Part shown: positions 1 through 47,241 of the stretch, one piece after another
How the letters are laid out: every line of letters begins with the position of its first letter
Position numbering within the stretch: the first letter of the stretch is position 1
Source: Candidatus Kuenenia stuttgartensis
GTDB taxonomy: Bacteria; Planctomycetota; UBA1135; UBA2386
Direction: 5' to 3'
Length of the DNA: 47,241 bases
Assembly: GCA_945861365.1 (NCBI GenBank)
Contig: CAMAUH010000001.1
Coordinates: 1-47,241 of the forward strand
Notes under the pieces: model-generated
The model's input: only the letters and a program-made list of their open reading frames with translations
What the model was told of the DNA's origin: nothing
Database searches by the model: none
Translations under genes and position numbers: made by a program

Positions 1-501
1 GAACGACGTCAGCGCACCGACCAACGTGTGCATCGCGACGCCGGCCAGCAGCAGCGTGGCGACCGCGAAGCGGCCGTTCGCGCGGGCGAGCACGAACACG
101 GCGCCGGTCACCAGCGACGCTCCGGCGAGCGAACACAGCGGCACCAGCAGCACGCCGAGCGCCGCCAGCTTCAGCACGATCGCGAGCGCGCCGCCGAACG
201 CCGCGCCGGCGGCCGTGCCGACCAGGTCGGGCGAGGCGAGCGGATTGCGGAACGTCGCCTGCATCACCGCGCCAGCCAGCGCCAAGGCCGCACCGCCGAA
301 CGCCGCGACCAGCAAGCGCGGCAGGCGGATGTCGCCGAGCACGAACGCGTCGACGCGCGGCAACGGCTCGGCACCGCACCAGGTGCCGAGCCATCGCAGC
401 ACCGCGGCGAAGCCCGGCCCTTCCCGCGCGACCGCGAGGAAGAGCACCGCCAGCACCGCCAGCGCGAGCAGCAGCAACCACGGCAACGCGGCGCGCTTCA
501 C
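1..501 (-). CDS. FecCD-family ABC transporter permease (BtuC/FhuB/HmuU-like), N-terminal part; the gene runs off the left edge
   Basis: Not in the ORF track because there is no stop inside the window. My translation of the minus strand from GTG 501-499 reads VKRAALPWLLLLALAVLAVLFL...DIRLPRLLVAAFGGAALALAGAVMQATFRNPLASPDLVGTAAGAAFGGALAIV...LLLAGVAMHTLVGALTSF. The RLPR...LAGxxMQxxFRNPLAsPxxxG block is the hallmark N-terminus of FecCD permeases. GTGA start/stop overlap with the binding-protein gene. Confidence 0.8.
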   Translation of the reverse strand, partial: MKRAALPWLLLLALAVLAVLFLAVAREGPGFAAVLRWLGTWCGAEPLPRVDAFVLGDIRLPRLLVAAFGGAALALAGAVMQATFRNPLASPDLVGTAAGAAFGGALAIVLKLAALGVLLVPLCSLAGASLVTGAVFVLARANGRFAVATLLLAGVAMHTLVGALTSF

Positions 502-1376
502 GGCTTGCCCCATTGCAGCAGCTCTCGCTGCAGGAACTCGGCGGCCTCGACCAGCCGGTGGGACGTCGTGTTGAACAAGGCGCCCGGCGCCCGCACCACC
601 CGCCGCGCTTCGACACACGGCAACATCGGGATCACCGGATGCTGCCGGATCCACGCCGGCAGTTCGGCACCTTCGGCCTCGCTCGCGCTGACGACGAGGG
701 CGTCCGGTTGCCAGCCCAGCAGCGCTTCGACATCCAGCTTGCGGAACGGTCCGACCCCGCGTTCGACGGCCTCGCAGCGGGCGCCGGCGGCGGCCACCAG
801 CGCGGCGAACAACGAGCCCTTGCCGTAGGTGTGCAGGCCGCCATCGAGGTTCATGACCCGCCACGCCGCAACCTCGGGTGCGCGCACCTGCAGCGCCCGC
901 AAGCGCTCCTGCATCACGGCGACCAGCTGCTCAGCAGCGGGTTCGAGGTGGCAGAGCCGCCCGATGTGGCGCAGGTTCGCGGCGATGTCGTCGAAACTGC
1001 CCGGGTTGCCCGTGACGACCACCGGCACATCGGCCGCGGACAGCAGCGCCAGCGTCTCCGGCCGCGTGAACGCGTCGCAGATCACCAGATCCGGCCGCAC
1101 CGCGAGCAGCTGTTCGGGTTCGGCGCCAACGGCCGGCAGGCCCTTCGCTGCGTCGACGACCAGCGAGTAGCGCGGGTCGGCAGCGAGCACGTGCACCCCG
1201 GCGATGCGTTCGCGCGGCGCGATCGCCAGCAACACCTCGGTCGCCAGCACCGAGGCCGCGACGATCCGCTGCGGGGGACTGGTCGGCCGCCAACCAGCTT
1301 CGCGCCACGGCTGCTTCGCATCGCACGCCGTGAACAGGAACGCGGCGGTCAGGGTCAGCGGCAGGAGCGAGGGCAC
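498..1376 (-). CDS. ABC transporter periplasmic substrate-binding lipoprotein, BtuF/FhuD/HmuT (cluster A) type
   Basis: ORF 498..1469. The likely start is GTG 1376, 7 nt after the upstream stop. It gives the lipoprotein signal VPSLLPLTLTAAFLFTAC (lipobox LFTAC). The body (RIVAASVLATEVLLAI, PDLVICDAF, VPVVV, LLGWQPDALVV) fits iron-siderophore/heme/cobalamin binding proteins. A FecCD permease follows. Confidence 0.75.
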   Translation of the reverse strand: MPSLLPLTLTAAFLFTACDAKQPWREAGWRPTSPPQRIVAASVLATEVLLAIAPRERIAGVHVLAADPRYSLVVDAAKGLPAVGAEPEQLLAVRPDLVICDAFTRPETLALLSAADVPVVVTGNPGSFDDIAANLRHIGRLCHLEPAAEQLVAVMQERLRALQVRAPEVAAWRVMNLDGGLHTYGKGSLFAALVAAAGARCEAVERGVGPFRKLDVEALLGWQPDALVVSASEAEGAELPAWIRQHPVIPMLPCVEARRVVRAPGALFNTTSHRLVEAAEFLQRELLQWGKP

Positions 1377-1383
1377 GTCCGCA

Positions 1384-2637
1384 TCATCGGCCCTCGGGTT
1401 TCTGCGGCAACGGGAAGGACGGTCCCTGTTCCGCATCCTTGGCGCCCTTCTGTTCGGACCACGGCGCATCGAGCAGTGCTACCGGACCGATCGTCTCGAC
1501 AACATCGCCCTTGGCACGGCGCACGGTCAGCGTCACGGCATCGCCGCCGAGCTTGCCGTTCACCAGCATCTGCAGGTGTGGCCCATTGCGCACCGCGATG
1601 CCATCGACCGCGGTGATGACGTCGCCGGCGAGCAGGCCGGCCTTCGCCGCAGCACCGGTCTCGTTGGTCTGGCCGAGCCTGGCGCCAGGGCCGAGGAACT
1701 TCGCATCGAGCTTCACGCCGAGCCAGCCGCGCTGCAGCACCTGGCCCTGCCGCATGCGCGCGAGCAACGGCTCGATGTCCGCGATCGTCGCCGCGAAGCC
1801 GATGCCCGAGTCGTACCACTCGACGCCGGCGTTGCGCCCCGACGGCGACAGCGGCACCGCGATGCCGAGCACGCGACCCTGCACGTCGACGACCGGGCCA
1901 CCGTAGTTCGCCGGCGACGTGTAGGCATCAACCTGCAGCGCGCGACCGAACAGCCGCTGCTTCGCGCTGACGATGCCGAGATGCAGCGTCGGTTCGTCCG
2001 CCGCGAACGTGCGTCCGAGCGCCATCGCCCACTGGCCCACCTGCACCTGGTCCGGATGCACGAACTCCGGCACCGGCAGCCCCATCGCGGCGATCTTGAC
2101 CAGCGCGATGCCGCGGCTGGTGTCCTCACCGGCGCGCTCGGCGCGGAACGTGCCGCGGCCGGGCACCGTGACCAGCACCGTCGTCGGATCCAGGTTCATC
2201 GCGAAGCGCGACACGACGATCCACCCGTCGCTGGTCAGCACGACGCCGGTGGTGCGACCGAGCGCCTGCTTGAAGCCCTCGGCGACCAGCGGCTTCTTCT
2301 TCCGTTCGGCTTCCTTGGGGTCCGCCGGCTCCTTCGGGCCGTCGGGATCGCTGTGGTCGGGCTCCGGTTCGGGCGGGCCGTCCGGCTTCGGCTCGACCTT
2401 CGGCTTCGGTGGCTCCTTCGGCGGCGGCGGCACGTCGCCGTCGAAGTCGCCATCGGTGCCGCTGACCCGCCGCGTGCCGCCGAACGTCTCGATCGTCACC
2501 GTGAACGTCGCCGCCTTGGCGAGCGCCTGTTGCACGATCGGCTCCAGCCGCAGGAACTCGTCGGCATCAACGCCGCGCTGCGCCGCCGCCGTCGCCGCCA
2601 GCACACTCGCCGCCAGCATCGCGTGGAACGTGTTCAC
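1384..2637 (-). CDS. HtrA/DegP-like trypsin-fold + PDZ protein with all three catalytic residues replaced (predicted pseudoprotease)
   Basis: ORF 1384..3102. Start taken at GTG 2637 (GTGA overlap with the upstream stop); ATG 2619 is an alternative. Contains a signal peptide, a Pro/Lys/Glu linker (PPPPKEPPKPKVEPKPDGPPEPEPD) and a PDZ domain (GWLGVKLD...AGLLAGDVITAVDG). Triad positions: GWIVVSRFAM (His->Phe), SRGIALVKI (Asp->Gly), ANYGGPVVD (Ser->Tyr). Confidence 0.8.
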   Translation of the reverse strand: MNTFHAMLAASVLAATAAAQRGVDADEFLRLEPIVQQALAKAATFTVTIETFGGTRRVSGTDGDFDGDVPPPPKEPPKPKVEPKPDGPPEPEPDHSDPDGPKEPADPKEAERKKKPLVAEGFKQALGRTTGVVLTSDGWIVVSRFAMNLDPTTVLVTVPGRGTFRAERAGEDTSRGIALVKIAAMGLPVPEFVHPDQVQVGQWAMALGRTFAADEPTLHLGIVSAKQRLFGRALQVDAYTSPANYGGPVVDVQGRVLGIAVPLSPSGRNAGVEWYDSGIGFAATIADIEPLLARMRQGQVLQRGWLGVKLDAKFLGPGARLGQTNETGAAAKAGLLAGDVITAVDGIAVRNGPHLQMLVNGKLGGDAVTLTVRRAKGDVVETIGPVALLDAPWSEQKGAKDAEQGPSFPLPQKPEGR

Positions 2638-3686
2638 TTGGGCTCCTTGCCGAGTTCGACCTCGCCGGTCAGCACCTGCGTGCCACGCTTCCAGGTGACC
2701 TTGACCTTCTGCCCCGGCGCGAACTTGCCGAGGATCTCGCGGTACTCGCGGCAGGTGCGCGTCGAGAAGTCGTCGAGGCGCACGATCATGTCGTCGACGC
2801 GCAGGCCGAGCGTCGCGGCAGGCGAACCGGCGACCACGCGCTCGATGTACGCCGGCGGCGACTGCCGACCCGCCTTGTCGAACAGCACCGCGCCGAACCA
2901 CGCCGGCTCCTTCACCACGGTGACTTCTTCGCGCCGCTTGCCGTGGATGACCTCGTCGAGGTACGGCAGCAGATCGCGCGCGGGGATCGCCGCCGACAGC
3001 ATCGTGTTGGTCTCCTTGCTGTCGAGCAGCCGCATGTTGAGGCCGATCCAGCGACCATCCAGCGTGAACAGCCCGCCGCCGTACTGGCCGGGGTTGTTGC
3101 ACGCATCGGTCAGGATCAGGTCGCCGTCGTACTTGACGTCGCTCATGCGGTAGCGCAACGCGGTGTTGGCGCGGCCGACGACGACGCCGAACGTGGCGCT
3201 GACCTTCTCGGAGAACTCAGCGAGGCGGAAGCAGTTGCCGAGCGACACCACGAACTGCCCGCTGCGGAACGCGCCGGCATCGCCGATCGCTGGCCACAGC
3301 GGGCGCAGTTCGCACTGCACGAGCTTCGGGTCGATCTTCAGCAGCCGGATGCCGAGCGTCTGGTCCGGCGGCAGCAGCTCCGCCGGGTGCACCGAACCGT
3401 CGTAGAGCACGACGCGCGTGCGATCCTTCTGCAGCAGGATCTGGTCGAGCGTCAGCACGTGGCCCTCCTTGCTGACCAGCACGCCGCTGGCGTAGGCGTC
3501 GATCGTCGCCAGGCCCGATGCGCCGTGGATCTTCACGAGGCTCGGCAGCAGCGCGTCGATCGTGCGCTCGACGGCGGTCGAAGGCGCCCGTTCGGCGAAC
3601 GAGTAGGCCTTGCCGAAGTCCTGCGTCCGTGCGGCGAGCGGCAGCGCCAGCAGCGCGGCGACGGACAGTCCATGGAACGCGCGCAT
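2634..3686 (-). CDS. HtrA/DegP-like trypsin-fold + PDZ protein with all three catalytic residues replaced (predicted pseudoprotease)
   Basis: ORF 2634..4190. Start ATG 3686 gives the signal peptide MRAFHGLSVAALLALPLAARTQ (TGATG junction with the upstream stop). PDZ domain: AYIERVVAGSPAATLGLRVDDMIVRLDD. Triad positions: GHVLTLDQIL (His->Gln), TLGIRLLKI (Asp->Gly), NPGQYGGGLF (Ser->Tyr). Confidence 0.8.
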   Translation of the reverse strand: MRAFHGLSVAALLALPLAARTQDFGKAYSFAERAPSTAVERTIDALLPSLVKIHGASGLATIDAYASGVLVSKEGHVLTLDQILLQKDRTRVVLYDGSVHPAELLPPDQTLGIRLLKIDPKLVQCELRPLWPAIGDAGAFRSGQFVVSLGNCFRLAEFSEKVSATFGVVVGRANTALRYRMSDVKYDGDLILTDACNNPGQYGGGLFTLDGRWIGLNMRLLDSKETNTMLSAAIPARDLLPYLDEVIHGKRREEVTVVKEPAWFGAVLFDKAGRQSPPAYIERVVAGSPAATLGLRVDDMIVRLDDFSTRTCREYREILGKFAPGQKVKVTWKRGTQVLTGEVELGKEPK

Positions 3687-5401
3687 CAGCCTTCCCTCCG
3701 GAACCACGCTTCGTCGACGTCGGTGACCTTGCGCGGCGCGCAGGTCCAGCCGGTTTCCAGCTTGCCGTCGACGACGACGCGCACGCGTTCGCCGCGCAAG
3801 TGCCACTCGACCTTCGCCTTGCGCACCGGATCGCGGAACCGGCAACCCGCGGGCGAGCCATCGCGGAAGAACCACGCTTCGCATTCGCCGTCGCCGGGAA
3901 GCTCGAAGCGCAGCGCCGGCGCGCCCTGCACGTGCAGGCCGCCGAGCAGCAGCGCAGGCTCGAGGCGGGCCGGCGCGGCGCTGAGCGACCACAGCAGCGG
4001 GTTGGCGGTGAACTCGCGGCGCAGCCGTTCGGCCTCGTCCGCCGTCAGCTCGCGCACCTTGCCACCCTCGCGCGCGAAGCCGCGGCCTTCGCCTTCGCGC
4101 ACCAGCACCAGTTCGCCGAGATCGAGCCGCAGCCGTTCGCCGTGGGCGATCGCGCCGATGACCGTGCCGTCGGGTGCGGTGCGATGCCACTGCAAGGCGC
4201 CAGGCGGCTCGGTGCTCGCCGGCCAGCGCGCGCGCAGTGCGGCCGTCGCGATGCGACGCTCGGCGCGGCTCGCCAGACGCGCGTCCGTGCCATCGCGGCT
4301 CGAGCCGGTGTCCAACCGCGACAGCTGCAGCGTCACGCGCCGTTCGTCACCGAACTGGCCTTCGCCGCGCAGCGGCTTGTGCCACAGCGTGACCCACGCG
4401 CCAGCTGGCAGCACGCCGACCATCGTCGCCAGCTGGTTCGCCGAGCGCACCTCGACGCCATCGAAGCGCGTGATCTCGTCACCGAGCCCGACGCCGACCA
4501 GCGCCGACACCGAATCCTTGAACAGTTGCTGCACGAACACGCCGCGACGCTGTTCGCCTTCGGCCTTCGAGCCCATGAACCACGCGCTGAGGTCGAGCGT
4601 GCCGTGTTCGGCGTGGCGACCCGCGATCAGGTCGGCGAGGAAGTTGTTGATCTGGTTGCTGGCGATCGCGAAGCCGACGCCGACGTTGACGCGCCCGCGG
4701 TCGCCGATCGAGATGCGGCCGTTGATGCCGACCACCTCGCCCGCCTCGTTGAACAACGGGCCACCGCTGTTGCCGGGGTTCACCGCCGCATCGACCTGGA
4801 TGCAGTCGGGGTAGACCAACATGCGCTGGCCGCCGCCTTCCTGGTACCGGTGCGTGCCCGACACGATGCCGAACGTCACCGTCGGTGTGAAATCGGTCGC
4901 GAGCAGGAACGGGTTGCCCATCGCGAACACGGTCTGGCCGACCAGCAGCTGGTCGCTGTCGCCGAGCTCCCGGAACGGCCACGTCTGGCCTTCGCGCTTC
5001 GGCAGCATGCGCAGCACCGCGAGGTCGCTGCCGGGATCGACGCCGAGCACCACCGCCTCGTACAGCTCACCGTCGGGCAGGCCGATCTTCTTGTTGCGCC
5101 AGTGTTCGGCGCCGCTGGCCTTGTTCTCGCGCCGCCAGACCTCGAGCTCGGCCGCCGGCAGCTCGGGCTCGCTCGGCGTGTAGCCCTCGTCGGGACCGCC
5201 GACGACGTGGAAGTTCGTCAGCACGTAGCCGCGCGGATCGAAGACCACGCCGCTGCCGCCGCCGGGCGCGTCCATCGACATCACCGAGCAGACGGCGGGC
5301 GCGCAGGCAGCGACGACCGCGACGCGCCGGGCCTCGCTCGCCTGCACCGCAGCGAGCGGGTCCTGCATGCCGCACGAAGCGAGCAGAAGGGCGAGCATCA
5401 T
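3686..5401 (-). CDS. S1C serine protease (HtrA/DegP/DegQ family) lipoprotein, intact catalytic triad, PDZ plus unknown C-terminal extension
   Basis: ORF 3686..5464. ATG 5401 gives the lipoprotein signal MMLALLLASCG. The triad is intact: GYVLTNFHVV (His), GSDLAVLRM (Asp), NPGNSGGPLF (Ser). A PDZ-like region (GLGDEITRFDGVEVRSANQL) is followed by roughly 230 aa with no motif I recognise. Confidence 0.88.
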   Translation of the reverse strand: MMLALLLASCGMQDPLAAVQASEARRVAVVAACAPAVCSVMSMDAPGGGSGVVFDPRGYVLTNFHVVGGPDEGYTPSEPELPAAELEVWRRENKASGAEHWRNKKIGLPDGELYEAVVLGVDPGSDLAVLRMLPKREGQTWPFRELGDSDQLLVGQTVFAMGNPFLLATDFTPTVTFGIVSGTHRYQEGGGQRMLVYPDCIQVDAAVNPGNSGGPLFNEAGEVVGINGRISIGDRGRVNVGVGFAIASNQINNFLADLIAGRHAEHGTLDLSAWFMGSKAEGEQRRGVFVQQLFKDSVSALVGVGLGDEITRFDGVEVRSANQLATMVGVLPAGAWVTLWHKPLRGEGQFGDERRVTLQLSRLDTGSSRDGTDARLASRAERRIATAALRARWPASTEPPGALQWHRTAPDGTVIGAIAHGERLRLDLGELVLVREGEGRGFAREGGKVRELTADEAERLRREFTANPLLWSLSAAPARLEPALLLGGLHVQGAPALRFELPGDGECEAWFFRDGSPAGCRFRDPVRKAKVEWHLRGERVRVVVDGKLETGWTCAPRKVTDVDEAWFRREG

Positions 5402-5429
5402 GGGGAAGGTGGGCCAAGAGGCCCGGGGA

Positions 5430-6650
5430 TCACTGCTGCAGCACGCGCGCGTCGGCGAACGCACAGTGGTCGCCGAGGTCGTAGTTCTTGCCGAAGTCCG
5501 CTTCGATCGCGAGCGACTTCGCCTTCTTCAGATCGACGCGCACGGCCTGCGCCGCTTCACCGCGCGTCATCGGTGCCGACTCGAACGCGACCGCGCCGTC
5601 GACCAGCACGCGGAACACCGCGTGCGCTTCGGGCCCACCGCGGTCGTCGATGCCGATCATCGCTTCGAAGCGATCGAAGCGGCCGCCGAGGTCGTAGGTC
5701 AGGCGGGTGCGCGGCACCATGCCGATGCCGCGCGAGAACGTGCGGCCGGCGAGCTGGAAGCCACTGCCGCCGAGCGAGCGACCGTTGGTCCAAGGCCACG
5801 TGCGATCGAACGCCGGCGTCTGCTGCGCTTGCGGCTGCAGGTCCTGCAGCCACGCGAGGCGATCGCTGGCGACCGTCACGCGCAGCAGCTTGGCGGCCTG
5901 CACGGTGAGCTCGACACCTTCGTCGAGGCGCAGGCGCGCGCTGCCGCCGTCGAGGCCGAGCAGCTTGCCTTCGAACTGTTCGCCGGTGGTCAGCTCGAGC
6001 CGGGTGCGTGGCTTCTGCTGGCGATCGGGCGCCACGCCGGTGTTGTCGCCGAACACGATCGCGGCGACGCCGCCGAGTTCGAACTCGTACGCATCGCCGC
6101 GCAGCAGGAAGTCGACCGTGTCGGTGCCGACCGAAGTCACCGCCACCGCCGAACGCTGCGCCTTGCCGTCCTTGACGACGTACAGCAGGTCCTCGTTGGC
6201 GGCCGGCTTCTTCAGGTCTGCGGCGAACAGGGTCGGCTCGGGGCGCCCGTCGCCGCCTTGCCGCAGCGCGCGCAGCGTCGCGATCGGCAACTCGAACGTG
6301 ATGCCACTCGGCAGTTCGAGCGCGACGCGGGCCGGTTTGCCGGCCGCGACGGCGACGCCGGCGATGCGCGTGCAGGCGAACTCGCCGCCCGAACGCAACC
6401 ACACCCGATGCGGTGCCGTCACCAACACGGCGGCCGCACCCGCCGGCTCGAACCCGGCGATCTCGGCCAGCGCGAGCGCGGTCTCGCCTTGCGAACCACC
6501 GACCTTCGCGTTGCCTTCGGCATCGACCGTCAGCGTGCCCGCGAGGGAGCGGCCATCGATCGTGCTGGTGATGCCAGCGAGGCCTTGGGCAGGAGCGCCG
6601 ACCGCGAGGGCCAGCGCGAGTACCAGCGAGCGACTACGTGCGCGGCTCAC
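5430..6650 (-). CDS. Secreted protein with repeated beta-rich modules and a C-terminal NPCBM-type domain
   Basis: GTG start at 6650 (GTGA overlap with the upstream stop). Signal peptide MSRARSRSLVLALALAVGAPAQG. C-terminus: FSRGIGMVPRTRLTYDLGGRFDRFEAMIGIDD...VFRVLVDG...LAIEADFGKNYDLGDHCAFADARV, which is typical of NPCBM/NEW2 modules. No glycoside hydrolase catalytic domain is attached. Confidence 0.7.
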   Translation of the reverse strand: MSRARSRSLVLALALAVGAPAQGLAGITSTIDGRSLAGTLTVDAEGNAKVGGSQGETALALAEIAGFEPAGAAAVLVTAPHRVWLRSGGEFACTRIAGVAVAAGKPARVALELPSGITFELPIATLRALRQGGDGRPEPTLFAADLKKPAANEDLLYVVKDGKAQRSAVAVTSVGTDTVDFLLRGDAYEFELGGVAAIVFGDNTGVAPDRQQKPRTRLELTTGEQFEGKLLGLDGGSARLRLDEGVELTVQAAKLLRVTVASDRLAWLQDLQPQAQQTPAFDRTWPWTNGRSLGGSGFQLAGRTFSRGIGMVPRTRLTYDLGGRFDRFEAMIGIDDRGGPEAHAVFRVLVDGAVAFESAPMTRGEAAQAVRVDLKKAKSLAIEADFGKNYDLGDHCAFADARVLQQ

Positions 6651-7699
6651 TTCTCGCCCGCCGCCTTCGTCAGCTTCTTGTAGTAGCCCTCGAGCATCTT
6701 CTGGTACTGCGGCGGCAGGCCCTTCTGCACCTGCGCTTCGATCTTCTCGCGCTCGGCGTCCTTCATCTGGCCCCAGCGATCGACCAGCGAAGGCCGCTTG
6801 TTCAGGTTGCCGACGGTGCCTTCGCCTTCCGGCAGCGCGCTGTTGCTGGCCGGGTTGCTCGATGGGCCGTTGCCCGAGGGCGGCCCGGACGACTGCGCTT
6901 CCTTCTTCTGGTACTCCTCGATCAGCATGTCGAGTTCGGTCAGGTACTTCTCCTGATCGACCTGCACCGGCTTGTCGGTCTTCTGGCGGCGCAGGTCGCG
7001 CCGGGTCTTCTGCATGCCGTTGGCGAGGTCGTGCAGCTTGCTCTCCTGCTGCATCGCGATCTCGCCCTGCCGCTGGCTCGCCGCACTGCGGAAGCGCTCA
7101 CTGGCGTCGGGGAAGTGCGCGAGGAAGCCCTTGAACCACTCGGTGGCGAGTTCCGGCTCCGGGATGTCCGCCAGCGCCTGCGCGTAGAAGAACGCGGCTT
7201 CGCCGTCGAGCGGCGACAGGTTGATGTTCTTGCCGAAGTACTCGGCCAGCGTGCGCGCGGCGAGGTCAGGGTCGTCGCTGTCGAGGAACAGCCGCGCCAG
7301 GTGGTAGCGCACGTGCGCTTGCAGCAGCGACGACTCGGTCGCGGCGAGCACCTTCGTCAGTTCGATGGCGGCGCCCGGATCGCTCGCTTCGTGCAGCTTC
7401 ACCGCCGCGTCGAAGGCCGGGTTCAGCGAACGCACGAGGTCGTCGGCGGCGCGCGCCATGCCGAGTTCGGTCGCCTTGGTGCCGAACGCCTGCAGCTGCG
7501 CCGGCGTGGCGCCGAGCTGCTGCGCCGCGGCTTCGAACTTCGCGCGATCGAACGGCAGGAACTCCACGCCGCGCGATTGGCTCGCGGCGGGAGCTGCCGG
7601 TGCGGGTGCAGGCTCTTGCGGCTTCGGGGCCGCGGCCTGCGCGCCGAGCTGCAGTGCGCCGATCGCACCGAGCAGCAGCGCGAGGGTGGCGTGCTTCAT
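6647..7699 (-). CDS. Secreted helical/TPR-like protein with a K/E/Q-rich C-terminal half; function unknown
   Basis: ORF 6647..7948. ATG 7699 (ATGA overlap) gives the signal peptide MKHATLALLLGAIGALQLGAQA. TPR-like helices (AHVRYHLARLFLDSDDPDLAARTLAEYF; AAFFYAQALADIPEPELATEWFKGFLAHFP). The tail ends GLPPQYQKMLEGYYKKL. Confidence 0.6.
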   Translation of the reverse strand: MKHATLALLLGAIGALQLGAQAAAPKPQEPAPAPAAPAASQSRGVEFLPFDRAKFEAAAQQLGATPAQLQAFGTKATELGMARAADDLVRSLNPAFDAAVKLHEASDPGAAIELTKVLAATESSLLQAHVRYHLARLFLDSDDPDLAARTLAEYFGKNINLSPLDGEAAFFYAQALADIPEPELATEWFKGFLAHFPDASERFRSAASQRQGEIAMQQESKLHDLANGMQKTRRDLRRQKTDKPVQVDQEKYLTELDMLIEEYQKKEAQSSGPPSGNGPSSNPASNSALPEGEGTVGNLNKRPSLVDRWGQMKDAEREKIEAQVQKGLPPQYQKMLEGYYKKLTKAAGEK

Positions 7700-9684
7700 C
7701 GGTCGCCCCCGGTCTCGTTCTCCTTGCCCAGCTTGTCGGCGAGCCGCCGCATCAGGTCCTGCACGCGGCCCTGCTTCTTCGACAGCACCTCGGTCTCGGT
7801 CTTGGCGACCTCCGGGGTCTTCGCCTCGGGCGCGAGGCCGTCGAACGCCTTCGTCGACTTGTTCACGCGCTCCTGCAGGTAGCGCAGCATCTTCAGTTCG
7901 GCCGAGACGGGGACCAGCGGCGGCTGGCCATTGCACTGGCCGTTGCACTGCCCGCCTTCCTTCTGCTCGATCGTCTTGCGCAGCGCGTTGATCAGCATCG
8001 CCAGCAGGTCCTCGACCTCACGCTGGGCCAGCTGCGTGCCGGTGTCGGTGTCGCGCGCGGCGAGGCGCTTGGCGACCGCGCCGAGGTCGTCGCGCAGTTG
8101 CTCGACCATCGGCGGGAACACGGCCGTCGTGGCGTCCTCTTCGAGCAGCTTCAGCGCGTCGCCGGCTTCCGCTTCGAGTTCGCCTTCGCCGGTCGACAGC
8201 TCGCCGACCTTCTGCACCATCGCCGCGGGCATCTCACCGCTCGCGGTCAGCACGTTGTTGCGCGTGCCGTGCAGCGTCTTGGTCTGCGCCGACAGTTCGC
8301 GCTGGCGGGCCAGCATCGCGGTGAAGCGCTCTTCGAGCGCGCGCAGCACCTCGTCCTGCAGTTGCTGACGCAGCTGGGCCAGCGCGTCCTCGAGCTCCTT
8401 CTTGGCGGCTTCGAGGTCGTCCTTGGCGTCCTGCTGCTTCTGCTTGGCCTTCTTGTACTCCTTCAGCTGGCCGGCGGCGGCCTTCTGCTTCGGCACCGCC
8501 TGCTGCACCTTCTTCTTGCCGGGCGTCGCCTTCTGCTCGCCGTCTTCACCCTTCTCCTCGGACTTCTCCATGTCCTTGGCGAGCGTGTCGGTGGCGTGCT
8601 GGGTGTCCTCCTGCTTCTTCGCCTGCTGCTCCATCGGCAGCTTCAGCAGCTCGCGCTTGGCCTCCTCGGCCATCTGCTCGAGCTCCTGCACGGTCTTGGC
8701 GAGGTTCTCGATCGCCTGCTCCTGGTCCTTCAGCGACGACTCCGGCTTCTTGTCGCCGAGCTGCTTCTGCGCCTGGCCCATCGACTGCGAAGCCTTCGCG
8801 GCGCTGCCGCTGCACGCGCACTTGCCTTCCTTGGGCTCGCCGGCCTTCGGCTCACCGGCCTTGGGTTCGCCAGCCTTCGGTTCGCCAGCCTTCGGTTCTC
8901 CCGCCTTGGGTTCACCAGCCTTGGGCTGCCCGGCCTTGGCGGCCTTCGCCGCCGCCTTCGCTTCGGCCTTCGCCGCGTCGTTCTTCAGCTCGGCGTCCTT
9001 GCGCTCGGTCGCTTCGAGGTCCTTCGCCAGCTTCTCGGTGTCCTGCTGCAGCTTGCTCTCCTTGTCGGCGAGCGGCTGCGTCGCTTCGGCGGCGGCCTGC
9101 ACACCGAGCTGGTTGGTCTGCTCCTTCACCTGCTTCTGCTCGGCGAGCAGCGCCTGGGCGAGCTGCTTCTTCGCTTCGAGGTCGGCGATGTGCTTCTCGA
9201 GTTCCTCGGTGCGGGCCGACGCGTCCTTCTCGTCACCCTGCTCCTTGGCCAGCTCGTCGACGCGATCCTTGAACGCGCTCAGCTTGGCGATCTCCTCGAG
9301 CAGCTTGCGCAGGTCGGAGTTCCGGTTCTGCAGCAGATCGAGCAGCTTGCCGAGGTCGGTGCGCAGTTCGTTCATCACGACCAGCGACTCGTCCCAGCGC
9401 TCCTGCTTCAGCATGTCGCCCGCCTTGTCGAGGCGCGTCAGCAGCTTCTTCTCCTGCACGTACGTGAGGCCCGCGGCGATCAGCTTGCTCTCCTCGGGTT
9501 CGCTCTTCTGCAGCACGCCCATCAGCTTCTGCATGCGCTCGGTCAGTTCCTTGAACTTGGCGTAGGCGAGCTCCTGCTTGGCGGCCGCCGTCAGCTGCGG
9601 CTCCTGTGCACGCAGCGACGACAGCTGCGGAGTCGCCACTGCGAACAGCAGGGCGAAGGTCATTGCGATGAGTCGTGCGATCAT
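7696..9684 (-). CDS. Signal-anchored long coiled-coil protein with a KAGEP tandem repeat; function unknown
   Basis: ORF 7696..9804. ATG 9684 has GAGGA a few nt upstream. N-terminus MIARLIAMTFALLFAVATP. The rest is K/E/Q/A/L-rich with a heptad-like character. Contains KAGQP plus six KAGEP units and the Cys motifs KCACSGS and GQCNGQCNG. Confidence 0.65.
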   Translation of the reverse strand: MIARLIAMTFALLFAVATPQLSSLRAQEPQLTAAAKQELAYAKFKELTERMQKLMGVLQKSEPEESKLIAAGLTYVQEKKLLTRLDKAGDMLKQERWDESLVVMNELRTDLGKLLDLLQNRNSDLRKLLEEIAKLSAFKDRVDELAKEQGDEKDASARTEELEKHIADLEAKKQLAQALLAEQKQVKEQTNQLGVQAAAEATQPLADKESKLQQDTEKLAKDLEATERKDAELKNDAAKAEAKAAAKAAKAGQPKAGEPKAGEPKAGEPKAGEPKAGEPKAGEPKEGKCACSGSAAKASQSMGQAQKQLGDKKPESSLKDQEQAIENLAKTVQELEQMAEEAKRELLKLPMEQQAKKQEDTQHATDTLAKDMEKSEEKGEDGEQKATPGKKKVQQAVPKQKAAAGQLKEYKKAKQKQQDAKDDLEAAKKELEDALAQLRQQLQDEVLRALEERFTAMLARQRELSAQTKTLHGTRNNVLTASGEMPAAMVQKVGELSTGEGELEAEAGDALKLLEEDATTAVFPPMVEQLRDDLGAVAKRLAARDTDTGTQLAQREVEDLLAMLINALRKTIEQKEGGQCNGQCNGQPPLVPVSAELKMLRYLQERVNKSTKAFDGLAPEAKTPEVAKTETEVLSKKQGRVQDLMRRLADKLGKENETGGDR
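8830..8934 (-). repeat. Seven tandem 15-bp in-frame units encoding KAGQP + KAGEP x6
   Basis: Plus-strand units: cttgggctcgccggc / cttcggctcaccggc / cttgggttcgccagc / cttcggttcgccagc / cttcggttctcccgc / cttgggttcaccagc / cttgggctgcccggc. Units differ mostly at synonymous positions. Confidence 0.9.
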
Positions 9685-9742
9685 GGGTTCCTCGCTGGGT
9701 ACGACCCGCATTGCGGGCCATCGGTCGGTTCGGGCTCTGCTG

Positions 9743-11959
9743 TCACTTCTTCTTCGGTTGGAAGAGGTTCTGCTCACCCTGCTGCTTGCGGCGTTCGACG
9801 TCATCGATCGCCTGCTTCTCTAGGTTAATCACGGCCTTCAGTTCTTGGATGAGGGCAGCCAGGTTCTCGGCCTGCTCCATCTCCTTCAGCACCGCCTGTA
9901 GCCGGCGCTCGATGTCGCGGTAACCCTCCAGGGCGGCGGTCCTTGTCGCTTCGTCGGCGGTGCCGGTGAAGGTGTCGACGAGGCGCGCGGTGGCCGGGAA
10001 AGCATCCTTGGCAACGGCCGCCAACGGCTGCGGGATCAGGCTTTCCATCTGCCGGACCTTCGGCGGCTCGATGAGGCGGTTGTTCTCGTACTCCCACAGG
10101 ATGCGCTGGTAGGACTCGCCGACGAACGCGGCGCGGCGACCGAGCGCCTGCTGCCCGCGCGCCAACGCCTTCAGCTTCGCCTCGGCGAGCTTGCGCTTGT
10201 CGCCGGCCTGCGCGGGATTGACCATCTCCTGCAGCTCGAGCTGCATGCGGTGCTCGTCATCGAGCACGCGCTGCAGTTCCTGCCGCTGCTCGACCTGGCG
10301 CCGCCGCAACTCCTCGACCATGCGTTCGCGCGTGATGACGCGGAACGCCATCGTCTCGCCCTGGCCCTCGTGCGGCTCGCCGGGGCCGAAGTTGTCCTTC
10401 GCCTGCAGACGCAGCGAGAACAGCATGCCGGGGCGGATCGGGTTGCTCGGATCGTCTTCCTTGTCGACCTTGTTCCACTGCCGCAGGTCGACCGCCGCGG
10501 TGGTCTCGTAGCGCAGCGCACTCTTCGCCAGCGCCTCGCCGTAGACGACCTCGGCCGCGCTGAACGCAGGCTCGGGCAACGGCGCCTGGCCCTTCTCCGG
10601 CGGCTTGTCCTCGAACGCGCGCCACACCGCCGACACCTCGCGCAGGCCGAAGTCGTCCTTCACGCGCAGGTCGCCGGGGATGCGCGCGTGCGCGGTGATC
10701 GACGAGCCGATGCCGCGCAGGCGGAAGTCGATCGACGGCGGCTTGTCGTCGCCGACGCGCAGAACGAGCTTCGGCGGCGTGCCGGCACCGAGCGCATCGC
10801 GATCGATGACGTCGACGACCAGCAGCCCCGACCGCGTCGGGGCGAACGTGCCGGCGAACGAACGGCCATCGGCGGCGCAGGCCAGCGCGGTCTTCTGGTC
10901 GCTGCCGAACAGTGCGAATGCCTGCTGCAGCGCCTTCTGGCTCTTGCCGGCGATCGCCAGCGATGCCCCCTTCGGCAGGCGCAGTTCGCCTTCGGTCGCG
11001 GGCACGACGAACGGCTCGCGCTCCATGTAGTCGGGGAACGTCACCGTCAGCGCGAGATCGTCGATGCGCGGCCGTTCGACGATCTTCACCGCGACGTGCA
11101 GCGGCAGCGCGTCGCCGCCGGCCATCGCGAGCTGCATGTCGGCGAGCACCGCGTCGATCGTCCACGTGAACTCGCGATCGCCGGTGCGGCTCATCGGCTC
11201 GGTGCCCGTCTCGCCACCCTGGAACGCGTAGTCGACGAACACCTGGTCCGGCACCGGACCGTCGGCGACCACGCGCACGGTCAGCGCGTCACCCTGCGGC
11301 AGCGCGATCGTGCCGAGCGTGCCTTCGCCGAGCTGCAGCGTCGTGTAGCGCGGCCAATCGACGTTCGCCAAGGCGAGGTTGCGCAGCGCCCACAGGCCGA
11401 GCGAGCCGCGATCGATCGCGAACCAACCGGCGAAGAACAGCACCGCCGCGAACAGTCCGGCGCCGAAGCGGCGCACGCGCGCGGCATCGATCGCCCCCGA
11501 AAACGGGATCGACGCCATGCGGCCGCGCACGTCGTCGACGAGCGCCTGCTTCAGCGCCAGCGACTCGACCGAACGGCTGTCGCTGCGCAGGTCGCGCGCG
11601 AACTGCAGCGAGCTGATCAGCGCCTGCTTGATGCCGGGCGCGCTGCGTTCGACCGCGAGCGCCATCTCCTCGTCGTCGAGCGTCTGCCGCAGCGGCGCCA
11701 CCAACCGGGCCCGCAACACGCGCAGCACGACGAACACGAACGTCGCCAGCAGCACGGCGCGGAAGATCCACTCGAGGCGCAGCGCCCGGTCGGTCAGGAA
11801 GCTCGGCAGCGCGAACGCGACCAGCAGCATCGCCAGCGCACCGAGTGATTCGATCCAGATGCCACGGCGCACACGCTGGCGGAGTGACGCCAGTTCGGCC
11901 TGCGCCGGCGGGTTTGCCACGAAGAACGCCGAGGCGGCGGAATCGACCGTCGAGTTCAT
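9743..11959 (-). CDS. Large membrane protein (N-terminal TM helices plus ~500-aa extracytoplasmic region), DUF4175-like architecture
   Basis: ORF 9743..12040. Start ATG 11959 (ATGA overlap). TM helices: IWIESLGALAMLLVAFALPSFL, IFRAVLLATFVFVVLRVL, LFAAVLFFAGWFAI. The family name is recalled from the usual BatA/VWA gene neighbourhoods and was not searched. Confidence 0.55.
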   Translation of the reverse strand: MNSTVDSAASAFFVANPPAQAELASLRQRVRRGIWIESLGALAMLLVAFALPSFLTDRALRLEWIFRAVLLATFVFVVLRVLRARLVAPLRQTLDDEEMALAVERSAPGIKQALISSLQFARDLRSDSRSVESLALKQALVDDVRGRMASIPFSGAIDAARVRRFGAGLFAAVLFFAGWFAIDRGSLGLWALRNLALANVDWPRYTTLQLGEGTLGTIALPQGDALTVRVVADGPVPDQVFVDYAFQGGETGTEPMSRTGDREFTWTIDAVLADMQLAMAGGDALPLHVAVKIVERPRIDDLALTVTFPDYMEREPFVVPATEGELRLPKGASLAIAGKSQKALQQAFALFGSDQKTALACAADGRSFAGTFAPTRSGLLVVDVIDRDALGAGTPPKLVLRVGDDKPPSIDFRLRGIGSSITAHARIPGDLRVKDDFGLREVSAVWRAFEDKPPEKGQAPLPEPAFSAAEVVYGEALAKSALRYETTAAVDLRQWNKVDKEDDPSNPIRPGMLFSLRLQAKDNFGPGEPHEGQGETMAFRVITRERMVEELRRRQVEQRQELQRVLDDEHRMQLELQEMVNPAQAGDKRKLAEAKLKALARGQQALGRRAAFVGESYQRILWEYENNRLIEPPKVRQMESLIPQPLAAVAKDAFPATARLVDTFTGTADEATRTAALEGYRDIERRLQAVLKEMEQAENLAALIQELKAVINLEKQAIDDVERRKQQGEQNLFQPKKK

Positions 11960-14457
11960 AGGAGGTTGAACCGCTTGCGCAGCAGCCACTCGATGGACAA
12001 CAGCACCAGCACGAACGCGACGGTCGGCCAGCCATCCCACACGGCGTGCGGCGTGCGGAAGGTGTCGGTCGCGGTGCGCGACGGGATGCGATCGAGTGCC
12101 GCCAGCAGTTGCTGCGGCGTGTCGAACAGCTCGCCGCCGGTGGCGCCGGCGATCGCGGCCAGTTCGGCGCGATCCATCGGGCCCTGCCGTTCGATCGTCG
12201 CGGCGACCACCTGGAAGGTGATCTCGACGTTCTTGCCGAGCTTCTCGGCGGGCCGCAGCCGGTAGGTGCCGAGCGCCGTCGGCCGGAACCGCAGGCTGTA
12301 GCTGCCGGGTGCTTCAGCGACGGGTTGCAGCTGCAGCGTTTCGCTCGCTTCGCCATCGCGTTCGAGCGTGACCGCGAACTGCTCGGTGACGAGCGGCTGC
12401 AAAGCTTCGTCCTTCACCTCGGCGGTGAACTCGAGCGCGTCGCCGAGATCGACCTTCTCCTCGCTCGCCGCCATGCGCAGGCGGCTGTTGCCGGCCTGCA
12501 GACGGCCTTCGAACAGGAAGCGCGCGCCGTTGACCCAGAAGCGGTTGTAGGCCTGCTCGTAGATCGCGCGCCAGCGGTAGGTCTCGTCGGTGCCGGAGAA
12601 CAGCACGCGGCCAGCGCCCACGTTCTGCAGCGCCATGATCGGCATGCCGCGGCCGCCGCGGCGGAAGTCGGGGCTGGTGTGTTCGGCGATCGCGATCGCG
12701 GCGGGCTTCAGCCGCAGCACCGGGAACCAGAAGTGGAACCCCGGCAGGCGGCCCCACAGCAGGCGGCTCGCGTCGCGGCCGTCGCCGATGCGCGCGACCT
12801 TGGCGCCGAGCCCTTCGTCGCCGTCCGGCGTCAGCCCGTATTGCCACGGGAACTTGAACGCCTTGCCGTAGCCGATGATGTCCTGCTCGGCCTTCTCGAT
12901 GTCCGGCACGATCGGCAGCAGTTCGGCGATCGGGAACGCGGCGGACTGCTTGCGCATCGCTTCGAGCGAGTACTTCTCGCCGGCGATCCACCACAGGCCG
13001 CAGCCGTTCTCGACGACGTGTTCGTGCAGGTGCTTGCAGAACGCCGGCGTCAGCTTGCTGCTGTCCGGATCGATCATCACGACCACGTCGTACGGATCGA
13101 ACTCGGCGCGTTCCTGCGGCAGCGTCTCGATGCGCACGCCTTCGTCGCCGTCCTGCGGGAACTTCGGATCCGCGCTCTGCAGCCAGCAGCTGACGTCGAT
13201 CGTCTTGTCGCGGATCAGCAGGTTGCGCAGGATCTGGAACTCGTGGTTGGCGCCGCCGGCGATCAGCAGCAGGCGCATCTTCTCGCCGAGCACTTCGACC
13301 GGCGCCGTCTTGGTGTGGCGGTCGGCGACCAGCGCCTCGCCATCCGGCGGCTGGATCTCGGCGCGGTAGACGAAGCGGCCCGGCGCTTCGGCGGTCAGCT
13401 CCTTCCACTCGACCAGCATCTCGGCGCGTTCGCCACCGATCGCGACCTGCTGCGTGCGCACGACCTGTTCGGCGCCCTTGTCGTCGACGCGCACGAGGCG
13501 CACGGTGACCTGCGTCGGCTCGTAGCCCTGCTGCGCGATCGTCGACTTCAGCTCGAACGGGTCCTTCTGGAACACCTTCGCCGGCGCTTCGTGCCGCAGC
13601 AGCTGCAGCGCCTGCGTCGCCGACGGATCGCCGATGCCGAGCACGAACGTGTGCGGGATCTTGCGCTGGTTCAGCAGCCGCGCGATCTCCGCCCCCTGCG
13701 GGCCGGCATTGCGGCGGCCGTCGGTGACGAACACCACCGCCGCGATCTCGGCGGTGCGGCTCTTGTCGAGTGCGGTGCGCAAGGCGCCACCGAGGTTGCT
13801 GGTGCGCCCGTCGGCGACCAGCTTGGCGAGATCGAGCCGCGGCAGTGCGGGCTTCGCATCGACAGCCGGCGGCAGCGGTTTGCCATCCGCGCCGACCGGG
13901 GCCGGCGGCGGTGGCACCAGCGGCAGCTGGTCGAGGTTGCCGCCGAAGCCATAGAGCTGCACCTGGTTCTTGGCGGCGAGCTTCTTCACCAGCTCACCGT
14001 CACCGTGCGCGAGCAGCGCCTTCACGAGGTCGAGGCGTGCCGTACCCGATGGCTCGCCGACGCCGAGCGCGCGCCAACCGTCGGCGGTCGCCTTGACGCT
14101 GTCGCGCCGCCACGCATCGACGTGCGTCATCGACTGCGACGTGTCGACCAGCAGCAGGGTGTGGCCGGGCCGCACCTCGCGCTTCACGGTGACGATGTTG
14201 GGTTCGAGCAGCAGCGCGATCACCGCCAGCACGGCGAGGCCGCGCAGCACGGCGAGGATCGTGCGCTGCAGCAGCGACAGGTTCTTGCCGTCGCGGCGGT
14301 AGACGACGCCGACGGCGAGGATCGCGAGCGCGCAGCCGAGCAGCACCAAGAGCCCGAGTCCACCGCTCGGGAAGTTGGCGAACTCGAAGCGCAGTTCGTC
14401 GCCGGCGGCCGGTTCGATGCCGCGCCAATGCGCGAGCAGACGGAGCAGTTCGTCCAT
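11956..14457 (-). CDS. 2-TM membrane protein with a VWA domain and a class-I glutamine-amidotransferase-like (ThuA-like) domain
   Basis: ORF 11956..14892. Start ATG 14457. Two TM helices (GLGLLVLLGCALAILAVGVV; LRGLAVLAVIALLL). MIDAS DxSxS motif in LLLVDTSQSM. VVFVTDGRRNAG. GATase1-like block MRLLLIAGGANHEFQILRNLL / YDVVVMIDPD. C-terminal TM WPTVAFVLVLLSIEWLL. Confidence 0.7.
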   Translation of the reverse strand: MDELLRLLAHWRGIEPAAGDELRFEFANFPSGGLGLLVLLGCALAILAVGVVYRRDGKNLSLLQRTILAVLRGLAVLAVIALLLEPNIVTVKREVRPGHTLLLVDTSQSMTHVDAWRRDSVKATADGWRALGVGEPSGTARLDLVKALLAHGDGELVKKLAAKNQVQLYGFGGNLDQLPLVPPPPAPVGADGKPLPPAVDAKPALPRLDLAKLVADGRTSNLGGALRTALDKSRTAEIAAVVFVTDGRRNAGPQGAEIARLLNQRKIPHTFVLGIGDPSATQALQLLRHEAPAKVFQKDPFELKSTIAQQGYEPTQVTVRLVRVDDKGAEQVVRTQQVAIGGERAEMLVEWKELTAEAPGRFVYRAEIQPPDGEALVADRHTKTAPVEVLGEKMRLLLIAGGANHEFQILRNLLIRDKTIDVSCWLQSADPKFPQDGDEGVRIETLPQERAEFDPYDVVVMIDPDSSKLTPAFCKHLHEHVVENGCGLWWIAGEKYSLEAMRKQSAAFPIAELLPIVPDIEKAEQDIIGYGKAFKFPWQYGLTPDGDEGLGAKVARIGDGRDASRLLWGRLPGFHFWFPVLRLKPAAIAIAEHTSPDFRRGGRGMPIMALQNVGAGRVLFSGTDETYRWRAIYEQAYNRFWVNGARFLFEGRLQAGNSRLRMAASEEKVDLGDALEFTAEVKDEALQPLVTEQFAVTLERDGEASETLQLQPVAEAPGSYSLRFRPTALGTYRLRPAEKLGKNVEITFQVVAATIERQGPMDRAELAAIAGATGGELFDTPQQLLAALDRIPSRTATDTFRTPHAVWDGWPTVAFVLVLLSIEWLLRKRFNLL

Positions 14458-14470
14458 GGTCGTCTCGCCG

Positions 14471-16708
14471 TCAGCGACGGCCGAACCTCCACGCCAGCAC
14501 GGTTTCCAGCAACAGGCCGACCAGCAACAGCGCCGCCAGCAGGTGCCACATCTCGCCTTCGCCGTTGCCGTCGCCGAGCGAACTGCCCTCGCGCACGAAG
14601 CGCACGCGGCCATGCAGCTCGGACGGGTAGAGGCGCGTGAACGCGCTGTCGAGGAACGGCAGCAGGCGGCTCTCGGCGATCGGCGCGTTGCGCGCGAACA
14701 GGCGCGTCTCGGCTGTGCCGTCGTGGCGGCCGAGTTCGACCGCGAAGCCGCCGAGCTGGCGCAGTTCGCCCATCGGCACGGCCAGCTGCAGCAGCGCGTG
14801 CGATGGCGCGGCGGCGGGCGGCGCGTCCGGCGCGGCAGCGGGTGCCGGCACCGCCGGTGGCTCGACCGCGGTGAACGTGCGTTCGTCCTCACCGTTCGCG
14901 GCGCGCACGGTGACGTCGGCGCGGTAGGTCGCCGGATCGAGCGTCAGCCGGTAGCTGCCATCGGTCTGCAGGTTGGCGCTGGTCAGATCGCGACGGCGCG
15001 CGGACGCGCGGTGGATCTGGTTGGCCAGCACGACGAACAGGTCGGTGCTCGGCAGGTTGGTCCAGAAGGTGTCGGCGGTGACCGCGAACTGCGCGACCTC
15101 GCCGCCGCCGCTGCCGAACGTGCGCGCCACCAGCAACGGCGGGCCCTCGTTGTCGCGCACGCGCAGCACCACCGCCGCGTTCTTGTTGGCGGGATCCTCG
15201 GTCAGCGTCAGCCAGCGCTTCACCAGCACGACGTTGCCGACCAGCAGGTCGATGATCTCGGCGACGCCGCTGCAGATCGCGTGGTCGGGCTTCACCAGCG
15301 CTGCCTTCACCGGCTTGTCGACGTCGCCAGCGATCTCGCCGAACGGCATCGGCAGCAGGCCCTGGCCATCGCGCCACAGCAGTTCGTTCCAGCGCTGCGC
15401 GTCGACCAGGGCGCCCGCGGTGACGACGAGGCCGCCACCGGCCGCGACGAATTCCTCGAGCTTCTTGGCGCCCGCCTGGCTCGGTGCCTGCACGTTGCAC
15501 AGCCACACGACGTCGAACGGTGCGAGGTCGGTTTCGTCGAGCGCGCTGTCGGCGACGACCTGCGCCTCGATGCCGGTCTCCGGCATCTCCATCGCCGCCT
15601 GCAGGAAGAACGTCTCGCCCTGGTCTTCGTCGGGCTGGCCGTCGACCAGCAGCACGCGGCTCTTGTCGCGCACTTCGAGCGCCAGCGTGCGGCGGTCGTC
15701 GAGCGGGAAGAACTCGGTCGCTTCGAGCGCGGCATCGACGCGGTGATGGCCCGCCTGATGGAACGTGTGGCCGACCGGCAGCGCCTGCCGTTCGCCGGGC
15801 GCCAGCTGCGGCACCGTCAGCACGATGCGGCTCTGGCCATCCACTTCGAGCGCCAGCGTGGTCGGCGCACTCGGATCGAGCCCGAGGTTGTGCACGTCCA
15901 CCGCCAGCGTGGTCGGCACGCCGGCGACCGCGAGGCGATCGACGTGGCGCACGTCGACGACGGCGAGGTTGTTCGGCGGGCCGCTGCTGCCGAGCACGGT
16001 GACCTGGTCCTTGTCGGCACGCAGCGCCGACAGCGCCGCGAGCAGGGCTGGACGCGGCTTGTCGTCCTCGGTCGCCCAATCGTGCGCGCGCTGGTCCGAC
16101 ACCAGGTAGTAGTGCGTGCGACCCGCTTCCTGCACTTCGGCGGCGCGCTTGCCGGTCAGCTGCATCACCGCGCCGAGATCGGGCGCGCTGTCGCTGACGA
16201 CGATCTCCTTCAGCATCGCACTGATCTTGTTGCCGAGTTCGGGACCGATGCGCAGCGACCACGGTTCGGGCGTCGCCGCGTGGCTCGTGCGCACCAGCGA
16301 GAACAGGTCGCCGCTGCGCTGTGCCGCGAGGTCGTCGACCAGCACCTTGACGCGATCCTGCGCACGTTCGAACAAGCGCGCGCTGCCGCTGCGCTGCGTC
16401 ATCGACGCGCTGTCGTCGAGCACGACGACGTGGTGCGTCACGGTGCCGAGGAACGTGCCGCCGCCGAGCTGCGGGCGGCTGACCAGGAACACCAAGAGCA
16501 GCACCGCCAACGTGCGCAGCAGCAGCACCAGCCACTGCTCCATGCGCAGGCGCTTGCGGTTGCGCTTCATCGCCGCGAGCAGGAACTCCATCGCCGCCCA
16601 CGGCACCTTGTGGAAGCGCCGGCGGTTCAGCAGGTGGATGACGATCGGGACCGCGCACAACGGCACGCCCCAGAGCAGCAACGGATGGAGGAACGCGAGC
16701 GCGAGCAT
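14471..16708 (-). CDS. BatA_N (aerotolerance-regulator N-terminal double-TM) protein with VWA and GATase1-like domains
   Basis: MLALAFLHPLLLWGVPLCAVPIVIHLLNRRRF...WLVLLLRTLAVLLLVFLV is the BatA_N signature. MIDAS in HVVVLDDSASM. VLLVDGQPDED / FDVVWLCNV...FVAAGGGLVV. C-terminal TM WHLLAALLLVGLLLETVLAW. Confidence 0.75.
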   Translation of the reverse strand: MLALAFLHPLLLWGVPLCAVPIVIHLLNRRRFHKVPWAAMEFLLAAMKRNRKRLRMEQWLVLLLRTLAVLLLVFLVSRPQLGGGTFLGTVTHHVVVLDDSASMTQRSGSARLFERAQDRVKVLVDDLAAQRSGDLFSLVRTSHAATPEPWSLRIGPELGNKISAMLKEIVVSDSAPDLGAVMQLTGKRAAEVQEAGRTHYYLVSDQRAHDWATEDDKPRPALLAALSALRADKDQVTVLGSSGPPNNLAVVDVRHVDRLAVAGVPTTLAVDVHNLGLDPSAPTTLALEVDGQSRIVLTVPQLAPGERQALPVGHTFHQAGHHRVDAALEATEFFPLDDRRTLALEVRDKSRVLLVDGQPDEDQGETFFLQAAMEMPETGIEAQVVADSALDETDLAPFDVVWLCNVQAPSQAGAKKLEEFVAAGGGLVVTAGALVDAQRWNELLWRDGQGLLPMPFGEIAGDVDKPVKAALVKPDHAICSGVAEIIDLLVGNVVLVKRWLTLTEDPANKNAAVVLRVRDNEGPPLLVARTFGSGGGEVAQFAVTADTFWTNLPSTDLFVVLANQIHRASARRRDLTSANLQTDGSYRLTLDPATYRADVTVRAANGEDERTFTAVEPPAVPAPAAAPDAPPAAAPSHALLQLAVPMGELRQLGGFAVELGRHDGTAETRLFARNAPIAESRLLPFLDSAFTRLYPSELHGRVRFVREGSSLGDGNGEGEMWHLLAALLLVGLLLETVLAWRFGRR

Positions 16709-16715
16709 CGTGGTC

Positions 16716-17753
16716 TCAGCGCTGGTAGATCGGGGCGTAGGAGTAGGGCAGCAGCAGGATCGTCAGCGCGATCGCGGTGCCGTACACGGTGCCGACGCCG
16801 TCGCCTTCCCAGCTGCCGTCCTTCTTCTGCTGGCGCAGCAGCCACGCCGCCTTCTTGTCGAGGTAGCCGGTCCAGTCGGCGCCGCCGCGCTGGTAGAGCG
16901 CCTGGCTCCAGTAGAGGTGCGTGTAGAAGTGGTGGCCGGTGTTGTCGACGCTGACCTGGATCTGCTTCTTGCAGTACTGCACGGCCTTCTCGACGAACGG
17001 CTGGTCGTCGTACATGCCGGCGTTGTAGAGCACCGCGACGCCGGCCGCGGTGATGGCCGGGCGCCCTTCGCCACCGGAGTTGAGGCTGTAGCGGATGCTG
17101 CCGTCGCCGTTCTGGCACTTCTTGATGTAGTCGACGGCGCGATCGATCGTCTTCTTGTCGACGGCGATGCCGGCCATGCGGCACGCGCGCAGCGCCTGGA
17201 TCTGCGTCACGGTGACGCTGCCTTCGTCGCTGTTCGAATCGGGCGTGTAGATCCAACCGCCGGCCGACGACTGCGCCGAACTGATCAGGCCGACCGCCTT
17301 GTCGAGCACGCGCTTGAGCCGCTCCTGCTTCTTGACGTCCTCCTCCATGCCGAACACCGAGGCGAGGAACAGCGTCGCGAAGCCGTGGCCATACATGCCG
17401 CGGCCTTCCTCGGCGGGCACCGAGATGACGCCGGAGTTGGGATCGGCGTGCTTCAGCAGGAAGTCGACCGAGTCGCGCACCTGCTGCCAGTGCTTGCCGC
17501 GCGTCGGCGTCGAGCCGCTGGCGATGAACGCCATGCCGGCGAGCCCGGTCATCGCCGCCGGATAGCTGCCGTAGCCGCCGGAGTTGCGCCAGCTGCCGTC
17601 GTTGGCCTGATTGCGCGCGAGCCAGTCGAGGCCGCGCTGCACCGCTTCGTGGATCTCCTTGGTGACGCCGGGCGGGTAGACGACATCCTGCGCGGGCGCG
17701 AGCCCCCCGATCGCGAGTGCCAGCAGCCAGGGAGCGAGTCGCGTGCGATGCAT
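16716..17753 (-). CDS. Secreted prenyltransferase/squalene-cyclase-like QW-repeat (alpha/alpha toroid) protein, paralog B
   Basis: ORF 16716..17915. ATG 17753 gives the signal peptide MHRTRLAPWLLALAIGGLAPAQD. QW-type repeats: NQANDGSWRN, SAQSSAGGWIY, CQNGDGSIRY, QQKKDGSWEG. Confidence 0.75.
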   Translation of the reverse strand: MHRTRLAPWLLALAIGGLAPAQDVVYPPGVTKEIHEAVQRGLDWLARNQANDGSWRNSGGYGSYPAAMTGLAGMAFIASGSTPTRGKHWQQVRDSVDFLLKHADPNSGVISVPAEEGRGMYGHGFATLFLASVFGMEEDVKKQERLKRVLDKAVGLISSAQSSAGGWIYTPDSNSDEGSVTVTQIQALRACRMAGIAVDKKTIDRAVDYIKKCQNGDGSIRYSLNSGGEGRPAITAAGVAVLYNAGMYDDQPFVEKAVQYCKKQIQVSVDNTGHHFYTHLYWSQALYQRGGADWTGYLDKKAAWLLRQQKKDGSWEGDGVGTVYGTAIALTILLLPYSYAPIYQR

Positions 17754-17755
17754 GA

Positions 17756-18784
17756 TCAACGTTGGTAGATGGGGACGTAGGCGTACGGCAGATGCAGGAT
17801 CAGCGACGCGACCGCGGTGCCGTAGACCGGACCGACCGCATCGCCTTCCCAGCTGCCGTCGGCGCGCTGCTGCTGACGCAGCCAGTCGCCGAGCTGTTCC
17901 TGGTGCACGGCCCACGGCCGTTCGCCGCGCCGGTAGAGAACCTGGCTCCAGTACAGCTGCGTGTAGAAGTGGTGGCCGGTGGTGTCGACCGTCGCGCGCA
18001 CGTGCTGCTGGCAGTAGCGCATGGCCTTCTGCACGAACGGCGAATCGTCGGCGACGCCCGCGTCGTGCAGCACCGCGAGTCCGGCGGCGGTGATCGCTGG
18101 GCGGCTCTCACCCGCCATGCCGAGCCGATAGCGGATGCCGCCGTCGTCGTTCTGGCAGCGCTCGATGTAGGCGATCGCACGATCGACGACGCGCTTGTCG
18201 ACGACGAGGCCGGCCATGCGGCACGCGCGCAGCGCCTGCATCTGCGTCACGGTGACGCTGCCCTCGTCGGTGTTGTCGGTCGGCTGGTAGTACCAACCGC
18301 CCGCCGGCGACTGCGCTGACGCGATCAACGCGATGGCGCGATCGAGCACGCGCTTCAGCCGTTCCTGCTGCCGGCGGTCCTCCTCCATGCCGTAGACCGA
18401 CGCGAGCAGCAGCGTCGCGAACCCGTGCGCGAACATCGGCTGCGAGTCCTCGGCGACGTTGGCGAGCAGCCCCGTGGTCGGATCCGCCTGCTTCAGCACG
18501 TAGTCGACCGCGTCGCGCACCTGCCGCCAGTACTTGCCGCGCGTCGGCGTCGAGCCAGCCGTCACGAACGCCATGCCAGCGAGGCTCGTCATGGCCACCG
18601 GATAGCCACCGTGCGCGCCGTGGTTGCGCCAGCTGCCATCGCTGGCCTGATGGCGTGCGAGCCACTCGAGACCGCGGTTCGCGACGGCCTGCAGCTCGGG
18701 CGTGACGCCGCTCGGCAGCGCATTGCTCTGGGCGACGGCGAGCGTGGCGGTCAGCGCCGCGGCGATCAGCGAGCGAAGGCTCAT
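17756..18784 (-). CDS. Secreted prenyltransferase/squalene-cyclase-like QW-repeat (alpha/alpha toroid) protein, paralog A
   Basis: Part of ORF 17756..20782. ATG 18784 (ATGA overlap) gives MSLRSLIAAALTATLAVAQS. QW-type repeats: HQASDGSWRN, SAQSPAGGWYY, CQNDDGGIRY, QQRADGSWEG. Collinear with the downstream paralog along the full length. Confidence 0.75.
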   Translation of the reverse strand: MSLRSLIAAALTATLAVAQSNALPSGVTPELQAVANRGLEWLARHQASDGSWRNHGAHGGYPVAMTSLAGMAFVTAGSTPTRGKYWRQVRDAVDYVLKQADPTTGLLANVAEDSQPMFAHGFATLLLASVYGMEEDRRQQERLKRVLDRAIALIASAQSPAGGWYYQPTDNTDEGSVTVTQMQALRACRMAGLVVDKRVVDRAIAYIERCQNDDGGIRYRLGMAGESRPAITAAGLAVLHDAGVADDSPFVQKAMRYCQQHVRATVDTTGHHFYTQLYWSQVLYRRGERPWAVHQEQLGDWLRQQQRADGSWEGDAVGPVYGTAVASLILHLPYAYVPIYQR

Positions 18785-21570
18785 CCCTTGCCTTCCATGC
18801 AGGCGTAGAGCCGTTCCTGCTCGCGTTCGTGCGCGCGCAGGTCGCCGACTTCCTTGCACAGCTCGACGCGCGCGAGCAACCAGTCGAGGCGCTGGTCGCG
18901 TTCGCGCATCAGGGTGTCGATCGTGTCGAACGCGACGAGTGCGCCGGGCAGGTCGCCGCCGCGCGCGAGGCGCGCCGCCCGTTCGCGCACGAGGCCGAGC
19001 AGCAGCCCGCCGAGTGCGTGGCGACGTTCGGCCGCGAGGTCGGTGGCGGCGAGGGCCTGCACGAGCACCTGCTCGGCAGCGGGCCCATCGCCGGCCTGGG
19101 CCATGTACTGCGCCCGCTGCAGCGGATCGGCCGTCGTGGCGGCGAACGCCTGCAGCGCCGACTTGCTGCTGTAGACCTCGACGCCGCCAGGGTGCCCGAC
19201 CGCCAGCCATGGCCCCGCGGCGGTGACGTGGCAGGAACCCGCATAGGGCTCGCGGCTGGCGTCGAACGACGGCAGCTGCAGACGGCGCATCGGCTGCTGG
19301 CCAGCAGCGTCGAAGACCAGCAGCTCGCGCTGGTTCGGGATCACGATCTGGTCGCCGACGATGGTGCCGCGGCCGCGACCCACCGGCTTCGAACCGTTCC
19401 ACACCGGCAGTTCGCGGGCCTGCTTCACGAGGCCGCCGGAAAGGCTGACCGTCACCAGATGCGTGTCGGACAGCGCGAACAGGTCGTCGCCGACGGCGCC
19501 GATCAGCATGCGCAGGCGACCGCACTCCTTGGTCACGTAGCGCGAGCCGGCATCCAGCATCCAGACCGGCTTGCCGGTCGACCCGTCGATGCACAACAGC
19601 ACGTCGCCGTCGCACGGCGCCACCACGACGAGGCCATCGCGCACCACCAGGTCGTTCGGCAGGAAGCTCGTCAGTTCGAGCTGCGCGAACTGCGGCGTGT
19701 AGTCCTCCGACTGGCCGCGCGCCCGCTTGGCGCGGGCGGTCTTGTGCACCGGATCGATGCGCTCGTAGCGACGCACCCAGCGCAGATCCCCGGCGAACGC
19801 ATCGATCGCGGCGAGGCAGCCGGCGTTGGTGGCGACGTAGGCGATGCCCGCCGAGACGACGACCTGGCAGCCCGGCGCCTTGAAGAACGGCGAGCCGCCG
19901 CCGTGGATCGGCGTGTGCCACAGGGGCCGGCCGGTGCGGCGGTCGACGCATTCGAGCGAGTACTCGCCGCGGCGCAGCGCCGGCAGCAGCAGGCGTTCGC
20001 CGAACAACGTCGGTGCGGCCAGGAACGTCACGTCGCGCAGGCCGGCCTCGCCATCGAGCCACTGCGCCGACGACCACGCGCGCCGCTGCAGATCGCGCTC
20101 GTAGGCGATCAGTTCGCTCGCCTTCAGCGGCTCGGGGCTGCTGGTGGTCGCGCGGCCGTGACCGACCACTGCGTAGCGACGTTCCTCGTCCTCGAGCGGG
20201 CGCAGCAGTGCGAAGTCGCTGCTGGCGATGCGCACACGCGGGTGGTTCTCGCGCGGCGGCGACGGCTCTTCGACGCCATCCCCCTGCGCGACCTGCACGC
20301 CGGAAGCGGCCTCGGCCAGACGCAGGCGGTAGTGCTCGAAGAACAGCGTGCGCGGCAGGCTGCCGCGCGGCGCCGCATCGGTCGCGAACGCCACCGTGGT
20401 GCCAGGCCCGTAGCGGCCGGCGAACGGCATCGCATTGGGGCTCTGGCCCTGTTCGAAGAAGATGTTGCGGCCGCTGTCGTTGCTCGACTTCGGGTCCTTG
20501 TAGGGCTCCGGATTGCGGAAGCGGTACTGCCACAGGGGCAGCAGTTCCTCGGTGTCGGCGGCGAGCCACGACGGGCCACTGCTGGTCGGCGCACGCCGGT
20601 TCACCGCGATCTCGTCGGTGGCGAACAGCGAGTTGTTCGGCAGGTCCTTCACCGCCTGCAGTTCGCCCAGCACGCGCAGCGACTCGTCGGCGTGCGCCGC
20701 CGCCATCGCCACCACGGTCGCGTGCGCGGCCTCGAGCTCGCCCGCGAAGCGCAGGCACAGCGCGATCTTGAACTTGCACCACACGTCGCTGATGCCGAGC
20801 CGCTTCCGGTTGTCGGCCGGATAGATCTCGAGCAGGTCGCGCAGCACCTGCACCGCGGCGCGGTAGCGGCCCTCGTGCATCAGGCGATCGGCCAACAGCG
20901 TCATCGCACGACCGGCGGCCAGCGTCACGAAGTAGCGCGTGGTGACCTGCTCGAGCTCACCGACCGACCCGCTGGCGATGGCCTGCTGCAGCAGCTCGTC
21001 GGCCGGGACTTCGAAGTTGGTGCGGTAGATCTCGATGCCGACCGCCGGCATGCGCGCCAGCAGTTCGTGGCACAGGCGGTAGACCGGGCGATACAGCCGG
21101 CCATCCTGGCTGAACACCGAGTTGCGGGCATCGCGCGCGTGGCGGTGCTTGGGGCGGGGTGGCGCTTCGCCGTCGGCGGGCGCGACCGGCTTGCGGGCTG
21201 CCGACTGCGGCGCATCCGACTTGGGCTCGCCGGTAGCCGGCTCGACGGGTTTGGCCGGCGTCGCTTCGACCACGACCGTGCGCCCGTCGACGACGTCCTG
21301 CAGCACCTTGATCGCCGCCGCGTAGTCCTCGCGCCCGAGGAAGGCCTGCGCGTTGTTGAGGTAGCGGTCGATGTTCGAGTTCTCGAACATCTCGACCGGC
21401 GTACCGGGGTCGTCGGTGGCAGCGCCCTCGGCCTGGCCGGCGATCGCGCCGACCGGTGCAATCGCCCGCACCTGCTGGGCATGCGCCATTGCCGCGATGG
21501 CGAGCGAAACCCCCATGACGAGCATGGGCGTACGCAGCGATGGCAGCACGGGGATGCGTTCCATTCTCAC
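18781..21570 (-). CDS. Secreted TPR + PQQ-like (BamB-like) beta-propeller repeat protein; first gene of the operon
   Basis: 929-aa ORF starting at GTG 21570. ATG 21564 or the internal MLVMGVSLAIAAMAHAQQ are alternative starts. TPR-like helices (NNAQAFLGREDYAAAIKVLQDVV; HEGRYRAAVQVLRDLLEIYP). Propeller strands (GRPLWHTPIHGG...GIAYVATNAGCLAAIDAFAGDLRWV; DGLVVVAPCDGDVLLCIDGSTGKPVWM). Confidence 0.7.
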   Translation of the reverse strand: MRMERIPVLPSLRTPMLVMGVSLAIAAMAHAQQVRAIAPVGAIAGQAEGAATDDPGTPVEMFENSNIDRYLNNAQAFLGREDYAAAIKVLQDVVDGRTVVVEATPAKPVEPATGEPKSDAPQSAARKPVAPADGEAPPRPKHRHARDARNSVFSQDGRLYRPVYRLCHELLARMPAVGIEIYRTNFEVPADELLQQAIASGSVGELEQVTTRYFVTLAAGRAMTLLADRLMHEGRYRAAVQVLRDLLEIYPADNRKRLGISDVWCKFKIALCLRFAGELEAAHATVVAMAAAHADESLRVLGELQAVKDLPNNSLFATDEIAVNRRAPTSSGPSWLAADTEELLPLWQYRFRNPEPYKDPKSSNDSGRNIFFEQGQSPNAMPFAGRYGPGTTVAFATDAAPRGSLPRTLFFEHYRLRLAEAASGVQVAQGDGVEEPSPPRENHPRVRIASSDFALLRPLEDEERRYAVVGHGRATTSSPEPLKASELIAYERDLQRRAWSSAQWLDGEAGLRDVTFLAAPTLFGERLLLPALRRGEYSLECVDRRTGRPLWHTPIHGGGSPFFKAPGCQVVVSAGIAYVATNAGCLAAIDAFAGDLRWVRRYERIDPVHKTARAKRARGQSEDYTPQFAQLELTSFLPNDLVVRDGLVVVAPCDGDVLLCIDGSTGKPVWMLDAGSRYVTKECGRLRMLIGAVGDDLFALSDTHLVTVSLSGGLVKQARELPVWNGSKPVGRGRGTIVGDQIVIPNQRELLVFDAAGQQPMRRLQLPSFDASREPYAGSCHVTAAGPWLAVGHPGGVEVYSSKSALQAFAATTADPLQRAQYMAQAGDGPAAEQVLVQALAATDLAAERRHALGGLLLGLVRERAARLARGGDLPGALVAFDTIDTLMRERDQRLDWLLARVELCKEVGDLRAHEREQERLYACMEGKG

Positions 21571-21592
21571 CAGGGGCCCGGGGTCGAGAGCC

Positions 21593-21619
21593 GCACGACG
21601 TGGACAACGAGCGTCGTGC
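21593..21619. promoter_or_regulatory. 8-bp perfect inverted repeat in the divergent control region
   Basis: GCACGACG-tggacaacgag-CGTCGTGC. Lies 23 nt upstream of the operon's first start codon on the minus strand, so it is a possible operator or 5' leader hairpin. Confidence 0.3.
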
Positions 21620-21805
21620 TGGAGCGGATCAGAGGGCGGACTCTACGTCGGGTGCCGATCGACGGCGAGCACCCCAGACCCATTCCCGCCGAATGAACTC
21701 CGGGATGATTCCAGCGGTTCCTACGTCTGCGTACCCCGCGGGCCACTCGGTCCGCACCGGCTCGGGCAACCCGCCCGCGCCTCGCATTCCCGCATGGACC
21801 CCACC

Positions 21806-21811
21806 TAGACT
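21806..21811 (+). promoter_or_regulatory. Candidate -10 element TAGACT (TAnnnT)
   Basis: It is embedded in CACCTAGACTG and ends 10 nt before ATG 21822. The same 11-mer recurs at 41004..41014 upstream of the HNH gene. Confidence 0.2.
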
Positions 21812-21821
21812 GCTCGACCGG

Positions 21822-24113
21822 ATGAACCCCTCGCACACCGTGCGCGCCGCCTGGCTCGGCGCGCTCTTCGCGACCACCCTGTTCGCCCAGGATTGGAACG
21901 ACGAACAGCTGGTCGCGGCTGCCGCCGGCTTCCAGGCCCCGGGCTACCCGGCGCGGTTGCAACAAGTCGGCAAGCTGGTCGCGGACCAGCAGCACCTGCT
22001 GACGGCGCTGGCCGCGCGCGTGCACGGCGACCACCGCGAATACGAGCTGAAGGTGTCGCGCCTGCTCGACGAACTCGCCGATCCGCGCTGGCTGGTGCGC
22101 GAGAACGCCGAACGCGCGCTGATCGAGATGGGCAGCCGGGCCTTCCCGGTCATCGCGCAGAAGAAGGAGAAGGCCGCGGTGCTCGAGCAGCAGATCCGCT
22201 GCGCGCGCATCCTCGACGCGCTGGCCGCCAAGAACACCGAGCAGGAGGAACGCGATCGCCGGCTGCTCGATGGCCTGGTGATGACGTCGCTGTACCTGGA
22301 GCCGGACGCACGGCTGCGCCGCGCGCTGCGCAGCGCGCTGGGCCACATCGATCCGGGCATCGCCGACGGCGCCCTGCGCGCGCTCGGCAAGCTCGGCGAC
22401 GATGCCGAAGCCGATGCCGTGGCGCAGATGGTCGTCAACAAGAACGGCCTGCACCGGCAGCCGGCGATCACGGCGCTCGGCCGGATGCGCGGCGACAAGG
22501 CGCTCGGGTTCTGCCGGCAGCTGCTGGCCGCCGCGCCGGCCACCGACGGCCCGCTGGCCGGCATCACCGCCAATCGCAGCGAAGCGATGACCATCGTGCG
22601 CGGCCTGCACCAGCGCGACGACGCGGGCGCCAAGGCCCTGCTCGGCGAGCTGGCGCAACACCCCGATCCGGTGCTCGCAGCAGCCGCGCGCACGAAGGTG
22701 CCGGCGGCCGGTCCCGCGGTGGCCGCGAAGTTCGCGATGCCGGACCGTTCGCAGGTCGACGGCGAGTGCAGCGGCTTCCTCGGCGGGGCCACGCGCGTCG
22801 GCAAGGCCTTCGACGGCGTGCCGATCGCGGAGATCGCGTTCGGCGACTGCGACACGATCGACTTCCCGACGCACACCGTGGTGCCGATGCAGGGCGCGCG
22901 CGTGTTCCTGAACCAGGGCAGCCTCATCGCCGGCGAAGTGCTCGCGATCGACGCGGAGACGGTGCAGCTGCGCTCGCCGCGGTTCGGCGAGCTGAAGCTG
23001 CCGCGCAAGGACATCCAAGGCATCGCGTTCGATCCGGCGCTCGACCGGCTGGTCGGCGCCTCCAACGAGCACGACCGGCTACGGCTGAAGTCGGGCGAGT
23101 TCGTCGACGGCAACCTGCTGCGCGGTGACGCAACCAGCCTGATCGCGAAGCCGAAGGAAGGCGACGACCGCACCGTGGCACGCGCCGACATCGCCGGCGT
23201 GCTGTTCACGCGGCCGCGCACGACCGAGGCCGACACGCTGGTCTACACGCGCGTCGATCTGGTCTCCGGCGAACGGTGCCTCGGCTTCCTCGGCGACAGT
23301 TCGCGGAGCCACCTGGTCATCGTGGTGCCGGGCCTCGGACCGGCGGTGGTGCCGCTGACGGAGATCACGCACATGGAGCTCGCGGTCGGCGGCGGTGCCA
23401 TGTGGGGCTTCACGCTGATCGCGGACTACAGCGACAACCGCATCGTCGAGGTCGACGACCAGGGCCGCGTGGTGTTCGTGCTCGAGGAAGTGTTCGGCGC
23501 GTGGGACGCCGAGTGCCTCGACAACGGCAACCTGCTGATCACCGAGTTCTCGGTCAGCCGCGTGCAGGAAGTGGATCGCAAGGGCAAGGCGGTGTGGGCC
23601 TTCGAGGACCTCAAGAACCCCTACGACGCCGATCGCCTGCCGAACGGCAACACGCTGATCGCCGACACGTTCGGCAGCCGCGTCATCGAGGTGAACCGCG
23701 AAGGCAAGATCGTCTGGTCGTTCGCCAAGGACATCCGGCCGTTCGACTGCGATCGCCTCGCCAACGGCAACACGCTGATCGCCGACGTGCTGAAGGACCG
23801 CATCATCGAGGTGAGCCCGAGCGGCGAGATCGTGTGGGAACTGAAGGGCATGCCCAACGCGCACGACGCCGACCGGCTGCCCAACGGCAACACGCTGATC
23901 ACGCTGCGCAACAAGGGCACGGTGATCGAGGTCGATCGCAGCGGCAAGGTGGTGTTCGAGCTGTCCGGGCTCAGCTCGCCGAGCGACGCCGATCGCCTGC
24001 CGAACGGCAACACGCTGGTGGCCGAGAACACGCGCGTACGCGAGTTCGACCGCCGCGGCAACGAGGTCTGGAAGAAGGACATGACCTGGGCAGTCGAGGT
24101 CAATCGCTACTAG
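21822..24113 (+). CDS. Secreted HEAT-repeat + beta-module + beta-propeller (40-aa blades) protein
   Basis: ORF 21540..24113. ATG 21822 gives the signal peptide MNPSHTVRAAWLGALFATTLFAQD. HEAT-like repeats (DPRWLVRENAERALIEMG; IADGALRALGKLGDD). Three beta modules. C-terminal blades carry D(A/C)DRL(P/A)NGNTLI spaced every 40 aa. Confidence 0.75.
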   Translation: MNPSHTVRAAWLGALFATTLFAQDWNDEQLVAAAAGFQAPGYPARLQQVGKLVADQQHLLTALAARVHGDHREYELKVSRLLDELADPRWLVRENAERALIEMGSRAFPVIAQKKEKAAVLEQQIRCARILDALAAKNTEQEERDRRLLDGLVMTSLYLEPDARLRRALRSALGHIDPGIADGALRALGKLGDDAEADAVAQMVVNKNGLHRQPAITALGRMRGDKALGFCRQLLAAAPATDGPLAGITANRSEAMTIVRGLHQRDDAGAKALLGELAQHPDPVLAAAARTKVPAAGPAVAAKFAMPDRSQVDGECSGFLGGATRVGKAFDGVPIAEIAFGDCDTIDFPTHTVVPMQGARVFLNQGSLIAGEVLAIDAETVQLRSPRFGELKLPRKDIQGIAFDPALDRLVGASNEHDRLRLKSGEFVDGNLLRGDATSLIAKPKEGDDRTVARADIAGVLFTRPRTTEADTLVYTRVDLVSGERCLGFLGDSSRSHLVIVVPGLGPAVVPLTEITHMELAVGGGAMWGFTLIADYSDNRIVEVDDQGRVVFVLEEVFGAWDAECLDNGNLLITEFSVSRVQEVDRKGKAVWAFEDLKNPYDADRLPNGNTLIADTFGSRVIEVNREGKIVWSFAKDIRPFDCDRLANGNTLIADVLKDRIIEVSPSGEIVWELKGMPNAHDADRLPNGNTLITLRNKGTVIEVDRSGKVVFELSGLSSPSDADRLPNGNTLVAENTRVREFDRRGNEVWKKDMTWAVEVNRY
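23505..24104 (+). repeat. Five 120-bp-periodic coding repeats (propeller blades)
   Basis: The core gac(g/t)cc/gc ga.cg.ctg/c cc/g.aacggcaac..gctg recurs at 23505, 23625, 23745, 23865 and 23985, exactly 120 bp apart. It encodes D(A/C)(D/E)(R/C)L(P/A/D)NGN(T/L)L. Confidence 0.9.
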
Positions 24114-24126
24114 CGACGGGGCGATT

Positions 24127-24143
24127 GGCGGGATGGACCCGCC
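24127..24143. terminator. Short GC hairpin downstream of the propeller gene
   Basis: GGCGGG-atgga-CCCGCC, 14 nt after the stop at 24113. A second hairpin, CGCCCG-cag-CGGGCG, lies about 25 nt further on. Weak, with no U-tract. Confidence 0.3.
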
Positions 24144-24241
24144 TGCGTAGGAGCCGACGCCCGCAGCGGGCGCGGCTCAACGGCGATGAAGGGCCTCGAC
24201 CGCGATGACGGGGCGCGTGGCGCGCGAGGGGGCGGTGGGCG

Positions 24242-26026
24242 TCAGTCCGCGAAGACTGGCGCCAGCGTCGACGGCACGCCGAGGCGGCGCACGAGGTGCT
24301 TCAGCTCTTCCATGCGCTCGGGCTCCTGATCTGCTGCCGCGAGGCAGAACGCGTAGATGGCGCGCTGCTGGTCGCTCGGCGCGTCGCTGGCGGTCAATGC
24401 CAGCGCGAACCACGGGCGCGCTGCCGCCGGCCCGGCTGCCAGCAGCACCTTCTCGGCGCGCGGCCAAGCCGCCGCGAACGCGACGCTGGCGCTCGGCCAA
24501 TCGTGCGCATCGGGCGCCAGATCGCGCGCAGCACCCAGGTTCTCGCCAAAGCGCGTCCACGTGCGTTGCCACGATTCCGGCACGACCTCGATCTTCGCCG
24601 CACTCGCGTGGGCGCCGGCGACGTCGCCGGAGTGCAGCTGCCAGATCGCGCGCTCGATCGGCCATTCGCACCACCAGGTCCACGCGACCACACCGAGCAT
24701 CGCCACGGCACCTGCCGCGATCACGCCGCGCACCCGGCGCCCGCGGTTGTCGAAGTGTTCGCGATACGGCGGCTCGATCTCGTAGCGACGCATGTGCTGC
24801 CAGCGCGCCGGATCCTCCGGATGCATGCTGAACAGCCGGCTCCACCAGTCGCTGCCGCCCGGCCCTGCCTGCCGACGTGCTTCCAGCAACGCGTGTGAGC
24901 AGGGCCCGGCGCCGAGCGCGCGCACCGAGCCAGCGTCGGCTTCGCGTTCGAAACGATGCGCCAGCGCGCGCATCAAGCCGAAGGCCGCCGCCCCACCGGC
25001 AACCGCCAACGCGATCTGCGCGCCGATCGGCCACTCCCCGAAATGGCGCACCATCCATGGCGAGAACACCGGACACGCCAACACCACCGCGACGACCAGG
25101 AACCAGCGCACGTGGCCCATGCGCGCGTGCGTGACCTCGTGCGCGACGACGCCGGCGAGCGCCTCAGGGTCGAGGGCGCCGAGCAAGCCGTCGGTGATGC
25201 ACAGGAATCGGCCGAACGGCAGCGGCCCGACCATCATCGCGTTCAGCGAGCGGTTGCCGGTGCGCAGGCGCAGCACGCCGCGCGGCGAGAACCCGAGCTT
25301 CGCCGCGACTTCGCGCAACCGCTTGCCGAGCGGTTCGGGCAAGCGATCGTCGACGCCGAACGCGAACCGGAACGCGAACGGCAACACCAGCACCGACCCG
25401 AGCAGGAACACCATCGCGCTCGCCATGACCCCGGGCGAGGTCGCCAACACGAATGCGTGCAAGGCGCGCGAACCGCTGGTCAGCTCCATCACGGTGCCGA
25501 ACACCAGCAACGGCACCAACACCAGCAGCGGCCAACCGAAGTGCAACCGCACGATCGGCCGCAGTTCGCTGGCTCGCGGCCACAGCTGCGGATCCACCGG
25601 CCGCGGATCGCCATCGTCGAGCACCTCGCCCAGCAGCTGCGCCAACGTCGCCGGTGCCAGGCGCGGCAGTTCGGCGAGGTAGGCCGGGGCCATGGTCAGC
25701 AGAACGCTCGCCAACGGGCTGTTCCATGCCAGCCGTTCGATGCAGTCGCCGTAGTCGCCGAACGCGAACAATGCGAACACCGACAACGGGGTCGCGGCGG
25801 CGGACAGGCGCAGCAGCGCGCGCGGCGGCACACCGGCGCTGGTGCCGCTGGCGAGTCGCGCTCGCGTGGTCCGCAGCGCCATGACGGCGAGCAACGTCGG
25901 CACCACCAATACGGGTGCGACCAGCCAGACGCGGTGCCAGTCACCGGAACCGGGCAGCGACAGGCCGAGTTCCTCACTGGCCATGGCCACCAGCAGACCG
26001 GCGAGCAACGCGAACGGGAGGGTCAA
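24242..26026 (-). CDS. Membrane M48-family zinc metallopeptidase (HtpX/Ste24-like) with a C-terminal extension
   Basis: HExxH motif in VVAHEVTHARMGH. Multiple TM helices before and after the motif. TTG start at 26026, 3 nt after the upstream stop; ATG 25984 is an alternative. Confidence 0.75.
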   Translation of the reverse strand: MTLPFALLAGLLVAMASEELGLSLPGSGDWHRVWLVAPVLVVPTLLAVMALRTTRARLASGTSAGVPPRALLRLSAAATPLSVFALFAFGDYGDCIERLAWNSPLASVLLTMAPAYLAELPRLAPATLAQLLGEVLDDGDPRPVDPQLWPRASELRPIVRLHFGWPLLVLVPLLVFGTVMELTSGSRALHAFVLATSPGVMASAMVFLLGSVLVLPFAFRFAFGVDDRLPEPLGKRLREVAAKLGFSPRGVLRLRTGNRSLNAMMVGPLPFGRFLCITDGLLGALDPEALAGVVAHEVTHARMGHVRWFLVVAVVLACPVFSPWMVRHFGEWPIGAQIALAVAGGAAAFGLMRALAHRFEREADAGSVRALGAGPCSHALLEARRQAGPGGSDWWSRLFSMHPEDPARWQHMRRYEIEPPYREHFDNRGRRVRGVIAAGAVAMLGVVAWTWWCEWPIERAIWQLHSGDVAGAHASAAKIEVVPESWQRTWTRFGENLGAARDLAPDAHDWPSASVAFAAAWPRAEKVLLAAGPAAARPWFALALTASDAPSDQQRAIYAFCLAAADQEPERMEELKHLVRRLGVPSTLAPVFAD

Positions 26027-26029
26027 GGC

Positions 26030-27085
26030 TCAGCGACCCGCGCCCTTGTCGACGCGCTTCTGCTCCGGCGGCACGACCCGTGCGACCATCTCGGCAAAGC
26101 GCGCATCCTTGCGCAAAAGGGCCAATTCCGGGTCATCCGCGAACATCGACAGCTGCAGGCGCAGCGACTCGTCGAGGTCCTTCGAAGCGAGTTGTCGCGT
26201 GCACTCGTCGAGCGCGGCGAAACCCCTCTCGACGTCGCCGAGCAGTGCATGCACGCAGGCCGCGGCGTACCAGGCGACGGGGCGCAGCGGCACGCGGTTC
26301 TGCTTCGCCAGCACCTGCGCGGAGCGATGCGCGTTCGCCGCCTGCTTGTAGTCGCGCAGCAACACCTGGAAGTCGGCGAGGGACAGCGTCGAATTGACGC
26401 GGTCCTCGCTGTCGCCGCTGGCGATGTCATCCTTCAGCTTCTGCAGCACGGCTTCGGCGTACTGCCGGGTCCCCCACTGCCACAGTGCGGCGGCGAGGGC
26501 GCGGCGGAGCTCCTCGGGTTCGTCGAGGTCTTCGACGATCTTGACGATCCCGTCGAGCCGTTCGGCGCTGGGTGGTCGCACCTGCAGGTCGCGCAGCGGC
26601 CCCACCAACTGCCAGCGGAACGTCAGCGGGTACCACTGCGGCGTCGCCAACAGCAGCTCGAAGAACAGGTCGCCGACGTACGGCTGCAACCGCAGCAACA
26701 GGTCGTACTGGCCCACGTAGACCAGATAGGTGGCGCGCTGTTCGTTGACGTAGTCGATCGCGAACTGCGTGCACAGCGCTTGCACGCCCTTGCTGCGCGG
26801 GGTCGCCGGCTCCTTCAGCGTGCGCGCCAGCTGCGGCTCCAACCAATCGACCGCGAGCTTGGGCGCCTTGCGGCACGCCAGCACCGCCGCGTCGAGCAAG
26901 CGGGTGTCGACCTGATCCGAAGCGAGCCACTGTTCCGCCGCGGTCGCGATCGCCCTCGCGGGATCTGCGGCGAGGTCTGGCGCTCCTTGCTGCCCTTGCT
27001 GCGCGAGGCTCGGTGCCGCGATCGTCAGGGCAGCAAGCCAGGCGACGATCGATTGCGACTTCGTCTGCTCAGCAGGCCGTGCCAT
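26030..27085 (-). CDS. Secreted helical (HEAT/TPR-like) protein, unknown function
   Basis: Signal peptide MARPAEQTKSQSIVAWLAALTIAAPSLAQQ. C-terminal TPR-like helices (YKQAANAHRSAQVLAKQ..., AWYAAACVHALLGDVERGFAALDE). Lies between the LemA and M48 genes. Confidence 0.55.
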   Translation of the reverse strand: MARPAEQTKSQSIVAWLAALTIAAPSLAQQGQQGAPDLAADPARAIATAAEQWLASDQVDTRLLDAAVLACRKAPKLAVDWLEPQLARTLKEPATPRSKGVQALCTQFAIDYVNEQRATYLVYVGQYDLLLRLQPYVGDLFFELLLATPQWYPLTFRWQLVGPLRDLQVRPPSAERLDGIVKIVEDLDEPEELRRALAAALWQWGTRQYAEAVLQKLKDDIASGDSEDRVNSTLSLADFQVLLRDYKQAANAHRSAQVLAKQNRVPLRPVAWYAAACVHALLGDVERGFAALDECTRQLASKDLDESLRLQLSMFADDPELALLRKDARFAEMVARVVPPEQKRVDKGAGR

Positions 27086-27145
27086 GCCTCGCCTTGTAGC
27101 CGCATGCGGCGCGCAGCGACAAGGGGCGGCGCACGGTGGCAGCGG

Positions 27146-27715
27146 TCAGAACGAGACCTTGACGACCTTGCGCTCTTCCGCGGACTCGACCTCGAAGAAC
27201 TCGAGCTGCTTGAAGTTGCCGAAGCCGGCGATCAGCGAACCCGGGAACTGCTCGATGCCGTTGTTCAGGCGCATCACCGCGTCGTTGTAGGCCTGGCGAG
27301 CGAAGCCGACGCGGTTCTCGGTCGAGGTCAGCTCCTCCTGCAGCTTCAGCATGTTCTGGTTGGCCTTCAGGTCCGGATAGCTCTCCGAGACCGCCATCAG
27401 GCCGCGCAGCGACGTGCTCAGGATGCCCTCGGCCTTGGCGAGTTCCCCGATGTTGCCGGCCTTGCTGAGGTCGACGCAGGTCTGCCGCGCGCGGATCACG
27501 GCTTCGAGCGTCTCGCGCTCGTGCTTCATGAAGCCCTTGGCGACCTCGACGAGGTTGGGGATCAGCTCGTAGCGGCGCTTGAGCTGCACATCGATCTGGC
27601 TCCACGCGTTCTTCGCCTCGTTGCGCCGGCTGACGAGACCGTTGTAGGTGCCGATCGCCCATAGCACGAACAGCAGGACGAAGGCGATCGGGATGATGAA
27701 GACGAGGGATTCCAT
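27146..27715 (-). CDS. lemA: LemA family protein
   Basis: Inside ORF 27146..28348. ATG 27715 gives MESLVFIIPIAFVLLFVLWAIGTYNGLVSRRNEAKNAWSQIDVQLKRRYELIPNLVE...YPDLKANQNMLKLQEELTSTENRVGFARQAYNDAV, the canonical LemA sequence. Confidence 0.9.
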   Translation of the reverse strand: MESLVFIIPIAFVLLFVLWAIGTYNGLVSRRNEAKNAWSQIDVQLKRRYELIPNLVEVAKGFMKHERETLEAVIRARQTCVDLSKAGNIGELAKAEGILSTSLRGLMAVSESYPDLKANQNMLKLQEELTSTENRVGFARQAYNDAVMRLNNGIEQFPGSLIAGFGNFKQLEFFEVESAEERKVVKVSF

Positions 27716-27752
27716 AAGGCTCTCTGCAGCGACAAACGACGCCGACCGCGAA

Positions 27753-28550
27753 CTATTCGGGCAGCTCGATCTCGCCGGCGAAGACCGTACGAGCCGGGCC
27801 CTCGATGGCAAGGGCGGCAGCGCTTCCCGACACGCGCAGTTCGCCGCCGCGCAGCACCACGGTGGCGGATTCGCCGGACAGCCAGCCGCACGCGCGCGCG
27901 GCGACCACGGCCACCGCAGCGCCGGTGCCGCACGCGAGCGTCTCGCCGCTGCCGCGCTCGTAGGTGCGCTGGCGCAGCCGATCGGGCGCCAGGCGCTGCA
28001 CGAACTCGACGTTGACGCCATCGGGGAACGCAGCATGCCGCTGCAGTTGCGCGCCGATGCCGCACACGTCGGCCTGCTCGGTGTCGTCGACGAACACCAC
28101 CGCATGCGGATTGCCGGCATCGCCGGGCACCAGTTCCAGTTCGCGCTCCCCGAGCCGCACGAGCCGCGGCTCGCCGCACTGCACGCTGCCCATGCCGGTG
28201 CGCACCTGGTCGCCCGCCAGCAGTTCGACGCGCCGCAGCCCGGCGTCGGTCTCGATCGCGAAGCGCGCCTCGCGCAGATGGCCGCGCAGGTGGGCGAAGC
28301 GAGCGAGGCAGCGCAGGCCGTTGCCGCACATGGCACCGCGCGAACCATCGGCGTTCCACATCGACATGCGCACCGGTGCCTCGCTGCCGCGCGCCAGCAC
28401 GATCAGGCCATCGGCGCCGATGCCGAAGTGGCGATCCGACCAGGCGCGGGCGAGTTCGCCGGCGCGCTCGAGCGGGAACGACGTCGTGATGCCGTCGACG
28501 AACACGTAGTCGTTGCCTGCACCATGCATCTTGGTGAAGGCGACGCGCAT
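27753..28550 (-). CDS. dapF: Diaminopimelate epimerase
   Basis: Inside ORF 27753..29678. ATG 28550 gives MRVAFTKMHGAGNDYVFVDG...MWNADGSRGAMCGNGLRC...ERGSGETLACGTGA. Both catalytic Cys motifs of DapF are present. Confidence 0.92.
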   Translation of the reverse strand: MRVAFTKMHGAGNDYVFVDGITTSFPLERAGELARAWSDRHFGIGADGLIVLARGSEAPVRMSMWNADGSRGAMCGNGLRCLARFAHLRGHLREARFAIETDAGLRRVELLAGDQVRTGMGSVQCGEPRLVRLGERELELVPGDAGNPHAVVFVDDTEQADVCGIGAQLQRHAAFPDGVNVEFVQRLAPDRLRQRTYERGSGETLACGTGAAVAVVAARACGWLSGESATVVLRGGELRVSGSAAALAIEGPARTVFAGEIELPE

Positions 28551-29932
28551 CAGCCGATCTCGATGATGTCCCGCTTGTAGGGCACGTAGACCTGCGCGAA
28601 GCCGGCGTCGCGCAGGCGATCGGCATGCGTCTCGGCCGGCCCGTCTTCGCCGTGCACGACGAAGACCTGCTTGCAGCGCTTGCTGAGGTGCGCGGTCGCG
28701 TCCATCAGTTCGCGCCAATCGGCATGCGCGGACATGCCGGGCATGCTGCGCACCTTGCAGCGCACGGTGTGCGGCTCGCCGAGGATGTTGACGTGGGTCT
28801 CGCCGTCGAGCAGCCGGCGACCGAGCGTGCCCTTGGCCTGGAACCCGACCAGCAGCACGCAGTCCTCGGCTCGCGGCACGCTGTGCGACAGGTGGTGCAA
28901 CACGCGGCCCGATTCGCACATGCCCGAGGCCGAGATGATCACGCCGCTGCGCTGCTGGTTGAGCGCCTTGCTCTGCTCGACGTCGGCCACGTAGGTGACG
29001 CCCTCGAAGAACAGCGGGTTGTGGCCCGCCTTCAGCAGCGCGGCGGTCTCCTTGTCGAACAGGTCCGGGTGGCGCCCCATGATCCGCGTCGCTTCGCGGC
29101 TCATCGGCGAATCGACGAAGATCGGCAGCTTCGGCAACACGCCTTCGCGCATCAGCTGGCCCAGGTAGAGCACCACCGACTGCGTACGACCGACCGCGAA
29201 CGCCGGCACCACCACGCGGCCGCCGTCGTGCAGTTCCTCGGCGACGATGCGCGCGAGCTCGGCCAGCATGTCGACGCTGAGCTCGTGCAGACGATCGCCG
29301 TAGGTCGACTCGGTGATCAAGGCATCGCACTCGGGGATGCGTTCCGGATCGCGCAGGATCGGCAGGTTCTTGCGGCCGTGATCGCCGGTGAACACCACGC
29401 GGCGATGGCGACGGCCGAGGTCGATGTCCATCACGACGATCGCCGAGCCGAGGATGTGGCCGGCATCGAGAAACTCGACGCGCAGCTCCTTGGTGACCTG
29501 GAACGGCTGGTGGTAGTCGACTCCGCGCAGCAACTGCAGCGTGCGTTCGACATCGGCTTCGTCGTACAGCGGCTCGACGTGGTGCCCGCGCTTGCGCAGC
29601 TGCCGCGCGTCCTGCGCCTGGATGTGCGCCGAATCGAGCAGCATCATCCGGACCATGTCCTTGGTGGCCTCGGTGCACCAGATCGGCCCGCGGTAGCCAT
29701 CCTTGACGAGCCGCGGCAACGCCCCGCAGTGGTCGATGTGCGCGTGCGACAACACCAGCGCGTCGACGTCCCGGCCCGCGATCGGCAGATTGCGGTTCTG
29801 CTCGTCGGCGATGTGCCGTGGCCCCTGCACGAGGCCACAGTCGAGCAGCACCCGGGTGTCGCCGATGCGCAGCAGGTGCTTGGTGCCGGTGACGTGACGC
29901 GCGGCGCCGAGGAACTGCAGTTCGAGCTTCAT
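28550..29932 (-). CDS. MBL-fold beta-CASP family hydrolase (RNA-metabolising, RNase J/CPSF-like)
   Basis: MKLELQFLGAARHVTGTKHLL...VLSHAHIDHCGALP (HxHxDH motif). The beta-CASP and RNA-specificity-type C-terminus ends SAHADWRELMD. TGATG junction with dapF. Confidence 0.85.
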   Translation of the reverse strand: MKLELQFLGAARHVTGTKHLLRIGDTRVLLDCGLVQGPRHIADEQNRNLPIAGRDVDALVLSHAHIDHCGALPRLVKDGYRGPIWCTEATKDMVRMMLLDSAHIQAQDARQLRKRGHHVEPLYDEADVERTLQLLRGVDYHQPFQVTKELRVEFLDAGHILGSAIVVMDIDLGRRHRRVVFTGDHGRKNLPILRDPERIPECDALITESTYGDRLHELSVDMLAELARIVAEELHDGGRVVVPAFAVGRTQSVVLYLGQLMREGVLPKLPIFVDSPMSREATRIMGRHPDLFDKETAALLKAGHNPLFFEGVTYVADVEQSKALNQQRSGVIISASGMCESGRVLHHLSHSVPRAEDCVLLVGFQAKGTLGRRLLDGETHVNILGEPHTVRCKVRSMPGMSAHADWRELMDATAHLSKRCKQVFVVHGEDGPAETHADRLRDAGFAQVYVPYKRDIIEIG

Positions 29933-29939
29933 CGATGAC

Positions 29940-30245
29940 TCACGTGCGCACGGTGACGATGCGCGAAGTGCCGGTCAGCGGCAGCAGGAACGGCGCGAGC
30001 AGCAGGTCGACGAAGCCAAAGCGCGTGTCGACCGTGTAGCTGGTGAGGTCGGCGGCGAGCCGCTGGGTGTCGACCTCGTTGACCTGGAACAGCCCGAACA
30101 GAGCGTAGTACTGACGCTGCGAGGCCTGGCCCGTACCGGTGGCGCCAAGGCCGACCGTGTGCTGATGGGACACGCAGCCTGCAGTGCAGAGGACGGACAA
30201 CGACGCGGCGGCGAGCCAGCGCGACCTCGACGAGGAGACGTTCAC
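29940..30245 (-). CDS. Small lipoprotein, Bor-like
   Basis: GTG start. Lipobox in LSVLCTAGC. The mature part (QRQYYALFGLFQVNEVDTQRLAADLTSYTVDTRFGFVDLLL) resembles the Bor/Iss lipoprotein layout. Assigned from memory only. Confidence 0.5.
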   Translation of the reverse strand: MNVSSSRSRWLAAASLSVLCTAGCVSHQHTVGLGATGTGQASQRQYYALFGLFQVNEVDTQRLAADLTSYTVDTRFGFVDLLLAPFLLPLTGTSRIVTVRT

Positions 30246-30294
30246 GCGCTCGTTTTAGCAGTGGGGCATGGCTGCGCACGCACCCGCTTCCGGG

Positions 30295-31380
30295 TCATTC
30301 CTCGGCCGGGCGCTGTGGCAAGTCGGCAGGGATCGACGGGGCGGTCGACTCGCCGAGGGGATCCGGGTGCGGCCCCGGCGTGCTGGCCGCGAGCGCCGCC
30401 GCGGCTGCGGCTGCCGCTGCTGCGGCCGCAGCAGCCCGCTCGATCTCGGCGAGACGCCTGGCGGCGCGCTCCTCCGCCTTGAAGCGCCGGATCATCGCCA
30501 GCGCCAGCACCGGCAAGGCGGCGATCAGCAGGAAGCTGAAGCACTGCTCGAACAGGGAACGCCACGAGGCGCCGGAACCGTGCAGCAGATGTTCCTGCCA
30601 GGCTTCTTCGAGCTGCAGGGTGCTGCGGCCGGTACGGCCTACCAGCGCGCGTTCGAACGACGTCAGGTCGTCGGTCGCCTTGGCGATGGCCAGCAGGCTG
30701 GGCAGCCGGTACTCGGCGAGCAGCCAGGACACGTACGAGTAGCTCTGCGCGTAGGCGATGCGCAGTTCTTCCTGATCGCGCGGGAACCCCTCGCGCAGCG
30801 AACCGAACGACAGCAACCGGCGGGTGCCGACGCGCCACACCAGGTCCTCTTCGCGCGCCCCCAGGTAGGTGTCGCCCGCGATGCACTGGGCGAGGCCCTC
30901 GTGGAACCAGCGCGGCAGCAATCGCCCGTGCGGCGCGCTGTGCTGGTCGAGCAGTTCATGCACCAGTTCGTGCACCACGGCGCCGCGCAGGCTCGAAGCG
31001 GTGCGGATCAGTTCGCCCCAGACGATGTGGATCTGGTGCTGGCCCAGCAGCGCGAAAGCCGGCGAGTCGGGCAGCAGGTGCGGCTGCAGGGCGATCGGCA
31101 GGCCGGCGCGATCGGCATGCACGAACACGGTGAAGCGATGCGCCGGCGGCTTCGGGAACACGGCGAGCAGCTGCTGCATGGCGGCGGCGACCTCCGTGCG
31201 CATGCGCTCGAGTTGCGCGGCACCGACGTCCCCGCTGCCCACCATGACGGTCGCCGGGCCCGCGGCCCCGATGCCGACCGCCGGATCTGCCGGCGTCACG
31301 GACTTCGCATTGCCGTCACAACCGGCGAACAACGCCAGCAGGCAAGCGAACATCAGCAGCGAGAACCTTGGCAGGAACAC
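30295..31380 (-). CDS. MA-clan zinc peptidase-like lipoprotein (peptidase_MA type) with a C-terminal TM helix and a poly-Ala tail
   Basis: GTG start. Lipobox LALFAGC. HExxH in VVHELVHELL, followed by LLPRWFHEGLAQC (third-ligand Glu motif). TM helix FSFLLIAALPVLALAMI. Followed by a run of 14 Ala. Confidence 0.7.
   Translation of the reverse strand: MFLPRFSLLMFACLLALFAGCDGNAKSVTPADPAVGIGAAGPATVMVGSGDVGAAQLERMRTEVAAAMQQLLAVFPKPPAHRFTVFVHADRAGLPIALQPHLLPDSPAFALLGQHQIHIVWGELIRTASSLRGAVVHELVHELLDQHSAPHGRLLPRWFHEGLAQCIAGDTYLGAREEDLVWRVGTRRLLSFGSLREGFPRDQEELRIAYAQSYSYVSWLLAEYRLPSLLAIAKATDDLTSFERALVGRTGRSTLQLEEAWQEHLLHGSGASWRSLFEQCFSFLLIAALPVLALAMIRRFKAEERAARRLAEIERAAAAAAAAAAAAAALAASTPGPHPDPLGESTAPSIPADLPQRPAEE
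30394..30435 (-). repeat. GCN trinucleotide run encoding 14 consecutive Ala
   Basis: Minus-strand reading: GCT GCT GCG GCC GCA GCA GCG GCA GCC GCA GCC GCG GCG GCG. Lies in the cytoplasmic tail of the MA-peptidase-like lipoprotein. Confidence 0.9.
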
Positions 31381-31457
31381 GGGCGGGCGGCGTCATAGTC
31401 CCACCATGCCGGCCGGAGAAGGCTGGCAATGCACTCCGGAGGCCTTGCTTGATCGCC

Positions 31458-31829
31458 TTGAAACTCGTGAAACCCCTGTTGCTCGTTCCCTTCGTCGCGG
31501 CCCTGGCCATGGTGCCGCAGGATCCGCAGCCGGCCGCTCCTCAAAATCCTGGCCCGCCCGAGCCGACCACGGTCGTCACGATCTCGGAGCTGCAGTACAT
31601 GAACCAGCAGGGCGCGCCCGTCTCGGTGCCAGCCCGCAACGTCGTCGAGATCCGCCTGCTGGAGGAGTTCGAGCAGCACATCCGCATCGAACTCATCTAC
31701 GACAACGGCGACTACTCGCTGCTCGACACGCAGGGCTTCCACCTGCTGCGCAACAACGGCGGCTCGACCCGCGAAGTGCGCTTGGTCCGCGGCAAGAAGT
31801 CGAACATGCGGTTCCCGCGCCTGCCGTGA
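31458..31829 (+). CDS. Small secreted hypothetical protein
   Basis: ORF 31368..31829. The ATG at 31368 would overlap the divergent gene start. TTG 31458 or GTG 31467 gives a plausible signal peptide (LKLVKPLLLVPFVAALAMV). The composition is not Arg/Ala-biased, unlike the spurious frames. Confidence 0.45.
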   Translation: MKLVKPLLLVPFVAALAMVPQDPQPAAPQNPGPPEPTTVVTISELQYMNQQGAPVSVPARNVVEIRLLEEFEQHIRIELIYDNGDYSLLDTQGFHLLRNNGGSTREVRLVRGKKSNMRFPRLP

Positions 31830-31957
31830 GACGGACGGCACCGCTGCGAAGGACGCGGCGATGCCAACGGTGATTGCAGCTGACGACGGGCGGACTTCAC
31901 CGCTGCGTGCGCAACGGCCGAAGAGCGCTGGCGAAGGATCGGGTCGGCTCATTCACC

Positions 31958-33694
31958 ATGACCCGCACCACGCCACCACTGCAGCAACACCTGCTGACCC
32001 GCTCGGACCTCGCCCGCATGGGCGTTCCGGCGGCGCAGATCCTCGGCTGGCTGGCCGAGAACGCGATCGAGCAGGTCGGCACGCTGGGTGAACCAGGCGC
32101 CGAGGATCCGGTCTTCACGGTTGCCGGTCCCCTGCGCACGGAGCTGGTGACGAAGCTCGCGACGATCGGCAAGACGACCGTCGTCCTATCACCGCTGCGG
32201 GTGCGCTCGTTCCTGCTTCGCGCGATGCTGCCGCAGGCGGCCGCCGCCGCGACCACCGTCGAGGCCACCGAGCTGCCCGACCTCGCCGACATGCTCGAGG
32301 AAGCTGCGAAGCGCATCGAAGCCGACGTCGACGCCGTACTGCAGCTCGCGACGGAAGAAGCGCAGCTGGAGGCCAGCGATCCCGAGGCGGCAGTCGAGCT
32401 CGACGTCGAAACACCGGCGGACGCGATGCCGGCCGACCCGGAGCCCGAGGCGCCGCCGACCGAAGCCGAGGTGGCTCCCGAGACGTGCTTCGACTTCGAC
32501 GACCTGGCGTCCGAACTCGACGAACTGCTGGGCGGCGAGCCCATCGCGACGAACCGCACGATCGACGACGCCTTCACCGAGCTGCTGTTCGAGGAGCCGT
32601 CGGCGCCGCCGCCGGAGGAGCTGCATCCAACACCCGAGGAGCCATCGCCCATGGAGCCCGAAGCCGAAGCCGAGGCGAACATCGCAACGATCGCGGCCGA
32701 TCCGATGCCAGAGAGCGAAGCGGTTGCGGAATCCGCGCAGCCTGAAGCTGCATTCGCACCAGAGCCAGAGCCTGCGCCTGTTGCTGCCGACTTGCCGGCG
32801 GCGGCATCGGTGGTCGCGGAACCTGCTCCGCAGCTCGAACCACAGGCTGCAACCGCGACGGATGCAGCAGGTGGAACCGAGCCAACCGCTACGAACTCCA
32901 CCGAACCGATGGCCGCTCCCGAGCCCGTCGAATCCGCAATGGCTGCCGAACCCGCCGCAGTTCCCGCCGATCCCCTCGATGTGATCCTGGCGGATCCGGA
33001 GCCGAGCGTCGCACCGGAGCCGATCGCACAGGAACAGGAGCCGGCGCCACCGACGGAAGAAGTCCACGAGCCGCCCGCCGCCGCGGCTGCTCCGCCCGAC
33101 CTTGGCACTGATGCGGTGCCGCAGCCCGCGAGCGCATCGCCGACCACGGCACCAGCCGAGGTTGTCGGTGATGGCACGAGGGTCGACGCCGCCTTGGCGG
33201 CCACCAACGAAGCCATGCGCCGGGTCGAGTCCTTCCTGGACCAACTGAAGGGCGCCTTGGTCGAGATGGCACAGCGGCCACCGGTGCCCGTGGCCGCACC
33301 CGTGGCTGCGCCACCGACGATCGACGTCGCTCCGCTGGTCGCGGCGTTGCAGTCCGGTTTCGATCGCTCGGCACAACAGTCCCAGGCGACCAGTGCGGCC
33401 TTGTCGGCGCTGACGGAGAAACTCGGCAGCATCGGCCAACACGTCGAGCACGGTGTGCAACAGGCGGTCACCGAGCTGCGCCGCGAGCCGCCGACCGTCG
33501 AACGGAATGCGACGGAGCTGGTCATCACGCGCACGGATCGGACCCCGATCGCCATGTTCTCGCTGATGGCGCTGGTGATGGCCTGGAGCGCGTTGTTCTG
33601 GTTCAAGACCGGATCGACGCGTCTCGCACTCGGCACCCTGGTCGGCGCGAACGTCGTCGCCTGCTGCTTGCTGGCCGCCCGACGCCGGCGCTGA
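31958..33694 (+). CDS. Acidic Pro/Ala/Glu-rich protein with a folded N-terminal domain and a C-terminal double-TM anchor; unknown function
   Basis: ORF 31874..33694. ATG 31958 (MTRTTPPLQQHLLTRSDLARMGVPAAQILGWLAENAIEQV, HTH-like). Roughly 350 aa of low-complexity E/P/A-rich sequence. C-terminal helices IAMFSLMALVMAWSALFWF and LALGTLVGANVVACCLLAARRRR. Confidence 0.6.
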   Translation: MTRTTPPLQQHLLTRSDLARMGVPAAQILGWLAENAIEQVGTLGEPGAEDPVFTVAGPLRTELVTKLATIGKTTVVLSPLRVRSFLLRAMLPQAAAAATTVEATELPDLADMLEEAAKRIEADVDAVLQLATEEAQLEASDPEAAVELDVETPADAMPADPEPEAPPTEAEVAPETCFDFDDLASELDELLGGEPIATNRTIDDAFTELLFEEPSAPPPEELHPTPEEPSPMEPEAEAEANIATIAADPMPESEAVAESAQPEAAFAPEPEPAPVAADLPAAASVVAEPAPQLEPQAATATDAAGGTEPTATNSTEPMAAPEPVESAMAAEPAAVPADPLDVILADPEPSVAPEPIAQEQEPAPPTEEVHEPPAAAAAPPDLGTDAVPQPASASPTTAPAEVVGDGTRVDAALAATNEAMRRVESFLDQLKGALVEMAQRPPVPVAAPVAAPPTIDVAPLVAALQSGFDRSAQQSQATSAALSALTEKLGSIGQHVEHGVQQAVTELRREPPTVERNATELVITRTDRTPIAMFSLMALVMAWSALFWFKTGSTRLALGTLVGANVVACCLLAARRRR

Positions 33695-33715
33695 TGAACA
33701 CGCCAGGGGCGCTGC

Positions 33716-36109
33716 TCAGGGATTCGGTGCCGGCGTCAGCAGATTGGCCAGCAGCCGCACCGCACCAGGGTGCAGCTTCTTGAGTTGCCGCACCAAGGCC
33801 AGCGCGCAGTAGACGTACTCGCCCTCGCCGGTGCGTGCGTACAACAGCGCGCCGCGCTGGGCTGGCTGCCCGGGATCCTGCGTCTCCAGCAGTTCCTGAT
33901 ACTGGGTCGCGTAGGTGTCGGGCAGGTACAGAGCGCGCTCCTGTTCCCAGCTGTCCCAATCGGCAGGCTTGATCGCGTTCGGATGATTGAGCAGGACGTG
34001 GTTCGACAACAGCACCCGCACGGGTGCATCGGCGCGGGTCACTCGCGCGCGCCCCACATGGAACGGCGAATGGGGAGCACCGAGGAAGCTGTCGCCCGGC
34101 GGATGGAACTCGTTCTCCTTCTGATAGAGGATCACGAGCCGATGTCCCTTGCCTGCCGCGAACTCGAGCAGGCGGCGGAAGCCCCGGCGGGCATCGGGCC
34201 GTTCACGCAAGGCCCGCGCATCGACGACGATCGTGTCGAAGCCCCCGAGGTCCGCAACCGCGACGTCCGCGTCACTGAGCTCGGTCCAACCGATGCCGAA
34301 ACCACCGACACCCAGGATGCCCGGCAGCGTGTCGTCGCGACTGCGAAGCAGGCCGACCCGCAGACCCTGAGGCAGACTCACTTCTACCGTGTGCACAGGC
34401 AACACGACCCGATTGGCGCCCAGCGCCACGCGCAGCACGTCGACGCCCGGCTTGTGTACCGCCGGCGCCTCGACTTCGAATCCGAGCAGGTCACGGCGCT
34501 GGTCGATCAACGCGATCGCCTGCCGATCGCGACGGAGCGCGTAGCCTGCAGGCGCGCGCACCACGAGGTCCTTGGCGACCGGGAACTGGGTATTGCGCGT
34601 CACACCGACGCTGAACTGGACGACCTGGCGGTCGTTCGGCAACAGCAGCATCTGTGGCACGACCTGAAGCTCGATCGGGGCTCGCAACTCGACCGGGACG
34701 ATCAGCGTCACCGGCAACTCGACCTCACGCAGGCTGACGAACAAACGCAACCGCACCGGCGGAACGAACCGGTCACCTCGGTACGGGTTCGTCCCGGAGT
34801 CACCGACGGTCGTCGATTGCCCAGGCATGCGGAATCGGGCATTCGCTCGCAAGGAATCCGTGCCGCTGCCTTGCGCATCGTCGTGCGGCTCCAACTCGAC
34901 TTCGATGCCGTCCAGCCCTTCCGCACGCATCTTCGCGGCGTTCCTGACCGCCCCATGCAGCTGCACGATCGCACTGAACTCCTCGCCAGCGATCGCGACG
35001 GTTCCGGGCAGCACTTCGAGTTCGGCCTGCATTCCGGCACTGATCAGGAGCAGGCGCTCCAACGCATCGATGCGACGCTCCAGACGACTGCGTGATTCGG
35101 ATCCCTCGGCACACCGCCCGCGAAGTGCACGCAACTCGACCAGCAGGGCGATCCACGCATCGATCGGCGGCTGCGGGAGATCGGCCTGTTCGCGCAGGGC
35201 CCCGATTGCCTGCTGCAGGCTCGCGAGACGCGCGGGATCTCCAGGCCAGTTCGAGGAGTCGAACAAGGACGGCAGATCGAAGGGGTGATCTTGGTCCACC
35301 GGACCGGTCGGCAGCAGGACCTCGAGGCGCATCGTCGACTCGAAGACTTCGTTGATCGGCCCCGGTAGCCCAGGGCTGCGATGCGCCAGGCGCAACACGT
35401 CATGCGCCATGCGCCGCCAGGTCACACCGTGGTTGCCATCGAGTTGGTCGACGTCGATGCGCAGGGTGCTGGTGCCGAACGAGCTGCCCGCCCCCAACAG
35501 CAGTGACCGAACCTGGTGTGGCGGGCCTTCGCCGGCAAAGTCGGCCTTGGCAGCAAGACGCACAGCTTCCGGCAGCAGCTCAACCAGGGCGAGGTCGTGG
35601 CCGTGCATCTCCTCCCGGTGGTGAGTGGTCAGGACGATGTCCGGCCGGATGCGTCGCAGCAGGCGGACGAGATCGCGAAGCGTCGCTTCGCGCCCCCATT
35701 CCGCGAACGTCTCGGCCGCCGATCGGCGAAAGCCGTTGTCAGGGCGATCCAGATACCAGACGTCGCAACCAAGCTGCGCACAGCCGACCTCAGCCTCGAG
35801 GGTTCTAATGCGCTCAAGCGCATCGCCGGTTTCTGGGCCGGCACTGTTCTGCCCACCGCCGCCGCGTGTTGCCAGCAGCACCGAGACGCGAATGCCGAAA
35901 GCGGTGCGGAGCCAGGCTGCCGGCAGGGGGTAGCGGTCGTCCGGGTGCGACGCGACCAACAGGGCATGTGCATCGCAGGTCGCGTCCAGCACGGCCTGGT
36001 GTCGAGCCACGGAACCGGCCGGAGAACGCTCCCAGCTGTCAGGCCAACGCTGAGCTCCCATCGACGACGCAAGCAGCGCCGTGAGGCAGATCTGGGCCAC
36101 GCAACGCAT
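33716..36109 (-). CDS. PIG-L/LmbE-family deacetylase fused to large beta-rich and GATase1-like C-terminal domains
   Basis: N-terminal signal peptide. LLVASHPDDRY (HPDD motif) and IVLTTHHREEMHGHD. C-terminal FDTIVVDARAL...GHRLVILYQ, resembling class-I amidotransferase-like folds. Confidence 0.75.
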   Translation of the reverse strand: MRCVAQICLTALLASSMGAQRWPDSWERSPAGSVARHQAVLDATCDAHALLVASHPDDRYPLPAAWLRTAFGIRVSVLLATRGGGGQNSAGPETGDALERIRTLEAEVGCAQLGCDVWYLDRPDNGFRRSAAETFAEWGREATLRDLVRLLRRIRPDIVLTTHHREEMHGHDLALVELLPEAVRLAAKADFAGEGPPHQVRSLLLGAGSSFGTSTLRIDVDQLDGNHGVTWRRMAHDVLRLAHRSPGLPGPINEVFESTMRLEVLLPTGPVDQDHPFDLPSLFDSSNWPGDPARLASLQQAIGALREQADLPQPPIDAWIALLVELRALRGRCAEGSESRSRLERRIDALERLLLISAGMQAELEVLPGTVAIAGEEFSAIVQLHGAVRNAAKMRAEGLDGIEVELEPHDDAQGSGTDSLRANARFRMPGQSTTVGDSGTNPYRGDRFVPPVRLRLFVSLREVELPVTLIVPVELRAPIELQVVPQMLLLPNDRQVVQFSVGVTRNTQFPVAKDLVVRAPAGYALRRDRQAIALIDQRRDLLGFEVEAPAVHKPGVDVLRVALGANRVVLPVHTVEVSLPQGLRVGLLRSRDDTLPGILGVGGFGIGWTELSDADVAVADLGGFDTIVVDARALRERPDARRGFRRLLEFAAGKGHRLVILYQKENEFHPPGDSFLGAPHSPFHVGRARVTRADAPVRVLLSNHVLLNHPNAIKPADWDSWEQERALYLPDTYATQYQELLETQDPGQPAQRGALLYARTGEGEYVYCALALVRQLKKLHPGAVRLLANLLTPAPNP

Positions 36110-36115
36110 CCTGGC

Positions 36116-36856
36116 TCACACTCCGAGGGAAAGCCGATTCGCGAGCACTTCGGGCAAGCCGGCACGCAGGATCTTCCTCTGCACGCCCGGGATGTCGTAC
36201 TGCACGCGACGGATGCTGGCGACCTGCCGATCCGTGTCCACGAGGCCGTATGCCGCACGCGGGTCTTCATCGCGAGGCTGGCCGACGCTGCCGACATTGA
36301 TCAGGACCCGTTCGTAGTCGCGGTACGAAACCTCGTCGTCGAACTGGTTGATGGCGCGGATGTCCGTGGTGGCGGCACCACGCCGCAGGTACATCGCGGG
36401 CACGTGGGAGTGGCCGACGAAGCAGAGGCGGGTCGCCTGCTGGTCGAGTGAGTCCAGCGCCTCGACGGGGCTGATCACATAGCCGAACTGGTCCGGGAGG
36501 TGCAGGGTGCCGTGCACGACCGTGAACTCATCCCGCGACTCCACGTACTTCAGGTTGGCAAGGAACTCGAAGTCGCTTGGCCGCAACTGCTTGGCGGTCC
36601 ACTGGATGGCTGCGCGCGCGAAGTTGTTGAAGTAGGAGGTATCCAACCTGCCGAGAACGGCAGCGTCATGGTTGCCAAGGCAGGTGATGCAACCAAGCTC
36701 CCTGACGATGTCTATGCAGGCAGAGGGCTCGGGGCCATACCCAACGATGTCCCCCACCTGCACCCAAACGTCGATACCGTCGTTCTTCATCACCGCGACG
36801 ACGGCGCTTAGGGCCTCAGTGTTGCCGTGAATATCACCTAATATACCGATTCGCAT
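36116..36856 (-). CDS. Metallophosphoesterase (calcineurin-like) family protein
   Basis: MRIGILGDIHGN, VQVGDIVGYGP, LGNHD, FVGHSHVP and INVGSVGQPRD are the canonical MPE metal-binding motifs. Confidence 0.88.
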   Translation of the reverse strand: MRIGILGDIHGNTEALSAVVAVMKNDGIDVWVQVGDIVGYGPEPSACIDIVRELGCITCLGNHDAAVLGRLDTSYFNNFARAAIQWTAKQLRPSDFEFLANLKYVESRDEFTVVHGTLHLPDQFGYVISPVEALDSLDQQATRLCFVGHSHVPAMYLRRGAATTDIRAINQFDDEVSYRDYERVLINVGSVGQPRDEDPRAAYGLVDTDRQVASIRRVQYDIPGVQRKILRAGLPEVLANRLSLGV

Positions 36857-36857
36857 A

Positions 36858-37457
36858 TCAACGACCTGGCTCTTGGGCCGACGCCAACAGAATCGCAGCG
36901 ATGGTGCTCAGAGACACTGAGGCAAGGGAGTCGGCAGTCCATCCCACTTTGCCAAGGTGGGCTGAGAGGAACATCGACCACCCCAAGAAAATCAGCAGAA
37001 CCAAGTGGCTCACAACCGTGGGGCGCAGAGCAATGCTCGCAGCAGCAATCGGCATCCAGGCCAACACGAATACCGAACCAAGACGGATGATCCCAACGGA
37101 ATCCAGCGGCTGGCCACGCAGACAATCCACCATCAGGAGGGTGAGAGTGAAACCCAGGGCGATCAACACCAAGAGCATCCAGTTGCCGATCAGGCCAAGG
37201 GCCAGGCATCTTCTCGGCTGAACCCGGTGCTTGGTCAGGAGGAACTGAAGCAGGAGAGTCGCCCACGCAACAAACGCCGCCTCTTGGCTGAGATTGACTC
37301 CGTGCTGTCGCAGGAACAGGGGCTCCTGCAAGACTGCGCAAGCCATCCATCCAACAACCACAAGCCAAGGGGCCAAGCCCAGAGACTTCAGGGCATCCTG
37401 ATTCTCCAGCAAACCAAACCGCAAGCTTGACTGCAGGGAGGGCATGTGTTCATCCAA
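36858..37457 (-). CDS. Integral membrane protein (about six TM helices), unknown function
   Basis: Hydrophobic segments: APWLVVVGWMACAVL, AAFVAWATLLLQFLL, LALGLIGNWMLLVLIALGFTLTLLMV, GSVFVLAWMPIAAASIAL, HLVLLIFLGWSMFLSA, VSLSTIAAILLA. The stop abuts the MPE gene start. Confidence 0.6.
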   Translation of the reverse strand: MDEHMPSLQSSLRFGLLENQDALKSLGLAPWLVVVGWMACAVLQEPLFLRQHGVNLSQEAAFVAWATLLLQFLLTKHRVQPRRCLALGLIGNWMLLVLIALGFTLTLLMVDCLRGQPLDSVGIIRLGSVFVLAWMPIAAASIALRPTVVSHLVLLIFLGWSMFLSAHLGKVGWTADSLASVSLSTIAAILLASAQEPGR

Positions 37458-37507
37458 GCCAATCGGTCATCCGGCCGGCGGGGCTCGGTGGCACATACTA
37501 ACCCTGC

Positions 37508-38215
37508 TTGGCTCAGAACAGAGAGCTGGACGAACACGCCGTGCAAATCGTTGCCCTTGCCAACCAGAAGGGAGGCGTCGGAAAGACAACCACTGCGGTG
37601 CACCTGGCCCACGGGTTGGCCCTGGCTGGCCGCAAGGTCGCCCTTGTTGACTTGGATCCGCAGGGCAATGCAACCGTTGCCGTGCAGGAGATGCTGACAG
37701 GCGATTCTGGAGCGCCCTTGCTGCGACTGGATGAGCGCCTCTGGCTGGTTCCTTCGGCAGGCCCCGCCGGATCGCCACCTGATCCAGCAAGCATCCACCA
37801 TCTGCTCGCCCAGAGCGGCATCGCACCCGATGTGGTGGTCGTCGACTGTCCGCCGCGAATGGACGAGTGGGGCTGGGCTGGGCTGAGGCTGGCACACGAA
37901 GTCATCGTTCCGGTCCAGGCCGAGTTCCTAGCCATGCACGGCCTCTCCCAGATCCTGGCGACCCTGGGCAGCCTTCCAGGTGTTCGCGTCCGAGGAATCC
38001 TGCCAACCATGGTCGACCTAGGCCAACCGATCACCGTGGAGGTGCTACGCGACCTCCGCAAGAACCTCAAGGAACTCGTCATGAGCGCGACCATCGTTCG
38101 CGACTCCTCGCTGGTTGAGGCTGCCAGCTTCGGCAGGACGATCTTCCAGCACGCCCCGCACTCACGAGCAGCCCTTTGCTATGCTGCCATGACCATGGAG
38201 TTCATCAATGGTTGA
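37508..38215 (+). CDS. parA: ParA/Soj chromosome-partitioning ATPase
   Basis: Deviant Walker A in IVALANQKGGVGKTTTAVHLA. DLDPQGN; VVVDCPP. The ORF begins at TTG 37508. GTG 37541 (VQIVALANQKGG) would give the canonical short N-terminus. 8-nt overlap with parB. Confidence 0.88.
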   Translation: MAQNRELDEHAVQIVALANQKGGVGKTTTAVHLAHGLALAGRKVALVDLDPQGNATVAVQEMLTGDSGAPLLRLDERLWLVPSAGPAGSPPDPASIHHLLAQSGIAPDVVVVDCPPRMDEWGWAGLRLAHEVIVPVQAEFLAMHGLSQILATLGSLPGVRVRGILPTMVDLGQPITVEVLRDLRKNLKELVMSATIVRDSSLVEAASFGRTIFQHAPHSRAALCYAAMTMEFING

Positions 38216-39143
38216 CCGTCGACTGGGTCGAGGACTCGACTTCTTCCTTTCCGGGAACCGCCAACCCGCTCCTACGCCACCTCCGGTGGTGCAACCTGCA
38301 GCGCCAGCTGCGAGCCTCCCTGATGAAGTCAGCGAGACCAAGGCTGCCGGCGATGAGGTGATGCTTGTTGAGCTGGATCGGCTGGTTCCGAATCCGAATC
38401 AGCCGCGCAAGGTCATGGAAGAGCGCGAACTGCAGCAGCTCGCCGACTCCATTCGAACCAACGGCATCCTCCAACCCATCCTGGCTCGGAAAGCCGGCAC
38501 CCAACTCGAGGTTGTGGCTGGCGAACGCCGCTGGCGTGCCGCCAAGCTGGCTGGACTGACGCACGTTCCGGTTCTCGTTCGAAACATCGACGAGCAGGAC
38601 TCAGCGGTCTTTGCCCTGGTTGAGAACGTCCAACGCGAGGACCTGAACGCCATCGAGAAGGCTCAGGGGTTCAAGCTGCTGATGGATCGCCTGGGCGCCA
38701 CCCAGGAGGTCGTCGCAAAGAAGGTTGGCTTCGATCGGTCGACGGTCACCAACTTCCTGCGACTGCTCGATCTTCCCGCCGAAGTCCAAGCTCATGTTTC
38801 ACGTGGAACATTGACCATGGGCCACGCACGCTCCCTACTCGCCCTGCCGGATGCAGCAGCGATGACCGAGATGGCGACCTCGGCAATCCGAGAGGCGCTT
38901 TCTGTCAGGGCCCTCGAGACCAAGGTCAAGGGCGCCTTGGAGGCCAGCGCTGGAACTGGCTCCGGAGCCTCGCCAAAGAAGTCGACCCGGCCAGTCTGGG
39001 TCAACGAGCTGGAGGAGAACCTGGTCGATGCCCTCGGATCACCAGTCCACATCCGCTACAGCCGCAACCGCACCCAGATCACCATCGAGTGCGGCAACCG
39101 CGAAGACTTCGAGCGAGTCTATCAGCGGCTCAAGAATGCGTAG
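38208..39143 (+). CDS. parB: ParB/Spo0J partition protein
   Basis: RGLDFFL, LVPNPNQPRK, GILQPILAR, the GERRWRAAKLAG CTP-binding box, an HTH region (QEVVAKKVGFDRSTVTNFLRLL) and LTMGHARSLLAL. Confidence 0.92.
   Translation: MVDRRLGRGLDFFLSGNRQPAPTPPPVVQPAAPAASLPDEVSETKAAGDEVMLVELDRLVPNPNQPRKVMEERELQQLADSIRTNGILQPILARKAGTQLEVVAGERRWRAAKLAGLTHVPVLVRNIDEQDSAVFALVENVQREDLNAIEKAQGFKLLMDRLGATQEVVAKKVGFDRSTVTNFLRLLDLPAEVQAHVSRGTLTMGHARSLLALPDAAAMTEMATSAIREALSVRALETKVKGALEASAGTGSGASPKKSTRPVWVNELEENLVDALGSPVHIRYSRNRTQITIECGNREDFERVYQRLKNA
38795..38810. promoter_or_regulatory. parS-like centromere site inside parB
   Basis: TGTTTCACGTGGAACA versus the canonical TGTTNCACGTGAAACA, one mismatch. It lies in the codons for HVSRGT of ParB, as with the known parS inside B. 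subtilis spo0J. Confidence 0.7.
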
Positions 39144-39157
39144 CGCGCGGGCGCCAG

Positions 39158-39203
39158 GGCGGCGAAACATCGCCGCCGGCATAGGCCAGGTCGAGATCCT
39201 GGC
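39158..39203. terminator. Two adjacent hairpins between convergent parB and the cyclophilin-like gene
   Basis: GGCGGCG-aaacat-CGCCGCC (39158..39177) and GCCAGG-tcgagat-CCTGGC (39185..39203). No U-tract. Confidence 0.45.
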
Positions 39204-39213
39204 TCGGCTCTAA

Positions 39214-40362
39214 TCAGAGCTTGGTGACCGAAACAACCCGGATGGCATCGCTTGGCTTGCCGATGCCCTGCTCTTCTTCCTGGGCAGTCATCGGGGCTTC
39301 GCAAACCCGCTTCAGGTTGTCGAGGCCCTCGACCACGAAGCCGAACAGCACGCGCTCACCGTCATACCTCGGCGCGTCCTCAACGCAGATCCACAGGCGA
39401 TCAGCGCACGACTTGCCATCCGCACCGTTGCGAGCGGAGACAGCGCCGGCGAAGTGGCTCAACGCCGTGTCTTCGAAATCAACCTGGTGCGTGCTCGGCT
39501 CGGTATCCGTCCACTTGCTCCGATCGTCCTGGCCGCGCGTGGACTCAAGACCGAAGTGCAGCTCCTGAGGGTTCTTGCGAGTCTTGGAGGACCGGCGGAT
39601 CTCATCGATCGCGATGTCCTTCCAGAAGCCCGCCTCAACCAACTTGAGGGCTTCCTGAAGGTGCTTCGGCACCTGCGGCATCAGCGCGATGACGAACGAG
39701 CCATAGCCACCTGACAGCTCGACCTTGAACTTGGGAGCATCCGCCGGCGGATCGATGCGTGCGAACTGAGCAGGCGCTGCATAGCCCTTGGCGGCTGCAA
39801 TCTGCGCTCGCATCCTCGACACGGCACTGCCCTTCTCGGCGGCCTTGTACTCCGGCTTCTTGGGATCGTTCGGCTTGAGGCCATCCTTGGATGCCTTGAC
39901 CTGCTCCACCGCCTGAACCGGATAGTCAGTCACCTTGACCAACGAGTGGTTGGGGAACTGCCGCTCGAGATCGCCCAGGGCCGCCTCGGCCTTGTCCCAC
40001 TGCTTCGCGCTTGCCGCACGCGAAGCCAAGGCAGCCAACAGGTAGGGGCGTTGCGCTTCCGATGCGGCTGCGATCGCCGACTCCAGCTTTGCGACATCTG
40101 TCGATCCAACGCTCTCGGTCACGCTCTGGAGGATCTTCTCCTGATCGGTGTAAGTCGCTTGCATACCGAGCGTTGCAGTGAATTCAGCCCACGCGGAATC
40201 CGCCTGCCGGCGCTTGTATTCCGTCATCCCGTAATCGACTCCGAGCGCGCCGACGATGGCTGCGACAAGGACGTATGCGAGAGTCCGGTAGCGATCCCAC
40301 AGCTGCTCGATTTGGCTGGGGGCCTGGGTACCTTCAAGAGCGGTCGGAGGGATTGCAGACAT
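39214..40362 (-). CDS. Membrane-anchored protein with a C-terminal cyclophilin-type peptidyl-prolyl isomerase-like domain
   Basis: Inside ORF 39214..40425. ATG 40362. TM helix YRTLAYVLVAAIVGALGV. C-terminus: FKVELSGGYGSFVIALMPQVPKHLQEA...SHFAGAVSARNGADGKS...RLWICVEDAPRYDGERVLFGFVVEGLDNL, which is cyclophilin-like. Confidence 0.65.
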   Translation of the reverse strand: MSAIPPTALEGTQAPSQIEQLWDRYRTLAYVLVAAIVGALGVDYGMTEYKRRQADSAWAEFTATLGMQATYTDQEKILQSVTESVGSTDVAKLESAIAAASEAQRPYLLAALASRAASAKQWDKAEAALGDLERQFPNHSLVKVTDYPVQAVEQVKASKDGLKPNDPKKPEYKAAEKGSAVSRMRAQIAAAKGYAAPAQFARIDPPADAPKFKVELSGGYGSFVIALMPQVPKHLQEALKLVEAGFWKDIAIDEIRRSSKTRKNPQELHFGLESTRGQDDRSKWTDTEPSTHQVDFEDTALSHFAGAVSARNGADGKSCADRLWICVEDAPRYDGERVLFGFVVEGLDNLKRVCEAPMTAQEEEQGIGKPSDAIRVVSVTKL

Positions 40363-40372
40363 TGGGAGTGCT

Positions 40373-40792
40373 TCAGCGACGCTGGAACTGCGTGTCGTAG
40401 TCCACGACCATCTGGGTTGCCCCATCGGCCCGGCTAAAAACGTACTCTGCGGAGTAAATGCCGCGCTCGAAGCGGATCTTCACACCCGCCTCCTCCACCT
40501 GCTCTTCAGCGACCATCGTCCAGTTGTGCTGAGGCATGCGCTCCCTCACGTAGGACACGGCAGACTGGACTGGCGTCTGTCCGCTGTAGATGAAGTGGGC
40601 CTTTCGCCAGGAGGCTTCGACCCGCGAGTGACTCTCGTGGGCAGAGTCCCGCAGCTGCATACCGGCGGGGACCACGACGTCCTGGAACTGCACCGCACTC
40701 ACACCGTAAGCGGTCGTTGGGTCGGGCGACGCGCAGCTGGAAACAGCAACGACGCCGACCGCCAAAGCCAGAGAGCTCGCAAGGCGCTTCAT
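40373..40792 (-). CDS. Lipoprotein, unknown function
   Basis: Signal peptide plus lipobox MKRLASSLALAVGVVAVSSC. Balanced composition. 10 nt upstream of the cyclophilin-like gene. Confidence 0.6.
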   Translation of the reverse strand: MKRLASSLALAVGVVAVSSCASPDPTTAYGVSAVQFQDVVVPAGMQLRDSAHESHSRVEASWRKAHFIYSGQTPVQSAVSYVRERMPQHNWTMVAEEQVEEAGVKIRFERGIYSAEYVFSRADGATQMVVDYDTQFQRR

Positions 40793-41057
40793 CGGTGGAG
40801 TGATGGCGGGTAGAGGAATAGGGGGCCCCGTAGTGTAGCTACGAGCCAGGGGCCAAGCAACGCCGGCATCGCTACCCGACGGACCTGGATCGCCCCCAAG
40901 CCACGAGCCCGAAGGAGCCAGTCAGGGCGCCCCCTCATCGGCAGGCCATCGATCGCAACCTCAGTCCTGCGACCCCCCAGGGCATTCCGTCCGACCACTG
41001 CAGCACCTAGACTGGGCGCAACCTTCGCACTCCCGGCCCACGTCCGGAGCCACAAGC

Positions 41058-41678
41058 ATGCGGGTTGGTGAGCCAGAACGACGCCACGAGCTGCTGGACC
41101 GAGCCACTCTCGTTCTGAACCGCTCCTGGCGACCGGTGCACGTGACCACGGTGCGCCGAGCCCTCTGCATGGTTTTCCGCGATTCAGCCCGCATCGTCTG
41201 CCCAGAGAGTCTCGCCACCTACGACTTCGAGCAGTGGCTCGAGGTGCCGCCCGCAAGGCCCGACCTGTCGATCCGCTCTCCAAGCATCTGCATTGCGGCA
41301 CCCGAGGTCATCCTGCTCCAACAGTACGATCGCGTGCCCTGCCATGAGGCTCCGTTCACGCGGCGGAACCTGTTCTTGCGCGACGACTTCACCTGCCAGT
41401 ACTGCGGTCGAAAGCGACCATCGGACCACCTCAGCGTCGACCATGTGGTCCCTCGCTCGAGAGGCGGCACCACCTCTTGGGAGAACTGCGTGCTGGCCTG
41501 CGTGAGCTGCAATGCACGCAAGGCGGATCGCAACCTGAAGGAGGCCGGCCTTCACCTGTTGCGCCAGCCGATCCGACCGCGTTGGACTCCCTACCTCAAC
41601 CTGCGCCCGAGCCAGCGAATGGACTCCTGGGCCCGATTCACTCCAGAGAGCCGACGCAAGACCGCTTCGAACTTCTGA
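41058..41678 (+). CDS. HNH endonuclease family protein (COG1403-like, conserved stand-alone type)
   Basis: LVLNRSWRPVHVTTVRRALCMV N-terminal domain. RDDFTCQYCGRK...LSVDHVVPRSRGGTTSWENCVLACVSCNARKADR (HNH with CxxC pairs). Confidence 0.88.
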   Translation: MRVGEPERRHELLDRATLVLNRSWRPVHVTTVRRALCMVFRDSARIVCPESLATYDFEQWLEVPPARPDLSIRSPSICIAAPEVILLQQYDRVPCHEAPFTRRNLFLRDDFTCQYCGRKRPSDHLSVDHVVPRSRGGTTSWENCVLACVSCNARKADRNLKEAGLHLLRQPIRPRWTPYLNLRPSQRMDSWARFTPESRRKTASNF

Positions 41679-41709
41679 CCTGCAAGAGCAACCCGAACCA
41701 CCTCGGCAC

Positions 41710-43065
41710 ATGTACGCAAGAATCTGCATCCCCGTCCTGCTCTCCCTGCTGGCTGCTGAAGCCGCCGCCCAGACCCCGGCACAGTTGAAACAGGAACTGA
41801 AGACGCGCGAAGCAGCGGCAAAGAAGGATCCGGATGCGCTCTACGAGGTCGGCAAATGGGCAGCCGAGAAGTCCCTCGCGGCGGACGCAAAACGCCTCTA
41901 CCAGGCCGTTCTGAAGATCAAAGCCGACCACGCCGGGGCCAACGAGGGCCTCGGGAATGCTCTCGTCGACGGCAAGTGGTTGCCGGCGAAGGAGGCCGAA
42001 GCACTGCGGAAGAAGGCGCAGAGCGCCGAGTACGCAGCCAAGGGCCTGGTCGAAGTGGACGGTGTCTGGGTCGAGAAGGAGAAGGCCGCGGATGCGAAGC
42101 GCGGGGTCTTCCACCACGAAGGAAGCCTCGTCACCAAGGCCGAACTGATTGCGATGCAATCTGGCAAGGTGCGCCACCCCGAGACGGGAGAGCTCATCGA
42201 CGCAAAGCACGCGGACAAGGCAAAAGAGAAGTACTATCCGATCGGCGGCGACCGGTGGGGCGACCTCAAGGAAGCCGACACCTACCACAGTGACATCAAG
42301 CGCCCTTGGATCGTCCGCTCCAATCACTGCACGTTGATCAGCACCCTGGCACTGTCGAAGATCCTCGATCTGTGCACCATCGCGGACCTCGGCTATGAGA
42401 AGGTCGCACCGCTGCTGGGCACCGAGAAGCCGGCTGCCGACCATCGTCCCGTCGTCATCATCGCTTCGACGAACAGCGAGTACAGCGAGGAGTTCGGCAA
42501 ACCTCTCGGGGATGGCTCGGACGCCGCTGGCTCCTTCCTGGTCGCTGCCGGGCGCAAGGTCGGCGTGCCGTTCATCGGCGAAGTTCGCGCCGGCATCTGC
42601 GTCTACAACAAGGACTGGGTCGAGCGCTATGTGCGCCATGCGGCAGCGCTGGCCTATGCCAACTCGATCGCCGAGATGAACGGTGTCGAACTCCCGATGT
42701 GGCTGCTGCATGGCATCGCCGCCTTCACGTCGCGGTTCCAGAACGGCGAAGACGCGGGCTGGTTCGGCAAGCAGCACCTGCAGAAGGGCGGCGTGAAGAA
42801 CCTGAAGGGCTTCTTCGGAGCCTTCGCCATCAGCGGTGACGCCGAGCCGAAGGACAACGACGCCAACATCTACCAGGCAGGCCTGCTGGTGGCGTTCGCC
42901 GCCGGTGGCAGCGACCCCAAGGTCACCGAAGCGATGCAGGAAGTGACCGCGGCGATCACCGGCAAGGCCAAGGGCGCCGAAAAGGCCATCGCCAAGCTGC
43001 AGGCCGCGCTCACCGAGGCCGAGCCCAAGATCGTGGCCTTCCTGCAGCAGCTGGCGGCCAAGTAG
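41710..43065 (+). CDS. Secreted protein; the C-terminal half resembles an MA-clan peptidase fold with a degenerate active site
   Basis: Signal peptide MYARICIPVLLSLLAAEAAAQ. Repeated VDGKWL / VDGVWV motifs. YVRHAAALAYANSIAEMNGVELPMWLLHGIAAF aligns by eye with HELVHELL...LLPRWFHEGLAQC of the 30295..31380 product but lacks HExxH and the Glu. Confidence 0.55.
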   Translation: MYARICIPVLLSLLAAEAAAQTPAQLKQELKTREAAAKKDPDALYEVGKWAAEKSLAADAKRLYQAVLKIKADHAGANEGLGNALVDGKWLPAKEAEALRKKAQSAEYAAKGLVEVDGVWVEKEKAADAKRGVFHHEGSLVTKAELIAMQSGKVRHPETGELIDAKHADKAKEKYYPIGGDRWGDLKEADTYHSDIKRPWIVRSNHCTLISTLALSKILDLCTIADLGYEKVAPLLGTEKPAADHRPVVIIASTNSEYSEEFGKPLGDGSDAAGSFLVAAGRKVGVPFIGEVRAGICVYNKDWVERYVRHAAALAYANSIAEMNGVELPMWLLHGIAAFTSRFQNGEDAGWFGKQHLQKGGVKNLKGFFGAFAISGDAEPKDNDANIYQAGLLVAFAAGGSDPKVTEAMQEVTAAITGKAKGAEKAIAKLQAALTEAEPKIVAFLQQLAAK

Positions 43066-43164
43066 CTGCAGCCCTTGCAACAGGTTCGCGACAAGCCAGT
43101 CCACAAGCACCGTCGCGCCGTGGACCCTGGCGTTCCGTCAGGTTCTGCACCCCAAAGCATTCCC

Positions 43165-45033
43165 ATGAAGCTCTCTCTCGCCCGCTCCCTGGCATCGCTG
43201 CTACTGGTCGCGACCCCGCTCGCCGCCCAGACCTCGATTCTGCCCTATCTGCCGAAGGACACCTTGATGGCCATCTCGGTGCCGGACCTGAACGGCTCGA
43301 TGGCCGACTTCGGTTCGATGCCCTTGGCCAAGATGTGGGCCGAGGACGACGTGCAGGCCTTCTTTGCCGACGTGAAGAAGATGGTCGGCAAGCAGATCGA
43401 GCAGGGCATGGCGCAAGCCAAGGAGATGCAGGCGCAGGGGGCGCTGCCGTTCGATCCGGAGGAACTGCTGAAGCTCCGGATGCAGGGCATGACCTTCGCA
43501 CTGACGCACCTGGAGATGAAGGCTGGCGACTTCGGCCCGGCCCCCAAGTTCGGGATGGTCATGCACATGGACTTCGGTCCGTCGGCTGAGACCTGGACCA
43601 AGCTGGTGCAGACCGGGCTCGGCATGCTGGAGGCACAGGCCGGGGAGAACCTGACCAAGAAGGAGAGCAAGGTCGGCGAAATCACGATCCACTCCTTCCA
43701 GCCGAACACCGCCGAAGGCCTCGAGATGAGCCTCAACGTGGCGATGGTCCCGGGCGGCATGCTGATCGGCACGCTGACCGACGAGGTCACCGGCATCTGC
43801 GAAGCCATGCAGAAGAAGACGCCGATGCTGGGTGCTTCGGCGCAGTACCAGGCCACGGCCAAGCGCCTGAACACGCCCGGCTCGGAGTTCGAGGTCTTCA
43901 TGCGCCTCGACCCGATGGTCGACTTCGGGATCAGCTTCCTGCGCATGGCCCTCGAGCAGGGTGGCGTCGAAGGCGTCGACATGGCCGGCATCGAACGCGC
44001 GATCGACGCGATGGGTTGGCGCAAGCTCGGCACCATGGCTGCAAGCAGCAGCTACGTCGATGGCAAGTGCGTCACGCGCAGCTTCCACACACCGGGCACC
44101 GAAGTAGCCACTGCAGCGCCGAAGCTGATCGACACCAAGTTCCTGAAGTGGGTCCCGAAGGACGCGGTCGGCTTCAGTGCGAGCACGATGGACGTCATGA
44201 GTGTCCACGACACGCTGATGCGCGGCCTGGATGCCTACGACGCCGAGTTCGCCAAGCAGGTGAAGGGCCAGATCGAGGAGATGGAGAAGCAACTCGGCTT
44301 CAGCATCCGCAACGATCTCTTCGGCGCCTTCGGTGACCACTACATCTACTGGTCGATGCCCTTGGGCTCGATCGCCGCACCGCCCGAGCTGGCCGTTCTC
44401 GTCAAAGTCACCGACGACACCAAGATCGTGACGGTGCTGAAGGGGTTGGCCAAGATCAGCAACGGCATGCTCGAGATCGAAGAGGGCGAGAAGCGCGGCC
44501 TCAAGGCGTGGACGGTCAAGGTCAACTTCGACCCGACGCAGGGCATGGGCGGCTTCAACATCTTCGATGTCGTGCAGCCGACCTTCTCCTTCAAGAACGG
44601 CTACATGGTCGTCGGCATGTCGCCGAGCGACGTGAAGCGCGTCTTCCAGCGTCTGGATCGCGAAGACGACCCGAAGAACGACATCCGCGGCAACAAGGAG
44701 TTCGCGGCGATCGCCAACGCCATCCCTGCTGGCGTGCAGAGCCTCTCCTTCACCGATTGGAAGTCGGATTTCGAGAGCATGTACCAGATCGCCACCGGCC
44801 TGCTCGCGGTGGTGCCGATCGGCGAGGACGTGCCGATCAACACCCAGCTGCTGCCGGATGCGAGCGTGTTGACCAAGCACCTGTTCGCCTCGGTCAGCTA
44901 CACCAAGTCCGATGCAACCGGGACCGAGTCGATCACGACGAGCCCGTTCGGGCCGGAAGTCGGCCTGCTGTTCGGCGCTGCACTCGGTGCGGCCGGCGCC
45001 GTGCTCGGCATCAGCGCTCGTCGCAACTTCTGA
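43165..45033 (+). CDS. Secreted hypothetical protein with a C-terminal PEP-CTERM-like hydrophobic tail
   Basis: ORF 43075..45033. ATG 43165 gives MKLSLARSLASLLLVATPLAAQ. The composition is K/D/E/M/F-balanced, unlike the antisense ORF. C-terminus: SPFGPEVGLLFGAALGAAGAVLGISARRNF. Confidence 0.6.
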   Translation: MKLSLARSLASLLLVATPLAAQTSILPYLPKDTLMAISVPDLNGSMADFGSMPLAKMWAEDDVQAFFADVKKMVGKQIEQGMAQAKEMQAQGALPFDPEELLKLRMQGMTFALTHLEMKAGDFGPAPKFGMVMHMDFGPSAETWTKLVQTGLGMLEAQAGENLTKKESKVGEITIHSFQPNTAEGLEMSLNVAMVPGGMLIGTLTDEVTGICEAMQKKTPMLGASAQYQATAKRLNTPGSEFEVFMRLDPMVDFGISFLRMALEQGGVEGVDMAGIERAIDAMGWRKLGTMAASSSYVDGKCVTRSFHTPGTEVATAAPKLIDTKFLKWVPKDAVGFSASTMDVMSVHDTLMRGLDAYDAEFAKQVKGQIEEMEKQLGFSIRNDLFGAFGDHYIYWSMPLGSIAAPPELAVLVKVTDDTKIVTVLKGLAKISNGMLEIEEGEKRGLKAWTVKVNFDPTQGMGGFNIFDVVQPTFSFKNGYMVVGMSPSDVKRVFQRLDREDDPKNDIRGNKEFAAIANAIPAGVQSLSFTDWKSDFESMYQIATGLLAVVPIGEDVPINTQLLPDASVLTKHLFASVSYTKSDATGTESITTSPFGPEVGLLFGAALGAAGAVLGISARRNF

Positions 45034-45044
45034 TGCGGAAGTCT

Positions 45045-45082
45045 GGCGACTACCTCGACAGACCGATCTCGAGGTAGTCGCC
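45045..45082. terminator. 14-bp perfect inverted repeat; candidate bidirectional terminator overlapping the hemW stop
   Basis: GGCGACTACCTCGA (45045..45058), loop cagaccgatc, TCGAGGTAGTCGCC (45069..45082). Lies between the convergent 43165..45033 gene and hemW. Confidence 0.55.
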
Positions 45083-46216
45083 GCCGACCCGATCCGCCAG
45101 CAGCAGGCCGGTCGCGGTGAGGCGGATCCTGGAACCATCGTTCTGGATCCAACCAGCTCGCACGTGCTGCTCGGTGACGGCAGTGGCAAGTCCTGCGTCG
45201 ACACCGATCCGCTGCGCAGCAGCACCGACATCAAGGCCATCGCGGCGGCGGATGCCGAGCCAGATGGCTTCGGCAAACCGCTGAGCAGGCCGCAGCGTCT
45301 CGGCTGAAGCGCTCGCCGGTTGCCCGGCGAGCAGCGCATTGGCCCAGGCCTCCACGGCCTTCAGGTTCGTGGACCGGACCCCAGCGCGATGGCTCGAGGC
45401 TCCCGGACCGACCCCCACGTAGTCACCCTGCAGCCAGTAGTGGTCGTTGTGTCGCGACGGGCCGCCACGCCCTGCGAAGTTGCTGACTTCGTAGGCATCG
45501 AACCCGGCAGCCAGAAGGCGTTCGCGGGTGTGCAGGAACATGGCGCGATCCACTTCCTCGTCGTTCGGCTCGACTTTGCCTTGCTGTAGATCGCGATGCA
45601 GCCGCGTACCGGGCTCGAACGTGAGGTTGTAGCAGGAGAGGTGATCGGGCCCGAACGCGAGCGCGCGCTCGAGGTCGTCGGCCCACTCACCTGCCGTCTC
45701 ACCGGGAATGCCGAAGATCAGGTCGATGCTGACGTTCGTGTGCCCTGCCGCGCGCAAGGCAGCGAACGCACTCGCGGCCTTCTCCGCCGAATGCGCACGA
45801 TCGAGGAAGCGCAGATGCCTGGCCTGGAACGACTGCACGCCCATGCTCATGCGGTTGACGCCGCGCGCCCTCGCCAGCCGCGCCTTCTCCTCGGTCAAGC
45901 TCTCCGGATTGGCCTCCATCGTGACCTCCGCGCAGTCGCGCAGCGGCACGGCCTGTTCCAGGATGTCGAAGAATCGCTCCAGCCGCTCCGGATCCAGCAA
46001 GCTCGGCGTTCCGCCGCCGATGAACACCGAGACGGGGGGGCCGAACCGCCATTCGCGTCGCAGCTCGATCGCCAGCGCGTCGAGGAACAGGTCATGAACC
46101 GTGCGGTCCTCGACGACGTACGAATTGAAGTCGCAGTAGCCGCACTTCACGACGCAGAACGGCACGTGCACGTAGAGCGACGTGCCGGAGCCGGATGCGT
46201 TCGTGGCGGACTTCAC
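45050..46216 (-). CDS. hemW: Radical SAM heme chaperone HemW (HemN-like, oxygen-independent coproporphyrinogen oxidase family)
   Basis: LYVHVPFCVVKCGYCDFNS (CxxxCxxC), GGGTPS, and the HemN C-terminal domain. Confidence 0.88.
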   Translation of the reverse strand: MKSATNASGSGTSLYVHVPFCVVKCGYCDFNSYVVEDRTVHDLFLDALAIELRREWRFGPPVSVFIGGGTPSLLDPERLERFFDILEQAVPLRDCAEVTMEANPESLTEEKARLARARGVNRMSMGVQSFQARHLRFLDRAHSAEKAASAFAALRAAGHTNVSIDLIFGIPGETAGEWADDLERALAFGPDHLSCYNLTFEPGTRLHRDLQQGKVEPNDEEVDRAMFLHTRERLLAAGFDAYEVSNFAGRGGPSRHNDHYWLQGDYVGVGPGASSHRAGVRSTNLKAVEAWANALLAGQPASASAETLRPAQRFAEAIWLGIRRRDGLDVGAAAQRIGVDAGLATAVTEQHVRAGWIQNDGSRIRLTATGLLLADRVGGDYLEIGLSR

Positions 46217-46247
46217 CAGCGCACCGTAGACGCTGGCGGTGGCCGGA

Positions 46248-47108
46248 TCACGCTTCGCGAACGACCCGCTTGCTGCGTCGCACCGTCGTTCGTTCCTCGC
46301 CGAACTCTCGCGACATGACGTCGCCCAGCTTCTCGAGCGCCTGCTGCTCCATCTGCCGGACCCGCTCCCGCGTCAACCCGAAGCGCTTGCCGATCGCCTT
46401 CAGCGTCATCGGTTCGCCCGTGCCGATGCCGAAGCGCAGCTTCAGGATGCGGGCCTCGCGCGCCTCCATGCGATCGAGCAGCTCACGCAACCGCGCCAAC
46501 TCCATCGCCGACAGGATCGTGTCCTCCGGGGACGGACTGCGCGTGTCCTCGATCGTCTCCGCGAACGCCGCCGCCGCGTCGTCGCTCATCGAGTGCGTCG
46601 GCTGCGAGTTGGCCTGCACGGTCTCGCGCACCAGGTTCCAGTTGTTCTCGGGCAGATCGAGCTGCTCCGCGATCTCGGCCGTGGTCGCTTGCCGCCCGAG
46701 CCGGTAACCGAGCTCCATCGCGGTCGCCTTCCAGCGCGACACGATCTCGGACATGTAGCTCGGCACGCGCACGGTCTTCACCGAGTTGACCAGTGAGCGG
46801 CGGATGCCTTGCTTGATCCACCAGGTCGCGTAGGTCGAGAAGCGGCAGCCCGCCTTCGGGTCGAACTTCTCGACCGCGCGCATCAGGCCGATGTTGCCCT
46901 CCTCGATGAGGTCGAGGAACGCGAGGCCGCGGTTCACGTAGTTCTTGGCGATGGACACGACCAGGCGCAGATTGGCCCGGATCATGTGTTCGCGAGCCGA
47001 AAGGTCGCCCCGCTGGATGCGTTTGGCGAGGTCGATCTCCTGCTCCGCCGTCAACAGCGGCACTTCGTTGATGTCCGCCAGGTAGGTATCTAGCGCTTGG
47101 TCGCGCAT
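46248..47108 (-). CDS. RNA polymerase sigma-70 family factor (RpoD-like regions 2-4, short form without region 1.1)
   Basis: [76 protein letters not shown], and region 4 [26 protein letters not shown]. Confidence 0.9.
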
Positions 47109-47135
47109 GGCAATCTCCGTCGTGTGGTGATTGCC
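47109..47135 (-). promoter_or_regulatory. Hairpin abutting the sigma-factor start codon and overlapping its Shine-Dalgarno
   Basis: mRNA sense: GGCAATC-ACCACACGACGGA-GATTGCC-AUG. The GGAGA spans the loop/stem junction. 7-bp stem. Confidence 0.35.
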
Positions 47136-47241
47136 GAGCTATCGACGCGTTCGGTCGACTCCTTCGCTGACGCGCTCGAGGTTGCCCAGGAACGAGACGT
47201 CTCGGACGTTTCAGAAGACGCTCGAATGCACGTACGGCACG

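What the first reader, a model, noticed from the sequence alone, without database searches (positions are those of the whole stretch)
1..21570. A 15-gene, ~21.5-kb Bat-like envelope operon with no MoxR ATPase or DUF58 gene, carrying protease, toroid, coiled-coil and importer modules
**Seen in the sequence**
- Fifteen consecutive minus-strand genes run from 21570 past position 1.
- Gene junctions are ATGA (18781-84, 11956-59, 7696-99), GTGA (6647-50, 2634-37, 498-501) or TGATG (3684-88), or gaps of 2, 7, 13, 58, 28 and 7 nt.
- The upstream boundary is a 251-bp divergent region.
- Gene order:
  - TPR + PQQ-like propeller;
  - two secreted QW-repeat toroid proteins;
  - BatA_N double-TM VWA protein (MIDAS DDSAS);
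  - second 2-TM VWA protein (DTSQS) with a GATase1-like domain;
  - large 2-TM membrane protein;
  - 662-aa coiled-coil protein;
  - TPR-like protein;
  - NPCBM protein;
  - intact HtrA lipoprotein;
  - two triad-dead HtrA paralogs;
  - BtuF-type binding lipoprotein;
  - FecCD permease.
- Almost every product has a signal peptide, lipobox or TM anchor.

**Established knowledge**
- BatA/BatB-type VWA membrane proteins (Bacteroides bat operon, MoxR-VWA pairs) normally follow a MoxR AAA+ ATPase gene and a DUF58 gene.
- Neither gene is in this operon. The only P-loop I can find in the window is ParA.

**Inference**
- This may be one envelope-spanning assembly that couples VWA and coiled-coil membrane scaffolds to a periplasmic proteolytic module and an importer.
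- I know of no characterised system with this composition.
Basis: partly seen in the sequence, partly recalled or inferred. Interest (0 to 1): 0.8.

Follow-up and report, generated by a model that had tools for sequence, protein, structure and literature searches.

The report
Rearranged Bat-like envelope gene cluster
This is a real, tightly packed run of 14 genes for membrane and periplasmic proteins, but it is a rearranged lineage version of a cluster conserved in Planctomycetota and found in a Verrucomicrobiales genome that elsewhere starts with the "missing" MoxR and DUF58 genes, and in many relatives one of its proteins appears to be an unannotated selenoprotein.

Summary
The sequence-level observation holds. 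Every junction, domain call, MIDAS motif and dead HtrA triad is as described, and the only P-loop in the window is ParA. There are 14 genes, not 15.

Gene order G1-G12 is colinear in 47 species-level Planctomycetota genomes (G6 identity 47-72%) and in a relative at 33%. The BtuF/FecCD importer follows in about two thirds of loci, so it is accessory. A divergently transcribed HEAT+propeller gene (G0, 21822-24113) also belongs to the unit.

The headline claim, "no MoxR/DUF58", is true only in cis and only for this lineage. Homologous clusters in Pirellula staleyi, Phycisphaeraceae and Verrucomicrobiales run MoxR-DUF58-BatA-PQQ/HEAT-(toroid)-VWA-G6-G7. Two further Planctomycetia MAG loci start at DUF58 and continue G8-NPCBM-three HtrA. 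The window is therefore a rearranged variant of an uncharacterised Bat-type envelope supercluster. Whether the ATPase pair is encoded elsewhere in these genomes could not be tested.

Unexpected finding: in 32 of 47 orthologues of the coiled-coil protein G7, one or two in-frame TGA codons replace the window's Cys580/Cys584. A conserved hairpin follows, built from rare codons. This is the signature of selenocysteine.

The parts
21822..24113 (+). G0: secreted HEAT-repeat + beta-propeller protein (763 aa), transcribed divergently from G1. It is part of the conserved unit.
   Evidence: Pfam HEAT_2 plus Arylsulfotran(_2) propeller hits. A signal peptide is readable. The gene lies divergently upstream of G1 in 21 loci. 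Its C-terminus is homologous to the C-terminus of the giant PQQ/HEAT proteins inside type-A clusters L052-L054.
21571..21821 (.). 251-bp divergent intergenic region between G0 and G1. It is the presumed promoter region for both.
   Evidence: Coordinates verified. No sigma-70-type site was found in 1-20000, which is not informative for this phylum.
18781..21570 (-). G1: secreted TPR-like + PQQ-like beta-propeller protein (929 aa).
   Evidence: PQQ_2 at 2.4e-11 and TPR_19 weak. Conserved as the first gene in all type-B loci. A 929-aa PQQ_2 counterpart sits inside the Verrucomicrobiales cluster L055.
17756..18784 (-). G2: secreted alpha/alpha-toroid (QW-repeat) protein (342 aa).
   Evidence: SQHop_cyclase_C 7e-11 and Prenyltrans 6e-7. 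NCBIfam cyclase models score far below their cut-offs (48 vs 323 bits). Copy number varies between one and two among relatives.
16716..17753 (-). G3: second secreted toroid protein (345 aa), a paralogue of G2.
   Evidence: Homologues occur in the clusters or their flanks in L055 (between PQQ and VWA), L058 (directly upstream of MoxR) and L054 (upstream of MoxR).
14471..16708 (-). G4: membrane protein (745 aa) with a BatA_N double-TM domain, VWA (MIDAS DDSAS), CARDB, a ThuA/GATase1-like domain and a C-terminal TM helix.
   Evidence: BatA 9e-17 and TIGR02226 3e-20, plus VWA_2, CARDB and ThuA. The DxSxS motif and the cytoplasmic loop residues are invariant across type A and type B.
11956..14457 (-). 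G5: full-length paralogue of G4 (833 aa), with two N-terminal TM helices, VWA (MIDAS DTSQS) and a C-terminal TM helix.
   Evidence: hhalign of A5 against A4 gives probability 98.9% over 671 columns. VWA is weak by Pfam. DxSxS is conserved.
9743..11959 (-). G6: membrane-anchored protein (738 aa) with no Pfam family. It has a TM hairpin, a helical domain, a beta-sandwich region and a C-terminal helical bundle.
   Evidence: AlphaFold2 mean pLDDT 92.8. Foldseek finds only generic Ig/MG-domain arrays at TM <= 0.2. The family has 7222 clusters at 50% identity with E <= 1e-3. No Pfam hits on 12 close members or on 10 distant ones.
7696..9684 (-). G7: secreted coiled-coil / low-complexity protein (662 aa) with a conserved C-terminal helix.
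   Evidence: No Pfam hit for the window protein. Relatives give marginal DUF4175 hits to positions 518-793 of that model (L056 6e-8, L011 2e-4). In many relatives gene callers split it into 566-583 aa plus about 70 aa at an in-frame TGA.
7933..7947 (-). Cys580-x3-Cys584 motif of G7 (C-N-G-Q-C). These are the positions occupied by in-frame TGA (putative selenocysteine) in 32 of 47 orthologues.
6647..7699 (-). G8: secreted TPR-like protein (350 aa).
   Evidence: TPR_16 at 1.7e-5, below the Pfam cut-off. Conserved in position in type A (L052, L053) and type B.
5430..6650 (-). G9: secreted protein (406 aa) with a C-terminal NPCBM carbohydrate-binding module.
   Evidence: NPCBM at 2.7e-28. Conserved in position in types A and B.
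3686..5401 (-). G10: lipoprotein HtrA-type serine protease (571 aa) with an intact H-D-S triad.
   Evidence: Trypsin_2 at 6e-32 and degP_htrA_DO at 1.6e-57. The triad is kept in 40 of 41 aligned orthologues; the remaining one is truncated. Lipobox LLASC.
2634..3686 (-). G11: secreted HtrA-like pseudoprotease + PDZ (350 aa). Triad positions are Q/G/Y.
   Evidence: It is fused to the G10 orthologue in L053 (968 aa) and L056 (978 aa).
1384..2637 (-). G12: secreted HtrA-like pseudoprotease + PDZ (417 aa). Triad positions are F/G/Y.
   Evidence: Also dead in the type-A loci L052 and L053.
498..1376 (-). G13: BtuF/FhuD-type substrate-binding lipoprotein. An accessory neighbour, not a core gene.
   Evidence: Peripla_BP_2 at 5.7e-18. 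The lipobox LFTAC follows the GTG start at 1376. Present after G12 in about 22 loci and absent in about 9.
1..501 (-). G14: FecCD/BtuC-type ABC permease, truncated by the window edge. Accessory.
   Evidence: FecCD at 8.7e-28. It travels with G13.

Best explanation
**What it is**

The region is a lineage-specific, rearranged version ("type B") of a large envelope gene cluster conserved in Planctomycetota and found in one Verrucomicrobiales genome.

- The ancestral-looking form ("type A") runs MoxR - DUF58 - BatA/VWA - PQQ/HEAT propeller - (toroid) - second VWA paralogue - G6 - G7 - G8 - NPCBM - one live and two dead HtrA.
- In the window's lineage the MoxR-DUF58 pair is not at the head.
- The propeller gene is split into a divergent pair (G0, G1) placed in front.
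- One or two toroid genes sit between G1 and the BatA gene.

**How it most likely works (inferred)**

The products build one periplasm-facing assembly anchored in the inner membrane.

- G4 and G5 each have TM helices at both ends and a metal-dependent (MIDAS) VWA adhesion domain in the periplasm.
- G6 is also membrane-anchored and carries a beta-sandwich stalk and a helical bundle.
- Together they hold the long coiled-coil protein G7, the propeller/solenoid proteins G0 and G1, the toroid proteins, the TPR-like G8 and the glycan-binding G9.
- A mixed HtrA oligomer (one active and two catalytically dead subunits) processes or quality-controls components or clients.
- The strictly conserved cytoplasmic loop of the BatA_N domain is the likely contact for a cytoplasmic MoxR-DUF58 pair. 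In this lineage that pair would have to be encoded elsewhere.
- A single reactive cysteine or selenocysteine in the flexible linker of G7 adds a redox-sensitive or cross-linking site in this lineage.

The physiological role is probably envelope organisation or integrity, as proposed for other Bat/MoxR-VWA operons. It is not established.
For: **Shown**
- Tight junctions, with 7 start/stop overlaps and gaps of at most 58 nt.
- Terminator-like sites number 5, against 9.4 +/- 3.1 in shuffles.
- G1-G12 are colinear in every locus long enough among 47 GTDB species (G6 identity 47-72%) and in L056 at 33%.
- Type-A clusters contain homologues of G4, G1, G0, G2/3, G5, G6, G7, G8, G9 and G10-12 in the same relative order, headed by MoxR-DUF58. 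Examples:
  - L054, Pirellula staleyi DSM 6068.
  - L058, Phycisphaeraceae.
  - L055, Verrucomicrobiales.
  - L052 and L053, which start at DUF58 where the locus is cut.
- Gene fusions in relatives link components. The G10 and G11 orthologues are one 968-978-aa protein in L053 and L056. G1-like and G0-like parts are one 1300-1500-aa protein in type A.
- MIDAS DxSxS is invariant in G4 and G5.
- BatA_N loop residues (H25, N28, R30, W37, N50, R53, E57 and others) are invariant across types A and B.
- The HtrA pattern of one live and two dead copies is conserved in both types.
- All products carry export or membrane signals.
- No defence-system match was found.

**Background**
- Bat proteins have been proposed to form a periplasmic complex, with MoxR postulated to load the MIDAS metal (PMC3557215).
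Against: - No experiment or transcript data exist for any member.
- Assembly into one complex is inferred only from synteny, fusions and topology.
- Whether type-B genomes encode MoxR/DUF58 elsewhere was not testable. If they do not, the energy-coupling part of the model fails for this lineage.
- G6 has no detectable family or structural homologue beyond generic beta-sandwich arrays.
- The function of Bat operons is itself unresolved. Leptospira bat mutants had no phenotype (PMC3557215).
- One type-B genome (L023) lacks the three HtrA genes, so the protease module is not absolutely required.
Confidence: 0.6

Rival explanations
1. This is an autonomous, ATPase-independent envelope system of new composition. 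VWA and coiled-coil scaffolds, the HtrA module and the BtuF/FecCD importer work as one machine, and MoxR/DUF58 are truly dispensable.
For: - No MoxR or DUF58 occurs in 47 kb of the window or in about 1 Mb of type-B loci.
- The MoxR-less arrangement is stable down to 33% G6 identity.
- The importer directly follows G12, often with overlapping coordinates, in about 22 loci.
Against: - Homologous clusters in three other lineages start with MoxR-DUF58.
- The BatA_N cytoplasmic loop is invariant between types A and B. This argues that its cytoplasmic partner still exists.
- The importer is missing in about 9 loci with enough sequence and in the type-A locus L052.
Confidence: 0.12
2. The cluster is a periplasmic capture and retention apparatus for glycans or other macromolecules, matching the PVC habit of taking polymers into an enlarged periplasm. 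NPCBM and the propellers would bind substrate, the VWA/coiled-coil proteins would tether it, and HtrA would process protein moieties.
For: - A strong NPCBM carbohydrate-binding module sits at a conserved position.
- The propeller and toroid modules are typical binding scaffolds.
- The cluster was seen only in Planctomycetota and one Verrucomicrobiales genome.
Against: - No glycoside hydrolase, sulfatase, TonB-dependent or sugar transporter gene is conserved in the cluster.
- The only transporter is a facultative iron-chelate/B12-type importer.
- The idea is entirely inferential.
Confidence: 0.1
3. The cluster is a metal or cofactor handling system. The MoxR-VWA pair would act, as in NorQ/NorD, CoxD/CoxE or Mg-chelatase, to insert a metal or cofactor into a periplasmic client (for example the PQQ-like propeller). 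The chelate importer would supply the metal, and the Cys/Sec site of G7 would bind it.
For: - Intact MIDAS sites.
- PQQ-like propellers.
- A frequently linked BtuF/FecCD importer.
- Cys/Sec residues in a Gly-rich loop.
- Weak NCBIfam similarity of G10-G12 to MamE/MamO.
Against: - Cys/Sec number and spacing vary widely: CxxxC, CxC, UxxC, CxxU, CU, UxxxU, a single C or U, or none. That is a poor fit to a fixed metal site.
- The importer is facultative.
- PQQ_2 is a fold-level match also given by BamB, and no quinoprotein dehydrogenase signature was found.
Confidence: 0.1
4. There is no single system. The run is a chance juxtaposition of independent operons (Bat-like core, NPCBM gene, HtrA genes, ABC importer) on one strand.
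For: - G13-G14 come and go.
- L023 lacks the HtrA genes and L026 has a 3.5-kb insertion between G8 and G9.
- The largest gaps in the window (58 and 28 nt) precede G7 and G10.
Against: - The same families stay adjacent in the same order across type-A and type-B clusters in Planctomycetia MAGs and the window lineage. The upstream half is also kept in Phycisphaerae, Verrucomicrobiales and P. staleyi.
- Gene fusions link neighbouring components.
Confidence: 0.03

Closest known systems
Type-A clusters found here (uncharacterised): Pirellula staleyi DSM 6068 CP001848.1 about 3.476-3.499 Mb (L054), Phycisphaeraceae MAG JBBDMX010000093.1 (L058), Verrucomicrobiales MAG JAKVDA010000029.1 (L055), and Planctomycetia MAGs L052 and L053
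   Same: - Homologues of G4, G5, G6, G7, G8, G9, G10-12, G1/G0 and the toroid occur in the same relative order.
- MIDAS motifs are intact.
- The pattern of one live and two dead HtrA copies is the same.
   Different: - They start with MoxR (bpMoxR/AAA_3) and DUF58 directly upstream of BatA.
- The propeller/HEAT protein is one giant gene located after BatA.
- The toroid gene sits elsewhere or upstream.
- The G7 linker has no Cys/Sec in the two examples readable (L052, L053).
Bacteroides fragilis bat (aerotolerance) operon and the spirochaete Bat/MoxR clusters (PMC3557215, PMC5700661)
   Same: - BatA_N double-TM + VWA/MIDAS membrane proteins in tandem.
- TPR proteins and a predicted periplasmic complex.
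- Association with MoxR in the wider family.
   Different: - Classical BatA/BatB are described as shorter proteins without CARDB or ThuA-like domains (from memory).
- No G6, G7, NPCBM, toroid, propeller or HtrA genes are described there.
- MoxR and DUF58 are absent in cis here.
- BatD and BatE homologues were not found by Pfam.
Rhizobium leguminosarum RL3499-RL3502 operon (MoxR, DUF58, double-TM BatA_N protein, DUF4175 protein) needed for envelope integrity and cell shape. Recalled from memory (Vanderlinde et al. 2011) and not re-read here.
   Same: - A BatA_N/TIGR02226 membrane protein followed by a large membrane/coiled-coil protein.
- G7-type proteins give marginal DUF4175 hits.
- An envelope role is the best available functional analogy.
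   Different: - That operon has four genes and is ATPase-headed.
- G6 gives no DUF4175 hit.
- The PVC cluster has 8-10 extra genes.
MamE/MamO of magnetotactic bacteria: an active HtrA-type protease working with a degenerate paralogue. The biology is recalled from memory.
   Same: - An active trypsin-fold/PDZ protease is encoded next to catalytically dead paralogues.
- NCBIfam gives weak MamE/MamO matches.
- G10 and G11 orthologues are fused in some relatives.
   Different: - Scores are far below the family cut-offs (104 vs 800 bits).
- There are no magnetochrome domains.
- The context is unrelated.
Bacterial selenoproteins with a coding-region SECIS, such as E. coli fdhF. SECIS features are recalled from memory.
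   Same: - In-frame UGA is aligned with Cys in orthologues.
- A hairpin starts about 12 nt after the UGA. The main variant has the apical loop GGUCA on a G-C-rich stem.
- Sec and Cys forms are interspersed on the tree.
   Different: - The host is an exported coiled-coil protein, not an oxidoreductase fold.
- The residue lies in a Gly-rich linker.
- Up to two UGA codons lie 4-5 codons apart.
- No NCBIfam or Pfam family covers the window protein.
- The window itself has the Cys form.

Membership tests
Bat / MoxR-DUF58-VWA operon class | Membrane protein with the BatA_N (PF07584 / TIGR02226) N-terminal double-TM domain | tested here: met
   G4 scores BatA 61.7 bits (cut-off 25.9) and TIGR02226 72.2 bits (cut-off 23.05).
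Bat / MoxR-DUF58-VWA operon class | VWA domain(s) with an intact MIDAS DxSxS motif | tested here: met
   G4 has DDSAS and G5 has DTSQS. The motif is conserved in about 40 orthologues each, including type A. Pfam VWA scores are below the gathering cut-off.
Bat / MoxR-DUF58-VWA operon class | MoxR-type AAA+ ATPase (AAA_3) gene in the same operon | tested here: not met
   None occurs in the window or in any type-B locus (tblastn). It is present in the homologous type-A clusters L054, L055 and L058.
Bat / MoxR-DUF58-VWA operon class | DUF58 gene adjacent to the VWA genes | tested here: not met
   Absent from the window and from type-B loci. Present directly upstream of BatA in L052-L055 and L058.
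Bat / MoxR-DUF58-VWA operon class | MoxR/DUF58 encoded elsewhere in the same genome (trans) | not testable with these tools
Exact look-ups of window proteins failed.
DUF4175 (PF13779) | Significant match to the Pfam model | tested here: inconclusive
   G6 and 11 orthologues give no hit at E <= 1. The window G7 gives none. The G7 orthologue in L056 scores 31.6 bits (cut-off 27.3) and L011 scores 19.9 bits, both to the C-terminal coiled-coil part of the model only.
HtrA/DegP serine proteases | Catalytic His-Asp-Ser triad | tested here: met
   This row is for G10, which keeps H/D/S in 40 of 41 aligned orthologues; the remaining one is truncated. G11 (Q/G/Y) and G12 (F/G/Y) fail this feature and are pseudoproteases.
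HtrA/DegP serine proteases | C-terminal PDZ domain(s) | tested here: inconclusive
   G11 and G12 have PDZ_2/PDZ_6 above the cut-offs. G10 has no Pfam PDZ hit, and its 230-aa C-terminal extension is unassigned.
Squalene-hopene cyclase / prenyltransferase enzymes | Full-length match to the enzyme models | tested here: not met
   G2/G3 score 39-52 bits against cut-offs of 323-851 bits. They are 345 aa long against about 630 aa for the enzymes. Only QW-type repeats match. They share the fold class, not the enzyme family.
Bacterial selenoprotein (applies to G7 orthologues; the window has the Cys form) | In-frame UGA aligned with Cys in homologues, with the downstream reading frame conserved | tested here: met
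   32 of 47 distinct orthologous sequences have TGA at the positions of window Cys580/Cys584. The internal stop is always TGA. The following about 75 codons are conserved in frame, and in type A they are part of one ORF.
Bacterial selenoprotein (applies to G7 orthologues; the window has the Cys form) | SECIS-like stem-loop directly 3' of the UGA | tested here: met
   - The conserved two-tier hairpin is 92.9% paired, against 35-62% in slid controls. Three pairs show compensatory change (0 of 500 shuffles reach this).
- Rare codons are enriched only in Sec forms: GGT 43% vs 16% and CCA 46% vs 5%.
- Folding z-scores are modest, from -1.1 to -3.2.
- No Rfam family matches.
Bacterial selenoprotein (applies to G7 orthologues; the window has the Cys form) | selA/selB/selC/selD present in the genomes that carry the UGA form | not testable with these tools
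   The rest of those genomes could not be read. There is no tRNA in the window.
Type II ABC importer (BtuCDF / FecBCDE) | Cluster-A substrate-binding protein plus FecCD permease plus ATPase | tested here: inconclusive
   Peripla_BP_2 and FecCD are met. The ATPase would lie beyond position 1. Linkage to the cluster is facultative.

The most novel reading that the evidence does not exclude
Type-B clusters really do work without MoxR/DUF58. In this lineage the ATP-driven remodelling input has been replaced by a redox input through a reactive cysteine or selenocysteine acquired in the linker of the exported coiled-coil protein G7. The G7 orthologues would then be a previously unrecognised family of exported, non-enzymatic selenoproteins in Planctomycetota. 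The Cys/Sec site is present in nearly all type-B sequences and absent in the two type-A sequences that could be read.
Probability: 0.1. Interest if true: 0.85.

Novelty: new variant of a known kind. Interest (0 to 1): 0.58.

Why it matters
- **A large uncharacterised unit.** Bat/MoxR-VWA operons are widespread and still have no agreed function. This work shows that in Planctomycetota, and in a Verrucomicrobiales genome, the small Bat core is embedded in a conserved 12-14-gene unit. Its fixed partners are propeller/solenoid proteins, a toroid, a new membrane protein family (more than 7000 clusters at 50% identity), an NPCBM protein and a trio of one live and two dead HtrA.
- **A concrete parts list for experiments.** The type-A form occurs in a cultured organism, Pirellula staleyi DSM 6068.
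- **A natural experiment.** The window lineage lacks the ATPase pair in cis.
- **A likely selenoprotein.** The probable selenocysteine in G7 orthologues would place a redox-active residue in a periplasmic scaffold. That echoes the old proposal that Bat proteins handle periplasmic redox stress. It also means current annotations split this gene in two in most relatives.

Tried and rejected
- **Source contig.** Exact-sequence look-ups of window G11 and G4 were not on record. Only a 6.9-kb ENA fragment matches G6 at 100%.
- **G6 as DUF4175.** Rejected. No Pfam hit at E <= 1 on 12 orthologues or at E <= 0.01 on 10 distant relatives, although one NCBI record uses that name.
- **PDB sequence searches.** G4, G5 and the G6 profile gave nothing. 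The toroid gave only weak QW repeats.
- **Foldseek on the G6 model.** Only generic Ig/macroglobulin-domain arrays at TM <= 0.2. I gave no weight to the resemblance to alpha2-macroglobulin or complement, despite a weak TED_complement hit in G3.
- **Rfam around the UGA site.** No SECIS family matched.
- **Hairpin stability.** It does not separate Sec from Cys forms in this 70% G+C background. I relied on codon usage and pairing counts instead.
- **PADLOC.** No defence-system match.
- **Promoter/terminator scan.** Uninformative.
- **Literature.** No paper on this cluster was found.
- **Akkermansia MUL1 locus.** I suspected it might be Bat-like, but the primary paper is not held and secondary papers do not describe its domains. 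I dropped this lead.
- **Walking upstream in L052.** A homologue search solved it.
- **MoxR/DUF58 elsewhere in type-B genomes.** No available route. I ran no further search on it because the top-120 list would be dominated by other lineages.

Full report

The window has about 70% G+C over the region, so raw ORF lists are noisy. Third-position G+C profiling picks one clear frame per gene.

It gives 14 consecutive minus-strand genes between 21570 and position 1. I call them G1-G14:
- G1: 18781-21570
- G2: 17756-18784
- G3: 16716-17753
- G4: 14471-16708
- G5: 11956-14457
- G6: 9743-11959
- G7: 7696-9684
- G8: 6647-7699
- G9: 5430-6650
- G10: 3686-5401
- G11: 2634-3686
- G12: 1384-2637
- G13: 498-1376
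- G14: <1-501

Its own list has fourteen entries.

Pfam and NCBIfam confirm the domain calls:
- G1: PQQ_2, with weak TPR.
- G2/G3: squalene-cyclase/prenyltransferase-type toroid repeats, far below enzyme cut-offs.
- G4: BatA/TIGR02226 + VWA + CARDB + ThuA/GATase1-like.
- G5: weak VWA.
- G9: NPCBM.
- G10: Trypsin_2.
- G11/G12: Trypsin_2 + PDZ.
- G13: Peripla_BP_2.
- G14: FecCD.

Further checks:
- Signal peptides, two lipoboxes or TM helices are readable in every product.
- The rest of the window holds no AAA_3 or DUF58.
- The only credible Walker A is ParA's.

**2. Conservation**

G6, the central gene, has no family assignment. A homologue search found 189 relatives, all uncultivated Planctomycetota.

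A scan of one genome per GTDB species returned 47 loci with G6 identity of 47-72%. tblastn of all window proteins on these loci shows G1-G12 in the same order and orientation wherever the contig is long enough. Three exceptions:
- L023 lacks G10-G12.
- L026 has a 3.5-kb insertion between G8 and G9.
- No G12 was detected in L045.

The toroid gene is present once or twice. G13-G14 follow G12 in about 22 loci and are absent in about 9 that have more than 1.3 kb of sequence after G12. In L003, for example, a PMT_2 gene on the other strand follows. The importer is therefore a frequent neighbour, not a core part.

The divergently transcribed gene upstream (G0, 21822-24113, a secreted HEAT + propeller protein) is conserved in that position in 21 loci. 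It belongs to the unit.

**3. The missing MoxR/DUF58**

A profile of the G6 family against 1.84 billion representatives shows a large family: 7222 clusters at E <= 1e-3 and 1021 at E <= 1e-30. It has no Pfam coverage.

Contexts of distant members and of BatA-type homologues were decisive:
- Two Planctomycetia MAGs (L052, L053) run DUF58 - BatA/VWA/CARDB - giant PQQ+HEAT protein - VWA - G6-like - G7-like - G8-like - NPCBM - HtrA three times.
- After a homologue search with the L052 BatA protein, the full head of the cluster was read in three places:
  - Pirellula staleyi DSM 6068 (L054).
  - A Verrucomicrobiales MAG (L055).
  - A Phycisphaeraceae MAG (L058).
- Each has MoxR (bpMoxR/AAA_3) - DUF58 - BatA - PQQ - (toroid) - VWA - G6-like - G7-like.

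tblastn confirms homology of G0, G1, G2/3 and G4-G12 to these genes. MoxR and DUF58 from L054 and L055 hit nothing in the window or in any of the type-B loci.

The MoxR-less arrangement ("type B") extends to a relative with only 33% G6 identity (L056). The window is therefore a derived, rearranged variant of a cluster conserved in Planctomycetota and present in one Verrucomicrobiales genome, whose other known forms start with the ATPase pair.

Residues of the BatA_N cytoplasmic loop are invariant between the two types. I read this as indicating that the cytoplasmic partner persists, encoded elsewhere. That step is inference and could not be tested.

**4. Anatomy of the parts**

- **G5.** It is a full-length paralogue of G4 (hhalign 98.9%, 671 columns). 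Both have two N-terminal TM helices, VWA, a beta-sandwich, a ThuA/GATase1-like domain and a C-terminal TM helix. MIDAS DxSxS is conserved in both everywhere.
- **Topology.** The positive-inside rule puts the VWA domains in the periplasm. This is read from the sequence and is an inference.
- **G6.** AlphaFold2 with a 90-sequence alignment gives a confident model (pLDDT 92.8). It shows a TM hairpin and helical domain, a beta-sandwich region (207-541) and a roughly 190-residue helical bundle. Foldseek finds only generic Ig/MG arrays.
- **G7.** It is a secreted coiled-coil protein with a variable low-complexity middle and a conserved C-terminal helix. Some orthologues reach the DUF4175 model's C-terminal half marginally.
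- **The HtrA trio.** G10 keeps H-D-S in 40 of 41 aligned orthologues; the remaining one is truncated. G11 (Q/G/Y) and G12 (F/G/Y) are dead, and this also holds in type A.
- **Fusions.** The G10 and G11 orthologues are fused in L053 and L056. G1-like and G0-like parts are fused in type A. These fusions support physical association.
- **Defence systems.** There is no match.

**5. An unannounced selenocysteine site**

In relatives, gene callers split G7 into 566-583 aa plus about 70 aa in the same frame.

The main observations:
- Translating through shows that 32 of 47 distinct orthologous sequences carry one or two in-frame TGA codons at the positions of window Cys580 and Cys584. Variants are UxxC, CxxU, CU, UxxxU, UxxxxU and a single U.
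- The others have CxxxC, CxC or a single C. Two have none.
- The internal stop is always TGA.
- The following about 75 codons remain conserved in frame. In type A they are part of an uninterrupted ORF, though without Cys at that spot.

Evidence for an RNA element after the UGA:
- A hairpin starts about 12 nt after the UGA. The main variant is GGUGGC-GGUCA-GCCACC on a lower ACGAG/CUCGU stem.
- It is 92.9% paired across 30 distinct sequences, against 35-62% for slid controls. Three pairs show compensatory change.
- It is built from rare codons only in the TGA forms. GGT is 43% against a 16% baseline, and CCA is 46% against 5%. The Cys forms use CCG 82% of the time.
- Folding energies alone do not discriminate, and Rfam has no match.

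Sec and Cys forms are interspersed on a G6 tree. More distant type-B relatives have a single U (L057) or a single C (L056).

This is the classic signature of a bacterial selenoprotein. NCBIfam and Pfam have no model for the window protein. Presence of the sel genes could not be checked. The window itself carries the Cys form.

**6. What it most likely does**

The following are shown:
- A conserved, co-oriented set of extracytoplasmic proteins built around the BatA/VWA core.
- Fusions between neighbouring components.
- MoxR-DUF58 at the head in other lineages.

The following are inferred:
- One inner-membrane-anchored, periplasm-facing assembly.
- A mixed HtrA oligomer.
- A trans-encoded ATPase.
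- A redox or cross-linking role for the variable Cys/Sec site. Its variable number and spacing argue against a fixed metal site or a thioredoxin-like CxxC.

Bat proteins have been proposed to form a periplasmic complex that deals with oxidative damage, with MoxR loading the MIDAS metal. Leptospira bat mutants, however, showed no phenotype (PMC3557215). The physiological role therefore remains open.

**7. Verdict**

The sequence-level observation is sound apart from the gene count and the boundaries. Its headline is wrong: this is not a MoxR/DUF58-free class, and the importer is not integral. It is a new variant of a known kind. The value added is the conserved parts list and a probable new selenoprotein.

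Noticed in passing
window 7933-7947 (-), G7 Cys580/Cys584; for example L003:14002-14049, L001:14162-14215, L057:4237-4290: Orthologues of G7 carry one or two in-frame TGA codons exactly where the window has Cys. A conserved hairpin built from rare codons follows, and the downstream frame is conserved. These are probably unannotated selenoproteins that gene callers split into two ORFs. Sec and Cys forms are interspersed on the tree.
   Followed up: partly
window 21822-24113 (+): The divergently transcribed HEAT + beta-propeller gene (G0) is conserved next to G1 in 21 loci. It is homologous to the C-terminus of the giant PQQ/HEAT proteins inside type-A clusters.
   Followed up: yes
L053:16751-19657; L056:16475-19411: In two relatives the active HtrA (G10-like) and the first dead HtrA (G11-like) are fused into one 968-978-aa protein. 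This fusion suggests that the live and dead proteases act in one oligomer.
   Followed up: partly
window about 8814-8928 (-), G7 residues about 253-290: There are about seven tandem K-A-G-E-P pentapeptide repeats in G7. The corresponding stretch is GKPGE repeats in L052 and GGMQGGQQ repeats in L053. It looks like a fast-evolving low-complexity spacer of variable length.
   Followed up: no
window 1-21570 (-): All 13 stop codons of the cluster genes are TGA. UGA is thus the normal terminator in the same operon in which relatives appear to recode it.
   Followed up: no
L052:2738-6955, L053:3325-7356, L054:12453-18262, L058:6741-11291; window G1 and G0: The cluster's propeller + alpha-solenoid (HEAT/TPR) proteins are 1300-1500 aa in type A. 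They have the domain composition used to define PVC "membrane-coat-like" proteins, one of which was localised to the paryphoplasm (PMC2799638). Whether any published MC-like protein is encoded in this cluster was not checked.
   Followed up: no
window 24242-28348 (-): Next to G0 and convergent with it lies a run of a Peptidase_M48 protein (594 aa), an unassigned 351-aa protein and a 400-aa LemA-domain protein. This looks like another small envelope-related unit. Its conservation was not examined.
   Followed up: no
window about 35000-47241: G+C falls from about 0.69 to about 0.62-0.65 after about 35 kb. This part holds parA (Walker A at 37568) and parB (38208-39143), a cyclophilin-domain protein and a HemN-like radical SAM gene. 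The cause of the compositional shift is unknown.
   Followed up: no

What the first reader, a model, noticed from the sequence alone, without database searches (positions are those of the whole stretch)
1384..5401. One intact HtrA protease followed by two paralogs with the whole catalytic triad replaced (His->Gln/Phe, Asp->Gly, Ser->Tyr)
**Seen in the sequence**
- Three consecutive, translationally coupled trypsin-fold + PDZ genes.
- The first (3686..5401) keeps TNFHVV / SDLAVL / GNSGGP.
- The next two read TLDQIL / LGIRLL / GQYGGG and VSRFAM / RGIALV / ANYGGP at the same aligned positions.
- Both dead copies share Asp->Gly and Ser->Tyr while keeping the surrounding fold motifs and the PDZ domains.

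**Inference**
- Inactivation probably preceded the duplication, and the dead fold is under selection.
- A conserved Tyr at the nucleophile position is not what random decay would give.
- HtrA proteases act as trimers to 24-mers, so the dead paralogs could form hetero-oligomers with the active one or act as substrate-holding or adaptor subunits.
Basis: partly seen in the sequence, partly recalled or inferred. Interest (0 to 1): 0.72.

Follow-up and report, generated by a model that had tools for sequence, protein, structure and literature searches.

The report
Active HtrA protease with two dead partners
Three overlapping genes in an uncultured planctomycete encode one working HtrA-type protease and two conserved paralogs that have lost the catalytic triad; relatives often fuse these genes into one protein, so they most likely form a single mixed protease complex.

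Summary
On the minus strand lie A (3686..5401, His65/Asp126/Ser212 intact), B (2634..3686, Gln82/Gly112/Tyr202) and C (1384..2637, Phe145/Gly176/Tyr245). All three are HtrA-like and carry N-terminal export signals. Their stop and start codons overlap (TGATG, GTGA).

The trio occurs in this order in 66 species-level Planctomycetota genomes.
- A always keeps His/Asp/Ser.
- C is almost invariantly Phe/Gly/Tyr.
- B is always dead, but its former nucleophile position varies (Tyr, Phe, Gln or Gly).
- dN/dS is 0.05-0.33 for all three genes. B and C are as conserved as A, so they are not decaying.

New here: of 150 distant B-family representatives, none has a full triad. 52 are A-B fusions with the A half intact, 2 are B-C fusions and 1 is an A-B-C fusion. 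The trio also ends a conserved BatA/vWA...NPCBM operon.

Best reading: a hetero-oligomeric periplasmic protease with one catalytic subunit and two non-catalytic ones. The subunit interaction is inferred, not shown.

B and C are very divergent, and B lost its triad residues piecemeal.

Closest analogues are MamE/MamO and DEG7/Nma111. I rate this a new variant of a known kind.

The parts
3686..5401 (-). Gene A: HtrA-type serine protease, 571 aa. It has an N-terminal hydrophobic export signal, an intact triad (His65, Asp126, Ser212), a ~35-residue insertion after the catalytic His, a weak PDZ-like region (~280-340) and a ~230-aa C-terminal region of unknown family.
   Evidence: Pfam Trypsin_2 6e-32. 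Best solved-structure match is DegP, 3e-33. His/Asp/Ser are kept in 59/59 orthologues that cover the region. The C-terminal region has no Pfam match.
2634..3686 (-). Gene B: catalytically dead HtrA paralog (protease fold plus one PDZ), 350 aa, with an export signal. Triad positions are Gln82, Gly112 and Tyr202.
   Evidence: Pfam Trypsin_2 4.5e-16 plus PDZ. Aligned to DegQ. In 64 orthologues: His position Q52/L11/A1; Asp position G60/R2/N1/K1; Ser position Y42/F10/G8/Q4. dN/dS 0.05-0.33.
1384..2637 (-). Gene C: catalytically dead HtrA paralog (protease fold plus one PDZ), 417 aa, with an export signal and a ~70-residue Pro/Glu/Lys-rich disordered loop (res ~56-126). Triad positions are Phe145, Gly176 and Tyr245. 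The PDZ carboxylate-binding loop RGWLGV is retained.
   Evidence: Pfam Trypsin_2 7e-16 plus PDZ. Aligned to DegP-like structures. In 63 orthologues: F63, G61/Q2, Y63. AlphaFold2 model: pLDDT 74, low in the loop. Foldseek top hits are Deg1, DegP, MucD and DegS.
3684..3688 (-). A stop / B start overlap, TGATG (1 nt shared), with GGAGG a few bases upstream.
   Evidence: Read directly. In relatives the overlap is 4 nt in 37 and 1 nt in 17 of 56 loci.
2634..2637 (-). B stop / C start overlap, GTGA (4 nt shared), with AAGGAG upstream.
   Evidence: Read directly. A 4-nt overlap is present in 60 of 60 loci.
5430..6650 (-). Gene directly upstream of A: 406-aa protein with a C-terminal NPCBM/NEW2 domain. 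It belongs to the same conserved operon.
   Evidence: Pfam NPCBM 2.7e-28. It lies directly upstream of A in 52 of 55 loci that have enough flank.
6647..16708 (-). Rest of the conserved operon upstream. In transcription order: BatA_N + vWA + GATase1-like protein (14471..16708); ~833-aa protein with weak vWA/DUF7408 matches (11956..14457); ~738-aa unknown (9743..11959); ~662-aa coiled-coil protein (7696..9684; relatives match DUF4175); 350-aa TPR protein (6647..7699).
   Evidence: Pfam. Gene calls on a contig with identical proteins. The same gene order occurs in relatives, including those with A-B fusions.

Best explanation
A, B and C are the subunits of one hetero-oligomeric, periplasmic HtrA-type protease. 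A supplies the only active site. B and C are pseudoproteases that keep the HtrA protease fold and a PDZ domain. They would serve as non-catalytic subunits for assembly, substrate or activator-peptide binding, and regulation of A.

The three are made in fixed proportion by translational coupling. They form the last module of a conserved Planctomycetota envelope operon (BatA/vWA ... TPR, NPCBM), whose products are the likely clients or partners.

What is shown:
- fold and family of all three proteins;
- loss of the triad in B and C;
- purifying selection on all three;
- conserved order and coupling;
- existence of gene fusions.

What is inferred:
- physical association of the subunits;
- stoichiometry (a 1:1:1 pseudo-trimer, or stacked trimers);
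- what the complex cleaves.
For: (1) All three are HtrA homologues across protease and PDZ regions. All three start with hydrophobic export signals followed by conserved mature N-termini.
(2) A keeps His/Asp/Ser in 59/59 orthologues. B and C never have a full triad in 64 and 63 orthologues or in the 120 top clusters of each family.
(3) Selection is equal on all three: dN/dS 0.05-0.33, and B is more conserved than A in 80% of 1485 genome pairs.
(4) The order A-B-C is conserved in 66 species genomes. Stop/start overlaps occur in 54 of 56 A-B junctions and 60 of 60 B-C junctions.
(5) Fusions: of 150 representatives of the wider B family, 52 are A-B fusions, and every A half whose triad positions aligned is His/Asp/Ser. 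Two more are B-C fusions and one is an A-B-C fusion. Fusion genes sit at the same operon position, followed by C with a 4-nt overlap.
(6) An AlphaFold2 model of a natural A-B fusion has pLDDT 85.5 and pTM 0.82 over 875 residues. This points to a defined arrangement of the two halves.
(7) Precedents: the inactive MamO promotes MamE-dependent proteolysis (PMC4794232), and the degenerated protease domain of DEG7 mediates trimerisation (PMC3194040).
Against: - No direct evidence of interaction exists.
- Gene fusion and operon linkage show functional coupling, not necessarily a stable complex.
- One genome (L056) has B-C without an adjacent A.
- In L051, ~6 kb separates B from C. Its relatives L049 and L050 show no C in the flank held.
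- Two apparent A-B fusions inside the close clade (L048, L064) could be assembly frameshifts.
- No client or substrate is known, and all carriers are uncultured MAGs.
Confidence: 0.6

Rival explanations
1. B and C are stand-alone periplasmic chaperones or holdases. They resemble protease-dead DegP, which keeps chaperone activity (recalled from general knowledge). They would be co-expressed with A but would not assemble with it.
For: B and C retain the fold, a PDZ domain and export signals. C keeps a canonical PDZ binding loop, RGWLGV. Co-transcription alone does not require a complex.
Against: The recurrent covalent fusions A-B, B-C and A-B-C and the strict translational coupling are hard to explain for independently acting proteins. 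The former active-site loops of B and C are among their most conserved segments, which suggests a specific remodelled site rather than a generic holdase surface.
Confidence: 0.15
2. B and/or C have been repurposed as ligand- or metal-binding proteins that use the remodelled former active-site cleft, as MamO binds transition metals. Any effect on A would be secondary.
For: In C the residues around all three former triad positions are nearly invariant: S143-R144-F145, R175-G176 and N244-Y245. That places two arginines and a tyrosine in the cleft. B has invariant His76 and His100, and mostly His at 201 next to position 202. MamO is the precedent (PMC4794232).
Against: - No ligand is indicated.
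- The B position-202 residue varies (Y/F/Q/G), and the wider B family has many different residues at the triad positions.
- NCBIfam MamO scores are 20-27 bits against a cut-off of 800.
- This reading is compatible with, rather than opposed to, a complex with A.
Confidence: 0.15
3. B and C are still enzymes, using a non-canonical nucleophile or base.
For: Tyr245 in C is invariant, and the GG of the oxyanion-hole loop is kept in both proteins.
Against: All three triad positions are replaced. There is no His or other base at the His position (Phe in C; Gln or Leu in B). The former nucleophile position in B tolerates Phe and Gly. No B-like domain among 150 representatives has a full triad.
Confidence: 0.05
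4. B and C are decaying duplicates (pseudogenes in the making).
For: None beyond the loss of the triad.
Against: The reading frames are intact in 60+ species. dN/dS is 0.05-0.33, equal to A. 25-28% of columns are invariant. The families extend to 30% identity and into fusions.
Confidence: 0.01

Closest known systems
MamE / MamO of magnetotactic bacteria (PMC4794232)
   Same: An active HtrA protease is paired in one gene cluster with an HtrA-fold pseudoprotease that has a degenerate triad. The inactive partner promotes proteolysis by the active one. Such active/inactive pairing arose repeatedly and is retained by selection.
   Different: - MamO carries a TauE transporter domain and a di-histidine metal site, and it belongs to the magnetosome island.
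- Here there are two distinct pseudoproteases, each with a PDZ domain and neither with a transporter domain. They are translationally coupled to the active gene and sit in a BatA/vWA/NPCBM operon of Planctomycetota.
- NCBIfam MamO and MamE scores are far below their cut-offs.
DEG7 / Nma111 (Ynm3) of plants and fungi (PMC3194040)
   Same: One polypeptide carries an active HtrA module followed by a degenerated protease module with PDZ domains. The degenerated domain mediates oligomerisation. The A-B fusion proteins found here have this architecture.
   Different: - In that study DEG7 orthologues were found only in fungi, plants and some algae, and DEG7 arose by internal duplication of one gene.
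- Here the modules are mostly separate genes, and a third, dead subunit (C) is present.
- The nine fusion and B-family representatives scanned gave no Pfam match beyond trypsin, generic PDZ-type (including one weak PDZ_Tricorn match), HEAT and two weak peptidase models.
- Foldseek top hits were bacterial DegP/DegQ-type chains.
Deg5-Deg8 hetero-oligomer of the thylakoid lumen; ClpP/ClpR rings and inactive proteasome beta subunits (recalled from general knowledge)
   Same: Protease complexes built from paralogous subunits, some of them catalytically inactive and retained for assembly or regulation.
   Different: - Deg5 and Deg8 are both regarded as proteases.
- ClpR and the proteasome beta subunits belong to unrelated folds.
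- None of these comparisons was tested here.
Canonical bacterial HtrA proteases (DegP, DegQ, DegS)
   Same: Same fold and domain order (N-terminal strand, LA-type loop, protease domain, PDZ) and periplasmic location. A is an ordinary member apart from its C-terminal extension.
   Different: The canonical enzymes form homo-oligomers of identical active subunits. B and C lack the triad, and no homologous hetero-complex has been described for them.

Membership tests
HtrA / MEROPS S1C peptidases | Trypsin-fold protease domain homologous to DegP/DegQ/DegS | tested here: met
   A, B and C all match Pfam Trypsin_2 and solved HtrA structures (E 3e-33, 7e-22 and 1e-26). Foldseek on the models gives TM 0.7-0.8 relative to DegP, DegQ, MucD and DegS chains.
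HtrA / MEROPS S1C peptidases | At least one C-terminal PDZ domain | tested here: met
   B and C match PDZ_2, PDZ_6 and PDZ above their cut-offs. For A the evidence is weaker: there is no Pfam PDZ hit, but residues ~280-340 align to DegP PDZ1.
HtrA / MEROPS S1C peptidases | Catalytic triad His-Asp-Ser | tested here: not met
   Met for A (H65/D126/S212; 59/59 orthologues). Not met for B (Q/G/Y) or C (F/G/Y). B and C are therefore non-peptidase homologues of S1C, not peptidases.
MamO-type pseudoprotease | Membership of the MamO family (sequence model) | tested here: not met
   NCBIfam MamO (NF040961) scores 26.9 bits for B and 20 bits for C, against a cut-off of 800.
MamO-type pseudoprotease | C-terminal TauE transporter domain | tested here: not met
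   Pfam finds no domain in B or C beyond trypsin and PDZ.
MamO-type pseudoprotease | Magnetosome-island context | tested here: not met
   The surrounding genes are a BatA/vWA ... TPR, NPCBM operon, not magnetosome genes.
MamO-type pseudoprotease | Inactive partner promotes proteolysis by the active HtrA | not testable with these tools
   Needs biochemistry or genetics.
DEG7 / Nma111 family | Single chain with an active and then a degenerated protease domain | tested here: met
   Not met for the window itself, where A and B are separate genes. Met for 52 of 150 B-family representatives, which are A-B fusions.
DEG7 / Nma111 family | Orthology to the eukaryotic DEG7 proteins | tested here: inconclusive
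   The nine representatives scanned show only trypsin, generic PDZ-type, HEAT and two weak peptidase Pfam matches. Foldseek top hits are DegP-type chains. No direct comparison with DEG7 or Nma111 sequences was run.
Bat (aerotolerance-type) operon | BatA N-terminal domain protein with a vWA domain, accompanied by a TPR protein in one operon | tested here: met
   BatA_N 9e-17 plus weaker vWA matches (VWA_2 2e-4, below Pfam's cut-off) at 14471..16708. TPR_16 match at E 2.5e-5, below Pfam's cut-off, at 6647..7699. Relatives have BatA at the same position. MoxR and DUF58 genes, typical of classical Bat operons, were not found in the window ORFs that were scanned.

The most novel reading that the evidence does not exclude
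A, B and C assemble 1:1:1 into a pseudo-threefold HtrA 'trimer' with a single active site, an asymmetric version of the homotrimer that underlies all known HtrA proteases.
- The remodelled clefts of B and C (Arg/Arg/Tyr in C) and their PDZ domains would hold substrate or sense activating peptides for A.
- This machine would be the dedicated processing or quality-control protease of the BatA/vWA/NPCBM envelope complex of Planctomycetota.
- The repeated A-B, B-C and A-B-C fusions would be this trimer frozen into one chain.
Probability: 0.3. Interest if true: 0.72.

Novelty: new variant of a known kind. Interest (0 to 1): 0.56.

Why it matters
- HtrA proteases are textbook homo-oligomers. An obligate three-paralog HtrA machine with one catalytic and two dead subunits would extend the pseudoenzyme principle to bacterial envelope quality control. 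That principle is already known from MamO, DEG7, ClpR and the proteasome beta subunits. This module is conserved in at least 66 species-level Planctomycetota genomes, with related fusion forms in other lineages of the phylum.
- It offers a natural system for asking what non-catalytic protease-fold subunits do: assembly, substrate delivery or allosteric gating.
- It gives a handle on the function of the large, uncharacterised BatA/vWA/NPCBM operon that it terminates.
- It is also an annotation warning. Databases name B and C 'serine protease Do' or 'S1C family serine protease', although they cannot be serine proteases.

Tried and rejected
- **A as a lipoprotein.** The window sequence LLLASC looks like a lipobox, but only 7 of 59 orthologues have one. 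Rejected; A has an ordinary export signal.
- **B and C as recent duplicates of one dead ancestor.** Not supported.
- **MamO membership.** Rejected on model scores.
- **DEG7/Nma111 identity of the fusions.** No support, but not tested directly.
- **Function of A's C-terminal ~230 aa.** No Pfam match. It is beta-rich in the fusion model.
- **Why L056 lacks an adjacent A.** The upstream ORFs have no Pfam match, and tblastn finds no A in the 21-kb locus.
- **Exact look-up of the BatA-like gene product.** It failed, probably because my start codon differs from the recorded one.
- **Literature searches.** Searches for planctomycete HtrA pseudoproteases or HtrA genes in Bat operons found nothing relevant.
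- **Structure-based residue mapping and the A:B interface.** Neither was possible, because the tools return scores but no coordinates.
- **Neighbour-joining tree.** It uses only three E. coli outgroups and saturated distances, so I treat it as weak evidence.

Full report
**1. What is in the window**

The region is 70% G+C and holds three consecutive minus-strand genes.
- A = 3686..5401 (571 aa).
- B = 2634..3686 (350 aa, ATG start).
- C = 1384..2637 (417 aa, GTG start).

These boundaries agree with independent gene calls on a contig carrying the same proteins. The junctions read ggcTGATGcgc and aaGTGAaca. A's stop therefore shares 1 nt with B's start, and B's stop shares 4 nt with C's start. 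Each junction has a Shine-Dalgarno-like GGAGG or AAGGAG just upstream.

All three proteins match Pfam Trypsin_2, and B and C also match PDZ models. Pfam finds no PDZ in A. Residues ~280-340 of A align to DegP PDZ1, and a further ~230 C-terminal residues match nothing. All three begin with a hydrophobic export signal followed by a conserved mature N-terminus, so all three should be periplasmic.

**2. The triad columns**

I checked them with phmmer alignments to solved HtrA structures and a six-way alignment with E. coli DegP, DegQ and DegS taken from MG1655.

| Column | DegP | A | B | C |
|---|---|---|---|---|
| His | TNNHVV | TNFHVV | TLDQIL | VSRFAM |
| Asp | SDIALI | SDLAVL | LGIRLL | RGIALV |
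| Ser | GNSGGA | GNSGGP | GQYGGG | ANYGGP |

AlphaFold2 models support the fold assignment. The model of C has pLDDT 74, low only in a 70-residue Pro/Glu/Lys-rich loop. The model of a natural A-B fusion has pLDDT 85.5. Both give DegP, DegQ, MucD, Deg1 and DegS as top Foldseek hits. The tools return no residue-level structural alignment, so the mapping of the triad rests on sequence alignment. That alignment is unambiguous, because the flanking motifs are conserved.

**3. Conservation and selection**

Both dead families are large.
- Among the top 120 clusters plus the query, B has Gln at the His position in 120/121 and Gly at the Asp position in 108/121. At the Ser position it has Tyr 88, Phe 22 and Gln 11.
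- C has Phe in 120/121, Gly in 121/121 and Tyr in 121/121.

A scan of one genome per species returned 66 loci. Nearly all are titled Planctomycetota (or Planctomycetia, Brocadiaceae, Singulisphaera) MAGs, a few only 'bacterium', and one a Luminiphilus MAG (L028). One is a CL500-15 freshwater lineage.
- Wherever the contig allows, the order is A-B-C.
- A is His/Asp/Ser in 59/59.
- B is Q52/L11/A1, then G60/R2/N1/K1, then Y42/F10/G8/Q4.
- C is F63, then G61/Q2, then Y63.

In the 14 closest genome pairs, NG86 dN/dS is 0.07-0.24 for A, 0.05-0.33 for B and 0.10-0.24 for C. Over 1485 genome pairs the mean identity is A 0.61, B 0.65 and C 0.61, and B is more conserved than A in 80% of pairs. Columns at least 95% invariant make up 28%, 28% and 25% of A, B and C. 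The remodelled former active-site loops are among the best-conserved segments. The dead copies are therefore under purifying selection as strong as that on the active enzyme.

**4. Linkage**

- Stop/start overlaps are conserved. A-B overlaps by 4 nt in 37 loci and by 1 nt in 17, out of 56. B-C overlaps by 4 nt in 60 of 60.
- The gene directly upstream of A encodes an NPCBM-domain protein in 52 of 55 loci.
- Further upstream lies a fixed series:
  - a BatA_N + vWA + GATase1-like protein;
  - a ~830-aa protein with weak vWA/DUF7408 matches;
  - a ~740-aa unknown protein;
  - a ~650-aa coiled-coil protein (DUF4175 in one relative);
  - a ~340-aa TPR protein.
- The trio is thus the terminal module of a conserved operon of about nine genes.

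**5. Fusions**

An exhaustive profile-free search with B against 1.84 billion cluster representatives found 119 with E <= 1e-30. I mapped the top 150 with A, B and C as queries.
- No B-like domain has a complete triad.
- 52 are A-B fusions of ~700-1500 aa. Every A half whose triad positions could be aligned is His/Asp/Ser.
- 2 are B-C fusions.
- 1 (P0261, 1071 aa) is A-B-C in a single chain.
- Every representative whose cluster carries an organism name in its source is from Planctomycetota, including Planctomycetaceae and Phycisphaerae.

Five fusion genes examined in context sit at exactly the operon position of A+B. They lie after the NPCBM gene and before a C gene that overlaps them by 4 nt. 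Where the flank reaches far enough (four of the five), BatA lies upstream.

The fusion model has pTM 0.82 over 875 residues, which suggests a defined mutual arrangement of the two halves. I could not inspect the interface.

This is classical 'Rosetta-stone' evidence that A, B and C act as one unit.

**6. Evolution of the dead sites**

B and C are not detectably similar to each other by phmmer or BLASTP. Each family HMM scores E. coli DegP/DegQ (101-152 bits) well above members of the other two families (means 41-70 bits). A neighbour-joining tree of protease domains recovers B+C in 62 of 100 bootstraps. That is weak, and both branches are long, so long-branch attraction is possible.

More telling, different B lineages still hold different triad residues.
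- The fused B halves in L071, L078 and L079 read H-G-Q or H-G-H.
- About sixteen representatives keep the Asp (for example S-D-A).
- Three keep the Ser.

The simplest reading is that B's triad eroded piecemeal after B had become a distinct partner lineage. The Gly and Tyr shared with C in this clade are then not inherited from a common dead ancestor. C is fixed at F-(G/K/N/Q)-Y throughout.

**7. Mechanism**

I commit to a hetero-oligomeric HtrA-type protease with confidence about 0.6. A is the sole catalytic subunit. B and C are non-catalytic protease-fold + PDZ subunits for assembly, substrate or activator binding, and gating.

C keeps a canonical PDZ carboxylate-binding loop (RGWLGV, against DegP RGELGI). 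The corresponding stretch of A is degenerate (HGTLDL). This hints at a division of labour, but it is an inference.

The conserved Arg144/Arg175/Tyr245 cluster in C's former cleft suggests a retained binding site. Stoichiometry and clients are unknown.

Rivals considered:
- independent chaperones;
- MamO-like ligand or metal binders;
- cryptic enzymes;
- decay, which the selection data refute.

**8. Comparison with known systems**

The closest systems are the following.
- **MamE/MamO.** The inactive MamO promotes MamE-dependent proteolysis, and active/inactive pairing evolved three times (PMC4794232).
- **DEG7/Nma111.** An active and a degenerated protease domain are fused in one chain, and the degenerated domain drives trimerisation. 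In that study it was found only in fungi, plants and some algae (PMC3194040).

B and C are not MamO family members: they score 20-27 bits against a cut-off of 800, have no TauE domain and lie in a different context. The fusions show no DEG7-specific signature.

Four literature searches found no description of this planctomycete module. Public annotations call B and C 'serine protease Do' or 'S1C family serine protease'.

**9. Verdict**

- It is a new variant of a known kind: an active HtrA protease paired with pseudoprotease partners.
- It is distinguished by two different dead subunits, strict translational coupling, frequent fusion, spread across several Planctomycetota lineages (among the homologues that carry a taxon name), and attachment to a BatA-type envelope operon.
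- Interest is moderate to high for protease and pseudoenzyme specialists. The biochemical claim remains untested.

**Exceptions to record**
- L056 has B-C without an adjacent A.
- In L051 C lies ~6 kb downstream of B. Its relatives L049 and L050 show no C in the flank held.
- L048 and L064 have A and B in one open frame, which could be recent fusions or assembly errors.

Noticed in passing
window 6647..16708 (minus strand): A conserved operon of large, mostly unannotated envelope proteins precedes the protease trio: BatA_N+vWA+GATase1-like, ~833 aa with weak vWA/DUF7408, ~738 aa, ~662-aa coiled coil, TPR and NPCBM. No MoxR or DUF58 genes were found in the ORFs scanned. Its function is unknown.
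   Followed up: partly
window about 8830..8950 (minus strand, inside the 7696..9684 gene): The coiled-coil protein contains a run of about seven tandem pentapeptide repeats: KAGQP, then KAGEP five times, then KAGEPKEG. They are visible in the translation.
   Followed up: no
window 498..1436 (minus strand): A Peripla_BP_2 substrate-binding protein gene follows C. In relatives it is followed by FecCD permease and ABC ATPase genes. Its called start overlaps the 3' end of C by about 53 nt, so the start may be mis-called. The transporter is adjacent in many relatives (PBP hit in 42 of 66 loci) but is displaced by other genes in some.
   Followed up: partly
window 24242..28348 (minus strand): An M48 metallopeptidase gene (24242..26026) and a LemA-family gene (27146..28348) lie near each other, with an unannotated ORF between them.
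   Followed up: no
window 16716..21570 (minus strand): Two proteins match prenyltransferase / squalene-cyclase-like alpha/alpha-toroid models (16716..17915 and 17756..20782). An alternative overlapping frame (18781..21570) matches a PQQ-type beta-propeller. Which frames are real was not resolved.
   Followed up: no
window ~36000..47241: G+C drops from ~0.67-0.72 to ~0.62-0.65 in the last ~11 kb. That stretch includes a ParB gene (38208..39143), a radical-SAM/HemN-like gene and a sigma-70 gene.
   Followed up: no
L056 (CAYQMF010000012.1), 7000..12200: This is the only locus with enough upstream flank where B and C are present but no A-like gene lies upstream. The ORFs in its place have no Pfam match.
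   Followed up: partly
L049, L050, L051: In one sub-clade, L051 has about 6 kb of other DNA between B and C. The related loci L049 and L050 show no C within the flank held. The otherwise universal 4-nt B/C overlap is broken here.
   Followed up: no
window 2634..3686 (protein B), residues 76, 100, 201: B has invariant His76 and His100. In most relatives it also has His at position 201, directly before the former nucleophile position (motif PGHYGGG). A possible metal or ligand site was not examined.
   Followed up: no
P0264 (1511 aa representative): One A-B fusion carries an additional C-terminal array of HEAT repeats.
   Followed up: no
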